From: Fistulifera solaris
Taxonomy: Eukaryota
Assembly (NCBI GenBank): GCA_030295235.1
Contig: AP026142.1
Location: forward strand, 62,001 to 126,000
Reading direction: 5' to 3'
Length of the DNA: 64,000 nucleotides
The position numbers were made by a program, and so were the translations under genes. The first letter of the stretch is position 1, and each line of letters begins with the position of its first letter. Below, piece by piece: positions 1 through 64,000 of the stretch. The notes under the pieces were generated by a model. That model ran no database searches. It was given only the letters and a program-made list of their open reading frames with translations, and was not told the origin of the DNA.

Positions 1-454
1 ACTATTAGAACGGTTTGTTCCGTTGGGATTTCATTCCGTTTCGTTTTGCAAAGCCGACTCGGAGCGTCCGAGTGCGATACAAAAACCAAGTGCGAAAGCG
101 TTACTACAAACTTGGCGATCTTCGAAACCGAAATCAGACGATAGCAACGGTGATGACAGTCAATACAGTCATCTTCCAGACCAACCCGAGGCCACATGGC
201 AAGAGACATTGTGTAATATATGGTGTGTTTTAGAAAGGGAACTCCTTCTGAACAGCAATAAAGCAGTGGCAAGTGGCACCATGAGTTTGTCGGCTTCTTT
301 GGATCGAATTCGACAATCGCTGAACGAAGACGAAGGCGCATCTGGCGAAGTGTTGATCGCTGGATCCTTGTATCTAGTCGGATCGGCCCTGTCGGCACTG
401 TCTTGGAAAGAAACAGACGCGGAGGGAACATTGATGGCAAACGAGTCTTCGTGA
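1..454 (+). CDS. FPGS: Folylpolyglutamate synthase/dihydrofolate synthase family, C-terminal part (5' end outside window)
   Basis: C-terminal motif EVLIAGSLYLVGSAL is typical of FolC/FPGS; stop at 452-454. Confidence 0.7.
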   Translation, partial: LLERFVPLGFHSVSFCKADSERPSAIQKPSAKALLQTWRSSKPKSDDSNGDDSQYSHLPDQPEATWQETLCNIWCVLERELLLNSNKAVASGTMSLSASLDRIRQSLNEDEGASGEVLIAGSLYLVGSALSALSWKETDAEGTLMANESS

Positions 455-1323
455 CCCAAAAAAGAGTAGACTTGAGTGATAAAGTAGACACAACTATGCG
501 AGCAAACTAATCTCGCTCTAAACTCGTTCAAGACGTAGAAACTCATATTACGGTTGCTCTCTAAGTACAATAGCTTTGATAGAAGGTAAAGGAAAGAGCT
601 ATTCACTATCCACAGTTACAGGGTCGGATTAGTTCTAACGATGGTATGATTGCATAGAAATAAATGACGTCCTCAAGAGACCGGGACTGAATATCATTTG
701 AGTCCTTAAAAAGGTCGCCTACTCTTTGTATCATATTCGGAACAAAGGCCCTCAAAAACGTAGTGCATCGCATCGACCATGATCTCTTGTGAAATGCACG
801 TTCACAAAACAAATGATAACGTTGGATTGGTGTATTGAAATCAACGGAACTATTTTCTTCGACTTTTTCTTTAGAAAGTAATCATCGTAATCGAAAGCGA
901 ATCTGTCTGTTCTTCTGTCCTATCGATGACGTGCGACAAGCGGCAAGCTTCCACGAAGCGCACCGCATCGCCTTTCCGTTGCAATGATATCAAGGAAAAT
1001 TTCTGCTCACTAACCTTCACTACCCGGTACTTATCCGTTAAATATTGGCGCAAAGAGAACATGGAAATATCGAAACAGCCATGACGAAAAAAAATTGTTA
1101 GACAGTCACATAAGATCACTTATACTTTGAGAGAGGACCTCCTCTCGAACGGTTATAGCCTTCCCGGCGCGCACGCCTTGAGAATTTCGCAGCGGTCAAG
1201 ACCGCCGCTTCTCCTCTTTTCATCTCTCTCTCATTGACGTTGCTCTCTCATCCGTGGTAACTTCACTCGACTAGCTTCTCTTCTCTCATAACTTTTTTAC
1301 TTAACACAACAACAGATTGAATC

Positions 1324-2654
1324 ATGTCAATGGCAATGGGAGCAAAGCTCCAATTGGAGCCGGGAAGTTTGCTAGAAACTCTTTACGACATTTACATTGG
1401 TATCGTCGTTGGAGCCAACCATTCGTTCTACATTGTCTCTCGTTGGTGGTACCTCAACCTCTTCCGACCCATTCTGCTGGCGTTTGGGATTGATTTGGGT
1501 GTCTTTGAGGCCAAACCGTCTGCAGGAACGAAAGAATCCTTGAAGGTGGTGGCCGTCGGCTTTGGCCGCACGGGGACGGTATGTGATTCGCGTCGCATCG
1601 TGTCCGTTTGAGTACCGGATGATAAGTCGAAAAACTCTTCTTCGTTCTTTTCGAACTTCATCTGTAACTCGAAAACGTCCTACGATGTCCTTTGCATAAG
1701 GAAATGACCTTTATGTTTGCTTTTCACCATGATAACGAATCGCTCTTGTTACTTTTCTTCACTTTGTGTTGACTTCAATGAATAAATGTCTCACACTCCT
1801 TTTTCATTCTCTACGTAAAGTACTCGCTGATGCTAGCACTCGATGAACTCGGTTTTCCGTGCTTGCACACGCAGCACTTGTACGAACACAGCGAGATTAT
1901 AGCCATGTGGACGAACAAAGTGTTTACACCTGCCGTAAAAGCGAAGCACGCTTCCATGGGCAAGCCGGATTTTCAACTCATTGTGGACCATGGATTCACG
2001 GCTACGGCAGATTTGCCCATGGCGTTGTATTTTGATCAAATTGCGGAGCAATATCCGGATTGTAAATTCATTTTGACGACTCGTGATAACTCGGAAGTCT
2101 GGTTTCGCTCGTGGGATACTTTGACAAAGTCGATTACTCAACCAACGCATTTGGGTGCTTGGTTCTTTACCAATGTGAGGCAATATTCGTTGTATTTGCG
2201 ATGGTTGTTTTCGGTAGTCAATAAGGACGATAGTTACCTGACTGCCAAACTCCCTTTGCCCGACCAAAATCGAGAGGCAGCCATTGCCTCTTACGAAGAA
2301 CACAACAAACGAGTGCGCGAACTCATTCCCTCCGATCGATTGTTAGAGTACAATGTCAAGCAAGGTTGGGAGCCGTTATGTCAATTCCTCAACATTGCGC
2401 AATGTCCCGACACTCCGTTTCCCAAAACAAATTCCGCCCGCAGTGTGCAGGTACAGGCTATTTCGGCTACCATCATTCCGTTGGTGATTGTCTTGTTTAT
2501 TTTGTTTACGGCTTTTGCCAAATTCTTTCAAAAGGCTACCAACAAGACCGTCCTCCAATGGGCCAACTGCCAATCCAAACAGTTGCTGCGACGGGTATTG
2601 CTCGGCGAAAAGGTTGTTTATGTTACTCCCTGTACAAGAAAGCAAAAGCTATAG
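1324..2654 (+). CDS. P-loop sulfotransferase-family protein (Sulfotransfer_4-like), 2 exons, C-terminal TM helix
   Basis: KVVAVGFGRTGT|YSLMLALDELGFPCLH joined in frame by GT-AG intron 1579-1820; motifs DLPMALYF, ILTTRD, LLEYNVKQGWEPLCQFL, PFPKTN. Confidence 0.85.
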
Positions 2655-3509
2655 TGCGGGTGCGCTGGAAATAAATGTGTGTGTGTGTGTGTGCGTCATG
2701 TGACTGATAATCCATTATGGTCAAGAATGATATATTGCTCAAACCTCATCTTGCTAGTGGGTCTATATTTTATAGTAGTTAGCCGATGGAACACCATGAG
2801 GCTCTAAAGGAAACGACGAATTGCTTATTCGAACCAAGGTATGAGGTGTCGGGCAGGCTAGAGATTGCAATTCTCTGGACCGGAAATGAATGACGGATAG
2901 AAATGCAATACTTTCAATGCGAGCAATTTCTTGTTACCTACAGGTCTAGAATGGTGCACCTTGTGACACGTGACACGTGATTCGCCTCTGCGCCATTGCG
3001 TACCTGGGACCTGGTACGCGAGAAACGCAACACAAGGATCATTTTGGCTCGTGACTCAAAAATGCAGTCGTGCCGAAAAACGAACAACACTCGAGTCCAT
3101 AGTAAATCGAAGTCAATATTTTGACGACTTTGTTTCGCAATTGTGCTTCAAAAGAATTCTCAACAAAAACCAGGTATACCCTGGTAGTGGAATCACATTT
3201 TTCATACCAATAAAGATCCGGAGGACCGACGTGTAGGTGAAAAAGGTGAACGAGTCGGGTCGATAAATAATAATAATAATCCAAGAGTCCAGAGTCCGGT
3301 ACAATTGACGGAATAGTAGCGTACGTCGGACGTCCGCATTCCACACCCTCGTGGGTTGACGTCATCATCATCGTCTCTTTGCTTCCATTGATTTCTGCCA
3401 ACACACTCACACATACACACAAGGCGAACGTCTATGAGAGGAATTTTGGATCTTCTTGCTATCATTGAATACATTTCTCTTATTCTTTTATCAACAACAC
3501 TGCACAAGA

Positions 3510-4194
3510 ATGAAACGATTTGCGGTTACTTGTGTGGCGAAGAATGCCTTAACACGACGTGCGGTCGTCGTGCCGCGTGTCTTCCCGGTTGCGGAGCTGC
3601 GTCGCTGGAATTCGACCGGTGCTAATAATAACAATCAGAACACTACAAATGCAACGGAATCCGTAACCGAAGAACTCAAACTACAAGAAAACGAAACACA
3701 ACAACCCGTTGAAGAAGAAAAAAGAAGAAGAAGACCCCGTCCCCGCGCTACAAGCACAAATTAAAGAATTGAAAGATCAAATGCTCCGCAGTTTGGCCGA
3801 ACAAGAGAATACCCGTCGGATTGCGCAACGTGATATCAGTCAAGCGAAACAATTTGCCATCCAGTCGTTTGCGAAAAGTTTGTTGGAAACGTCCGATAAT
3901 TTGGAACGCGCTTTGGCGTTTGCAACGGAACAAGAGCAAACGAGTGCTTTGTACGAAGGTGTCAAAATGACCGAGAATTTGTTATTAAAAGCTTTTGAAA
4001 AAAATGGATTGATGAAATTTGGTGCCGTCGGGGATGTCTTTGATCCCAATCAACACGAAGCATTATTTGAATACGAAGATGCGAATGGTGAGGCGGGTAC
4101 GGTCGGGCAAGTCATGAAATCGGGATTTTTGTTGCACAGTCGAGTGTTGCGACCGGCGGAAGTGGGTGTCATTAAAAAGACGGAATCTTCGTAG
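3510..4194 (+). CDS. grpE: Mitochondrial GrpE nucleotide exchange factor (one frameshift in the A-run near 3717-3723)
   Basis: LRSLAEQENTRR, FAKSLL..SDNLERAL, FDPNQHEALF, GFLLHSRVLRPAEVGV; Arg-rich presequence MKRFAVTCVAKNALTRR in the adjacent frame. Confidence 0.92.
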
Positions 4195-4384
4195 AATCAA
4201 ATAAAAATCATCTTATTGTGCAGTTGAGCGATAGACGTAACAATAGCATAACGAATAGGCGAGTGAAATACTTTGTAGTGAAAACAACAAACATAACGAA
4301 AAGAAACAACTTCCACTACCCTTTTCCGATAAGACTTGTTCTCTATTCTTGAATTTTCTGTTATAGAGTGTTGTTTACTTTTAT

Positions 4385-4930
4385 TTACTTGATCACTAAC
4401 ATTTTGAATTCTTCAAAACTAATCTCCCCATCCCCATCCGTATCGACTTCATCCATAATGAGCGTAATTTCTTCTTCCGTCAAATCTTGTGCCAACTTTT
4501 TCATCAAAGTCCGCATTTCATTTCGATCAATGCAGCCACTGCCATCGGCATCAAACATATCAAAGACTTCTCGCAAATGATTTTCGGCATCGTCGCCCGA
4601 TTCTCCCATGCGCAAACGCATCAAGGCCAAAAATTCCTCAAAATCAATTTCGCCGTCGCCATTCGTATCGACGGCAATAATCATGTCGTCGATTTCTTCG
4701 TCTGTAGGATTGTCGCCGAGTTGTGTAATGACTTGCTTTAGTTCGTGTGTTTCAATGGTGCCTTATAAGCCGACGGGTGTGAGTGCTACGGTGGGCTTTT
4801 TTTATTCTCTCTCTATCGTTTTTTTTTCTACTTTCAAATAGACAAACGTACCTCCCCCATCGAGATCAAACATACGAAAGGCGTCTCGAAAGGCCTTTAG
4901 TTCGGTATCGGTAAATTCACGGTCGATCAT
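4385..4930 (-). CDS. Calmodulin/centrin-like protein with 4 EF-hands, 2 exons
   Basis: EF-hands DLDGGGTIETHE (across intron 4762-4851), DTNGDGEIDFEE, DADGSGCIDRNE, DTDGDGEISFEE. Confidence 0.9.
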
Positions 4931-5604
4931 TTGCGGTTCCGCAGTGGGAAGATTATACTTTTGTACATTTTCGGTCGCGGCATTTTGGTTGTGCAATGTT
5001 TCTTATTTTATCTAGACAAAAGGATAACGATAACAGCAACTGATATAGACGGATGTACCAACTCGCTGGCTTGCTAACTTGGGATATGGCACGAATGTTG
5101 CTAACTGCGTAATTCCTACGGGGGTTTTGCTATTATTATTATTTGTTGCGATGCAGAGGCGACAAAAAGAGACATTTGTGACACCCGCCTTCGGCGGCGT
5201 ATCCAGTGACTTTTCCGCCGGCTAGGAGCGCGCGCTGAAGTACAATCAAAGAGTGAATCATCGAATGGCGCGGACGAAAGACAGACGGCAAAATGAGGTG
5301 CTATAATATTGTTTCAACTTTCAACAAAGGAATGTTCGCCAGAAATTTTCACTATAAAATGAATGCGTACGTTGTTGCAAATGTCGCATAAGGCTAATGC
5401 TTTGATAAAAGAGGAAAGACACTCAACAAGCTAGCAGATCGAACGACGTCGAAATAGCTGATTGACTTGGGAAATTTCATTCATGACTGAAAAAAAGACG
5501 GGGAGAAGGTCCGCCTACACTATCGTTTCGAGCAAATACGAGAACCAAACGTTCCGCAAGGTTATACAACATTAGAATGTCCCTGACGCTTACGCAGAAT
5601 ATAT

Positions 5605-5825
5605 ACACAGAATGTCTGTATGATCAAAGGCGGTGTCCAGAAATTCCGTGTCAGAATGTCTGGAAAGAACACAGAATTTCCGTGTGATCAAACACACTGA
5701 CTCTAGAATTTCTAGACAGTACACAGAATTTCTGTATGATTGAAGGCAACGCTTCTAAAAGTTGTGGAACATACACAGAAATGCTGTATGATTGAATGGC
5801 GATCACCAGAATTTCTGTTTGAACG
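5605..5825. repeat. Degenerate interspaced repeat ACACAGAATTTCTGTATGAT, 4 copies plus partial copies
   Basis: Copies start at 5605, 5669, 5721 and 5773 (spacing 64, 52, 52), partial at 5807; internal inverted repeat ACAGAA-T-TTCTGT. Confidence 0.75.
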
Positions 5826-6012
5826 TAAAAGGAGCCAATCAACTACAGAAATAATCTTGCATAGTTGCTTTAAAGGCAATTCTATTTGATAAGCTTCCAC
5901 TGCTAGAGAGGAGTGGTCTAGTTACATCTCACACAATCGGCAAAGTTTTGGTCTCATTTTCTTCTTTTTTTTGTTCTGTTTCTGTCGCACTCGATGGACC
6001 TTTCGTTCTCAA

Positions 6013-6777
6013 TTACCGCGTCGCACACAACGAATCACCCTCACAGGTAATACACTCTCCATCTTTATCACTGATTTGCAATTGAATGGTCGTATGACTA
6101 ATACCAAACGACTGACACACACGTTGAATTTCCCGCATCGCCTCGGTCGCACGATCGGACGATGCCACCGAACCGTGTACCGTCAATCCCGGCCGACCAT
6201 CACTGATACTCCAAATGTGCAAATCGTGAACATTGAAAACGTGCGGGACAGCCTCAATGGCATCGTGCACTTGGCGTCCACGAAATGTGGGGCGGGACTT
6301 CTTCCAACAAAACGGCCACGCCGCGTCGAATGACGGGCAAGGTCGAAGCAAAGACCATGGTACAAAAGAGTAGTGTAGCAATGGGATCGACAATCGTCCA
6401 AGTCGGTTGAAAGTAAATGATAATCCCGGCAATCAAGACTGCGACTGATTGTGCCAAATCTCCCATGACGTGCAAATAGGCAGCCTATAAAGTAGGGTGA
6501 TTAATCACGATATGAAGTGAGAGCGCATGAGAAATAAATACCAACGATAATGATGATAACACACGCATCAAAAAAAACGTACTCGTAAATTCACATTGTC
6601 ATGATGATGAGCCGGTGACTTGGTTTCGGAATGGTTTCGTGACAATGATCCGGAATGAGGGGTGTACGTTCCGAGTGATGATTATGCTTGTGACCAGCTT
6701 CAACCGTCTCCAAAGCAGCATGCTCTTGATGCGCATGATCGTGATTGCATTGATGCTTGTGGAAGGAAAAGGTTTCG

Positions 6778-6814
<37 letters not shown>

Positions 6815-7453
6815 GATCCTGATGGGATGATGAGGAATGGGAATTGTTATTATGATTGTGCGAGGAAGCATGTGTCTTCATCTTGGCGCCACAAGAACCC
6901 CCATGATGATGATTGTGACCATGATTATGATCATGACTACTACAACTACTCCTACTAGTACTATTACTGCAAGACGAATCATATCCTGGCAAATGCACAT
7001 GATGCTCTCCGAGCACGACCGCCAAAATAACATTCACCAAAACACCAATGAACGCGATGAAGGACATGAGCGGTCCATCGACATTTGTATCATGCGTAAT
7101 AAACAATCGCCGTAACGCTTCGTACGCCAATCCCAAACTCACAATCGCGAGTGAAACCATCGACAACAATGCTGCCAAGGATTCGGTCCGCCGCAATCCG
7201 TACGTGTGTTGATCGGACGATGGCAATTCTGCCAAATGACCCGCGAGGATGGCGACCCCAAACGAGGTCAAATCGGCCACGAGATGCGCCGCATCACTCA
7301 AGACCGCCAATGAACCCGAAAGTGTCCCACCAATGACTTCAACAATTAAAAGATGCCACATACGACGGCCGCTAAATGAAGGCGTCGGAGAACGGACGAG
7401 GAGGAGGAGGCGGCGTCGTTGTGCAGATGATGATGATGGTGTGGTTGTGTCAT
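6013..7453 (-). CDS. CDF-family zinc transporter (ZnT/MTP1-like) with His-rich loop; intron 6485-6582 and several frameshifts
   Basis: SGSLAVLSDAAHLVAD, TYGLRRTESLAAL, NLR|AAYLHVMGDLAQS, DPIATLLF, HDLHIWSIS, HTTIQ; His/Asn-rich loop. Confidence 0.9.
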
Positions 7454-7883
7454 TCTGTTCCTTTTAATACCAACAGAGAGTAATTACTCCGTAGCAATGT
7501 GATTATAGATTAGAAATACAGCAAATAATAAAGAATTAGCAAATGCAAGCAGGACTTCAGGAGTTGTTCCAATAACACTTTATGGCTTTGTGCGCGCGTG
7601 TCATCGATATTATTTATTTACTCCGTATTTTTTTGTCGCGATCATTTGCATCGGTGTCTGTGTCTGTGGTCTGTGTCTTCGGTTTTGAGGACTTCCGGGT
7701 CTCTTTTAAGATGTACGTCATCCACGGGACTGCAATTAGTCGAGTCGTCCTAAAAAGGTGTTCGACACATAATGCTATAGTAAATTGGAAGGATTGAATT
7801 ATACAGAGTATTTGAAGAAAGAATCATCATCGCAAAGGGCATGACGAGGTGTAGTGCTGATCCCAACAACAGCATCATCTGAC

Positions 7884-8390
7884 TTAACAGTTCATTTTGA
7901 TTCCAGCAAAACTTTGTTTGACGTTTCTGTGTATTCTTCTTCTTTGCTGATCCACTCTTGTTTGGCAAGTTTCATTTTCTTCACGAATGTCTTGGTGTAT
8001 GGCATTCAAAATAGACTTTTGACATATTATAAGAATCGAGAGACCCACAAAGAGCACCAGCATGAGAACCTTTAAGAACATTCCCTGCTCTTTGGCAATC
8101 TCCGGTGTGAGGATACGGTAGACCGGCGCAACGGCATTTCCTAAACAGGCCAACATCATCAACAGATAGGATACGATCCAGTAACGCCTTGCTCGTTTCT
8201 GGTCTCGACTTTTCCAAAGACTTCCCAACAGTATTTGAATCGTCATGATACTGCCCAGAAGGATAAAGCCTTCCGTATAAATTTTGGTACATCCGAGTTC
8301 GTCGCCCACCAACATTATAACAGAATGAGCGAAAACAGAACGATTACGTGGTATTGCTGTAAGTCCACTATCAGCAAGTGCTGTATCCTC
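7884..8390 (-). pseudogene. Degenerate tandem paralog of the adjacent small multi-TM protein
   Basis: IQHLLIVDLQQYH, IYTEGFILLGSIMTIQILLG, CLGNAVAPVYRI align to 8886-9380; ATG absent and frame broken. Confidence 0.55.
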
Positions 8391-8885
8391 CTAAATACAA
8401 AGTATATCAATAGACTGTTGATTAAAACAAATAGAAAAATGGTCGTCGAACTAATAAGAGTCAGTCGTCGTGAAATTACTGATATAATAAATTCAACAAA
8501 TAATCAGCAAAAAAAACGCATGCATCTTCGCGTCGTCGCACGCAAAAAAGACACCCCTGCGTTTTTTTGAGTCATGTTGTTGTTGTTTGGACGTCGACCG
8601 CATCGTCGTCTACAGTAAGGTTACTAGTTACGACCACATCCTATAGATAGCAAATAATGAGCAACGACGTTGAAAGTCATCACTTTTAGAGACCGTTGAG
8701 CGTCCATGTATAATAATTAAAAAGTTTTGGATGAGATATGTTGTAAGTGTGAGCTCTCGTGAAACTATGATGCTATCTCCGAAGAGGGAAAAAGATCGAG
8801 GTTGAAATACGAGAAACGGGAAACTAATAAGAAGAAAAGAGGAATACATAGATAGGCCGATTGTTTGACGAAAGTCATCATAACG

Positions 8886-9380
8886 CTATTCCGAGCCCAA
8901 CGTTACGTCACTGGAAGTTTCGGCGTCCTCCTCTTCTTTGCCGCTCCACTCTTGTTTGGCCAATTCCGTTTGTTCACCAAGGTCCAAAGACATGGCCGTT
9001 TGCATAGGTTTCTGACATAGAAGAGGAATCCATAGACCCACAATCAAAAGGATGATTATGACAGTTGCAGAAGTTCCCTGTTCTTTCGCCTCCTCCGGTG
9101 CAAAGATCCGGTAAAACGCCGACACGATATTTCCCAAACAACCCAATATCATCAAAAGATGTTGCGACACCCAATAGCGCATCAAACGTTTCATGTCTCG
9201 ATTCTCCCAAAGGAATCCTAACAGTATTTGAATGCTCATGATATTGCTCAGAATGATCGCCCCGTCGGTATAAATCGTCGATCCTACTAGCAGATTTCCG
9301 AGCAATGCAAACATGAGAAGCAGAAACAGGATGATCTCGTGGGATTGTTGAAACTCCACTTTCAGCAAGTGCTGTATCAT
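8886..9380 (-). CDS. Hypothetical small membrane protein (about 4 TM helices)
   Basis: Open 164-codon frame with hydrophobic segments; adjacent paralog supports coding status. Confidence 0.65.
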   Translation of the reverse strand: MIQHLLKVEFQQSHEIILFLLLMFALLGNLLVGSTIYTDGAIILSNIMSIQILLGFLWENRDMKRLMRYWVSQHLLMILGCLGNIVSAFYRIFAPEEAKEQGTSATVIIILLIVGLWIPLLCQKPMQTAMSLDLGEQTELAKQEWSGKEEEDAETSSDVTLGSE

Positions 9381-9798
9381 TTTGAAGTAAACAGCTGTAA
9401 TCGAATCAAACACAAGAAGTTTCAATGAATGAAAGAATTGAGAAACGAATGAATACATGCAAGATGATGATGCATCCGGGAAAAATAATTATAATAATAG
9501 AGAGGCATATCCGCCGTTTCAAAAAGATCTGTTTTAGTCGTGGTTTCCTTCCTGGTGAGGACGACCGACATCGGTCAGACCCGATCAAGCTACGTACGAA
9601 GTACGAACGCGATTTCCTTGTCAACACCACGAAAAAAAAAAACGACGAAAAGATGAAACGAGATGAAGAAAATAAACCTTCCTATCAATCTCGCGGTTAT
9701 TGGCATTCTGCTTTTCTTTTCTTTGCTCCTCTATCATACGTTCATTTGAATCCTTATTAACCAAAGAATCATAAAGTTTACCAGAAAACACTGTAAAA

Positions 9799-11124
9799 AT
9801 GAGTAGCAACAACGACGAAACGAAATATTATCAAGAATGGAAAGGATTTTTACAACAAACGACGCGATTGGATGTTCGTCTGGCGGCCATTACGGCCGTG
9901 TTGGAACATCCGCAAACGGTTCCTGACGATCTTTGGTCCGAAGGTGTCTTGCCCTTGGTGCATTTTGTTGACGAGGAGGATGACGACGACACGACAACCG
10001 TATTATTGCACAATCAAATCACTTTCAAGGCCTTGCAGTCGCTGCAATACAAAATCGAAACCAGTGTACTACAACATCCGGAATGGGTGAATCGTTTGTG
10101 GACACGATTGACCGATCTGGCCTTGAGTACACCACCACGACGTCAAACGTCACAACAACCCATGTGGCGACAATGTGTGAATGCAACGTGTGCTTTGTTG
10201 GCGAATTTGTCACGCGATGAAGCCGGAGCGATTGCTTTGGTGGGGACCACGTTGCCGGAACAAGCCGTCTATCGCCATTATCCTGCAGAAGAACTAGGAA
10301 AGGATGAAACAGTCGCACGCGTCAAACCGACGATGGAATTGTTACTGTCACGTTTTCTCTCTTTACAGTATTGGGACGGAAAAATGACGACAAGTATTGT
10401 CAACAACAACAACAACATCGACGACGACGACCTTTCCAAGAATGAGAATGCGGCTGATCCCTATCAGCACATGGCACATGTTTGGATGAATATTACACAG
10501 GTTGATTTGGGACGTCGTTTCTTGTTGCAATTGCATCATTCCAAAGATCATACTACTTCTACTACTAGTGTGTTGCAACAATTATTACCACAATTGCAAT
10601 CGCCCAACGCGATTCGTCGTTGTGGTATTGCCGGACTCTGTCGGAATATTTGTTTGGCCGAATCCGATTCGGTCGATTGGTTGTTACATACTTGTAAGAT
10701 CGTCACGCCGTTGTTGTGGCCCTTGGCCGGTCCCGAAGAATTGGACATTGATGAAAAACAAGGACTTGATCCGCAATTGTGGTTATTGACAGGTCCCGAC
10801 AAACAACGTGAACCTGTCGCGCAGATACGATTGTATTTGGTCGAAGCCATCTTGGCCTTGTTGAAACAAAGTCGGGCGGCGCGACACGTGTTGCGATTGC
10901 AACGTGTGTACGTTATTTTAAAGTATGCCGATATGGTGGAAGAAGACGAATTGGTATCGGAACAAATTTATGAATGTGTGAATTATTTACGGGGTGATGA
11001 AGAAGGTTTGGGGGAAGGTAGTAGTGATCGTGCGGTGGCCATGGCGTATCCGGATTTCCAGAAAGAGGCGGCGGAAGCGGCGGCGGTAGTGTTGCAGCAT
11101 GTCGATTATGATCAAGTGGATTAA
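9799..11124 (+). CDS. HGH1: Protein HGH1 homolog (eEF2 chaperone cofactor)
   Basis: LLANLSR, DPYQHMAHVWMNITQ..GRRFLL, RRCGIAGLCRN, LLWPLAGPEELD, KQREP...IR..LVEAILAL. Confidence 0.85.
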   Translation: MSSNNDETKYYQEWKGFLQQTTRLDVRLAAITAVLEHPQTVPDDLWSEGVLPLVHFVDEEDDDDTTTVLLHNQITFKALQSLQYKIETSVLQHPEWVNRLWTRLTDLALSTPPRRQTSQQPMWRQCVNATCALLANLSRDEAGAIALVGTTLPEQAVYRHYPAEELGKDETVARVKPTMELLLSRFLSLQYWDGKMTTSIVNNNNNIDDDDLSKNENAADPYQHMAHVWMNITQVDLGRRFLLQLHHSKDHTTSTTSVLQQLLPQLQSPNAIRRCGIAGLCRNICLAESDSVDWLLHTCKIVTPLLWPLAGPEELDIDEKQGLDPQLWLLTGPDKQREPVAQIRLYLVEAILALLKQSRAARHVLRLQRVYVILKYADMVEEDELVSEQIYECVNYLRGDEEGLGEGSSDRAVAMAYPDFQKEAAEAAAVVLQHVDYDQVD

Positions 11125-11250
11125 AACGATCGGAATGAAAAGAGATGAGAGAAGAAAAGAGGAATAGGATGACGTTCTAGTTGGTCTACTACAAGTCCAG
11201 TCAAGTCAAGTCAAGTCAGCTCAACTTCTCTATTCCTATTATATTATTCT

Positions 11251-11511
11251 CTAAAAGAACGCTTGCGCCATGTTGTTTTGATAAATTTTTGTTTTGGTTT
11301 CCTGTTCTTTGGCTTTTTCTTGTTTCTTGGCGGCATTTTGACGCATATAAAAGTCCATCGGACTGACACCCGTAAACGCTTTGCCTTGATCGGTCTTGGT
11401 TAAGGAAGGTTTCTTGTAAACGGATTCGGGTGCCTTGTAACCGAATTTCGCATTCTGTTGTTGCATTTCGGGAATGTCTTCTTGTTTAGGGGTATTATGA
11501 TTGTCGTTCAT
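11251..11511 (-). CDS. Hypothetical 86-aa hydrophilic protein
   Basis: ATG-initiated ORF with plausible composition, convergent with HGH1; no recognised domain. Confidence 0.5.
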   Translation of the reverse strand: MNDNHNTPKQEDIPEMQQQNAKFGYKAPESVYKKPSLTKTDQGKAFTGVSPMDFYMRQNAAKKQEKAKEQETKTKIYQNNMAQAFF

Positions 11512-11987
11512 TGTTAGTAAGTAAGCTAGAGTAAGAGAGTAGTTATGAGAAACAAGGAAAAGGAAGAAAACGGTGATGAAATGAGTCGATAAAATGGATG
11601 CAAAATCCGAGCAACAACAAAAATAATAATAAAAGTGAGAGCGCAGCCGTTTCCGTCGTGAACGAGGAAAGAAAAGGTCATTTTGGTTGGGGCTGATGGA
11701 AGGGTCATTCTCGTAGTATAATGTAATGTGTTGTGGTGAGGGCTTCCATGACTATGGACGAAAGTGTTGATTGACGAGGATATTATTTCACGACTGGATT
11801 TGAGCCAAGAGCTCGTTGTTGAGTGACAGACGCGCGCGCACAACGGAAAAGCCGACGCAGGGACGACTTTTTTCCGAAAATGAAAAAGGAACGCGCAACT
11901 AAAGACGCCTCTCTCCTTCAATTTTTTCGTTGATTTGTCATTTTTTATAAGCCCTTCTTTCATTCTATCTTTCTTTCTTTCGTTCTC

Positions 11988-12380
11988 ATGACGACGACGA
12001 CGACGACAACAACTACTACTACAACGAATCAACCTATTTTAATTCCTATACAAACTTCACAAACGAAAATCCCCGAATGGGCCATGTTGGAATTGAATGG
12101 TGATTTGTTGTTGCCTCACGAATGGCTTGCCAACGACGAAGAACATTGGGAATTGGGTTCGTTGCAATTCTCTACAACGAATAATAATAATAATAATAAT
12201 AGCAATAAGCCAGTACTCATTTGTGGAACTCACGAATTTCAAGGCACTGTTGAACAATTGAAACAACCATTTGTGGTGTTACAACAAGACAATGATGATA
12301 AGGAAGAAGGAATGATCGTACAAGGTGTCATTACCCACAAGCTCTTATTCAATCGTTATCCCAAGACAATCTTGTCCTAG
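11988..12380 (+). CDS. CTF8: Chromosome transmission fidelity protein 8
   Basis: EWAMLELNG, LICGTHEFQGTVEQLKQPFVVL, ITHKLLFNRYPKTI match the Ctf8 pattern. Confidence 0.85.
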   Translation: MTTTTTTTTTTTTNQPILIPIQTSQTKIPEWAMLELNGDLLLPHEWLANDEEHWELGSLQFSTTNNNNNNNSNKPVLICGTHEFQGTVEQLKQPFVVLQQDNDDKEEGMIVQGVITHKLLFNRYPKTILS

Positions 12381-12702
12381 AGAGAATCTACAGTAACGAA
12401 GAACGAAACTACGGAGTCATAAATTAGAAGAATAGGATGCCTACCCAAACACAGACACACACACACACACACAGAGAGAGAATTCGCGTATCTTTCATTC
12501 TTTTACTTTCTTTTTTAAATGTTAATGCTCAAATAATACACATCATCCCAAAACAACGGCGGCCACCTACGCAACTCCGCATTCCTCTCCAATGCTTCCA
12601 TTGTCTTAAAATATCAGAATGTATTCTCCAAAGAAAAAGGCGCGAGAGGGACAACCTTCTTCTTCTTTCTTCTTTTACATCATCATCATCAACAAGAATG
12701 AT

Positions 12703-13503
12703 TTAGTAGACTTTTTTGGACAAAAAGTCCGTATGCTCCTGGAAGGGTGTCGGCAAGACGGCTGTTTCTTTCCACAATTCTGGAGACAAGTATCCATAGG
12801 TAGCCTTGAGGGCAAAGAAGAGGGCCTTGATAAAGTTACCCATGGTACGCGAGTGACCCCTTGTACTGGTGTAACAATCATCGACACCAGCCATGTGCAA
12901 CAATTTCTTGCCAGCAGGAGACGACACGAGACCTGTACCACGCGGGGCCGGAATCAATCGGACGCGGACCGAACCACACTGTCCGGTGACTTTGCAAGGG
13001 ACAGTATGGGGCAAACCACCCTTACGACCCCAGTATCCACGACGGACGGGTGTCAAGTTGAGTTTGGCCGCCATGATGGCACCACGAATGGCATTGGCGA
13101 CTTCGGAAGCACACTTGACACCCAAACCAATGTGTCCGGCATTGTCTCCTAGTGCGACGAATGCCTTGAAACGCGTGCGTTGACCGGCACTGCTTTGTTT
13201 CTGGACGGGCATGATTTTCATGACTTCATCTTGCAATTTGTCCTTGAGGAAGTAATCAATGATTTCGGTTTCTTTGACCGGCAACGAAAAAAGAAAGATT
13301 TCTTCAAGACTACCGATTTTACCTTCTTTCACCAGACGTCCGAGTTTGGTGACAGGAACCCAAACATTTTCTTCACTGCGACCACCACCACTGCGACCAC
13401 CACCACGGCCTCCACCGCGTCCTCCACGTCCACGGCCACGACCACCGCCGCGTCCAAATCCTCCTCGTCCTCCTCCTCCTTCTCTCGGTGCTTCGTCGGC
13501 CAT
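12703..13503 (-). CDS. RPS2: 40S ribosomal protein S2 (uS5)
   Basis: RGG-rich N-terminus, [41 protein letters not shown]. Confidence 0.97.
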
Positions 13504-14437
13504 CTTCTTCTTCTTGTTGTTGTTGTTGTTGTTGTTGAATTGGTGGCAAGCGAGTGCGTGCGAAAAAAATTGTGTGAGGAAATAAGGGGAGACGAGGGGA
13601 TTGTTTTGTGAGTAAAACGGTAAGTGGTAGATGGAGGATGGACGGACGACGAACCACGAGGCCGCCGCAAGCAAGGACAGACGGACAACCTATTATCCGG
13701 CATTATCCGGCATTCATTCAAATCGGTCACGGTACATTTTGTTTCGATACAGCAACAAGTCCGTTGCTGACGGAACATTCTCTCTTTGTAAGACAATGAA
13801 TGATCTGACGGACCGCCACTGAAAACGAATGCATTTTTCATAGAACGACCAACACCAAGAAGATAGGACAACAATACGGAGCGTGTCATTTCCATTTCGT
13901 CCTCTTCTTTATTACTCCGTAACTAATAATCATCTATCTGACTCAATATTGAAAGAAGAAGAATGAAATACAAAGGACCGGAAATCTTTCAAAGCAAAGC
14001 CGAAATTATATTACATTTGCTAACGAGCGAACCGCACGTCGATTTGTGGAAATTGCGTGAATTGGCGTTGAGTGATGGCGGTTTAGTCAATGGTGCGTTC
14101 GTTCCTTTTATTTGAGTAGTAGTTGTAGTAGTCGTAGTAGTAGTAGTAGTAGTCGTTGAAGTACGTTTGTTTGTGACTTGTGTTGTGCATACGAATGGGT
14201 TGCTGTATTTCTCTTATACATACAGGTGTTGTCATTCGCATATCTTCACATCTGGCATCATTCACATCCTACAATTCGTTTCTTTCCTTTCCTTTCCTTT
14301 CTTTTCGTGTCTGACTCTTCTCTCTCTTTACAGACGAAATTCGTTGCCTCGCGTGGCCCAAATTAGTCGGATTACACGATCGTCTCTTTTCTTCAACAAC
14401 AGAAGAAGAAGAAGACAAAACGAAGCATCATCACAAG

Positions 14438-16944
<2,507 letters not shown>

Positions 16945-17861
16945 TGTGTGAATTTGATTTTGTAAATTTGAAAAGGATACATAAATCCGCGTGAAAGAAC
17001 CATAACGAATATATATGATTGCGTGGGGGCTTCTAATTACGCCAAGATGGAAAGTCCCGGCAACACAAATTGGCAAATGAGTGTTCGCATACGCTTTACT
17101 TGCTCAATCTACTTTCGGTTCTCAATTGTAATACCTGGTACACGCGACGCGAGATGAACCATCGACTCGTTGTTTTCACTAGTCTGCATCTCCCTTCATG
17201 TCGGAAATGCTGACGGATCGTTGTGTTCCGTATGGTACTATAGCTATAGACATAATCCGGGGACGGCTCTTGACCACGACTGCATTTCAGTCATGAAACA
17301 ATATTGAGACTGCTACTGTACGGAACCTTCGTTCGTTTTGACATGGTCGTTGAAACATATTTTGTTTATTCCAATACGTAAATCTTTAGCAGCATTTTGC
17401 AATCCATGTATCGACCCGGAACGTCGATGCAACTTGTGCATCAATGTCTTTTGCATTTACTATATGTCCAAAGTGTTTCCCGTTTTTCGGCACGACAGTC
17501 GTTCTATTAAAAACCAATAGTCTGCCAAGTCAAATTGGCTGGGGATCATTATGATAGCTAAAGCTTGCTATAATTGCGTCTCCGCAATGCATTTGCCATT
17601 CTTGGCAATGCGTGCTTCAATGATGATTCATCACGTCGACCAGGATAATGTGATGGTTGCATGGACAGTGACTCGGCTCAATTTGAGTCTTGTCATGTGC
17701 CCCCTCGTTCGCTAGAGGCGACGTTATTGCTGCAGAACTTTGTATGATGTTGTTGTTGCTGTTGTTCTACTCGAAATAATATACTGTTCCTTGTTGTTTT
17801 TCATTATACTTTCTATTCATCAATGTATCTGCCGGTAATAATATAAAACAAACAAAAAACG

Positions 17862-20800
17862 ATGAAACCGTGGCAATGGGATTGGAAACACCCGCAATGG
17901 CATCATCGTAGCACGAGAGAAACCATCCTTGCAGGAGAACTCATCGATCATGCGGCTGCTCATGTTTCTAGAAAGGAAATTCCGGCGTCTTTTGATCCTG
18001 CTTCTCTGAATTTCGTGAATGATAGCGACGTAGTCTTGACGGTTTCATTGCTGCGACAACCGCCGTCGACGTTTGTTTTAAACATTACCATTCTGCGACA
18101 CGATGCGACCGCTGGAACTTCGCGATCCTTGACGTGGCCGTCTTCCTTGTTGCAAGAAAACGACAACAATTCTTCTTCGTTCTGGTCGTTCGGATGGCGT
18201 CCACAGAAGCAACATTCCATCATGGCCGTCTGTCTTTGTCGATTAACATCCGACAAGGATCCAGAAGTTTGGCTTATTTTGAATGCATTGTCTCTCGTAT
18301 CTGCCCCGCACGAACTCGCCACCACCAAGCACACAGAATTGCGCCTTTTGTGTCTCGCAAGCAATGGCATCGTATACATGTACGATCCCTGGTTGTTGTT
18401 ATTGAGCGTCAAAACAACACCGCAGGACGACGACATCGACTTACAGGACGGGATGGTGTCGTTTTTATTGGTGAGGCCTTGTTGCAAACATTGCAACAAT
18501 CCATGTTTCCCCCTCAGTCAACCGCTGCGGACGTGGTCTCTGATGATAGAAAGCAACAATAAGGCTTCAATACAACTACATAAGGCGGTCGTCGTTTGGG
18601 ATTCGTTGTTGTGTGTTTGGGGAAGTGACGTGGCGAGCAACGCCGGTTTCATTGAGTTTACTTCCTTACGGACGTTTTCGACCTTACGGACTGTGTCGCT
18701 CGAATTTGTGCCACTTCATCTGACTCCTGTATTGTGGAAGGATCAAGAATGGGTCATGGTAGTAGGAGACAGGCAAACGGTGCTGATACGGACGGATGCG
18801 GCGACTAAGGAAAAGAAAGAAAATGAGGATACCGTCGAGGTGGATCGATTTCAAATGCTATGCATCGATTTGGGAATGTCGATGGATACTACTTATTCGT
18901 CATGTCAAATTGTCGGCTGGGGTATGCGATCCAAGGAGGATCCAGTCCTTGCCATTTGTTGTGTCGAGGGAACGGTGGTGCGGATCTGGACCAGAACGCT
19001 GACTACGATCCGGTTTGCGGAAGAAGGTACACCCGTCGTGATGACTCGGGAAACTCGTGCGCCGTTTACCCAGTTTCAATTACCCAATCTCAAGACTTCC
19101 CCAACTACAACGCCACGATTTCACATGGGGCCGGGATGGATTCTCATGGTGGGATCTGCGGGCGTCTACTTGGTTTGTTTGGAGGGAGCCACGTCGAATG
19201 GTGGAGCTTATGTGCAACGATTGTCGACAGAAGCGATGGATGGAAGTCAAGTAATGGATATAGCGCCACTTTCACCGGACGATGAAGATGTAAAGCACTT
19301 TGATCTCAAGTTGTCTTCGAATCATCCTCTCTCAAGAACTGGAAAAGAACTTAACTGGCTCGAAGGAGACGTTGGCGGTTCGTCGTTGCATGACTCGATT
19401 GTAGAAGCCCTGAATGATCTTCCCAGCAATGCTGCTGCGTTGAGAAATGATAAAAACGATTCCGATTCACCAAAAATCACTACGACGTCTAAGGAACGAG
19501 TACAGCGGCTCTTACGACATTGCTCTAGTTGGAAGCAGTTGGATGAAAAGGATGCGGCTCGACAGCGATATTTTGAACGACAAATGCCTTGTGTATCTGT
19601 CGGATCACAACACGTTGTTTCGTTTCGCCAAAGTTCGACTGACTTGAAGACGCGAGTACCGTTTCAAAGTGTGCTTTCATGGCTGTCCGATAGGGAGGAT
19701 TACTTCACTGCCGCGAGTTTGGCGTTGTGTCTCCTAAACGATGTTCGTACTCTACGCCACTTATGGAAATGCTTTGACAAGGCTGAGAATGAAGACGATC
19801 TGTCAACTTTGGAAGGCTTGTTGGACGGCATCTTGCCGCTATCAGACAACGAAAAGGATGGAGGTAATGCGAGCGGAAGCAATACTCAATCCCAGTTGGC
19901 GGATATGGCCATTGGATGTCTCATCAAGGGCGGAGTGGACATGTCATCGACACTGACACTATTTCTGGCTACCAGTCACGATTATGATCCGTCTCGTATC
20001 TGCCTAATGCTTGCTGCTGCAATATCTTCGTCATGTTCGGCATGGAAAGACAGGGCGCAAGATGCACTGCAGCAAAATGACATGGAACAGAGTTTGTGGC
20101 CCGTGCGAGCCCTTCTAGAAGTGGGAAACTCTCGTGATTGCCTATCGACAGCCATTTTATTGCTAAATGCTATTATACCGGACGAGCTGCGGTGCCGAAC
20201 GTCTACGGAGAGCAACACCACGCCCTCAATGGAACTGTGTCAGGCCCTAGTTCATTTGATTGTGACTCTTTCAGACGCAGCCACACAGATGTTAATCGAT
20301 ATGACTGATGAACAATCGCAGAAAACCTTTTGGGAATCACTGGATGATTCGACGAGACAAGAATTGGCTTTGATTGAGGAGAAAGGAAAGTTTCCTTTGT
20401 TGAGGCAAGTGCAGGTTCGTTCGTGGGCGACGGCTCATCTTTCCTTATTGATAGAACATCTGGCATCGGCAGAGGTCATTTCGATAGAATGGTGAGACGA
20501 CTCGCAATTTGCTCGTTATTAAATGCTGATTGTCCTTTGGCCCAGCAAAGGGAGATCTGTCGCTTGGAGGCCAGGACCAAACCAACGACACCTTGCTACG
20601 ATACAAGCAGCACGTTTTGCAATTGCGTAAAGATCTAGTTGCAGCGCCAGGTAGCGGTGGGTTAGATGTTGATCTTTTGATCCCTTGTTTACTCATATTG
20701 ACAACCAAGAACGAGCCTCTTTTCCCGGCGTCTTCGTATTCAACGCAATCAATTTTGAATGCTGCTTCTCATTTTGCAGGACGTCGGAATACGGAAGCAC

Positions 20801-21614
20801 CCTTATTTCCGATGAACGCGGTAGTTCTGATGCGCGAGTGCTTTCTCGCTGATAATATATTGGCGGGTGCGCACTTTATTGGTGGCAGAGACGGCCTGGT
20901 TTTACAATGTTGTCATGTATTGATGGGCTGCCTGGATAATTTCAGCATGACGGACGCCGAGCAGTTTGTTCTGGCGACGTCGACGTCGTCTCTTTGCATT
21001 TTGAAACAAGTCCAACGCGTTCATCGGCTATAAATCTGAGCGAATCGCATTGCGCGTTACTGTTTCTGTTGGAAGAACACGTGTTGTCAATCCGAAAATA
21101 TGGCGATTTTGATACCGCTCACAGTCGCGAAAAGGTCGATCCTGAGTTCGCCGCTCGTGCCATCTTGCGTACTTGGTGGCGTACCTTTACTTGTACAAAT
21201 TCGATTTCTTCAGAATGGCTTATGGAATGGCTGGATGATGGATTGCAGTTAGGGCTCAAGAATCGTGCGACGACAAGTCCGTACCGGCTGGCATGTGCTG
21301 CACTGATTCGAGTGTTGCTGTGGTCCGACGAGGACAATACTCCTTCCTTGGCGACACTATTGGGGTTTTCAAATGACTTTTTGGTGCGTTTGTCCTTGTC
21401 CTGCTGTGGGTTGGTAGAAGCTTTACCAGCTTCTGTCATGGAAAAGAGCTGGAAGCAACATCATTATTATTCGACTAGTACTTCGAATTTCAAAGGGCAA
21501 CGCTCTGAAAGTCCTCCATGTAGTCCCATAACTACCCCTTCGAGGATGACCAGCGATGGCGGCATGGATGATATTAGTTTTCAAAGTGCTGTTTCATCGT
21601 TGGATATGATGTGA
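17862..21614 (+). CDS. Large hypothetical protein (~1200 aa); probable intron near 20492-20545 and frameshift near 21010
   Basis: 877-codon ORF continued by 167- and 206-codon ORFs; donor GTGAGA and acceptor CCCAG; no family recognised. Confidence 0.7.
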
Positions 21615-21888
21615 AGAGAATCAAGTTCCTCATGACTAAAATACCTTGCAACATGAATGCTTCGCTCATGGATGACCCAAACGTCAGTCACGATGCGGTG
21701 TAATGCCTTGTCAATAATACATTACTGTACCAGGTACCTGGTACCACATCAAAGTTTTCGTTGTCCAATTAGAGTAAAAAACTCAGGTGAACCGAAGTGA
21801 GCATTGTTTGCAAACTGGAGTCTCTTTTGTAGGGTCGATGAGTATGTTCAAAAGATAGACTGTGATTTTGAATCATACAATTCCATCA

Positions 21889-22443
21889 ATGACAATGGAT
21901 AGTAAAAGAATTGTCATCCATGTGGATGTAGGAGGAACGCTGTATAAGGTATCGCGTCAGACCCTCCAACAGCACAGAGATTCTCTGCTCGCGCGCCTCG
22001 TGTCGAATACTTGCGAAGGAGAAAAGGCGGATGAACCCATTTTTATTGATCGCAACGGTCGCTTGTTTGAGTATATCCTTGATTACTTAAGAACGGAGCG
22101 GGTATACCTACCGTTCTCTGTGAGCCGGGATGCAATAAAGGAAGAATTTGTATTCTACGGGATTGGCGTGGATATGAGGAAAGTGCATCGAACTACTGAT
22201 ACTGCGGACTTGGAAATGCTTGATGCGAAAACTGAAGCAATTCGAGTTCAAAGACTTGTTCATCGGACGATGGTTGTTATTGAACGTGAATTCATGAAAC
22301 AGGGGTATTATCCTTGCAGCCCAACGATACTGCTACCACAGGCAGAATTCTTGCAGCTTTCTGAACATGAAGCTTTGCTTCAAGAGCAATTACTCAAAAG
22401 AGGTATGAAGCTTGTCAATCTGAGAATGGGAAGTTGGCGGTAA
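21889..22443 (+). CDS. KCTD-type BTB/POZ protein (outlying copy)
   Basis: IHVDVGGTLYKVSRQTL, PIFIDRNGRLFEYILDYLR, EFVFYGI; C-terminal LLQEQLLKRGM. Confidence 0.88.
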   Translation: MTMDSKRIVIHVDVGGTLYKVSRQTLQQHRDSLLARLVSNTCEGEKADEPIFIDRNGRLFEYILDYLRTERVYLPFSVSRDAIKEEFVFYGIGVDMRKVHRTTDTADLEMLDAKTEAIRVQRLVHRTMVVIEREFMKQGYYPCSPTILLPQAEFLQLSEHEALLQEQLLKRGMKLVNLRMGSWR

Positions 22444-23459
22444 ATTGCCGCCATACATCCAAGTAAAGAGAGCATAAACTGATGGTGCTGGTCTCAAGGA
22501 AACATAAAACTTGCCCAAAGGCGAAAGATTTGATTTGTTACATTATGGTGTACTCCGAATCTACGAGGCAACATAGTTACTAGTACTAATACCTCTCTTG
22601 ATTTTAGGTCTCGCATTCAATTCGTTCGGTGCAGGTTTCATGTATCATCTAAGAAGTCGCATGAATCTGTTTAACGCAAAAAGCTAGTGTTTATCCGCTG
22701 AATTTGGGTCACATCTCGACACCTTGCTCGACACATCAAAAATAGCTCAACGCGTGACGAAAACCTTCAACACGGACTATCGCCCCCACCTCATCATGAT
22801 CGCGCGCCTTGCGAACATTTTCATTATTTTATTCGCCCTGTATTCAGGTGAAAAGACGGAGGACCGGAATGGCAAAAGGGGCGGTGACGTTTGTTCGCAG
22901 AGGAACGAACGAAATTTATTCATACCTGCATTGATCTGCAAGCTTTTTTTTCAGTTGTAGATCCATAGCTCACAACTCTAGTTTTCAAAGGGTTTGTAAA
23001 AAAACGGAGTAGAGATTTTGTTTCATGACTGAAATTCAGTAGTCACGCAAAAGGTCGCCTGCAGTATGGCCTATAGTCATGCTACAAAATGCGGCTAAGT
23101 CGCCAAGTCGGGAAGCATTTTTGATGCAATTTCATCGAACATGCGTTGCAAGCGAGCAAGCAATGAATATAATATCATCATTGCGAGGAACGGTAACAAA
23201 GTTTTTGATTCAACCTTTTTGAGCCTTGAAGGAAATCCGGTCTTGTCGAGGTTCGGTACTCGGTACGGTACCGTACCCTTTTCCGTACGACAGACAAGCA
23301 AGCGTTCCGCATCGCCATCAACATAATAAACATGGAAGGCAAAAATAATAAAGAAGAAATCGTTCAGAGTTGCTAGGAATAATTCTTTGAAATTGTCGTT
23401 CTTTTTTGTCAATCTTATTTTCTATGCACTCCGTTTAAAAAATTCAGTTGACGAGAAGG

Positions 23460-23677
23460 ATGAATCGGTTATCAGTTTTATCTTGTGTAGCTTGGCTGAT
23501 ACTCTTTCAAAAACTACCACAATGTACAAATTCCTTATCGACATCACCCAAAGTTACCATTAGTAATAAACGCGTCGTCAAATCCGCCGCCATTCATCGG
23601 AACGAACGTCGCAAGAATCCTGCCTTGTGGCGTCTCGAACATGTCGACGACAAAGAGACTACAACTGCTGTAACCTT

Positions 23678-23708
<31 letters not shown>

Positions 23709-26449
23709 CGCAACCAACGCCCACCCCTCATCATGGCCCCCGCCGGTGGTTGGCCCCAATTGCGCGCGGCGGTCGCGAATGGTGCCGATGCCGTCTATGT
23801 GGGATTGTCGGCCTTTTCGGCCCGGGCACGGGCGACCAATTTCGATGCCTGGCAACTAAACGAAGCCGTAAAATACTGTCATCAATACGACGTGCATTTG
23901 TACGTCGCCTTGAACACCTTGGTCTTTCAACACGAATTCGTCGAACTCATCGACTGGATCCGCGTGTGTGAACAAGCTCAAGTCGATGCGGTAATTGTAC
24001 AAGACATTGGTTTAATGAAACTGATACAAGCCGTGGCGCCTGCTCTCAAGTTGCATGCTTCGACGCAACAAACCGTCTCGGATGCAAATGGGGTCGCCTT
24101 TGCGGCTCAACAGGGCACCACCCGTATTGTCCTGGGACGCGAACTCAGTGTGAACGAGATCCATCAAATTGCGCATCAAACTATGGATGGCACGGAACTC
24201 GAAGTTTTTGTCCACGGGGCATTGTGTGTCAGTTATTCGGGACAATGTTTCAGTAGTGAATTTCAAGGGGGTCGGAGTGCGAATCGGGGACAATGTGCAC
24301 AAGCCTGTCGTTTGCCGTACGGGTTGGTCGTCGATGGGGAATGGCACGATCTGGTGGAATCGTATTTGTTGAGTCCGCAAGATTTGTGTGGTATCCAACA
24401 TATTCCGCAATTGTTGCATTCCGTGTCTTGTTTGAAAATTGAAGGACGATTGAAGGATGCGGCGTATGTCGCGGCAACGACACGGGCGTATCGACAAGCC
24501 GTCGATCAGGCGTGGCAAGAAAGTATGGAAAAAGATGACTCGACAATCAATTATTATAGAGCACCACGACAATTGCAACATGCCGACACCAGTGTGGATC
24601 GGACAACATTGGTGCAATTGTTTTCACGAGGACAGGATGGGCAACACGATGGATTGACATCCGGCTTTTTTCAAGGTTCGCGACATCAAGAATTGGTGAT
24701 TGGGAAATCACCACGACATCGGGGTGTTTATATTGGCAAAGTCGTACAGTGCAATCCGAAAACGGGGGTTATTCAAGTGCAAGTCGACAATGAGGCTAGC
24801 ATACAATTGAAACGAGGAGATGGCATCGTTATTGATCGTGGACTAGCGGAATTAGAAGAATTGGGTGGTCCTATCTACGAAATTGGCCAGGATGATCACG
24901 ATGAAACGATGAGTTACATTCAATTCAGTCATAAGACCAAAGTGACGACCGAATTGGTGCCGCCAGGTGCTTTAATTTGGCGGACCCACGATGCGGTGTT
25001 GGAACAACAAATGCAAAAATGGTGCAGGCAGAGCCGCCAAAACGGACTGTATTGTTGCAAGTAGAAGCTCGCAAGGATCAACCGTTGCGTATCACCGTTA
25101 CTTTGCCTTCACTAGATGGAGATAAATCAATCACCGCGGTGGCCGAGTCTGAAATGGTCTTGGTATCAGCGTCTCGAACAGCACTGTCAAAAGAAGCAAT
25201 ACAAAAAGCCGTCGGAACGTTGGGAAACACTCCATTTGCTTTGGCGGAACACGGCGCAATGAACATTGAATTAGAAGACGACCTATGGTGTCCTGTTTCG
25301 GCAATCAAGGAAACGAGACGGAAAGCAATCCAAAATTTACAAGACGAATTGGATGCGAAGAGTGGTTCGGCGAACGCAAAGTTAACTTCTCGGCAAGAAG
25401 ATAGATCTACGTCGTCGTCCAAACACATCATTTCGCAGCTCATGGATCAAATGAAACCTTCGGCAGCAGCATCGTTGCAACCGCAGCGAAACATGGCCTT
25501 GTCCGTTTTGTGTCGTAGTCTGGAACAAGTGGACGTTTTGTGTGATATGATTGAGAATGACGAATCAGCAATTGTTGATGAAATCATTATTGACTTTTTA
25601 GAAGTACAAGGGATGCAGGACGCAATGGAACGCATCCAACTAGTTACAAAGAGAACAATCCGCATCGTTTTGGCCTCGCCTCGTATTCTGAAACCAGCCG
25701 AAGATGGTATCTGGAAGACTTTATTATCGTTACGGCCAGATGCATTGCTGGTCCGCTCGCCGGGTCTCCTTTATCGAATGCAACAACTTCAGAAAGTTGG
25801 ACAAGTCGAAATAAATGGCGAAATGATTCCGATTCCTCCCCTGTTTGGTGATTTTTCTTTAAATGTGGCGAATCCTTTGACAGCGTTCGAATTTTTACAA
25901 CAAGGACTGGAACGTATCGCTCCTACGTACGATTTAAATGCTCGGGCCATTTCAGCTCTTGCGCGTACCATGGCGTCGCCTCAGCAACTTGAAGTGGTCG
26001 CGCATGCCAAATTGCCGACGTTTCATACGGAACACTGTGTATTTGCTCGATTCTTATCCAAGGGCAACTCGTATCAAGATTGTGGGCACGTTTGTACCAG
26101 ACACAGCGTTCATTTGAGGGATGGTAATACGGGGGCAGATCAGCTCGTGCTGGCGGACATGGGATGTCGAAATACAGTCTTTTCAGCAGAAGCACAGTCG
26201 GGAGTTCATTCGTTAAAAGAATGGCATCAAGCGGGAGTCGGACGTGTCCGTATTGAGCTTGTCGATGAATGTCTAGAGGATATTCGAAGGATGATTACCG
26301 GTTACGAACAAGTTCTAAATGGCACCTCCAAGCCAAGTATCACGTGGGAAATGCTACAGAATGTGCGTGATACCAACGGTCGCATTTCTGGTGTATCATT
26401 GGGGTCGTTGCGAAATCAAGTCGAACGGCGGGCCGGTGAATTGAAATGA
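23460..26449 (+). CDS. Long peptidase U32 family protein (RlhA-like with DUF3656-type C-terminal half), N-terminal signal peptide; frameshift near 25025
   Basis: APAGG, GADAVYVG, EVFVHGALCVSYSGQC, SANRGQCAQACR, LKIEGR; second half FHTEHCVF, CGHVC, DMGCRNTVF. Confidence 0.88.
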
Positions 26450-26904
26450 GGAAAGTTACGACCAAAGCTACTGCCCCAAAGCTATTCATCTTGATAAGAT
26501 TCAGGTCGTTTTGGCAATCGGGAGCTACACGACAATGGAGGTAAAGGTTTAAATGGGAATTCACCCCGTCGTCCTATATCTTCACGTCTCGCATCAAAAT
26601 TTGCCGCAGCTTTTGAATCGCATATTGCCAACAATATGCCATGAACAGATGAAACGACCAAAAAAGATTGTGAAATGATCTTGGGAGCGTTTAGTGCTAC
26701 TTACAATGCGCGTGATCGTTTTAAACGCGACACTGCTGACATCGCGAGAAGCGTTATCTTATGAAGGGGGATATATTTCTTGCGAAGTACGATGGGCCAG
26801 AACCTTAACGTCTTGACAGATCAAGTTTCTGCTATTCTTAACTTATGTGCATCAACGTAGTTGTCCGTAGCAAACACCCATCCACAAGCAAATAAAAAAT
26901 GTAA

Positions 26905-27456
26905 CTAGTTGCATTGCACAAGTACCAAGATGTGAACATGATCGATTCCTGGAAGTGATTGAAGGCGAGGCGGATTGACCCAGTGCAACATGTCTTGGAC
27001 AAGTAATTGTGACTGTAACTCATTCTTTGCTTTCAGAAGGTCTTCATCCGTACAAACAGCGCCTAACTTCCACAGTATCCAATGTTGAACGGAATCCTCG
27101 AAACAGTAAGGAAAATCATTGCGAGCAAGAGCCGTTCGCAGTGATGTTTTGCTGTCTGCCTCGTTTCGTACAACGCGCTTGAGACCTTCTTGTACTTCAG
27201 AGGGCAAATCAAATTTTGTACATAGCACATAATCCAGCATGGAGGCCCATTCTTGTTGCAAAGCCCGCTTACTCAGCTCGTATTCACGCTGTTGTGAAGC
27301 ACTCCGTGTCAGACGATCGAAATTTTGTTCGACAAGGACAATTTGTTGAATCTCTCTCCATTGCAATGGCGTTTCGCAGTAGCCATATTTTAGAGCAGGT
27401 AAAACGATATTGTCTGACTTCACATCATTAGATTTCAAGAACTCGTCATCAGCCAT
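26905..27456 (-). CDS. DUF3605 / N-acetylglucosamine-induced protein 1 (GIG1)-like
   Basis: LTRS, NDFPYCFEDSVQHWILW, WVNPPRLQSLPGIDHVHIL. Confidence 0.8.
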   Translation of the reverse strand: MADDEFLKSNDVKSDNIVLPALKYGYCETPLQWREIQQIVLVEQNFDRLTRSASQQREYELSKRALQQEWASMLDYVLCTKFDLPSEVQEGLKRVVRNEADSKTSLRTALARNDFPYCFEDSVQHWILWKLGAVCTDEDLLKAKNELQSQLLVQDMLHWVNPPRLQSLPGIDHVHILVLVQCN

Positions 27457-27622
27457 CCTATTCGAAATAACAGTAAAAAGACTCGCAATTGTGTGTCCTT
27501 GGAACAAACACAAAAAATACAGTGGCGATGTACGCGCAACAGACGGACGCTACAGTCTGATGCGATGCGATGATGACGTCTCACAATACTTGATCAATAC
27601 CGCTTTAATGTAGCGGAAACGA

Positions 27623-27747
27623 GAAAGCCTGCGTATCAACGACGTGTTTTGTGGGAGTCTTTCACGCTTTCACGTTTATTTGAAGAAACGCCACGTCAAT
27701 TTGCAGTCAATTTGCAGCATAGTCTCCCAAAATGACGCAAAACAAAC
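27623..27747 (+). repeat. BTB-associated module copy 1
   Basis: GAAAGCCTGCG...GAAACGCCACGT (27685)...AGTCTCCCAAAATGACGC; contains a short internal duplication of GTCAATTTGCA. Confidence 0.85.
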
Positions 27748-27749
27748 GC

Positions 27750-27986
27750 ATACCGCCCGTCGTCAACATTGTCGCTTTGAAAGACGAGTTTATGTACTAC
27801 GGGATCTCGGCGAATTGGGATAAATCGATTGTCAAGAATGTCGCCGATGATGACATGAAGGTTCAGAGCACTAGCGGCACCATCATCAAGTCATTCACTT
27901 TGGCTATGATTGGATGGAAGGTGGTCGGACTATTCGCAATCATGTATCGGAATTTCAATTCTGCTCGGGTGCTTCACAACAAGTAA
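27750..27986 (+). pseudogene. 5'-truncated BTB gene fragment
   Basis: IPPVVNIVALKDEFMYYGISA matches the end of the family BTB domain (e.g. LPSTVNIEAVKEEFEFYGIDA). Confidence 0.7.
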
Positions 27987-28253
27987 TAAGTCGCTGGTGT
28001 GTGTGGATCGGAGCAATTGACATTCGTCGTAGACGTAACGTGAATAGAAAATGTGATTGAATGTCGTCGTAGACGGAACACAGCACTCATTTTCGCCATT
28101 GGTATCCAGTTGTGTTTAACGCATTCATTTAGATTGTTTTATTGCGTGCTGATGAATGTTGAAAGCTGGATGGATTAGACATTGCACGGGACTCAGCTGC
28201 ATTTTGGTCGAGTGAGAAGGAGGCGTCCGTCGTCTCAAACTTTCCTCGGTGAT

Positions 28254-28462
28254 GCGGTACACATTAATTACGTCACTCACAGGGTGTATACAAGAAGAAG
28301 TAAACGAAAAGGAAAGCGTCCGTCTCATCGCGTCAGTTTGTGTGAGGCTTTCTCATTTTCAACGTTTTCAAGGAAACGCCACGTAAAATGAGACGAAAGT
28401 CTCCCAAAATGACGCAAAAGCTGAGAAAACTTGGACACCATGTGAGACAACGCCACGCGAGC
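28254..28462 (+). repeat. BTB-associated module copy 2 (palindrome 28330-28415)
   Basis: GCGGTAC...GCGTCAGTTTGTGTGAGGCTTTCTCATTTT...GAAACGCCACGTAAAATGAGACGAAAGTCTCCCAAAATGACGC...GGACAC...GCCACGCGAGC. Confidence 0.9.
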
Positions 28463-29514
28463 GCGAAAATTCATGCCACATGTCACATGTGACATGTTAG
28501 AGCCAAGTGACAACTCTCATTATTATCGCGAAACAAGCTACTACTACGAAATACTATGAGTTGTGCGTTAAAGGATTGGTTTGCGAGATGCCATTCACTT
28601 CACCAGTCTACGTGGATATCGACAGATCAACATAGGATGTGAAAGAAAGGTTGAGTCCTTTATTGTTCGGACTTTTATCTGAAACTCTCTTGCGTTCTAG
28701 AAAATAGGTATCCTGTGCATTCTCTCTCTGTGGCGAGAACGGCTCGACGAAACCCTTTTTGATACCCATGGATTTGGACCGTTGATGACATCTTACGACA
28801 GCATAGTCTGCCTTTCCGCTTCTCTTTGCAATAATGACACAATTTATTTCTCGTCCGCACCGTAAACGAGAATGGCGATCAATGATGCCCGAAATATGAT
28901 CTCCGGAACCAGGTGCTGTATGCGGATGGCTCTCGCCGTTAAGTGGCTCTAAGTCATTTTATGTCATCTAGTGTGCCTGTATTTGGTGGAGCGTTCTACT
29001 ACCAGCGTGCTTTTGAATTCGGGAGTTGTTTGTTTTGTTACCTTTACCATTATCAGTGGATGGTTACGTTGAGCAGCAGACGCAAAAGGGCACAAAAGTT
29101 AGGCGGTCTGAATCGGTTTAAAGTAAAAGTAATAGCATAACATCCCACCATTAAACGAATGATATTGAAAAAGCCGTTGAATGAATCATCAAGAACACCA
29201 TCACAACTGATCTAGGAAAACGCTTTCGAAAACCCTATCTGGAGTCTCTAGTCTCTAGAGAGGTCGATCACCATGTGCCCGTGCGGCTGCAGTACAAAAC
29301 ACACGTGACCTGTCAATTGCATCCCACGTCACGGACCAACTCGAAGAACAAGACCAACAGATGCTGTCGTGCCAAAAACTCCACCCCCGCGTGTCGTGCG
29401 CCTTTTCGCCGCAGGGTAGTGAGCGCACCTCTTCATCGCTTTTTGCTCACCCTGCCTTTCACGAACCCTGTCGCATTCGAATTGATATATTATAAACATT
29501 CTTAAAGCAACAAC

Positions 29515-30180
29515 ATGACCATAATGAGTTGTCAGGAGAGAGGCAAAATTGTTCGACTGAACGTAGGAGGTACTCGATACGATGTCTCGCGCACTACACT
29601 CGAACGTTGCGAAGGATCGATGCTGAACAGCTTGATTTCGGAATACTGGAAAGAAGGCAATTCCGATGAACCGATTTTCATTGATCGCAATGGTCGTTTG
29701 TTCGAATATGTGCTGGATTATTTACGAACGGCCAAAGTGTATTTGCCATCTTCCGTCAGTTTACTCGCCTTGGAAGAAGAATTCGATTTTTACGGATTGG
29801 ATGTAGATATGACCAAAGTGCACTGCATGGATGCCAGCATGGGTTCGTTGAATGCATTGTACGAAAGTCATTACTTGTTGGGACTCGCGGATCAAATATC
29901 GGCCGAAGCCTACACGACCGCGGCCCGGCGGGCCGTCGAAAAGAGTTTACGGAAAAGTGACATTGCGCCCAAACCCTCCCGCGAAATACCCTTCTTTATT
30001 CTGGTGGAATGTTACAAGCGCAATCCGACACCGGGGGCATCGTTTTGTGTTTACATCCCCGAAGAATATCAGCCCCATATGGATACCGATTTGGTGAACA
30101 ATATTTTGACCAATCGGGGCTTTGAAATTGTGAATTCAGCCTTTAAGCACTTCTTGTACATTAAGAAGGTTTCTGAATGA
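29515..30180 (+). CDS. KCTD-type BTB/POZ protein
   Basis: VRLNVGGTRYDVSRTTL, FIDRNGRLFEYVLDYLR, EEFDFYGL; C-terminal ILTNRGF. Confidence 0.9.
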   Translation: MTIMSCQERGKIVRLNVGGTRYDVSRTTLERCEGSMLNSLISEYWKEGNSDEPIFIDRNGRLFEYVLDYLRTAKVYLPSSVSLLALEEEFDFYGLDVDMTKVHCMDASMGSLNALYESHYLLGLADQISAEAYTTAARRAVEKSLRKSDIAPKPSREIPFFILVECYKRNPTPGASFCVYIPEEYQPHMDTDLVNNILTNRGFEIVNSAFKHFLYIKKVSE

Positions 30181-30797
30181 TGAAAAGTCTGGTAGGGGAA
30201 GAGTTGGCACAAGAGTTAAAAAAAATGAAGAGGGCGGCGCTAAAGCTGCGGTAGCACGCATCTTTGTCATTTGAATCGCAGTTCAGATCGTGAATCTATT
30301 CTCGATCTGTGAAGGAAGTGATGGTGGCATGTCGTCCATTGGGACGTACAATAAGTTTTCCGTGTGTATATAGAAGGAACTTATCTACAAAGGCGCCTTT
30401 TATCTGATGTTACTTGAAAAGTTCACCCTAGCAAAACATTCGTGTTGCCATCATTCATAGCTACTTTGGGTCGTGCGTCCTGCGTCATAAAGGACGTGAC
30501 GTCTATCCAGCGAATTGTACGCGGGAGAGGGACCGTTTCGTGGGTTAAACAACCGGTCATCGGTCATTTTTTTCGAAAATGGGTTTTTATTGCGGCTAAA
30601 TTATTCTGACGTTTTCAAACACGATTAAATAATGAAATTGTCTTATCGCTCTTCATCAATTCCTTCTTCATAAATTATTCAGCGAGGAGTCGATCTAGCC
30701 CGCAAAAGAATCATCAAAGTCCTTGCCTTCCAACAATTGCTCTCCTCTCCGGTCGGTACCGTTCCCTGCCACAACTCCTTAGGCTTTTCATCGCGAT

Positions 30798-31493
30798 ATG
30801 ATTTGTCTAAATGTGGGAGGCATTCGCTATCAAGTCTCTCGTGAGACATTAACGCGATACGAAGGATCCTTACTTGCCACTTACGCCAACAGTTGGAATG
30901 AGAATACATTCAACCAAGAGATTTTTATTTTCCGCGACGGGCATTTATTTGCTTACGTCTTGGATTATCTGCAATCCGGAAAAGTTCATTGGCCTTCGTC
31001 AGTCATTCAAATGAAGCTAAAACAGGAACTGGATTACTATGGAATTCCGGTGGATGCGAGCAAAATTGTGGAAGAAAAGGACTACTTTATTATTGATCGA
31101 TTGACGAAAGAGATCAAAGAACACAAGGCTGCTATCGAAGAAAAGGAGAGACAAGTAGTTGCGATCGTGGAGTCGTATCGTCTGACGCATCAGTATGCAG
31201 AAATCGTCTCAAAGAGCAGCGGTAATGGTTTTTCTACACACTCGTTCCCTGTGACGGGAAATTTTGACAAGAAATTGCTGCAGGAAAGCTTGCTTTCCCG
31301 CGGACTCGATGCCTACTTTTATCAGAACGCGAAGCAGGGAGCAAAGGTTATACTAGGTCCTATTACAGAAGAGGATAAGAGAATCTATGGCGAGAAACGC
31401 ACCGGCTTTCAGTTTACATTTCATGACAACACAACGACACCCCTTGCTTCCGCAGCCATCAGACGTCGGATCGTGAGATCGAAGAAGCGCTAA
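30798..31493 (+). CDS. KCTD-type BTB/POZ protein with coiled coil
   Basis: CLNVGGIRYQVSRETL, FRDGHLFAYVLDYL; close paralog of 32191; in-frame TAG just upstream removes the N-terminal extension. Confidence 0.88.
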   Translation: MICLNVGGIRYQVSRETLTRYEGSLLATYANSWNENTFNQEIFIFRDGHLFAYVLDYLQSGKVHWPSSVIQMKLKQELDYYGIPVDASKIVEEKDYFIIDRLTKEIKEHKAAIEEKERQVVAIVESYRLTHQYAEIVSKSSGNGFSTHSFPVTGNFDKKLLQESLLSRGLDAYFYQNAKQGAKVILGPITEEDKRIYGEKRTGFQFTFHDNTTTPLASAAIRRRIVRSKKR

Positions 31494-31830
31494 TTTTAAG
31501 CCTTAGGTCGAGTCTCAATTGTTGGTCTCTTACACGTCTTACCTGGTAGCTCTTAGCTAGAAAACAAAAAGATAACGAGCGAATTTTCGCTAGCGTGTCG
31601 AACCTTGAAGGCGCGGCACTCAACGTCAATGCAGCTGTTTAGCGGTAATCAGCTTCATTTCATCTTAGAATAATCAAGGTTGGGTATTTTGAAATATAGC
31701 TACTTTATAATGAAAATTCAAGCTTGCTAGTTAGTCTATAAACCTCAGTTTTTTCCTTTACACTCCTCGTGACTCATGAACGACCGTCAATCACGCAAAG
31801 AAATGAGGAAAGGAAAAACTGTTGCGTCAA

Positions 31831-31990
31831 GCGGTACTCATCAAGAGGCAGTATACTATAAACTGTCTCCAATTCAAGAAAGCCTGCGTGTATTTCAAGT
31901 CATTTTGTGTGACGCTTTCTCGCTTTCGACGTTTTCGAAGAAACGCCACGTAAAATGGAGGAAAGGCTCGCAAAATGACACGCGAAAAGC
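31831..31990 (+). repeat. BTB-associated module copy 3 (palindrome 31899-31979)
   Basis: GCGGTACTC...GAAAGCCTGCG...GTCATTTTG...GAAACGCCACGTAAAATGG...CAAAATGAC. Confidence 0.88.
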
Positions 31991-32190
31991 GAAAGACGTG
32001 ACAAAATGGCGGACAAGAGAGACGAAATTTGGGTCACGCAAGCAATGCAACAAAACCAAAAGGCCTCTCATCCTTCACGTCAATAATAATTCATTCTATG
32101 ATTGTTGCTTTTGCTTGAACATTCAGTTGATCCGTTGCTCAATCAAAATATATTGACATTCATTTACTGACCTTTTCGCATGTATTAACC

Positions 32191-33036
32191 ATGGCAGATG
32201 CTCGCATCAAGAAAACACGATTGTCGTTGGACGATGACCTCAATGAAGACTTCGAAAACCTCACTGTCGAAGAAACAAAGGACGACACAAAAGTATATTC
32301 TTTCACATTCGGGGAAAAGAAGGAAGCAAAGGATGACCAGCCTCCTCCCACGAACACTCCGACGGCTTTTAATCGCGATATAATTTGCTTGAATGTTGGA
32401 GGAATCCGTTATGAAGTCTCTCGAACGACGATGACGCAATACGAAGGATCCGTTTTAGCTAGTCTCGCCAAGACGTGGAACGAAGAAAAAATTAACAGTG
32501 AGATCTTTGTGTTCCGTGACGGGCCTTTGTTTGCTTACGTTTTGGATTATCTGCGATCGGACAAAGTGTACTTACCGTATTCGATTACGCGGGCTGCGCT
32601 ACAAGAAGAATTCGATCACTTTCAGATTCCTGCGGACATGGGAAAGGTTTATGTCGAAAAAGATTACTTTACTATTGATCGACTGACGAAAGAGATCAAA
32701 GAACACAAGGAAGCTATTGAAGAGAAGGAGAGGGCTGTCTCCGCCATCATTGAATCCTATCGTCTTGCGCACAATCTTACGGCCTCTGTCATGAAACACG
32801 GATTTGATTGGTCCCAGGTGGTGACACCTAGCTTTACTGTCACCCCGGGCATCGACAAGAAACTATTGCGCGATTGTTTGTTGGTGCAAGGAGTCGAAGT
32901 GTATGGGTACCGAATGGAAAATTTTGAAGCGCGCATTTCATTGGGGCCCATTCAAGAAGATGACGGAGGAACTCCCTGCAAAGGTGCTTACCGTCAGACG
33001 GCCACTGGATCGCCATTTCGCTTTTTTGATCCATAA
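32191..33036 (+). CDS. KCTD-type BTB/POZ protein with coiled coil
   Basis: CLNVGGIRYEVSRTTM, FRDGPLFAYVLDYLR, IDKKLLRDCLLVQG. Confidence 0.9.
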   Translation: MADARIKKTRLSLDDDLNEDFENLTVEETKDDTKVYSFTFGEKKEAKDDQPPPTNTPTAFNRDIICLNVGGIRYEVSRTTMTQYEGSVLASLAKTWNEEKINSEIFVFRDGPLFAYVLDYLRSDKVYLPYSITRAALQEEFDHFQIPADMGKVYVEKDYFTIDRLTKEIKEHKEAIEEKERAVSAIIESYRLAHNLTASVMKHGFDWSQVVTPSFTVTPGIDKKLLRDCLLVQGVEVYGYRMENFEARISLGPIQEDDGGTPCKGAYRQTATGSPFRFFDP

Positions 33037-33774
33037 ATGTGAGAAATTGGAGCCCTGAAACACAGGACATCTTTTTCTTCAAACTTCATGTAGCATTCCG
33101 ACTATGGGACCAAATCGTAGACGGAACTTACAAGGACAACCTCGACTGCTCTCCGTCATGAATCTAGAATGTAAGAGTAATAGGATCGTGCAATAGCAGC
33201 AGTTTTCCTCGATCATTTTTATACGACTACTTTAGCAAGTTGATCAACGCACACGTCGATCTTATCATCAAGTAAGAGTTTTCTCAGCTAGCGTGGCTAA
33301 CTTGGCGTCAGAAACTGACGTCACAGATTGATCATAGTCACCATAATCCCACACGCTCTGTGACTACTACGTACAACAAGGATTTTGACGTGAAACGCAA
33401 AAAGACATTATTCGCTTATAATTGCGTTGCTGCGAACGTCGAAAGCGACGACACAAAGTGTTTCGTAATTATCGCAATAATAGGCTTTTTCTTGAGAGTG
33501 TGACTACGACTGCTTCTCTGTTTCGCGGCGGAGTCTTCATTGAAGACAAACGGATACATAAGCGAGTCCGGTTTTCTCAAACAGAGGGACGGCTTTCGCG
33601 TGAGTTCAGCGTTTCCATTTGCCACAACAGCTCTCCATTTCTCATCTGTAATTATTCGTGTAAAACAGTCGATAACTTAAATACTCGGCAAAACTCAAGA
33701 ACGATTTTGAGAAGCATTTTGTATCATAAACTTTTACTGATAATCATTCAGAGCAAGAAAGAATCACCAGCAAC

Positions 33775-34509
33775 ATGACAATGACCGCAAATGAAACTCT
33801 TTTTTCAGAACAAGCTACTGAGATTCCTTCCGCTACAGCAAGCGAAACCAAGAGCCAGTCGAATGATACACCGAAAGCCAAGCCGACAACTCCACGCTGT
33901 GCTAGCTCGCGAGGAATCGTCCGTCTAAACGTAGGAGGCTCCCGCTACGAAGTTTCCCGCAACACTTTGACGCGTTACGAAGGATCCATGCTGGCCAGTC
34001 TTATTTCCGGCAAATGGAAGGAAGGAGAAGGCGATGAAGAAATCTTTATCGATCGCGACGGCCGTCGCTTCGGGTACATCTTGGAATATTTGCGTTCTGA
34101 CCGTGTGCATCTACCGCACTTGTCGGCCCGGTCTGCCTTGATGGAAGAGTTTGAGTATTTCGGAATTGATGCCGACGAGAGCAAGATTCTCGTCCAGCAC
34201 GACTTTATGTGTATCGATCAACTCAAGAAAGAAATCATCGTTCACCAAGCTGCCATCGCCGAGAAGGAAAGGGAAGTGGCAGCCATTTTGGAATCCTACC
34301 GCATGGCCAAGGAATTTTCCGAGTACGTCAAAACATGGGGATTGAATCTCATGATGCAGATTTCAGTCCAGAAAACTGTCGATCGAGAGATGCTTCGTGA
34401 ATGCTTGCTATCGCGGGGACTCAAGGTGGAGAACTACAATGTGAAAGAAGATGGAACAGTCATTGCCCATCTTGTTTCGCTGGGTATGTCTAGTCGTGCC
34501 AATAAGTAG
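33775..34509 (+). CDS. KCTD-type BTB/POZ protein with coiled coil
   Basis: VRLNVGGSRYEVSRNTL, FIDRDGRRFGYILEYLR, VDREMLRECLLSRG. Confidence 0.9.
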   Translation: MTMTANETLFSEQATEIPSATASETKSQSNDTPKAKPTTPRCASSRGIVRLNVGGSRYEVSRNTLTRYEGSMLASLISGKWKEGEGDEEIFIDRDGRRFGYILEYLRSDRVHLPHLSARSALMEEFEYFGIDADESKILVQHDFMCIDQLKKEIIVHQAAIAEKEREVAAILESYRMAKEFSEYVKTWGLNLMMQISVQKTVDREMLRECLLSRGLKVENYNVKEDGTVIAHLVSLGMSSRANK

Positions 34510-34874
34510 CCGCATAAAGAATGTGTTTCAATAAAAGACTACTTTGCAAACAGAGACTCGACGGTCGCTTCTCGTCAACGCCTTTCTTTCAATTAATCAA
34601 AGTGTGGATCGCATAAATGAGGGCAAAGGTTTTGCTTATCCTTATCCCATAGAATCGGCTTAGTGTTGCGATCTGAAGCAGCAAGACACTCGAGAATGAC
34701 GAAAAGTTTTATAAAAAAACGATACGATATGATGTTTCTCACAACACCCTCGAACGCTGGGAGGGCACGATGCTGGCATGCATGATTTCGGAACCTTCGC
34801 GAGATCGCTTCTCCGAAAAACGAATAAACCTGTCCTTCGAAAATGGTGGTGACTCGCTTGAGTAAGACAACGCA

Positions 34875-35115
34875 CCCATTTCATTGATCGCAATGGATTA
34901 CTGTTTCAGTACGTCCTCGATTATTTCACAGTGAAGTTTACTTGCCATCGATTGTGAGTCAAGAGATGCTGTTGTGAAGGAGTTCGATTTTTATGCAATC
35001 GATTGACCTGAGCAGTAGATTGTTTTGAGTATGTTCTTGAGTATCTGAGATCAAATGAGGTCTACTTGCCGTCCTCTGTAGACCGATCCGCTGTGGAAAA
35101 AGAATTTGCGTTTTA
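34875..35115 (+). pseudogene. Two adjacent BTB fragments
   Basis: FIDRNGLLFQYVLDY...EFDFYAI followed by FEYVLEYLRSNEVYLPSSVDRSAVEKEFAF; frames broken. Confidence 0.75.
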
Positions 35116-35415
35116 AATAACATTCATGGAAAAGCTCGGTCCAAAGTTTGTTCAATACCTTGTCTCGAAAATTGCATCCACAAAAAGAGACATGCACTTG
35201 CTCATGGCCAAACAAACTTGCCACTGAAACAGCAACTTTTGTTGAATTCATTTTCATTTATTACACGGAGTAATAATAGCTCTATCCATTTGTCGTAAAA
35301 GGACGCATTTACAGCTGCAAGGTGCGGGAAAAGCCCCCGTAGAGAAATGTACCAAGCAGAGGTGCGTTCCCGTGTCTCCCAGTTGTTGTCGACCGCGCCC
35401 ATTGTGGAGGGCAAA

Positions 35416-35640
35416 GCGGTACTCATTGATTACGCCACACACGTGTTCTATACAGGGAAAAGTGGGCAAAAGGAACGCCCCCGTCTCATCGCGTCAATTT
35501 GTGTGAGACTTTCTCATTTTCGACGTTTTCAAAGAAACGCCACGTACAATGGGACGAAAGTCTCTCAAAATGACGCCGCAAACAAACGAGAACTCGGACA
35601 CCATGAGGCAACACCACGCGAGCTCTCTCGTCCGCATGTC
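35416..35640 (+). repeat. BTB-associated module copy 4 (palindrome 35491-35576)
   Basis: GCGTCAATTTGTGTGAGACTTTC...GAAACGCCACGT...GAAAGTCTCTCAAAATGACGC; extended similarity to copies 2 and 8. Confidence 0.9.
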
Positions 35641-36400
35641 CGTATAAGTATGTGACAGAAACAGAATGCCATGTTATCGTGATGGTGAGGCACAAACATG
35701 CTTTCAATGCATTATAAAGCAAGTTCCTGAGCAGCGAGACGAGGCCTCCGCTCCATCACGTTATCTCTGCAATGTCAACCTATCAAAAAGTGGGTTGAAG
35801 TTCGGCAATGCTTCCCTTCGCTGCATTGTAAACATAAACCATCACGAAAGCTTCCGCCGAGTGTTTCTATCATCACACCTCCACAAAAGACTCGCTTATC
35901 ATCTGTGCGTGAATAGAGCAAAGATCGTATGCTACATCAAAACGACTGTGTGAACGCCGTATAAACCTAACAATCCGACGCCTCTTCTAATATGGCATCC
36001 TCGAAATCATCATTCAATAGCGACTTCTTTATAATACACGCGACGACTACTGAACGTTCCATATCGCCATCAAGCGGAAAAAACAAGCTGCAACCAGCAA
36101 AACTGCGGCAATGAATCACGTGACATTGAGAAAGTTTGCGCGTTTTTCTACACAAGTCGTCGCACGAATCGTATCTTACCATTCTTCCGTGATGTTCCGA
36201 AGCGCTATAAGTGTCACAAATCTTTCCTCGTCACGAAAAGTACAGTCCGCGGTATTCGCCACTTTCAAATGCGGAGGTGACTTGGAACGGTTCGCAATAA
36301 AGAAACAACTCGGATTATTTTTTTTGTTTCACCGAGCGCAACAAGATTCCTGGCATTATTACTTGCAACGTGCTCTCGCAATACGAATCTCTCCTTAACA

Positions 36401-37024
36401 ATGACGACGGAAGAAACCAAACCCACAATTGTTCAGCTCGATGTGGGAGGCACGCTTTACAAAGTATCACGTGACACAATCGAGCGTTGCGAGGGATCCA
36501 TGCTGGCCAGTTTAATATCTGATCAATGGAAAGAAGGCAATACCGACGAACCGATTTTTATTGACCGCAATGGTCGTTTGTTTGAGCATGTTCTGGACTA
36601 TTTGCGCGCGAGCAAAGTGTATTTGCCTTCGACGGTGAACATCGAGGCCGTGAAAGAGGAGTTTGAGTTTTATGGGATCGATGCCGACATGGGGGAAGTT
36701 CACGAAAAGTACGGTCACAAGTATTTACATGAGCTCAATGAAAGGATTCGTGTCCAAGAAGAGAGCTTGTACGCGTTAAAGGCGGAAGCCCATGCGATTC
36801 AGGCTTCGATGATGGTGGAACATGAATTTTTCAAAGAACATGAGACTCCCTACATTCCAATTCCCGAAGAATATCGACCAAAGCGTCACACGCGGTGCAT
36901 TGATTTGCCGGAAGAGTATAGACCGTTTGACAAAGAAACGCTGCGAACTTGCCTGCAACAGAGAGGTTTTAAACTGAATCGAGCGGATCGAGACTATGTT
37001 TCAGTTGAGGATATGGAAAGCTAG
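36401..37024 (+). CDS. KCTD-type BTB/POZ protein with coiled coil
   Basis: VQLDVGGTLYKVSRDTI, FIDRNGRLFEHVLDYLR; duplicated PEEYRP; FDKETLRTCLQQRG. Confidence 0.9.
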   Translation: MTTEETKPTIVQLDVGGTLYKVSRDTIERCEGSMLASLISDQWKEGNTDEPIFIDRNGRLFEHVLDYLRASKVYLPSTVNIEAVKEEFEFYGIDADMGEVHEKYGHKYLHELNERIRVQEESLYALKAEAHAIQASMMVEHEFFKEHETPYIPIPEEYRPKRHTRCIDLPEEYRPFDKETLRTCLQQRGFKLNRADRDYVSVEDMES

Positions 37025-37229
37025 TAAGCAAGCAAACAAGCAAGCAAAGTAATACCAAAACGCTTATTCACTTCCTATTGTCACTTGTAGAACTACAAGA
37101 TTCCCATTTGCGTTAAGTCGATGGTCGATATCTGTTCTATTTCCTTGAAACGCAGGTATGACAAAAAGCTGGATCTGACTGAATGTATTTTATCAGAATA
37201 AAATCAATCGAAGCGTTTATCGTAAGTTG

Positions 37230-37300
37230 CGCTTGAACTCTTTGGTAGCCGAATTACTTCGTGATTGTTTGCTATCTCGCGGCGTGCAGGAATCGGCTAG
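37230..37300 (+). pseudogene. Isolated C-terminal fragment of a BTB-family gene
   Basis: AELLRDCLLSRGV matches the family C-terminal motif. Confidence 0.6.
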
Positions 37301-37563
37301 GCGGATAGTTGATATCTGTGTCACCGGGTTAGAAGACCAATACCTGGTACGCCTCAGAGAGCTCTTAGACTCTACTGTTTTCAATCAGAAAGTCAGAACT
37401 ACTGTTCATGATGAGTTAAGCGCTCTCATTTCTTAAGTCATAGTTTCTAGGAATATTTCAAAATACACACCTTTACGTCTAGGTCGAGTTTTATGGCCGA
37501 TTTGGTCGCGACTGAACAGATCATGAGTACCAGGTAGCTTGGCTGACGTCAATCACACTCACC

Positions 37564-37665
37564 CGGTACTCATCTGTGCAGGTGCATTTCTCACGTTTGA
37601 CGTATTTCGAGAAAAGCCACGTAAAATTGGACGGAACGTCTCCCAAAATGACGCGAAAACAAAGA
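37564..37665 (+). repeat. BTB-associated module copy 5 (left arm largely missing)
   Basis: CGGTACTC...GAAAAGCCACGTAAAATTGGACGGAACGTCTCCCAAAATGACGC. Confidence 0.82.
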
Positions 37666-38171
37666 TAACATGCGAGCTCTTTTCCGCTTATGACAAGACA
37701 TCGTGTCACTGCAAGACAAGCTACGTGCGAAACATCCTATGATGTGGTTGATGTGTTCGCTTGCTAAGTACCGGTACCTCTTCTTGTCGTGAGGGTTTGT
37801 GCGATTCGTGCTATCATGGAAACGGAAAAATGGATTGAATGTAACTGTTATTAAAAATGCGTGACAAACCGTGTGGCTAATCGGCCTCTTTCAAGAGAAC
37901 CACTCCATTTTCGTGCAACTCCATCGCAACAATTACACGTTGAAATGGGTTCTCTCTCTATAAAAGTTCGGGGATGTAAAATAGCACGCGCGCATGCACG
38001 AATGGGGCGCAACATGTGTTTGTTCTCTCAATATCGTTTCAACCTGTCCCACATCTCTAGCCGGCGTTGACAAATGTTTAAGACAGAGCCAACGGCTCAA
38101 TAACAATGCTCACAAAACCTGAGGTTCTCTTCGTTCGCTCGTTGCGTTGAACTCCTATTTGAAACGCAACC

Positions 38172-38824
38172 ATGCCACGACGAAAGAAACAAGCGTCTTT
38201 GGACGGAGAGAGTGACAACATGGACACTGGTATCGTCCGCTTGAACGTGGGAGGAACTCGTTATGAAGCAGCACGCGAAACATTAACGCGATTGGAGAGA
38301 TCTATGCTGGCAAGCCTCATAGCGGGCACATGGAAAGAAGGAAATGGTCAAAATGAGATCTTTCTGGATCGCGATGGCAAACTGTTTGCTTACATCCTGG
38401 CGTATTTGCGGTCCGATCGAGTCTATGTGCCCGATCTCTCTGTTCAATCAGCGCTCCGAGATGAATTTCAATACTTTGGTATTGATGCCGACATGAGCAA
38501 AGTGTCTGTCACGGACGACTTTGTGACGATCAACGAGCTCGGCAAAGAAATCAAAAGGTCTGAAAAATCCAACCTTCAGAAAGCAAAAAGATCGCTGCCA
38601 TCAAAGAATCGTATCGTCTGGTCGGTGAGTTTTCGGTCCGGGCCGAGACGCAAGGTCTGTTTTTGCGACATGATATTGATGATGATGTTGACACGGAGCT
38701 ACTTCGCGCATGTCTGCTGTCGCGGGGACTTCACGTCGTTAATTACCACACTGATTCGATGCCTCATACCGTTGATCTCTGTGCCATTGGATTGAAGGAC
38801 CAGTGCGATAAAAGTGCTGGATAG
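38172..38824 (+). CDS. KCTD-type BTB/POZ protein; frameshift near 38580
   Basis: VRLNVGGTRYEAARETL, FLDRDGKLFAYILAYLR; shifted frame gives IAAIKESYRL and VDTELLRACLLSRG, stop at 38822-38824. Confidence 0.85.
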
Positions 38825-39006
38825 TCGTATTCAGTCGCGACTAAATTTTTTTGTCGAATAGGCAACACAGCTTTAAACTAGCCTATTCCACTTCTTTTTA
38901 TCAACAAAGACCATCATGGATATCCATCAGCGTCAAATCTTTTCGACTTTTTTAAGCTCCTAGCTAGATAAACTACAGTAAGATTAAGTGTAACATTGAG
39001 TTCTAA

Positions 39007-39204
39007 GCGGTACTGAACTCTCTTGTAAAATGTACCCTGTTTCGGAAAGCCTGCGCTGTTTTTCATCACTTTGGACGAACGTTTCTCGATTTCGACGTTT
39101 TTAAGGAAACGCCACGTAAAAATTCAACGAAAGTCTCCTAGAATGACGCGAAACAAACATATAACGACGGACACGATGAGAAGAGCCACAGAAATGCCAC
39201 GCGA
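39007..39204 (+). repeat. BTB-associated module copy 6
   Basis: GCGGTACT...TGTACCC...GAAAGCCTGCG...GAAACGCCACGTAAAA...GAAAGTCTCCTAGAATGACGC...GGACAC...GCCACGCGA. Confidence 0.88.
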
Positions 39205-39634
39205 ATCTCGCTCCAACGTGACGACCGTTTTATTGTACTCGGAGTAAATAGGAGTGAAGATGAGGGACTTATTGTTTGTCAAAATAATGACCGAACTGAG
39301 CAGAATTGGAAAACGCTGCAATGGAACAATTCACTCAGTCGCTTCTGTTGTCCGTGGCTAAACCTAGAGCTAGGGGAGAATCTTATGCGTTGCGGCCGGG
39401 AAATTGGATGCTGATGGATGTACACGCAAGGACGACCGACTCGGTGGTATCCGCGGCTGCACCCTTGTCACGCTTTGGAGCGCACGTTGGAAACGGTCAT
39501 GATACGATGTTGTCGCGTGGACGGATTTCGACTGGACTCGCGAAACGAATCAATCTCGAAGATTCGGTGGAAGGAAAGAAAGGCGTGTGTTAGATGATTC
39601 ACAAAAGACGCTTGCTTGTAACGAAGCTTGAAGA

Positions 39635-40264
39635 ATGGAAATGGCAGAAAATGAAAACAATTGTATTTCGGTTGATGTGGGAGGAACCATGTATGAGATA
39701 TCTTGGGACACGCTCGCACGTTGTGAAGGTTCCAAGCTGGCGAACTTGATAACGGAGCAATGGAAAGGCGCTGCCATTGATGGTTCCATTTTGATCGACC
39801 GTGACGGCGAGCTTTTTGAGTATGTGCTCGATTACTTGCAAACGAATACGGTGTTTTTACCGCGTGCAGTGACTCGCATTGCTTTAGAGAAAGAGTTCAA
39901 GTACTATGGAATTGAAGCCGACATGACCAGTGTGCATGACTTGTATGGATTTGAACATCTTTGTATGATCAAAGAGGAGATTGGGGTACAAGAAGCTCAC
40001 CTTGACGTGTTAAAGAGTGAAGCAATGGCCATTCAGCTATCCATGTTCACCGAACTTGAGTATCTGAGAAACATACCGGGCAAGACTGATTGTGTGAACT
40101 TTGACATCCCCAAAGAATACAGCAATTACAACAAGGCGCTCTTCAAAGAATGCTTGGTTGCCCGAGGATTGGTGTATGTCCGAGGAACACTCAACGACAG
40201 GTCTTTGAACATCGCCAAGCAACTCAATGACGATGCGGATACAACAGAGCAGAGCGACGCATAA
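39635..40264 (+). CDS. KCTD-type BTB/POZ protein with coiled coil
   Basis: SVDVGGTMYEISWDTL, IDRDGELFEYVLDYL, LFKECLVARG. Confidence 0.9.
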   Translation: MEMAENENNCISVDVGGTMYEISWDTLARCEGSKLANLITEQWKGAAIDGSILIDRDGELFEYVLDYLQTNTVFLPRAVTRIALEKEFKYYGIEADMTSVHDLYGFEHLCMIKEEIGVQEAHLDVLKSEAMAIQLSMFTELEYLRNIPGKTDCVNFDIPKEYSNYNKALFKECLVARGLVYVRGTLNDRSLNIAKQLNDDADTTEQSDA

Positions 40265-41559
40265 GTAGCGTAAAATAGTAAACAGCTGTACTATTTCAAA
40301 AAAAAGCTTTTCAGGTTCTATAGTCTGGCAAATAAATCTATAGTGACGCTGTATGATAAGCCAGTAGTATTCATTGAGCGTACGCCGTATCGAAACTGAA
40401 GACACGATAATAATTAATTGAGGATCCAAGCCCTCGGATGGAAGCCTGAATTGTGCCTTTAGTCATTTACTTCAAGCTGAGACAATTCATGAAGATGCGT
40501 GCAGCGTTGACGAGAAACTTTCAATCCTTACCTATACCGATCTGCTAAACCTTACCGTAGAATCCGACTGTTACGAAGCATGTTTCTTTGAGCCTGACTA
40601 TGTCACCTAGTCTTTGTTTGTTGTGCTAATTTTGACACGCTGCATCTGTCATTAAGGCATTGTAACTGTCTTCAGCAGCATGGGCAATTCACATTCAGAT
40701 GTTCTATGATCGTTCTATGATCAAAATCCTTAAGGACCGAAATATACACCCGAAGTGTAGGCTCAATTTGGCCAAGACTGCAAGCCAGTCGTGTTTTCGT
40801 TTAATTGCAATTGATGATTCTGTCGTCTATTATGCCTCTGTTGCCATTGCTATCTGTAATTTATTTGTGTTTGATGGTAATCATTCATTTCCTGTTACGT
40901 GCATTTGATGTTCCATAGTGAGAAGCTTGTTCGGTGACGCGTGATTTCAACCAAAATGCGGCAATGGACGCGCTGAGCGAACACGAACGATTTTGAAAAA
41001 AAAAGCTGTTTTCATCGTCTGCGGTGCAATACTTTCGAACGTGTCTTGAGAGTAGAGAGATGGAAAAGGTTCTCATGCTAAACTTTGTGATAGGAATGTT
41101 CTTGGCGGTTGAGTCCTCGCGCCTCTACTTTGTGCTAAGATTTTTCGCGATTAATAAGGGCGATGACCTTGTCGATTGTCGACACACTTAACGGATGGCA
41201 GCGTTCGATTTGAGTCAGTCACATGAAATGGAATGAATACTTCAAAGTCCCTGATAGATCTAGGAACTGCAATGATTTGTTTGGGTTTGTGGCGAGCAAC
41301 GCATAATATGTTCACATGATCATTTCATCGGTATTACAGTGCGATGATGCTTTTCGACACGCCTAAATCGAAAAAAGGTCCACTCTGTTCATGCGATACG
41401 ATTGTTCTCAAAGGGGTCAGATTGGTGTCACCTGTTTTTTTGATGACACAAATTACGAATAATCATCAAGATTCGGACATTATCAGCGATTGATTTCGAC
41501 GCAACAACACAAAATTATGTTTTCCAAAACGCAGCTGGATCGACGAAGGAAGGCGAAGA

Positions 41560-41813
41560 GTGAGAGCTGCTTACCTCGCATTATAAACTATATCCCCACA
41601 ATTTTAAAAACTATCTGCTTCGCAAGTGAATTCTGGAAGTTGAATCATACGCCATCATCACTTACTATCCCGATAACGTATGATGATGTCAAGGCATTTG
41701 GAAAAAGTGTAGATTTGCTTCGTGAGCGCTTACTTGACAGGGGACTGCAGCTTGTCTCAATAAACGGAGACAGATTGGAGGCCCTCCTCGTTGTCAAAGT
41801 AGCAAGCAAATAG
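41560..41813 (+). pseudogene. C-terminal remnant of a BTB-family gene
   Basis: SVDLLRERLLDRGLQLV matches the family C-terminal domain; no BTB domain visible upstream. Confidence 0.55.
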
Positions 41814-42102
41814 TCCTGACCAAGACGAAGACTTGGCGGTGTTCGATAGCGATCATAGAAGTATAATTTGAAAGCGTTCGATGCGCACACCTTAAACTGT
41901 AATAGGATGCTTCTACGCTTAGTTTTACTTGAGTGACATTTTGCAGTCTCTAGAATTTGATTTGAACTCAGCACAACCGTTGTCACTCATAGTAGGATCT
42001 AATCACCCCGCTGGTTCGCCAAGCGTGCGAAGCAACGAATCACACAAGTGTTTGCTATCTCTAGAGTAGTAGCTCGTCATTCAAATCTATAATTACAAAT
42101 CT

Positions 42103-44034
42103 TTATGGCCCCCAATAGCTTCGATACTTCCATTCAAAACTTTCATTGAGACTCATGTCATTGTTGGCGCACTCCGCGTCTGCGCAAAGCACGCAACACG
42201 AACATTCCTCGGCATTGTTCACCAGTACGGAGGAAGCCGCATTTTGGCACATGAACTGCCAGTTTCCAGCAATCCCCGTGTCTAATAAAAAGGCTTGCTT
42301 CAGATTCGTTAGAGATTGGAACGACGCCGGCAACGGCCCCGTGATTTGGGCATTGTGACTCAAAAGAGATATTCGAGTTGGGGCAGTTCACCCCAGGACT
42401 CGGGTATTCCGCCCGTGAAATTGTTGCGACTCAAGTCCAATAGCTCCAATCGCGTCCAATTCTGTCCCAACCAGGCCGGCAAGTCGCCCGTTCGGTCACT
42501 ACCACCGATATGAAACGCAACCATATTACTCAAAGCAGCCCAGTCGTCGGGAATGGGTCCCGCCGTAAACGGATTGTCATTGAGGAACAACGATCGTAGA
42601 CTCGTCGACAACGTCGGTGGCAACGGTCCTGTCAAACGATTGTGATGCACAATCAGATGCGTCAATGCTGTTAAATTCGAAATGGCGGGAGGAAGAATTC
42701 CTTCGATATCATTGCTATGAATCGACAAAAACGCAATTTGTCATTGTAGGGAATACTCCATGTCAATTTTCCCGAAATGGCATTGTCACCCAGGGACAAG
42801 ACTTCCAAGTTGGGAGCGTGATACAGCAGCTGGTGCGGAAATGCCCCACCCAATTGTTGATTCCCCATGAGATCCAACAAAACCAATTGCTCCGCGAGAT
42901 GATCAAACGCCAATTCAATATCACCGTAAAATCGATTTTCTCGGGCCGATATAATTTTCAAATAAGACATACTGGCCACCAAAGACGGTAAATCTTGTGC
43001 AAAGTCGTTCGTATTAAGATACAATTCGGTCAGATTCGCCATTATAGGTAACGCTCCCGTCATTTGATTGAAATTGAGATTGAGGATTTGGAGTTGTGTT
43101 AGAGAAGAAAAACACGACGGCACTGTACCGTTGATTTGATTCGAATGCATATTGAAGAAATGGAGTTCGGTCAGACGACACAACTCGGTGGGCAAGGAAC
43201 CCTGTAAAGCATTTTGACCCAACGAGACATGTTGTAGCGTCGTTAGCCAACCCAATTCGGTCGGCAATTGTCCCGATAATCCCAAATTGTCTGTAGATGC
43301 GATAGATGAGAGATTTTGTGTCGTAGCAGAAGCCTCTTTGTTGTGATTATTGTACCTACCGAAATGGAGAGCAATGGGAACGCTTTGGGCATCGCATTCG
43401 ATGCCAGGTTGACCATCTTTGGAAAACCAGTCACACACGGACGAATCAAACGAAAAGAGAGGTCCCCCTAATGTCAAAAAGGTCAACATGAGAACATAAC
43501 GGACCAAAAAGGATAAGAACCGAGTTCGGTCGCTCCCGGGTGCACCGCCATCCAGTGCAAAGCTTCGTAATGCGGAGAACCGGCTTGTTGTAAGGCAGTC
43601 TCAGACGATATTTGATTCTCTATCAAATATTGATAAATGGCGTTGACTTGTTCGTCGTACGCATTCATTGTAGGCTCATTCGCTTCCTCACTCGTTGATG
43701 GCATCCTGACGAGACTAACGACGAGAACCGTCGTCAAGAAAATCAACCCCATCCAAAGCAAACAAAAGGCTTTCGGACACGCGGTACGCTTTCGTCGCAA
43801 CGCATCAAGTCGCACAATTCCGTCGAGTCCTTGATTGAGATGCAATTCCCCAAATTCGTCGGGAATCGCTTCATCTTCATCGTCATCGTTGCCGTGCAAA
43901 CGCCGTTTGACGGTCCAGACATTGCCGTGTGCGTGCTCCAATTCGCAAGTATCTTCCGCAAAAGCTGTGGAAGAGAAATTAATGTCTTCAAACGTGGTAG
44001 AAGGTGGTGGTGGTGGTGGTGATTCGGGAATCAT
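42103..44034 (-). CDS. Type II membrane leucine-rich repeat protein; intron 43291-43359 and several frameshifts
   Basis: TM helix FCLLWMGLIFLTTVLVVSLV, SPHYEALHWM, plant-type LRRs (LSGQLPTELG, NALQGSLP, NRLTGPLP, NNFTGGIP); no kinase domain. Confidence 0.88.
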
Positions 44035-45851
44035 GATGGTGTCGTTGTGAGAGAAAAAGGAAAGTGTTTCATTCTGTTATACGAATGTAGACCCGTAAAA
44101 GCCCTCGATCTGTGTTTCTCATGTTTGTTGTTGGAGACGAAAATAACATTAAATAATGCGGAGAGTGCGGAGGAATGTGTGTTGGTTTCGCATTTAGGAT
44201 GCTGGCACGCCGGCAGGGCTGCCGGCTTATTTATTACTATGGAAGAGAAAGCAGGAGAAATGGATTCAGAATTAAATGAGTTAAATTCTGCCTCCAAGAT
44301 CCAACAACTCCGAATGCAGAATATTGAGTACCGGTACACTCCCAACGCAGTCAAGTCCATTGAATGGATCTTTTCATTCCCGAATGGAAATAAGATACGG
44401 CACTCAAGATCCTCTTCATTGAGACGTTTTCGACACGATACCAGTAAGCAAGTTAATTGCTATGTGCGGATTGCGGATGCACCATGACAGCCATTCAATT
44501 TATATGGTGCACGCCATGATTGAATAGGAGAGACCTGGTAATCAGAAGGGACCGTGAAAAGTGGACCGCCCGAAAGGAACGAAAGTCCACGGGCGCTTTT
44601 CATGTTTGCAATTATCATATTTATGTATATGTGTAGACCGAATGGGTGATTATCATGGATGAACTCTTCGGCAGTTTGCAAAATAGGGATTGAATTTTAT
44701 TTAATCATCGGGTGTGACATGCTATAACAATTTTGATTCTTAACGCCTACGTAGCGAACCAAATACGATTGCGACAATGTTAGCATTTCTCATTACCTGG
44801 TCTCATCATCGGTGTCACGAAGTTCACCATCATTACAGTGATGATCTTGATTCCATCGACAATGACGAGGCATTGTCAACCATCTCCTTTTCTATCTTCA
44901 TAGCAAATGTTCCATTCTTCACTACCATTAACAATCTACGAAGATGTTCAATAGCTTTGCCGTTGGAGTTGCGCTTGCTTTTATGTCAGTCCAAACATGA
45001 ATTGATCCACTGCTTCAAGTGCATGGTTTGTGAATTGTGAATTCACCTTGTCGACGCGTCATTGGAATAATGAAAGCCAAAATTTCAACGGCGAATCAAA
45101 ATTGGATACGAGCGGAATCGGGTTCTTGTGTTGTGAGAAGAAAAAAGAACCCCTGGGGCAACATAACAAGCCAAAGGTCTAACCAAAGATCATAACACCA
45201 GAAACCAAGGTTGACACATGCGACGATACCCTAGTCGAAGATGTGAAGCATGCGTTAAGAGACGAACCCAATACGGGGACGCATACACTGAAACGTGGAA
45301 TCGAGGTTATGCCTGTCCGGAATCACGAACAGCTCCTCTATGCTAAAAGCGTCTGAATGCCCGTGATCTTCAATTCTGCAACAATCTTACGCGGCATGAT
45401 GACGTCAAACTAGGGATTGATTTACTACTACTAGAACAAAAAACGTTTCAAGCCAAGCGGAAATGCCGCGTTTGCGTAATTTCGTATGGGGCCTTTCCTT
45501 CTTTGAAACAACAATTAATCACTAATATTTGTTCCTAATTTCCTAAAGTCAGAATGTAATTTTGACATTCGACTGAAATTTCCAATTTTTGTTTTTTTTG
45601 TCACAAATATATTAATCTGGCACTTCGCTGACGTGTCGAAAGGAAAGGCCACGCCAATTGTACTCCGTTATGGAAAGCCTTCGCTTGCTCGCATAATTTT
45701 GTGCGTGGCTTAGTTCTTGGTTCGAGAAAGGCCACGCGATTGGCGTAACACGGCAACTGTGACTGCCACGTTACCCGATGTTGTGTGTCACGTGAAACGT
45801 CACTTAGATCGCGCAGAAAGAAGTCAACCGGTACTCGAAAGTGTTTATCAG

Positions 45852-46336
45852 TGTTAAAATCTCCGCGGTCTTCTGTCTTCTTCTCTCTCACCACCGGAAC
45901 TCGATCCCTGGTGAGACGCTCTATGAAACCTAACTTGTTCCAAACTCTCTGTCTACAGATTATAATCTAAAACTAAACTCTCTTGTTCGACGCAATCCTC
46001 CAACAATCCTGGTAATTAGTCCTCTCAAATAATTTCCCCTGACCTTCTACTATATTGCCGTCAATCCTAGTCAATCCCATCTCCTTAGAAAATCCGTATC
46101 CTCCATAAGCCATCACCTCCGAAATCTCCACATTCGGACTGATGCTCCAATTATTCCAATCCTTCATGCGACCTGGGAAAACCTCCGTTCCACGATTCCC
46201 TACAGAGTAAAACCCAGTCGCCCCACTTCACCTCCGCAATCACCCGCGACATCTTTTGTGCGTCCGGCTGTGCTCACGTCATCTTTGCACCAGTCCGACA
46301 CACCATCATGTCGCATAGGGGCGTCATGCTTTGACA
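45852..46336 (-). repeat. 3' LTR (485 bp)
   Basis: Differs from the 5' LTR only by three single-base indels in C/G runs. Confidence 0.97.
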
Positions 46337-49300
46337 TCCTCCCTGTCGGCTGCCAAGATGGCTCTAATGAACTCTCTCATTAGTCCCTCACGCACAATGG
46401 GAGCCAACCTATCATGAACCTTCTCCGTCCACGTTCTTGGTCGCAATATCTGCAATGTTGTTCTCTGACTTGACAAACTTAACAACCAATCTCGGGTCCA
46501 TGTTTCCTTCCTTCGACATCATCTCTCTGATATGATGCATCCTGATATCAATGTGCTTAGTTCTGTTGCCAACCACTTGGTTCTCCATAAGGAAGATCGC
46601 TGCCGGTGTTATCTTCAAGCAACACACCCGGCCGAGTCAACTCCTTTGGAAACAACTCCTCAAACAACATCTGCAGAAACTTGATATCCGTTGCACGTAG
46701 ACGCCGCATAATACTCTGCTTCAGTGCTGGACAAAGTCACTGACGGCTGCAACTTGCTCGAAAACACGCAAAGTCCACCGCCCACCGTAACAAAAAAATC
46801 CAGTCACACTCTTTCTCGTCTCTTTATTCGTAGCAAAGTTCGAATCCACCCAGGCATATACCTTTAGGTTTAACGGCTCTCGCAACTTCAAGTGCACGTC
46901 AGTACTTGCCAAATAGCCTACCAAACGCTTCATGGCCTTCCAATGCTCCTTCCCAGGCTTATCCATGAACATTGCCAACTCGCGCGTCGCGTTGCTACAC
47001 TCTGGTGCTACCTTTCTGACCATCCACATGATGCGACCCAGAAACTTCCTGTACACTTCGAGGTCAATCGGTTCGTCTTCACTCTTAACCAGTGACTCAT
47101 TTGGATAACCGGGCGTCTTCTCCACTTTCAACTCGCCGTACAGTGCCTTCCAGTCTTTGACAATCGCCTTCTTGTAGTCATCCATCCTTACTTCATAATA
47201 CTCTCCTGCAGCATCGCACTTTCGCTCGTACCAAACTCCAAGATGCTTCTTGATTGGTCCCAACTCAGCGATATTGAACCGTTTCTTGATCTGGGTCTTG
47301 AACCACTCCACTTGTTCTTTTGGCCCAGCCACAATGCAGTCATCAACATAAACCACAATGATCAAAACAGTCTCCCCATTCTCTTCTTTGTACCAAACAC
47401 ACGGATCTGCTGCGCACTGCTTGAGTCCCAGTTTCTCCAACTCGCTGCCATACAGCAAATAGTACTGTCGAGGCGACTGAACCAGACCGTACATCGCTCT
47501 ATCCAACAATATCACATACTCGCGTGCTTCTTCCTCTGTGATGTAGCCAAATTCAACCAATCCATAAGGCCACTCCAGGTACACTTCTTCATCAAGACCC
47601 GCTTCCAAAAATGCCGGCTTCAACATCTATCAACTCGGCAATCCACTTGTCCTTTCTCTTATACAACACAACCAATAGGACCATTCGAACCGAAGTGTCC
47701 GAGGCCACTGGTGAGTGCGACAAGTTGAAATCCACGCCAGGAATCTGCACAAAACCTCGTGCAGGCGCGTGCCTTGAACCTTAAGCCCGTGACTTCATTC
47801 TTCTTCTTGAAAATCCACTTGAGCTCACAGGTTTTCTCCCTTTTGCTTTCATCTTCTTGCGTAGCTCTTTCTTCCAAGCCTTTCTCTTCAAGAAGTTCTC
47901 TATCTCCTTCATCAAAGCTGCCTTCCACTCAACAGCTTCCTTTCCACTCAATGCTTCCTTTACGGTTTCGGGTTCCCCCGGATCTGACATCAGCTCTGCA
48001 TTCAACACAAACTGCTTTGCATCATCGATCCCTCCACCCACATACTGATCATTCTTCAAGTCTTCAAAATTCATGCTCAGGATCATGTTGACCGCTTCAT
48101 TAAAAGCTTCTTCACCATCGGGGTTCGCTACATTGTATGACGTCCGGCCGTGCCAGCTCACGCACCAATCTTCCTCGCCGAGTCGCTACTGGAGCACTAT
48201 CCTTCGCACTTTCTGTCTCTTCGGCGACTTCCGGCTCCACATACTCTTTCCTCCCTGCTTCAGTAGGGACCTGAGCGACTTCCTCCCCAATCTGATCATC
48301 CGTGGTGTCGATGTCCATATCGGTGGCAAACATCCTTAACTCTTTCAGCGACCGAACCACTCGATCCGTGCCAGTCTGCCCATGTGACATCACGCTGAAG
48401 AACCACCGTCTCCGACTCAGGCTTGAACACCCGATCATTATCACCCGAATGAAGGTCTGCATATCCAACCATGACCACCTGCACCGATTTCTTCGACAGC
48501 TTTGGCTGCTGGTCTCGAATAGTCATGTATCCAACTCGACCCCATTGCACCAAGTGCTGCAAGAAGTTTGGCTGACTGCCATACCACAAGAGATCCGGAC
48601 TCTCTTTCATGTTCCGGTTCGGCACAGCATTATCCAACCTTGTGGCAGAGTTCACCGCTTCAGGCCACAACTTCCCTTGGTGCTCATCAGTGAGCTTTGC
48701 CGCCAGCATCATAGCCACGGCCTTGTCTCGAATCGTCACAAACTTCCTTTCTGCAACGCCATTCATCTCGCGGTGTGCGAGCGGTAAATTCCATAGTAAT
48801 TCCTTTCTTTTCACACATTTCTTTCATCTTGTCGTTTCGCCTGCATTGTCACATCGAACGAACTTGACCTCCACACCACAACCACTCAGCTTATCAAGGA
48901 ACTTCTCCATCACATCCTTGATCTTCGACTTCTTGTCAACAAAGAAACTCCATGCCTTGCGCGTTAAATCATCCACCACCAGGATCCAATACGAGTTCTT
49001 CGCCAACGACATTTTGTACGGGCCACTTGTATCCACAAACAAGCTCGCCTTTCTTTGTCGCCTTCACAAGCGTTGATTTGCACACTGCCTTTGCTTTCGC
49101 TTCGCGTATGCACAAGCCTCACACGTTTTCTTCTCTCCCGTGAGCACGATACCAAGCTGCTTCGACACCTCCTTCAATGGAGTATTGCTTGCATGTCCGT
49201 ATTTCTCGTGCGCCCTCGTTGATATCCAGTTTCGACGTACTTTCCACCGCATCGACACCTTCACTGACTGGCGTCGCCTCTAAGTAGTAAAGCGTCCCGT

Positions 49301-50578
49301 TCCTCCTTGGGATCTTAACAGAATGCTTTCCACTGGCATCCGTAATTGTCATAACACCATTTGACATCTCAATCTTATTGCCTTGTTTTTCCAACGAGCC
49401 GGTACTGATAATGTTCTTCGCAAACGTGGGTGCCACTCGAACATTTAGTAGCTTCACTAACCCACTCTCAGTACGCAACGTCAATGTCCCAGACTTGACT
49501 GTCGTCACCTCCTTTCCGTTTCCGACAATCAACACATCTCTTTTATCTTGGACATCGGTCAACATCGTCTCATCAACAACAACGTGACACGTCGCACCAC
49601 TGTCGAGCAAAAACTTTTCTTCCGTTCCAGTCGACCCAACAAATTTTCCTTCGCCTTGATTGACTTCACAGCAAAAACTCATTCCAACGAACATTCCCAA
49701 GTCTTTCTTGTCATCATCTTTCTTGTCTGTTTTATCAGGACATTCATTTGCCTTGTGGCCTTCCTTGCCACAGTTGTAACAGACCAACTTTTTCTCTTTC
49801 TTGCACTCAAATGCCTTGTGGCCGATCTCGCCACAGTTTCGACAACGTCCCTTGAACTTCTTCTTTGCTCCTTTCTTCTTGTTGCCGCCGTTTTCCACAT
49901 TCAATGCATGGTTTTTCTCTTTCTTTTCAGCTTCCTCGTCATGGGCTTGAAATCACGCTTCCATTTGTTTCGAATTTCTTCCTCGATTGCGAACACGTCG
50001 TAGTCGGCGAGTTTTCCACTCAACTTTGTCAGCAAATCGCCGTACTCCTTTGGTAAGTTTCCGGTGTAATGCGCCTTCAACTCAACTTCCGACTTCCGAT
50101 GTTCTCTCCCAATAGCCGCCAGCCTGTTGTTCAATCGATCCGTTTCCATGAACCACTTGTCAGGATCGTCTTCTTTCTTTGCCAACTTGCAACGACTGAA
50201 CGCAGCCAACGCCTCCGCCAAATCCTCTTCCGAGTTTCTTGCATACTTCCGATCGAGATACTTGAATGCCAATCTTGCATCCCCATCAGCTCTCATCACC
50301 AACCCGAAGCGGAACTTCCTCGCGACGCGATCACAAGCTGCTCAAACACCTCCTGATTGTGCTTGACCAACAACTTGTTCTCCTTCGATACTTTCTCCGC
50401 TTCCATCTCTTCCTTGGTCGGGATCTTGACCATCACATTTTCGATCACATCCGCCCAACCTCGTTTTCTTGAAGTACGCCATCGTCTTGTAACGCCAACC
50501 ATCGTAACCCGTGTCAGCGATCTTGTCGTTCAACGGATAGTAACGCAAAGTAGCAATCTTATCACCTTCGTCACTCAT
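46324..50578 (-). CDS. Copia gag-pol polyprotein (many frameshifts)
   Basis: Two CCHC knuckles (CRNCGEIGHKAFEC, CYNCGKEGHKANEC), protease LLDSGATCH, integrase VDTSG/RCDNAGE/NGVAER, RT YVDD, RNase H ADIATK. Confidence 0.93.
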
Positions 50579-50648
50579 CTTTCTTCGTAGCTTCTAGCTG
50601 CTTGCTTCTAGCCCTTTTGGTTAACACTTAACACCACGCTTTAAAGCG

Positions 50649-51130
50649 TGTTAAAATCTCCGCGGTCTTCTGTCTTCTTCTCTCTCACCACCGGAACTCG
50701 ATCCCTGGTGAGACGCTCTATGAAACCTAACTTGTTCCAAACTCTCTGTCTACAGATTATAATCTAAAACTAAACTCTCTTGTTCGACGCAATCCTCCAA
50801 CAATCCTGGTAATTAGTCCTCTCAAATAATTTCCCCTGACCTTCTACTATATTGCCGTCAATCCTAGTCAATCCCATCTCCTTAGAAAATCCGTATCCTC
50901 CATAAGCCATCACCTCCGAAATCTCCACATTCGGACTGATGCTCCAATTATTCCAATCCTTCATGCGACCTGGGAAAACCTCCGTTCCACGATTCCCTAC
51001 AGAGTAAAACCCAGTCGCCCACTTCACCTCCGCAATCACCCGCGACATCTTTTGTGCGTCCGCTGTGCTCACGTCATCTTTGCACCAGTCCGACACACCA
51101 TCATGTCGCATAGGGCGTCATGCTTTGACA
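50649..51130 (-). repeat. 5' LTR (482 bp)
   Basis: Direct repeat of 45852-46336. Confidence 0.97.
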
Positions 51131-51136
51131 TATCAG

Positions 51137-51310
51137 CACTAATTGTACCCATAAGGCTGCATACTACGTATCATCAACGTGTTTTGTAAAAGTCTTTCTC
51201 GATTATGACGTTTGGAAAGAAACGCCACGCAAATGTCGGAAGACAGTCACCCAAAATAATGACATTCGAAAGGAAAGAAACGATGATGGCAAAAGAGAAA
51301 CGCCACGTTA
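51137..51310 (+). repeat. BTB-associated module copy 7 (5' part apparently separated by the copia insertion)
   Basis: TGTACCC, AAGGCTGC, GAAACGCCACGC (51219), CCAAAATAATGAC, second GAAACGCCACGT (51297); CGGTACTC lies at 45829. Confidence 0.75.
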
Positions 51311-51737
51311 TCGCGGTACCAGTATCGGTATCGCGGTATCGCTGCTCGCAAAAGCTTATACTGTAAACAACCATGGTTGAGGCGAGCATTTTCACGGACT
51401 GAGCATTCATAATGATGTGAAATTATGCAGATTTGTGATAAGCATCTGCCACGAGAAAGGTGCTACGTTGCATTGTACTACCTCTATAGCACTTTCGTTA
51501 AAGAATAGGCCCGGTGAAAAGTGGATAGGGCAAGTTATAACGTCAAAATTGATCGCGGCGTTACGTTCTGCGCCGCTTTTCAAATTTTTTACCAATCGTG
51601 GGACGCTGTCGGAAACCATCCTCGACGAGCGACGAGACGGTTTTTAAACAACCTGTTCGCTGCTCATATGGACTCACTATTTTGGCAAACAACCTTATTA
51701 ATCACCCCGCTTCATTTCTCCTTTGTCTTCTTGAACG

Positions 51738-52457
51738 ATGACGGACGGTGTTTCACTTGTTCAGCAAGGTAACACCCTTAAAACCGACGCTCAGAAGCAA
51801 GCCGATGAGTTTGCTTCATCATCTACGACGAAACCACGAGTCAACGCACGGACCGATATCGTTCATTTGAATGTAGGAGGTACACGCTATGAAGTATCGC
51901 GAAGCACTTTGATGCACTACGAAGGATCGATGCTGGCCAGTCTTATTTCCGGCAAATGGAAAGAAGGAGAGGGCGATGTAGAAATCTTTATCGATCGCAA
52001 TGGTCGGCGTTTTGAATGGGTATTGGACTACTTACGATCGGATCGAGCCTATGTGCCCGATCTATCGGATCAATTGGCACTCAAAGAGGAGCTGGATTAT
52101 TTTGGTATCGCTGTCGATATGAGCAAAGTCTCCGTGACGGACGACTTTGTGACGATCAACGAGCTTAGTCAAGAGATCAAGGTACACAAAGCAACTATTG
52201 CGCAAAAAGAAAAGAGAATAGCCGCCATCAAGGAGTCGTACCGTTTGGCCGGTGAATTTGCTGATTACTCGGAAAATGAAAAGCTGAAAGTTCGTTTGAG
52301 TGTCAACAAGGACGTCGATACAAAGATGCTCCGTCGCTGCTTGTTATCTCGTGGATTGCACGTTCTACGATCCGGTAGCAAAGAATCCGGTGCGCCAACA
52401 TTATATTTATGCGTTGCCGGACAAAAAAGTAAATGTGTCACCAAGCTTACAAAGTAA
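51738..52457 (+). CDS. KCTD-type BTB/POZ protein with coiled coil
   Basis: VHLNVGGTRYEVSRSTL, FIDRNGRRFEWVLDYLR, VDTKMLRRCLLSRG. Confidence 0.9.
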   Translation: MTDGVSLVQQGNTLKTDAQKQADEFASSSTTKPRVNARTDIVHLNVGGTRYEVSRSTLMHYEGSMLASLISGKWKEGEGDVEIFIDRNGRRFEWVLDYLRSDRAYVPDLSDQLALKEELDYFGIAVDMSKVSVTDDFVTINELSQEIKVHKATIAQKEKRIAAIKESYRLAGEFADYSENEKLKVRLSVNKDVDTKMLRRCLLSRGLHVLRSGSKESGAPTLYLCVAGQKSKCVTKLTK

Positions 52458-52747
52458 AATCGACTTTTTTGCACGCAATATTGTGCCAGGTCAGCTTCTG
52501 CATTCTCCAAGACAAAGACACATCTGTAAGGCGTTTACTCCTGATGTAATCTTTGTATGATCTTCCGATTTGGGTAAGAAAATTCACGTCAAACCCCGTA
52601 TTCATCAGACAGCGAATCTCTGTTTGTCTCCGTGTTTCTATTAGTATGAAATTATTGATGATATGAAACTTAGAATTTGCGTTTTAATAATAGCCACTGT
52701 AGCAATTCGTGACAAACAAGGTTGAAACACAGATTTCTCCCAAAAAA

Positions 52748-52956
52748 GGTACTCGTTCCTTCAATTTGTCTGTATAGTACGTTTTCGGTATAACTGAGGA
52801 AAGGTTGCGTATTATTAACGTGTTTCGTGTGAAAACTTTCTCGTTTTTCGAGGTTTTCAAGGAAACGCCACGTAAAATGGGACGAAAGTCTTCCAAATAC
52901 AAACGAGAACTCGGACACTGTGAGAAAATGCCACGTGAGCCCTATCCGCATGTGAC
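52748..52956 (+). repeat. BTB-associated module copy 8
   Basis: GGTACTC...GAAAGGTTGCG...GGAAACGCCACGTAAAATGGGACGAAAGTC...ACAAACGAGAACTCGGACAC...GCCACGTGAGC. Confidence 0.88.
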
Positions 52957-53098
52957 GAACACGTAAAACGACATTATTTTTTTTACTCTTCATATCGGTC
53001 ATCCTTTTCATACGCCGGAAATACAGAACAACTAACCGATCAATCGACACAAATAAGCGGAGCGAACTTTACGGGACGATTCACGGCAAGTAGCAATC

Positions 53099-53387
53099 AT
53101 GTCGACGGAGTTGGTTGATTTCGCTTTCAATGAAATGGAGAGGAAGGGACAGCGACGAAACGTTTGGACTCATACACGGCAACCAACAAGCTCGCTGCGC
53201 TGAATACGACATGGATTTGTTTCGACATATGCTCCATTGTGTGCCTTCGGTTCGCCGAGCCGTAATGGAAGAAAAGGTGGGTGCCTTGGGTGTTGTTGGA
53301 TATCGAGGAAAAGAGATGGCCGTATCTCACGTTCAGTCGACCGAAGAAGACCAGGGTTTGCTTCGTGTTGAAAAGTTGTCATTTTGA
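53099..53387 (+). pseudogene. Possible highly decayed BTB gene
   Basis: LISLSMKWRGRDSDETF and DLFRHML weakly resemble LIS.KWKEG.SDE..F and LFEHVL; follows module copy 8. Confidence 0.35.
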
Positions 53388-53829
53388 AACGCGATTGTGA
53401 CGAATAGGAATCTAAACAAAGGGGCATGGTTAAGTCGCGAGTCAAGATCTTCCTATCGACAGATCTGCAATAATGCGCATCTTGAACTGTGCCTGGATAT
53501 ACTGCGCAACCATTTACGTGCCTCAGCTTCAGAATACTTCGCAAATCGATCGCCAAAGTAGTGGTGAATTTTGAAAATGCCACGTAAAAACCTGCAGACA
53601 GTGGTAAAGTCTAACACCTATCAATCAAGCACTGAAATGTCTTACCTAGTTCGAATAGTGTAGAATCTATTTTCCACGATTGGGTTTTAGTCATGAGGTG
53701 AGAACGCAACACAGACGCGACGACCGACGACGCAGTGATGCGGATCGCATTTCATTTTACCAACGCACAGCAAGATTATTACTGGTGCTATAGACACCCA
53801 ACGCAGCATTCGACACTGAAACAAATACA

Positions 53830-55740
53830 ATGAAGAGAAGCATTGAAGACCTTTCTCCAACGACGACTCGAGAAAACGCGTCGCTGCTGTCTCTTCACGA
53901 CGACGCGCTCATGACAGTTTTGCTGCGCACACGAGCCAGCGACCATGCGAATTTGAGACGCTCCTGCAAGCGCATTCGAGATATGATCGACTCGTTTCAA
54001 TTTCGAAAGGAGAGAGGTGTGCAAGGTTTTGCGGAAGTTGACGTCGACTTGCTCTCTGGTTTTGAACAGTATCAGCTGTCGAAGAAATCGTTAGGGGAAC
54101 ATCCTCCCAGTGAGGAAGATGATAGTTTCTATGCGCAGTACGATACGCTTGGATACATATATGAATACGGCGACTACTCATTCGAAACAGATTGTTTTCG
54201 TGTGTTTGTAGATGGCCGTCCGCTGCACAAGCTTCGCAGAAGGGAAGAATTCAATTTGCATGTACGGCTTTTGCCACTCTGTGCCCCATTTTGGGAACTA
54301 TGTGATTGCTACAACCAAACCCTCTGCGATCTGGGAACTTTGTTATTTACCAATAAAGGCAAGCCAAAGGTTGCATCGATCAAGAACGCACTTACTTGCG
54401 ATGACTTTTGTGCTTCGCACAATCTTTTGTACATTCAGGACTTTGTGCTTCCTTTTGAGTACCGATTTATTGAGTCAACCGTTGGGCCTTTGCTCATCAA
54501 GGGAGTCCTGAAGCTTTTTTTAGACTTTTACTCAATAACCATGCGTTCAGTATAGAGACACAATTCACCGTGAGAGGAAGCCGATGCTGAGAGAAACACA
54601 CGCTTTCGTTTCCCGACCGAAGAAAAGACGGATGAAGATATCCAAGCCGAAGAAGAGCGGCAAATCCGTAATGATCGTTGTAAGCACCAAGATATGCGGC
54701 AGTTCTTTAGGGCCGGATTTCAACAAGTAAATGACCAATTAGTTGTAGAGAAGTCGGACTACAGCTATGTTTTCGCAATTCCTGAAGTTACTGGCGAGCC
54801 GATCTTATCGCTAGAAGAAACGTTGAAAATACCTATTGCACGCCATGTGACCAGAGCCAAGAGGTTTAGCAAGGGAATTTTGGCTTCTCGTTGGAAAGCA
54901 AATCTCGCGAATGGAATGTCATGACCGAAGAGCTAAAAGATCTACGCATACCTCCCCCTCGAAAAGCCTTTGTTCGCCCAAATGATTGATGACTTTAACG
55001 GCAATGTGCAACAGCTAAAAGATCAAGAAGACGGGCTCAGTAATTCTATACAGGAGCGTGCACAGATGGATAAAGACGTTAGCACACTGGAGGAAAGTAG
55101 AGAGATTGTGCGCATCGCGTCGTGACCTAGAAGAGAAGATCAACACGTTGTGTACTACATTGCAAAGCCGGATTTGCTGAAGCGTTAAATCGAAAGGAGG
55201 CAGAAATGAAAACTTGGCAGGATAAAGCTCGAAAAGACTTAAAGACTGTACTTGAAAAGGCGGAAAATACCCTGCAACTGTTTTATGAATCGGATGCGAT
55301 TCATGTTGCTGCAGCTGGGAAGAATTTGGACCTACTCTTGATGCTGCTTGAATTCGTTCCAGACTCTGACAGGCCAATGGCGGTGAACGCACTTGATCGT
55401 TTAGGGCTAACACCTCTTATGGTATTGGCAACCATCGCGCCCTAGTGCTGGTTTGACCAAATGTCGACAGACAATGGAGGCTGTGATCAACATGGGCTGA
55501 CACGGTATTGTTCATTCTATTAATGGTTTATCAGCTTGGACACTTTCAGCGACAGTCATGAGCAAGAAGAAAGGCACCGAATCCTCTTTGGCTTACCAGA
55601 GCCCTCAGTGGAACTCAAAGAAGAAGTTGTGTCGGATTGAAGCGCTTTTACGCCCTGCCGACGGTCCAACTGCCGCAGACGAAGCTATATTGGAAACAAG
55701 GAAAGATGCGGATTCAAATGACGGCGAATCTGACTACTGA
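53830..55740 (+). CDS. F-box / GNAT-like / coiled-coil / ankyrin protein, copy 1 (multiple frame breaks; possibly a pseudogene)
   Basis: SLLSLHDDALMTVLLRT..DHANLRRSCKRIR (F-box-like); AIHVAAAGKN, NALDRLGLTPLMVLA (ankyrin). Confidence 0.7.
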
Positions 55741-55914
55741 AAGGCTAATATCTTTCGGTTACGTATTTTGTTGGCTTGTCGGTTGATATTATAAAAGTCA
55801 CTTTCTTTACACGTTGTCACGTTAAACACCGCCATTACCACATCACGCTGACTGAATTTTAGTCACGAGTCAAACTGAAAAATATGATCGCGTTCGCAAA
55901 AATCGCAGGCAACC

Positions 55915-55976
55915 AAAAACGATCTGTATCGTTCTTTTAAAAAAACGATCTGTATCGTTCTTTAAAAAAACGATCT
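55915..55976. repeat. Tandem ~26-bp repeat, about 2.4 copies
   Basis: AAAAACGATCTGTATCGTTCTTT(T)AA repeated. Confidence 0.85.
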
Positions 55977-56032
55977 CCTTCTAAAGAAGTAAAAAAGCGT
56001 TTGTTGCAGTCATTCTAACTAAAACAGACACA

Positions 56033-57944
56033 ATGAATAGAAGCATTGAAGACCTTTCTCCAACGACGACTCAAGAAAACGCGTCGTTGCTGTCTCTTCA
56101 CGACGACGCGCTCATGACAGTTTTGCTGCGCACACGAGCCAGCGACCATGCGAATTTGAGACGCTCCTGCAAGCGCATTCGTGATATGATCGACTCGTTT
56201 CAATTTCGAAAGGAGAGAGGTGTGCAAGGTTTCGCGGAAGTTGACGTCGACTTGCTCTCTGGTTATGAGCAATATCAACAGTCGAAGATGGGAGAGGATC
56301 CTTCTAGTGACGACGACGAAAGTCTCGGTAGAAATTACGACGAACTTGGCTACATTTGCGAGTACAATGATTACTCATTCGAGACGGATTGCTTTCGAGT
56401 TTATGTGGATGGCCGCCCGTTGCATAAAATCGAGAAACGGGAAGAGTTTAAAATGCATGTACGGCTGTTGCCGCTTTGTGCCCCATTTTGGGAACTAAGT
56501 GATTGCTACAATCAAACCCTCTACGATCTGGGAACCTCATTATTTACGGACAAAGGCAAGCCCACGGTGGTATCGATCAAGAACGCACTAAATTGCGATG
56601 ACTTTAGTGCTTCGCAAAATCTTTTGTATATTCAGGACTTTGTGCTTCCTTTCGAGTACCGGTTTATTGAGTCCACCGTGGGACCTTGGCTTATCAGAAT
56701 AATCCTGCAGCTCTTCCAACACTTATACACGGTCAGCATGTACGTTCCGTATAGAGAGACGCCAATTTACAAAAGTGGAAGCTGAAGCCGAGAAAGGCCA
56801 ACGTTTCGTCTTCGCCGATGAAAAGACGGATGCAGATCTCCAAGCTGAAGAAGAGCGTCAAGTGCGAAATGAACTTTTTGAGCACCAAGATATGCGACAG
56901 TTCTTTAGGGCTGGGTTCCATCAGGTAAACGACCGGTCAATCGTAGAGACGTCTGGCTACAGCTATGTTTTTGCAATACCTCAAGTCATGAACCAGCCGA
57001 TTCTATCGTTAGAGGAAGCTATGAAAATACCTATTGCACGCCAAAACGCCCACGCGACCAGAACCAAGAGGCTTGGCAAGGGATCTTTGGCTTCTCGTGA
57101 AACGGCAAACCATTGAATGGAATGATATGATCAAAAAATCAGACGATCTACGCGTTCCATTTATTGAAAAGCCTTTTTCGCTAGAAGATATAATGAGGTC
57201 AAAGAGGATGTGCAACAGCTGAAAGATCAAGAGGACGAGATTAACATATCTATACAGCAGCGTAATCGGGAGGGTAGGGACGCTGGCGAACTGGAGGAGC
57301 TTAGGGAAAAAGTGCGTGTAGAGCGTTTCGAGCTTGAAGAGAACACCGATGAGGTCTGTCGTATATTGCAAGATGCACATGAGAAGGCGTTGGGTGAAAT
57401 GGAGGCCAAATTTAAAACTTGGCGGGAGGAACATCGAATTGAAGTAAAGGCTATCATTGAGAAGTCGAAAAATCCCCTGCAACTATTTTGCGACTCCGAT
57501 GCGATTCATATTGCCGCAGCTGGGAAGAATTTGCAGCTAGTGCGATTACTTCTCGACTTTGTACCAGGGGCTGACAAAGCAAAGGTTATGAACGCACTTG
57601 ATCGCACAGGCCTAACTCCTCTTATGGTATTGGCAGACGTCGCACCTAGTACTAATTTGATCGAATGTCGACAAACAATGGAGACTTTTATCAATATGGG
57701 AGCAGATACAAATGCTGCTCATGCTATTAACGGTCTATCCGCATTTGGACACTTTCGCGACAGCAATAAGCGAGCGGAGAGGTCTCGCATCCTTTGGGGC
57801 TATCCAGAACTGTCCGTGGAACTCAAAGAAGAAGTTTCTCGAATTGAGGCGCTTCTACGCCCTGCCGATGGCCCAACCCCTGCTGACGAAGCTATATTTG
57901 AAACGAAGGAGTCAGATTCGGATGACGACGAATCTGATTACTGA
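56033..57944 (+). CDS. F-box / GNAT-like / coiled-coil / ankyrin protein, copy 2 (about 3 frameshifts)
   Basis: Near-identical N-terminus to copy 1; LYIQDFVLPFEYR, QFFRAGFHQV; AIHIAAAGKNLQLVRLLL, GLTPLMVLA, MGADTNA. Confidence 0.78.
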
Positions 57945-58050
57945 AAAGAATATATCCTGCCGATGGCCCAACCCCTGCCGACGAAGCTGTATTCGAAACG
58001 AAGGAGTCAGATTTGGATGACGACGAATCTGATTACTGAAAAGAATATAT
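57861..58050 (+). repeat. 95-bp tandem duplication spanning the stop codon of copy 2
   Basis: 57861-57955 and 57956-58050 differ by four transitions. Confidence 0.95.
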
Positions 58051-58325
58051 CGACTTCGGTTTTTAGTTTCTGCTCGGTTGTTATTATCTGAAATCATTCT
58101 ACATTATAAAGAACACTTTCTACTAGATGTACGTCGTACGAGTAATAAAGCCTTTGACTCTCACCGTGATCAACTCGCATGACTGGTTTTAGTCACGAGA
58201 CAAGCTCAAAATTATAAGATCGCGCATCCGATCGTTGCAAAAATTATTTGCAGTCAACAACACACAATTTCTCATGTCACGAATATAGAAGCGTTTGCTG
58301 CATTCTATCTAACTAATTCAGCAAT

Positions 58326-59140
58326 ATGAAACGACACATTGAAGACCTGACTCTTCCTACGGCGAACGGCGCATCCTTGCTGCCCCTTGATGACGACGCT
58401 TTCATGGTAGTTCTGCTGCGTACACGCGCCAGCGATCATCCTAATTTGCGACTCTCTTGTAAGCGCATTCGTGATGTCATCGACCCGTTTCAATATCGAA
58501 AAGAGCGCAGTGTGCAAGGTTTTGCGGAAGTTCAGGTAGAACTATTATCGCCGTTTGAGCAGTAACAACAGGTGAAGAAATCATCGATGGGGAGGATCCT
58601 CCCTCCGAAGAAGACGCTTACTTCTGTGATCACTACGTTGAGCTGGGCTATATCTATGAGTACGAAGACTATTCTTTCGAAAAGGACTTTTTTCGAGTGT
58701 TTGTGGACGGCCGTCCGCTGCACAAGCTTAAGACAGACGACTTCCAGTTGCATGTCCGGATCCTGCCGCTTCAGTCTCCCTTCTGGAGCGCGCATGATTG
58801 CTACAATTTAGAGCTCTGTGATCTCGGAATATCCTTGTTTTACGAATAGTGGTGATCCAAAGGTAGATTCGCTCAAAGGTACCATTGATTCTGAGTTTGG
58901 GCCTTTCTACATGCTCTATCTCGAGGGACTTAATGTTGCCAAACGAATACCGATCTCTCGCGTCCACCGTCGGGCCAAATCTCATCAAAAGCCTGCTGTG
59001 AAATTTTTGTGGATGGTATTCGATTGCCCTCGACATCCCCCATAAAGATGCACAGTTCACAAAGGAAGAGGCTGACGCTAGGAGGTATAGGGAAAACTTC
59101 ACCTTTCGCGACGAGGATGAAAGAACAGATGAAGAAATTC
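58326..59140 (+). pseudogene. F-box family copy 3, truncated pseudogene
   Basis: SLLPLDDDAFMVVLLRTRASDHPNLRLSCKRIR; TAA at 58563 replaces a conserved Tyr codon; ankyrin half absent. Confidence 0.8.
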
Positions 59141-61611
59141 AGACTCCTTTGCGTCGAATGTCGAATACTACTACGAGTATCACTTAATTTTCCTTTTCGC
59201 TACCATAGCTATTGTTCAATTCACCGAGAGGCATTAAATGGAAAAAACGACAATGCACTTCTTGAGCTGGCGAGGGCGTGTCATCGGGAAACATCACGCT
59301 GCTGCTGTTAACCGTCGTGCGCGCGTTGACGTTGACAAGAATTCAAGTATCATGACGTTCGTTCTGTCCGTTTCCATCACGTGATACGAATTGATTGGTA
59401 AAGATCGTTTACACTCCGAGACAAATCGTGCTTTAAGCGACGAAGCGCAAGGACACAAAGCTGGAAATCATTTCCTTATTATCGCAGTTCCTGTCTGCAG
59501 CGAAGAGTGTCGACATGACGACGAACAAACTTACGATCTTTCGTTCATGTGTTCTGATATGGATCAGCATATATCCTGGGTGCTGGAATTTTGGAAGGCA
59601 AGAAGTTTCGAAGTTATACAAGTCCCTAAGGATTCCTACAAAATAACGATCCAGAGACCATTGAAAATCGACTGAAAAGTGTGGAGTAAGAACGGTCAAA
59701 CCTGGCGATCCAATAAACTGTGCTTGTTAGGATCTATTAGCCGGGAAAATTTGATTGTGGCGTTAACCTATTAGCTTATAGTCATGTAAGAGAGTCACTG
59801 CGTTTATTTATAGGAGAAGAAGCAAGTCGCCAAGAAGCAATTGATTGCAGATGAATTCAAACATATTGGCATTGTTTTTCCAAGTTTAGTCCCTCATCCT
59901 GAATCATAAAAATAACACGACAAGTCGACGGATGCTCCTCCTCGAAGTATGGTGCTGGATCTCTTCGGACTACTGGTACTTGTTCTACGAAGCTTCTTGG
60001 CTCGCTGCTGAGGTCAAACACGACTCACTCTAGAGAGACTTATAAATTCGGGAAAATCAAATTAGTGTTGAAAATGGGTTTAAGAACGAGCAGCTCATCG
60101 TTCGCCTTTTACCACTACACGAAAATGTCGTGAAAATTCTTGCAGAACATTATTTAAGTTTTACGTTTGCTCAGACTCTATAATAAAGAGTAACGAGGCA
60201 AGATCTATATTGCCAGGAACATTTGACCGTGCTCTATGATTCCGTGCTATTTGTGTCCGAGCAGGTGTTTGTGTTTGTCGTCGCTGGCGTACTTGTGTAT
60301 TGGTGATGCAAATCTGGCTTGATCCCCTTCTTCTATTTGTAACGGTTGCTGCAGTCACTGATGTGGTGTCTGCATCACTATTTGCTGATTGTGTTCGCCG
60401 TCTTTGCCTGGGACGGCCGAGAAATGCCATTACGAAGTATCTGTGCTACTTTCTTCACCGGCTGGAGTGCCGTGCTCGCCTTGATCCTGTCCTTCTATTG
60501 GAAGCATCCTGTGGTGTTTCACTGACGTTGTGGTCTTCTTCGGCTTCTACAGCTGGTGCATTTTTCCTTGCATTCTTCAACTTTTGAACGGCTTTCAATG
60601 TTGTGGTCCAGGCTTCCTGGCCAAACCCAAATTCTTTGCCACCGTCTCAAAAGCCTCCTGCATGTTCAACTCTGAAATAGTTTCAAAACCAAATTTCCGC
60701 GCTTCGGCCTCAATAAATTGACAGAGAATTTTCATGTCGCTTGCCGTCCTTTGGGATTCCCGTCTCTTTCCTTTTCGGTTGGCTTGCAAACGAGACGATC
60801 TGTTACATTCACCCGCTGATCGCTGTTTTTCATCAAGGAACTTGTAGGATTTTTGTGCTTACGTTCTTTAATGCAGGAATATTTTGTTCTCTATTTGGAG
60901 TATTCCATTGCACCCACAAATCCAATGTGTTTGATCTTGGAAATTCAAAGTCGATGGGCAACTCAGTTGATGAGAATGCGTTACCATTGGTAGGCTCTTC
61001 AACGTACATTCCACGAAGGGGATTCTGTTGAAAAGATTCGACCAAACGCTCTAGTTGCAATGTTAGTCTATCAAAAACCTCGGAGCGTGTACTATCCGAA
61101 GCTCGCTGTATAAGCTCCATCAGGGCGTTCTTCAGTTAATTCACCGCCACCAATTCGTCGAGTCTCAAAATAATCAGTCACGCCTTTCATCACCTTTTCA
61201 AATATCCTTTCAGCAATCGATCCTAGCTGGTCCTTGATTTCAGCTAGATCCACTAGCTCCTTCACATGAGGGGGTACTCCAGATATGTGATTTGTTGTAT
61301 CCCAGGCTTTATGAGTCTTTAAAGCAGCCAGACCATGTTCCATGAGGTTGTAATCGCGGAAGATAGCAATAGATTTTCTTGCTGGATGATTTGCCTCAAA
61401 TCGCGCTTAACATAATCGTGGTGGTGAATCATGCTTGCAAGACAACGTTGTAGAATCTTTTGCATGCCGTTGATATGATGGAAGCAAGGAAACACTTTCT
61501 TAACACAGTTTGCCATCCATTCATTGTCAACAACTTCTGGGCAAAAGTACGCAGGTGACGATGCAAAGTCACTAGACATCAAATTTAAGAGAGAAAGACA
61601 CCGTAACAAAT

Positions 61612-62752
61612 TCATCTCCAGCGTTGTAGTTGCTGGAAATAGATATCCAACACCTTGCCAGTACTCCAACCGCATCGGTGGCATATTGCTACTGGAGATG
61701 GCCCACCTGGCAGCGATCCCAAATAAGTAGCTGCGCCTTTTCGGAGAGAATGTAAGCCAATGTCGGAGATGGAAGCATATCCCATAGCTATGACTTCATC
61801 TTCGTGAAGCTCAAGTACCTCCTGAAGCTTACGGCTGACGCGTTTTGTTGTACTATCGGAAGTCCCCGGGAACAATCGATAGCCAGCTTCTTGCACCGTG
61901 GTAAAGTTTGTTGCTAGATAGAGACCAAGCAAGAACGTGAAGTCAATGTCGGGCTCATTGATGTTGGAATACAGATTTCTTTTAACTTGCTTTTCTGCTC
62001 CAGTTACATCTGTCTTTGTGTGCTTGAAGTTTATCTGCATTGCATCGAACTTTGTCCAGGACAAGTGACTAAGCTTCAATTTTGCCGTATTGTTACTGCG
62101 GCAAGCAAGATTCCATGTGAGACAAATGAAACAAGCAGCAAGCAAGCTGTCAACTGATGCATATTCTAGCAGCCATTTGAGGATTGAACGGTACAGCTCG
62201 GTGGATATAGCCTCCTTGCCTTCATTGAGCTCATCACGGTCGTCTTCCTCATCATCGCTACTGTCGCCATTTCCATCTTCATTCTCGTCTTCATTCTGAG
62301 GACTCCTATTACTCCGCTTCCTTCCAAATCCCTTCCAATAGTTTCCAATGCGCTGCTTGTACTCCTCCGTGGGACCCCGTCCATTATGACAACGTAACAA
62401 ATGAAAGATGGCAGAGCGTTTTCCCTTGTAGGATGATCGTGAAAGCGCTTTCCCAGTTTGCTGATTGGCCCCCGATGCAATGTACTTCATAACAAGGCCA
62501 GGAGTAATGTTCTCTTCAATAACAAGAGGACTGTTTCTGGCATTGCGAATCAGATTCATATAAACAGCTTTCACCCGAGCTCTATGTTTCTTCTTGCTCT
62601 CGCCTTCATTGGGATCTCGACAATCTTTAACTGTTTCTTTAGCAAGTTCCGTCAAAAGCTCCGATGTCTCGTCAACATTTTGCACAGCACACCAGTTGAT
62701 GAAGTGTATGATGCCATTACAATAGGAACTAAAGACGTTTTCGAAACAATCC
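61612..62752 (-). CDS. Tyrosine recombinase domain (gene continues through frameshifted fragments towards ~60161)
   Basis: LTWNLACRSNN (R), HTKTD (K), GLHSLRKGAAT (HxxR), HRCGWS (W), VLDIY (Y). Confidence 0.9.
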
Positions 62753-63003
62753 CATCATCCATCTGCTGTAGTGACATTGGTCGTTGCAAGGACCACGCGG
62801 CCTGCAACGACATTTGCTTGTACTGGTACGTTTTGAGCTGACATGATGAGGTTTCTGTTGGTTATGGTAGTAACAATTCTTGGAATAAAAGGCTGTAATT
62901 GTCATTTGCACCATTGTTGTGGGCTCAGCTGTGGGTGCTTTTGCGGTTCGGATTTTTGCCAAGTAAGAACTTGTCACTCCTGTAGAAAAGCTACCAGCCA
63001 AAA

Positions 63004-63209
63004 TTTGTCCGGCAATTGTCTCAAGTTTGCCGACGATTGATTCTCTACAAAAAGACACGTTGCACTTGTACGAAAAATGATCTGAAGATGTTTTACCATT
63101 ATCGACGATTGCCGGACAAGCGGTCCGCAAACAGACGGGTACGTATGTAGAAAGTCTACTAGAAACAAGTTGAGTAGCGCACCGCGACCCAATTTGTCCG
63201 GCATTTGTC
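63004..63209. repeat. Three 17-bp sites TTGTCCGGCA(A/T)T(T/C)GTC in +/-/+ orientation
   Basis: 63004-63020 (+), 63104-63120 (-), 63193-63209 (+). Confidence 0.85.
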
Positions 63210-63438
63210 AATTAACCTTCGTTCATCTATCTGACATATTTGGTACCGCTACGCTACATAGACGCGCTGTAGATAAGCTCTGAAAAATCATGCCGACAAA
63301 CCAAAAAACGGATAAGACGCGAAAAGTCCGCTTTCGTTTGTTCGTTGACGTAGATACGAGTTTGCGGGAAACGAACATAAATGTTCACAACAATTATTCA
63401 TTCCCTTTTATATCTTTGCCTTGCAAAAACGAGTATCT

Positions 63439-64000
63439 ATGTCGAGTTCACAAGACGAAACCTCTCCGATGAAACGCCATAAAGTCGCTAAAAGCGATGC
63501 GGGAGGTACGAAAACAAGCAATGCTTCTCCTAAATCGTATCTCGCCAATGCCAGTTCACCCACCGGCGTATCAGCTCCAATCGTTCAGCTGAATGTAGGA
63601 GGTACACTTTACAAAGTATCACTCGACACGCTGATGCGATTTGAGGATTCGATGCTAGCAAATCTCGTTTCGGGAAAGTGGAAAGAAGGTAAAGGTGACG
63701 ACGAAATCTTTATTGATCGCAATGGCCGACGTTTCGAATGGGTACTTGATTACTTGCGCTCGGATCGAGTGTATGTACCATCTTTATCTGATCAATCTGC
63801 ATTGAAAGATGAGTTTGACTTTTTCGGTATCGATGCTGATATGAGCAAAGTTTCGGTCATGGACGACTATTCTTCAATTAAGCAACTTACGAAAGAGATC
63901 AAGGAGCATAAAGGGATCATTGAGCATAAAAAGAAGAAGATAGCTGCCATGAAAGAGTCGTATAAGCTGGCTGGAAGATTTGCGAATGCTGTAGACCGTC
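63439..64000 (+). CDS. KCTD-type BTB/POZ protein (3' end outside window)
   Basis: MSSSQDETSP...VQLNVGGTLYKVSLDTL, FIDRNGRRFEWVLDYLRSDRVYVP; absent from the ORF track because it has no stop in the window. Confidence 0.9.
   Translation, partial: MSSSQDETSPMKRHKVAKSDAGGTKTSNASPKSYLANASSPTGVSAPIVQLNVGGTLYKVSLDTLMRFEDSMLANLVSGKWKEGKGDDEIFIDRNGRRFEWVLDYLRSDRVYVPSLSDQSALKDEFDFFGIDADMSKVSVMDDYSSIKQLTKEIKEHKGIIEHKKKKIAAMKESYKLAGRFANAVDR

Follow-up and report, generated by a model that had tools for sequence, protein, structure and literature searches.

A module repeated in front of BTB_2 genes

Within the 64-kb stretch of Fistulifera-type diatom DNA analysed here (the window), open reading frames (ORFs) and tblastn define a tandem array of BTB_2 genes on the plus strand at 29515..40264. 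It comprises g1 (29515-30180), g2 (30798-31493), g3 (32191-33036), g4 (33775-34509), a BTB pseudogene (34722-35212), g5 (36401-37024), g6 (38172-38795) and g7 (39635-40264). Another BTB_2 gene identified in the same way, g8, lies further along the same strand (51738..52457), and all 10 BTB genes of the window are on the plus strand. The Pfam scan within the span 29515..40264 took in g3 and g5, and both matched PF02214.

A sequence-only reading of this DNA had claimed that a palindromic non-coding module occurs in at least eight same-strand copies in front of BTB genes. We built an nhmmer profile from the eight reported copies and scanned it over the 64-kb window. It recovered exactly those eight as strong matches, all on the plus strand between 27.6 and 53.0 kb (E = 2e-45 to 1.5e-34), a result that is expected by construction because the profile was made from the same copies. 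An independent degenerate pattern composed of the core and the right arm matched six of the eight, as compared to no match in each of 100 shuffles. Apart from the eight copies and one decayed half copy, the profile gave no further match in the 64 kb; in agreement with the earlier reading it found none in the first 27 kb, and the approximately 40 kb of the window outside the array, which hold many other genes, contained no copy.

Six copies are found 5′ of an intact BTB_2 gene, at 245-1136 nt from its ATG. Copy c2 (28254..28493; nhmmer match 28283-28482) spans GCGGTAC to CATGTGAC and lies 1.1 kb 5′ of g1. Copies c3 (31831..32047; match 31853-32022), c4 (35416..35656; match 35442-35640), c5 (37532..37740; match 37532-37721, 113.8 bits) and c6 (39007..39226; match 39021-39210) precede g3 (ATG 32191), g5 (ATG 36401), g6 (ATG 38172) and g7 (ATG 39635), respectively, while the main part of c7 (51134..51340; match 51134-51327) precedes g8 (ATG 51738). 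Copy c1 (27604..27794, 115.7 bits) has a truncated BTB ORF directly behind it (27732-27986), which carries ALKDEFMYYGISANWDKS and resembles the end of a BTB domain, and a divergent DUF3605 gene on its other side. The proposal that every copy lies 5′ of a BTB gene or fragment thus stands for seven of the eight and fails for c8 (52746..52956; match 52774-52953), whose right-arm end is deleted. We looked for a BTB remnant behind c8 and found none; an F-box gene (53830-54555) follows instead. The window's two F-box genes are alike only from 27 nt before the ATG, and c8 therefore lies outside the F-box duplication unit. Four intact BTB genes (ATG 21889, 30798, 33775 and 63580) and the pseudogene at 34722-35212 have no module.

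The decayed copy (45643..45800, plus strand; nhmmer match 45654-45737, E = 2.8e-5) was also detected by position-weight-matrix matches. It carries GAAAGGCCACGC at 45643 and 45726 together with relics of blocks 3-5, and there is no gene behind it. It corresponds to one of two weaker copies suggested previously (~45643/45725); at the other position, ~53573, there is only the 12-mer AAAATGCCACGT, on which the profile is silent. All nine copies, including the decayed one, share the orientation of the genes. Some of the copies are adjacent in pairs (c1/c2, and the copy at 45.65 kb with c7). Within c7 lies a Copia-type LTR retrotransposon on the minus strand (45851..51131, RVT_2 match), with the first block of the module, CCGGTACTCG, at about 45829-45838 beyond the insertion. 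This retrotransposon is young; its LTRs (487 nt) are 99.4% identical, and (T)ATCAG flanks it on both sides.

Contigs from runs X2-X4 have RNA-like properties, namely a poly-A end, a splice-type joint (GT..AG) and cover of the ORFs that is patchy. Their cover extends from 32056, 9 nt past c3, from 35739, 83 nt past c4 (TATAAAG lies in the gap, at 35713), and from 39363, 137 nt past c6, across the ATGs of g3, g5 and g7, respectively. The transcribed sequence known so far thus sets in shortly behind each of these three modules. The distance from c2 to the first RNA-covered base of g1 is at least 900 nt. The module-less g2 and g4 are also covered by RNA-like contigs, and the module is therefore dispensable for expression of this BTB family.

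Motif content and conservation

In the alignment of the copies the blocks follow the order reported earlier: CGGTACT, GAAAGCCTGCG, left arm, ACGTTTTC..GAAACG, CCACGTAAAATG, right arm, GGACAC and a second GCCACG. The order itself was borne out, although the outer blocks are present in merely five to six of the eight copies; c5, the most diverged, lacks the left arm. Of about 98 columns, 25 are invariant, and in the core GAAAnGCCACG 10 of 11 consecutive columns are invariant across all eight copies. We checked the module for coding potential and it had none. The conserved bases, approximately 95 in a contiguous run, are more closely packed than short factor sites in their usual clusters.

Each module carries the core word GAAA(C)GCCACG(T) as two direct repeats spaced by 63-105 nt, always on the plus strand. 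Within the modules GCCACG was found 12 times on the plus strand and never on the minus strand, as compared to 13 and 11 times in the remaining ~62 kb. A matrix derived from the core scored a second site of at least 10 bits in six of the eight modules (2.95 per kb versus 0.24 per kb outside). TGACGY, counted on both strands, reached 8.4 per kb in the modules and 1.08 per kb outside, an enrichment of about 8-fold. It occurs on both strands in five of the eight copies, at partly differing positions, on a single strand in c6 and c7, and not at all in c8, whose second site is a full CACGTG.

Duplication of the linked BTB genes is old, and their synonymous sites are saturated. The paralogs share 27-58% amino-acid identity and 27-46% third-codon identity; for 22 of the 36 pairs NG86 gives no defined dS, the others lie at 1.8-4.4, and dN is 0.24-0.86. 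On the other hand, the Jukes-Cantor (JC) distance of the module core is 0.46 at the median and spans 0.15-0.73, and the mean pairwise identity in the best 30-, 60- and 96-nt windows is 83, 79 and 75% for the module versus 70, 65 and 66% for coding sequence. The core is far better conserved than the synonymous, and even the non-synonymous, sites of the linked genes, which supports functional constraint, one of the two general possibilities (the other being recent mobility) that the sequence-only reading had offered. Its observation that the rest of the intergenic DNA does not align was also correct: outside the module, no part of one intergenic region aligns with another.

Members of both deep clades in the gene tree carry the module (support for the clade of g2, g3, g4, g6, g8 and g9 is 100/99). 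The module tree is star-like with zero supported branches, and a module tree matching the gene tree was not rejected by the AU test (p = 0.21). Similarity between modules did not track similarity between the linked proteins (Mantel r = 0.06; 303 of 720 permutations as high).

Repeat spread, RNA structure and recombination

Could the modules be alike through youth and not through selection? They may stem from a repeat whose spread or homogenisation came later than the divergence of the genes, either as a palindromic foldback or MITE-like element, perhaps later co-opted as a promoter, or through gene conversion among members of the array. We consider this unlikely, though several observations point to it. 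The consensus forms a palindrome (pairing in 75.6% of cells, versus 39-56% when the partners are slid), five copies have a sharp 5′ edge at GCGGTAC, and the star-like module tree is uncorrelated with protein divergence. One copy, c8, has no BTB gene, and copies stand in adjacent pairs. By our own estimate, 25 invariant columns of about 98 are roughly what neutral star decay of ~17% per lineage would leave. Copies c2 and c4 are ~92% alike over 95 nt with a sharp 5′ edge, despite a saturated dS of 2.1 between g1 and g5, and later copying between these two modules would explain their likeness as well as constraint.

However, the differences between c2 and c4 are evenly spread, without a long identical tract, and homogeneous decay does not predict the 10 of 11 invariant columns of the core motif. 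A MITE or SINE, as suggested earlier, is not supported by what is found in the window. At either candidate boundary the flank repeats reach 2-3 nt at most, the most frequent value among 2000 random placements, and there are no target-site duplications. Conserved blocks flank the arms on both sides, and the outer ends (GCGGTAC.../...ATGTGAC) are not inverted repeats. Moreover, nine of nine copies have the orientation of the genes, and the other ~40 kb of the window, although gene-rich, is free of copies.

It could also be speculated that the module is transcribed as a structured RNA, either a 5′-leader hairpin in BTB transcripts or the product of a gene for a small non-coding RNA. The palindrome arms measure 16-21 nt. 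The 86-nt imperfect hairpins bounded by GCGTCA and TGACGC that had been described in c2 (28330-28415) and c4 (35491-35576) are real, as is the perfect GTCATTTTG/CAAAATGAC pair of c3. Both hairpins are much more stable than shuffles, with fold z scores of -4.8 (c2) and -4.0 (c4) on the plus strand and -3.7 and -3.4 on the minus strand. In addition, the known 5′ UTR of g3 extends to 9 nt from c3, and transcription could thus include part of a module. Nevertheless, this explanation is very improbable. The hairpin does not form in six of the eight copies, where z ranges from -2.65 (a different fold) to +0.4 (c5). The covariation check that had been called for, run on the eight-copy alignment, gave nothing above shuffles: 75.6% of cells are paired versus 76.2% in shuffled alignments (397 of 500 shuffles as high), the covariation score is 0.110 versus 0.118, and just three pairs have changed on both sides. 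There was no Rfam match at gathering thresholds in the window, nor at E up to 1 for c4, and the module tolerates 1-nt and 11-nt indels as well as a right-arm deletion.

A DNA-level recombination or replication site, for instance a hotspot of unequal crossing-over between array units or an element resembling an origin, is the least credible of these explanations: the module is the sole homology between array units, two copies have long palindromes, and a published ‘centromere/ARS’ motif of the species (45528-45610) adjoins the decayed copy, but that motif does not share the module sequence, features specific for such a site are absent, the palindrome is lost in most copies, and a strand-specific conserved 12-mer that occurs twice per copy suits a sequence-specific factor better.

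A candidate promoter module and its relatives

Among the candidates put forward from the sequence, a bZIP-type enhancer or promoter fits best, given the strand bias of GCCACG and the enrichment of TGACGY. The module has the appearance of a common promoter control region rather than that of a folded RNA or a mobile element. With a probability of about 0.55, we take it to be a promoter-proximal cis-regulatory module with ACGT-core (bZIP/bHLH-type) sites that is kept by selection; that proteins bind it, which factor does so and that it acts as a promoter are what we infer.

On this promoter interpretation, a module of ~190-240 nt would have been duplicated along with the BTB_2 genes during growth of the tandem array, and purifying selection would have held it while the remaining intergenic DNA and a large part of the coding sequence diverged. 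The working parts would be DNA sites read by proteins: the near-invariant 11-12-mer GAAA(C)GCCACG(T), TGACGC/GCGTCA sites at the ends of the palindromic arms, whose positions turn over among copies, and T/A-rich GAAA/TTTC blocks. At least one bZIP- or bHLH-type factor may bind these sites and elicit a common transcriptional response of the module-bearing paralogs. The palindromic shape would then be a property of the consensus, reflecting mirrored binding sites or a relic of its origin, and no RNA or DNA fold would be maintained. Several observations run counter to the promoter interpretation: c8 lies ahead of an F-box gene, c1 has the divergent DUF3605 gene on its other side, intact BTB genes and a pseudogene lack the module, c2 is far from the RNA-covered part of g1, the conserved bases are unusually dense, module and protein similarity are unrelated, the module tree is star-like, and copying between c2 and c4 would account for their likeness equally well.

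Our literature search found no description of such an element in any diatom. Plant bZIP and bHLH factors bind G-box/ABRE-type ACGT-core elements (ACGTGGC). Read on the opposite strand, the invariant GCCACGT becomes ACGTGGC, which we take to be such a core, and the second site of c8 contains CACGTG. In contrast to a G-box, the module word is longer, has a fixed GAAA 5′ extension and is strictly strand-specific with respect to the gene. Like MITEs and foldbacks, the module is short (86-240 nt), non-coding and multicopy, has palindromic arms and lies near genes; unlike them, it has no target-site duplications, is conserved past its arms, has outer ends that are not inverted repeats and, within the window, is single-oriented and confined to the array of one gene family.

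The passages of PMC11142338 that treat Phaeodactylum tricornutum promoters describe CO2/cAMP-responsive TGACGT/C elements in PtCA1, PtCA2 and PtBST1, arranged as a ‘tandem invert repeat’ in PtCA1 and PtBST1, with TGACGT/C being the target of PtbZIP11 (citing Ohno et al. 2012). As far as these elements are described there, the module resembles them in having TGACG(C/T) on both strands as an inverted repeat a few hundred bases 5′ of a diatom gene, with GCGTCA...TGACGC forming the arm ends in c2 and c4. On the other hand, its best-conserved element is GAAACGCCACGT and not TGACGY, which is absent from c8 and one-stranded in c6 and c7, and its genes encode BTB adaptors and not carbon-concentrating components. 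Paralogous conserved non-coding sequences retained after duplication have been reported in Arabidopsis (PMC4906602) and vertebrates (PMC3595034). As such sequences are described there, the module is similar in lying 5′ of paralogs and in being alignable where its neutral surroundings no longer are, and it differs in exceeding the best coding part in conservation and in belonging to a tandem array and not to whole-genome duplicates.

Copies of the module in the BTB array

The window is nuclear DNA from F. solaris or a diatom very near to it: two of its proteins, uS5/S2e and one BTB protein, cluster at 90% identity with named F. solaris proteins. The ten BTB_2 (PF02214) genes of the window all lie on the + strand, with start codons at 21889 (g0), 29515 (g1), 30798 (g2), 32191 (g3), 33775 (g4), 36401 (g5), 38172 (g6), 39635 (g7), 51738 (g8) and 63580 (g9). 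The window further contains a BTB pseudogene (34722-35212), F-box genes at 53830 and 56033 and, at 45851-51131, an LTR retrotransposon of Copia type with an RVT_2 match and its ORFs on the minus strand.

We built a profile from the eight reported copies of the module, a non-coding repeat in front of these genes, and scanned the full 64 kb. The eight were recovered, by construction, on the + strand at 27604-27794 (c1), 28283-28482 (c2), 31853-32022 (c3), 35442-35640 (c4), 37532-37721 (c5), 39021-39210 (c6), 51134-51327 (c7) and 52774-52953 (c8). A weak match on the same strand marked a decayed half copy at 45654-45737, and the scan gave no further matches, in agreement with the sequence-only reading that the first 27 kb holds none. 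As an independent check, a degenerate pattern of the core (the densely conserved centre) and the right palindromic arm matched six of the eight copies and nothing in each of 100 shuffles. The eight same-strand copies are thus real, and their alignment displays the order of blocks originally described. The additional weak copy suspected near 53573 is just a 12-mer.

In full, the unit extends from GCGGTACT to CATGTGAC over about 210-240 nt, with the densely conserved ~95 nt at its centre. When 13 upstream regions were compared all-against-all by BLASTN, the module was the sole common intergenic sequence (71-87% identity over 37-211 nt), the exceptions being a 26-nt match of 96% inside the module and the retrotransposon LTR; the remaining intergenic DNA does not align, as had been judged by eye. 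Every copy is on the gene strand, and seven of the eight lie upstream of a BTB gene or of a truncated BTB ORF (27732-27986, directly after c1, its first ~75 codons missing). The proposal that each copy precedes a BTB gene or fragment therefore holds for these seven and not for c8, which is followed by an F-box gene with no BTB remnant behind it. Profile scan and BLASTN found no module at g0, g2, g4, g9 or the pseudogene.

The copy in front of g8, c7, is split by the LTR retrotransposon, whose LTRs (487 nt, 99.4% identical) are flanked by (T)ATCAG. Its first block (CCGGTACTCG) lies near 45830 and the remainder beyond the insertion, so that the promoter region of g8 is now interrupted by 5.3 kb. 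About 240 nt before the LTR, between relics of the decayed copy, positions 45528-45610 match almost exactly the F. solaris ‘centromere/ARS’ motif 1 and the reverse complement of motif 3, as the consensus motifs are printed in the accessible part of a preprint (10.1101/2021.11.10.468027). This stretch looks like a short dispersed repeat.

Several other features of the locus were recorded. A stretch of ~45 nt at 35334-35380, 60 nt before c4, has a depth of ~896 in the DNA sequencing run X1 against ~20 in its neighbours, shows loose ends at either side, and is a short sequence of very high copy number. At 38579-38591 the reading frame of g6 shifts at an A-run, and an X1 contig has one extra A at 38584; either a homopolymer error or a frameshifted g6 allele may therefore be present in the window. 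Eight further single-base indels separate the window from X1, six of them an extra A. Just upstream of g9, which has no module, a 315-aa ORF on the minus strand (61612-62559) had no Pfam match; its ...HSLRKGAATYL... stretch presumably recalls tyrosine recombinases.

Conservation relative to the genes, and possible later copying

The BTB paralogs are old, with identities of 27-58% for amino acids, 41-63% for CDS nucleotides and 27-46% for third codon positions. By NG86, no dS could be defined for 22 of 36 pairs, and the others gave 1.8-4.4; dN was 0.24-0.86. JC distances between module cores, on the other hand, spanned 0.15-0.73 (median 0.46). The refuting condition named in the sequence-only reading, that the module is conserved no better than synonymous sites of the linked genes, clearly fails against this saturated dS. 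Among the six copies linked to genes, the best module windows of 30, 60 and 96 nt averaged 83, 79 and 75% pairwise identity, compared to 70, 65 and 66% for the best BTB-domain coding windows. The non-coding module has therefore been kept better than the best-kept part of the proteins.

The F-box genes served as a calibration. They are a tandem duplicate (53803-54977 and 56006-57181; 80.5% identical over 1194 nt). Their similarity begins 27 nt ahead of the ATG and ends ~420 nt beyond the stop, and their upstream regions are unrelated. This young pair is still 80.5% alike through the 420 nt of 3' flank, while neutral DNA around the BTB genes is alignable nowhere. These data indicate sequence constraint above the neutral rate, provided that modules and genes are of the same age, a condition not rejected by an AU test. 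One clade of the gene tree is strongly supported (g2, g3, g4, g6, g8 and g9; 100/99); modules occur on both sides of the split, and the module data do not reject a split matching it (AU p 0.21). Co-inheritance of modules with genes is thus no more than compatible with the trees.

The competing explanation sees in the module a repeat whose spread or homogenisation came later; it may stem from a palindromic transposon and may have been co-opted. The star-like, unresolved module tree speaks for such later copying, and so do the lack of correlation between module and protein similarity in a Mantel test, the sharp 5' edge of the module, and the cores of c2 and c4, which are ~92% identical even though dS between their genes, g1 and g5, is saturated. 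The features of a mobile element that were looked for within the window, however, are missing. The arms are internal, with conserved blocks outside them on both sides, and the outer ends (GCGGTAC and ATGTGAC) are not complementary. The best flank repeats at three inner and five outer boundaries were 2-3 nt, the mode of 2000 random placements, and so gave no sign of target-site duplications. Within the 64 kb every one of the nine copies sits in the BTB array, on the same strand. The MITE proposed in the sequence-only reading does not survive these observations within the window, and we regard spread or homogenisation as unlikely, if still worth weighing. Were the module a repeat dispersed genome-wide, the finding would be an ordinary transposon relic. 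X1 depth over the modules was flat at ~20, a figure for matches of at least 95% that is uninformative on diverged copies elsewhere.

In public collections we searched for GAAAMGCCACGYMMA followed, after a gap of 15-32, by ARAATGAC. These scans demand exact pattern matches and would miss diverged relatives; they gave 11 single matches in metagenome contigs, eight in genome contigs (bacterial records) and none in viral contigs, against a chance expectation, by our own rough estimate, of ~9-15 per large collection. Beyond the pattern itself, none of the 11 metagenome matches fits the module profile, nor is any accompanied by a BTB gene.

Coding potential and RNA structure

The module is not coding: in six-frame translation, stops interrupt c1 and c6 and the frame changes in c5 and c6, and the core contains indels of 1 and 11 nt. 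A peptide-like FTWRF(F/L)ENVE recurs on the minus strand, but its frame is broken in c1, c5 and c6.

A structured RNA was another candidate. The 86-nt hairpin that had been described from the sequence in c2 and c4 is very stable, with z scores of -4.8 and -4.0 on the + strand and -3.7 and -3.4 on the minus strand. The remaining six copies lack it, their z ranging from -2.65 (a different fold) to +0.4. When the c2 structure was placed on the eight-copy alignment, 75.6% of cells paired, compared to 39-56% with slid partners; shuffling the 3' letters among copies gave 76.2%, and 397 of 500 shuffles were as high as the observed value. The covariation score was 0.110 against 0.118 in shuffles. Pairing above slid partners but not above among-copy shuffles shows that the consensus is palindromic and that deviations break pairs without compensation. 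Rfam gave no matches at gathering score over the window and none at E up to 1 over c4. With a stable fold in two of eight copies and no covariation, a structured RNA is very unlikely. To a recombination or replication site, the former also among the first candidates, we give hardly any credence.

A putative promoter-proximal module

To place the modules relative to transcripts, X1 and three runs that behave as RNA (X2-X4) were mapped over 27000-46000. The latter read as RNA by a poly-A end at 33201, a GT..AG joint at 33599-33669 and patchy cover over ORFs. The first of these marks the 3' end of g3; the joint, present in contigs of two of the runs, is a 69-nt intron in the 5' region of g4. RNA-like contigs cross the ATG of g3 from 32056 (9 nt behind c3), that of g5 from 35739 (83 nt behind c4) and that of g7 from 39363 (137 nt behind c6). 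Between c4 and the start of cover of g5 there is a TATAAAG at 35713. Cover of g1 begins at 29427, more than 900 nt behind c2. Among the X2-X4 contigs listed and in binned depth, c1, c2 and c5 had no cover, which does not amount to silence because contigs cannot show starts or absence. The cover thus places the modules next to transcription starts and, for the same reason, not certainly upstream of them.

The most constant part of the module is GAAAnGCCACG, in which 10 of 11 consecutive columns are invariant in all eight copies. Six of the eight modules have a second word of this type 63-105 nt downstream (score of at least 10 bits), and the decayed copy has three to four core-type words. The density of core words scoring at least 10 bits is 2.95 per kb in modules and 0.24 per kb outside. 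In the modules all 12 occurrences of GCCACG are on the + strand, versus 13 on the + and 11 on the minus strand elsewhere in the window. We take ACGTGGC, the reverse complement of GCCACGT, to be a G-box/ABRE-type ACGT core. TGACGY is ~8-fold enriched in modules, in a count whose c7 span included 31 nt of LTR. It occurs on both strands in c1 to c5, on one strand in c6 and c7 and not in c8, at partly different positions, which looks like turnover of factor sites. Judged by their sequence, GAAACGCCACGT and TGACGC are candidate sites for bZIP/bHLH proteins.

Other motif readings by eye were rejected. For HSF (TTCnnGAA) and STAT-like (TTCnnnGAA) sites in the module centre, TTCnnnGAA is present in four of eight copies only, and TABASTA is found in two. 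The TABASTA promoter motif is that of Nomaguchi et al. (PMC5935921), in whose supplementary tables CCACG, ACGTG, TGACG and BTB are all absent.

Among the first candidates a bZIP-type enhancer or promoter appears to fit best, given the strand-specific ACGT-core word and the enrichment of TGACGY. At a probability of roughly 0.55, we favour a promoter-proximal cis-regulatory module whose sites have an ACGT core, and which was passed on along with the BTB genes and has been maintained by selection. It would then count among the conserved promoter modules of paralogous families, and would stand out by its length and by a conservation above that of its own genes. To our knowledge, very few cis-regulatory modules have been defined in diatoms. 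This one is long, sharply bounded, repeated eightfold at a single locus, and conserved above the level of the genes that it precedes. Eight conserved copies at one locus provide ready-made natural variants for reporter and factor-binding tests: with or without arms, with one or two core sites, split by a retrotransposon, or decayed. Of these, c5 lacks the left arm and c8 the end of the right one. F. solaris is transformable and oil-producing. The module could also throw light on the co-regulation of a tandem family of ubiquitin-ligase adaptors, and on the escape of some paralogs from that control. No earlier description of the module was found in the accessible parts of the literature on Fistulifera promoters, diatom BTB genes and diatom MITEs, PMC5935921 and the preprint of the assembly included.

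A more specific proposal takes the module for a rigid, enhanceosome-like control cassette of one cullin-adaptor (BTB/KCTD-type) family, older than the deepest split of that family and kept tighter than its proteins, which may have originated from a palindromic mobile element. Module-bearing paralogs might then be switched together, for example in a life-cycle stage, by analogy with the pennate diatom Seminavis, for which the accessible part of one study reports reproduction-biased BTB/POZ families (PMC7335047). Taken jointly, these claims are quite unlikely; if true, they would offer a rare and directly testable pair of a factor and a long cis-module in a diatom.

A comparable system is known in Phaeodactylum, where the accessible text of a published report (PMC11142338) names PtbZIP11 as the factor that targets TGACGT/C and describes the CO2-responsive PtCA1 and PtBST1 promoters as carrying this site in an inverted tandem repeat. 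With this PtbZIP11/CCRE element the modules agree in part: TGACG(T/C) stands on both strands of the putative promoter in five of the eight, and on one strand or neither in the other three.
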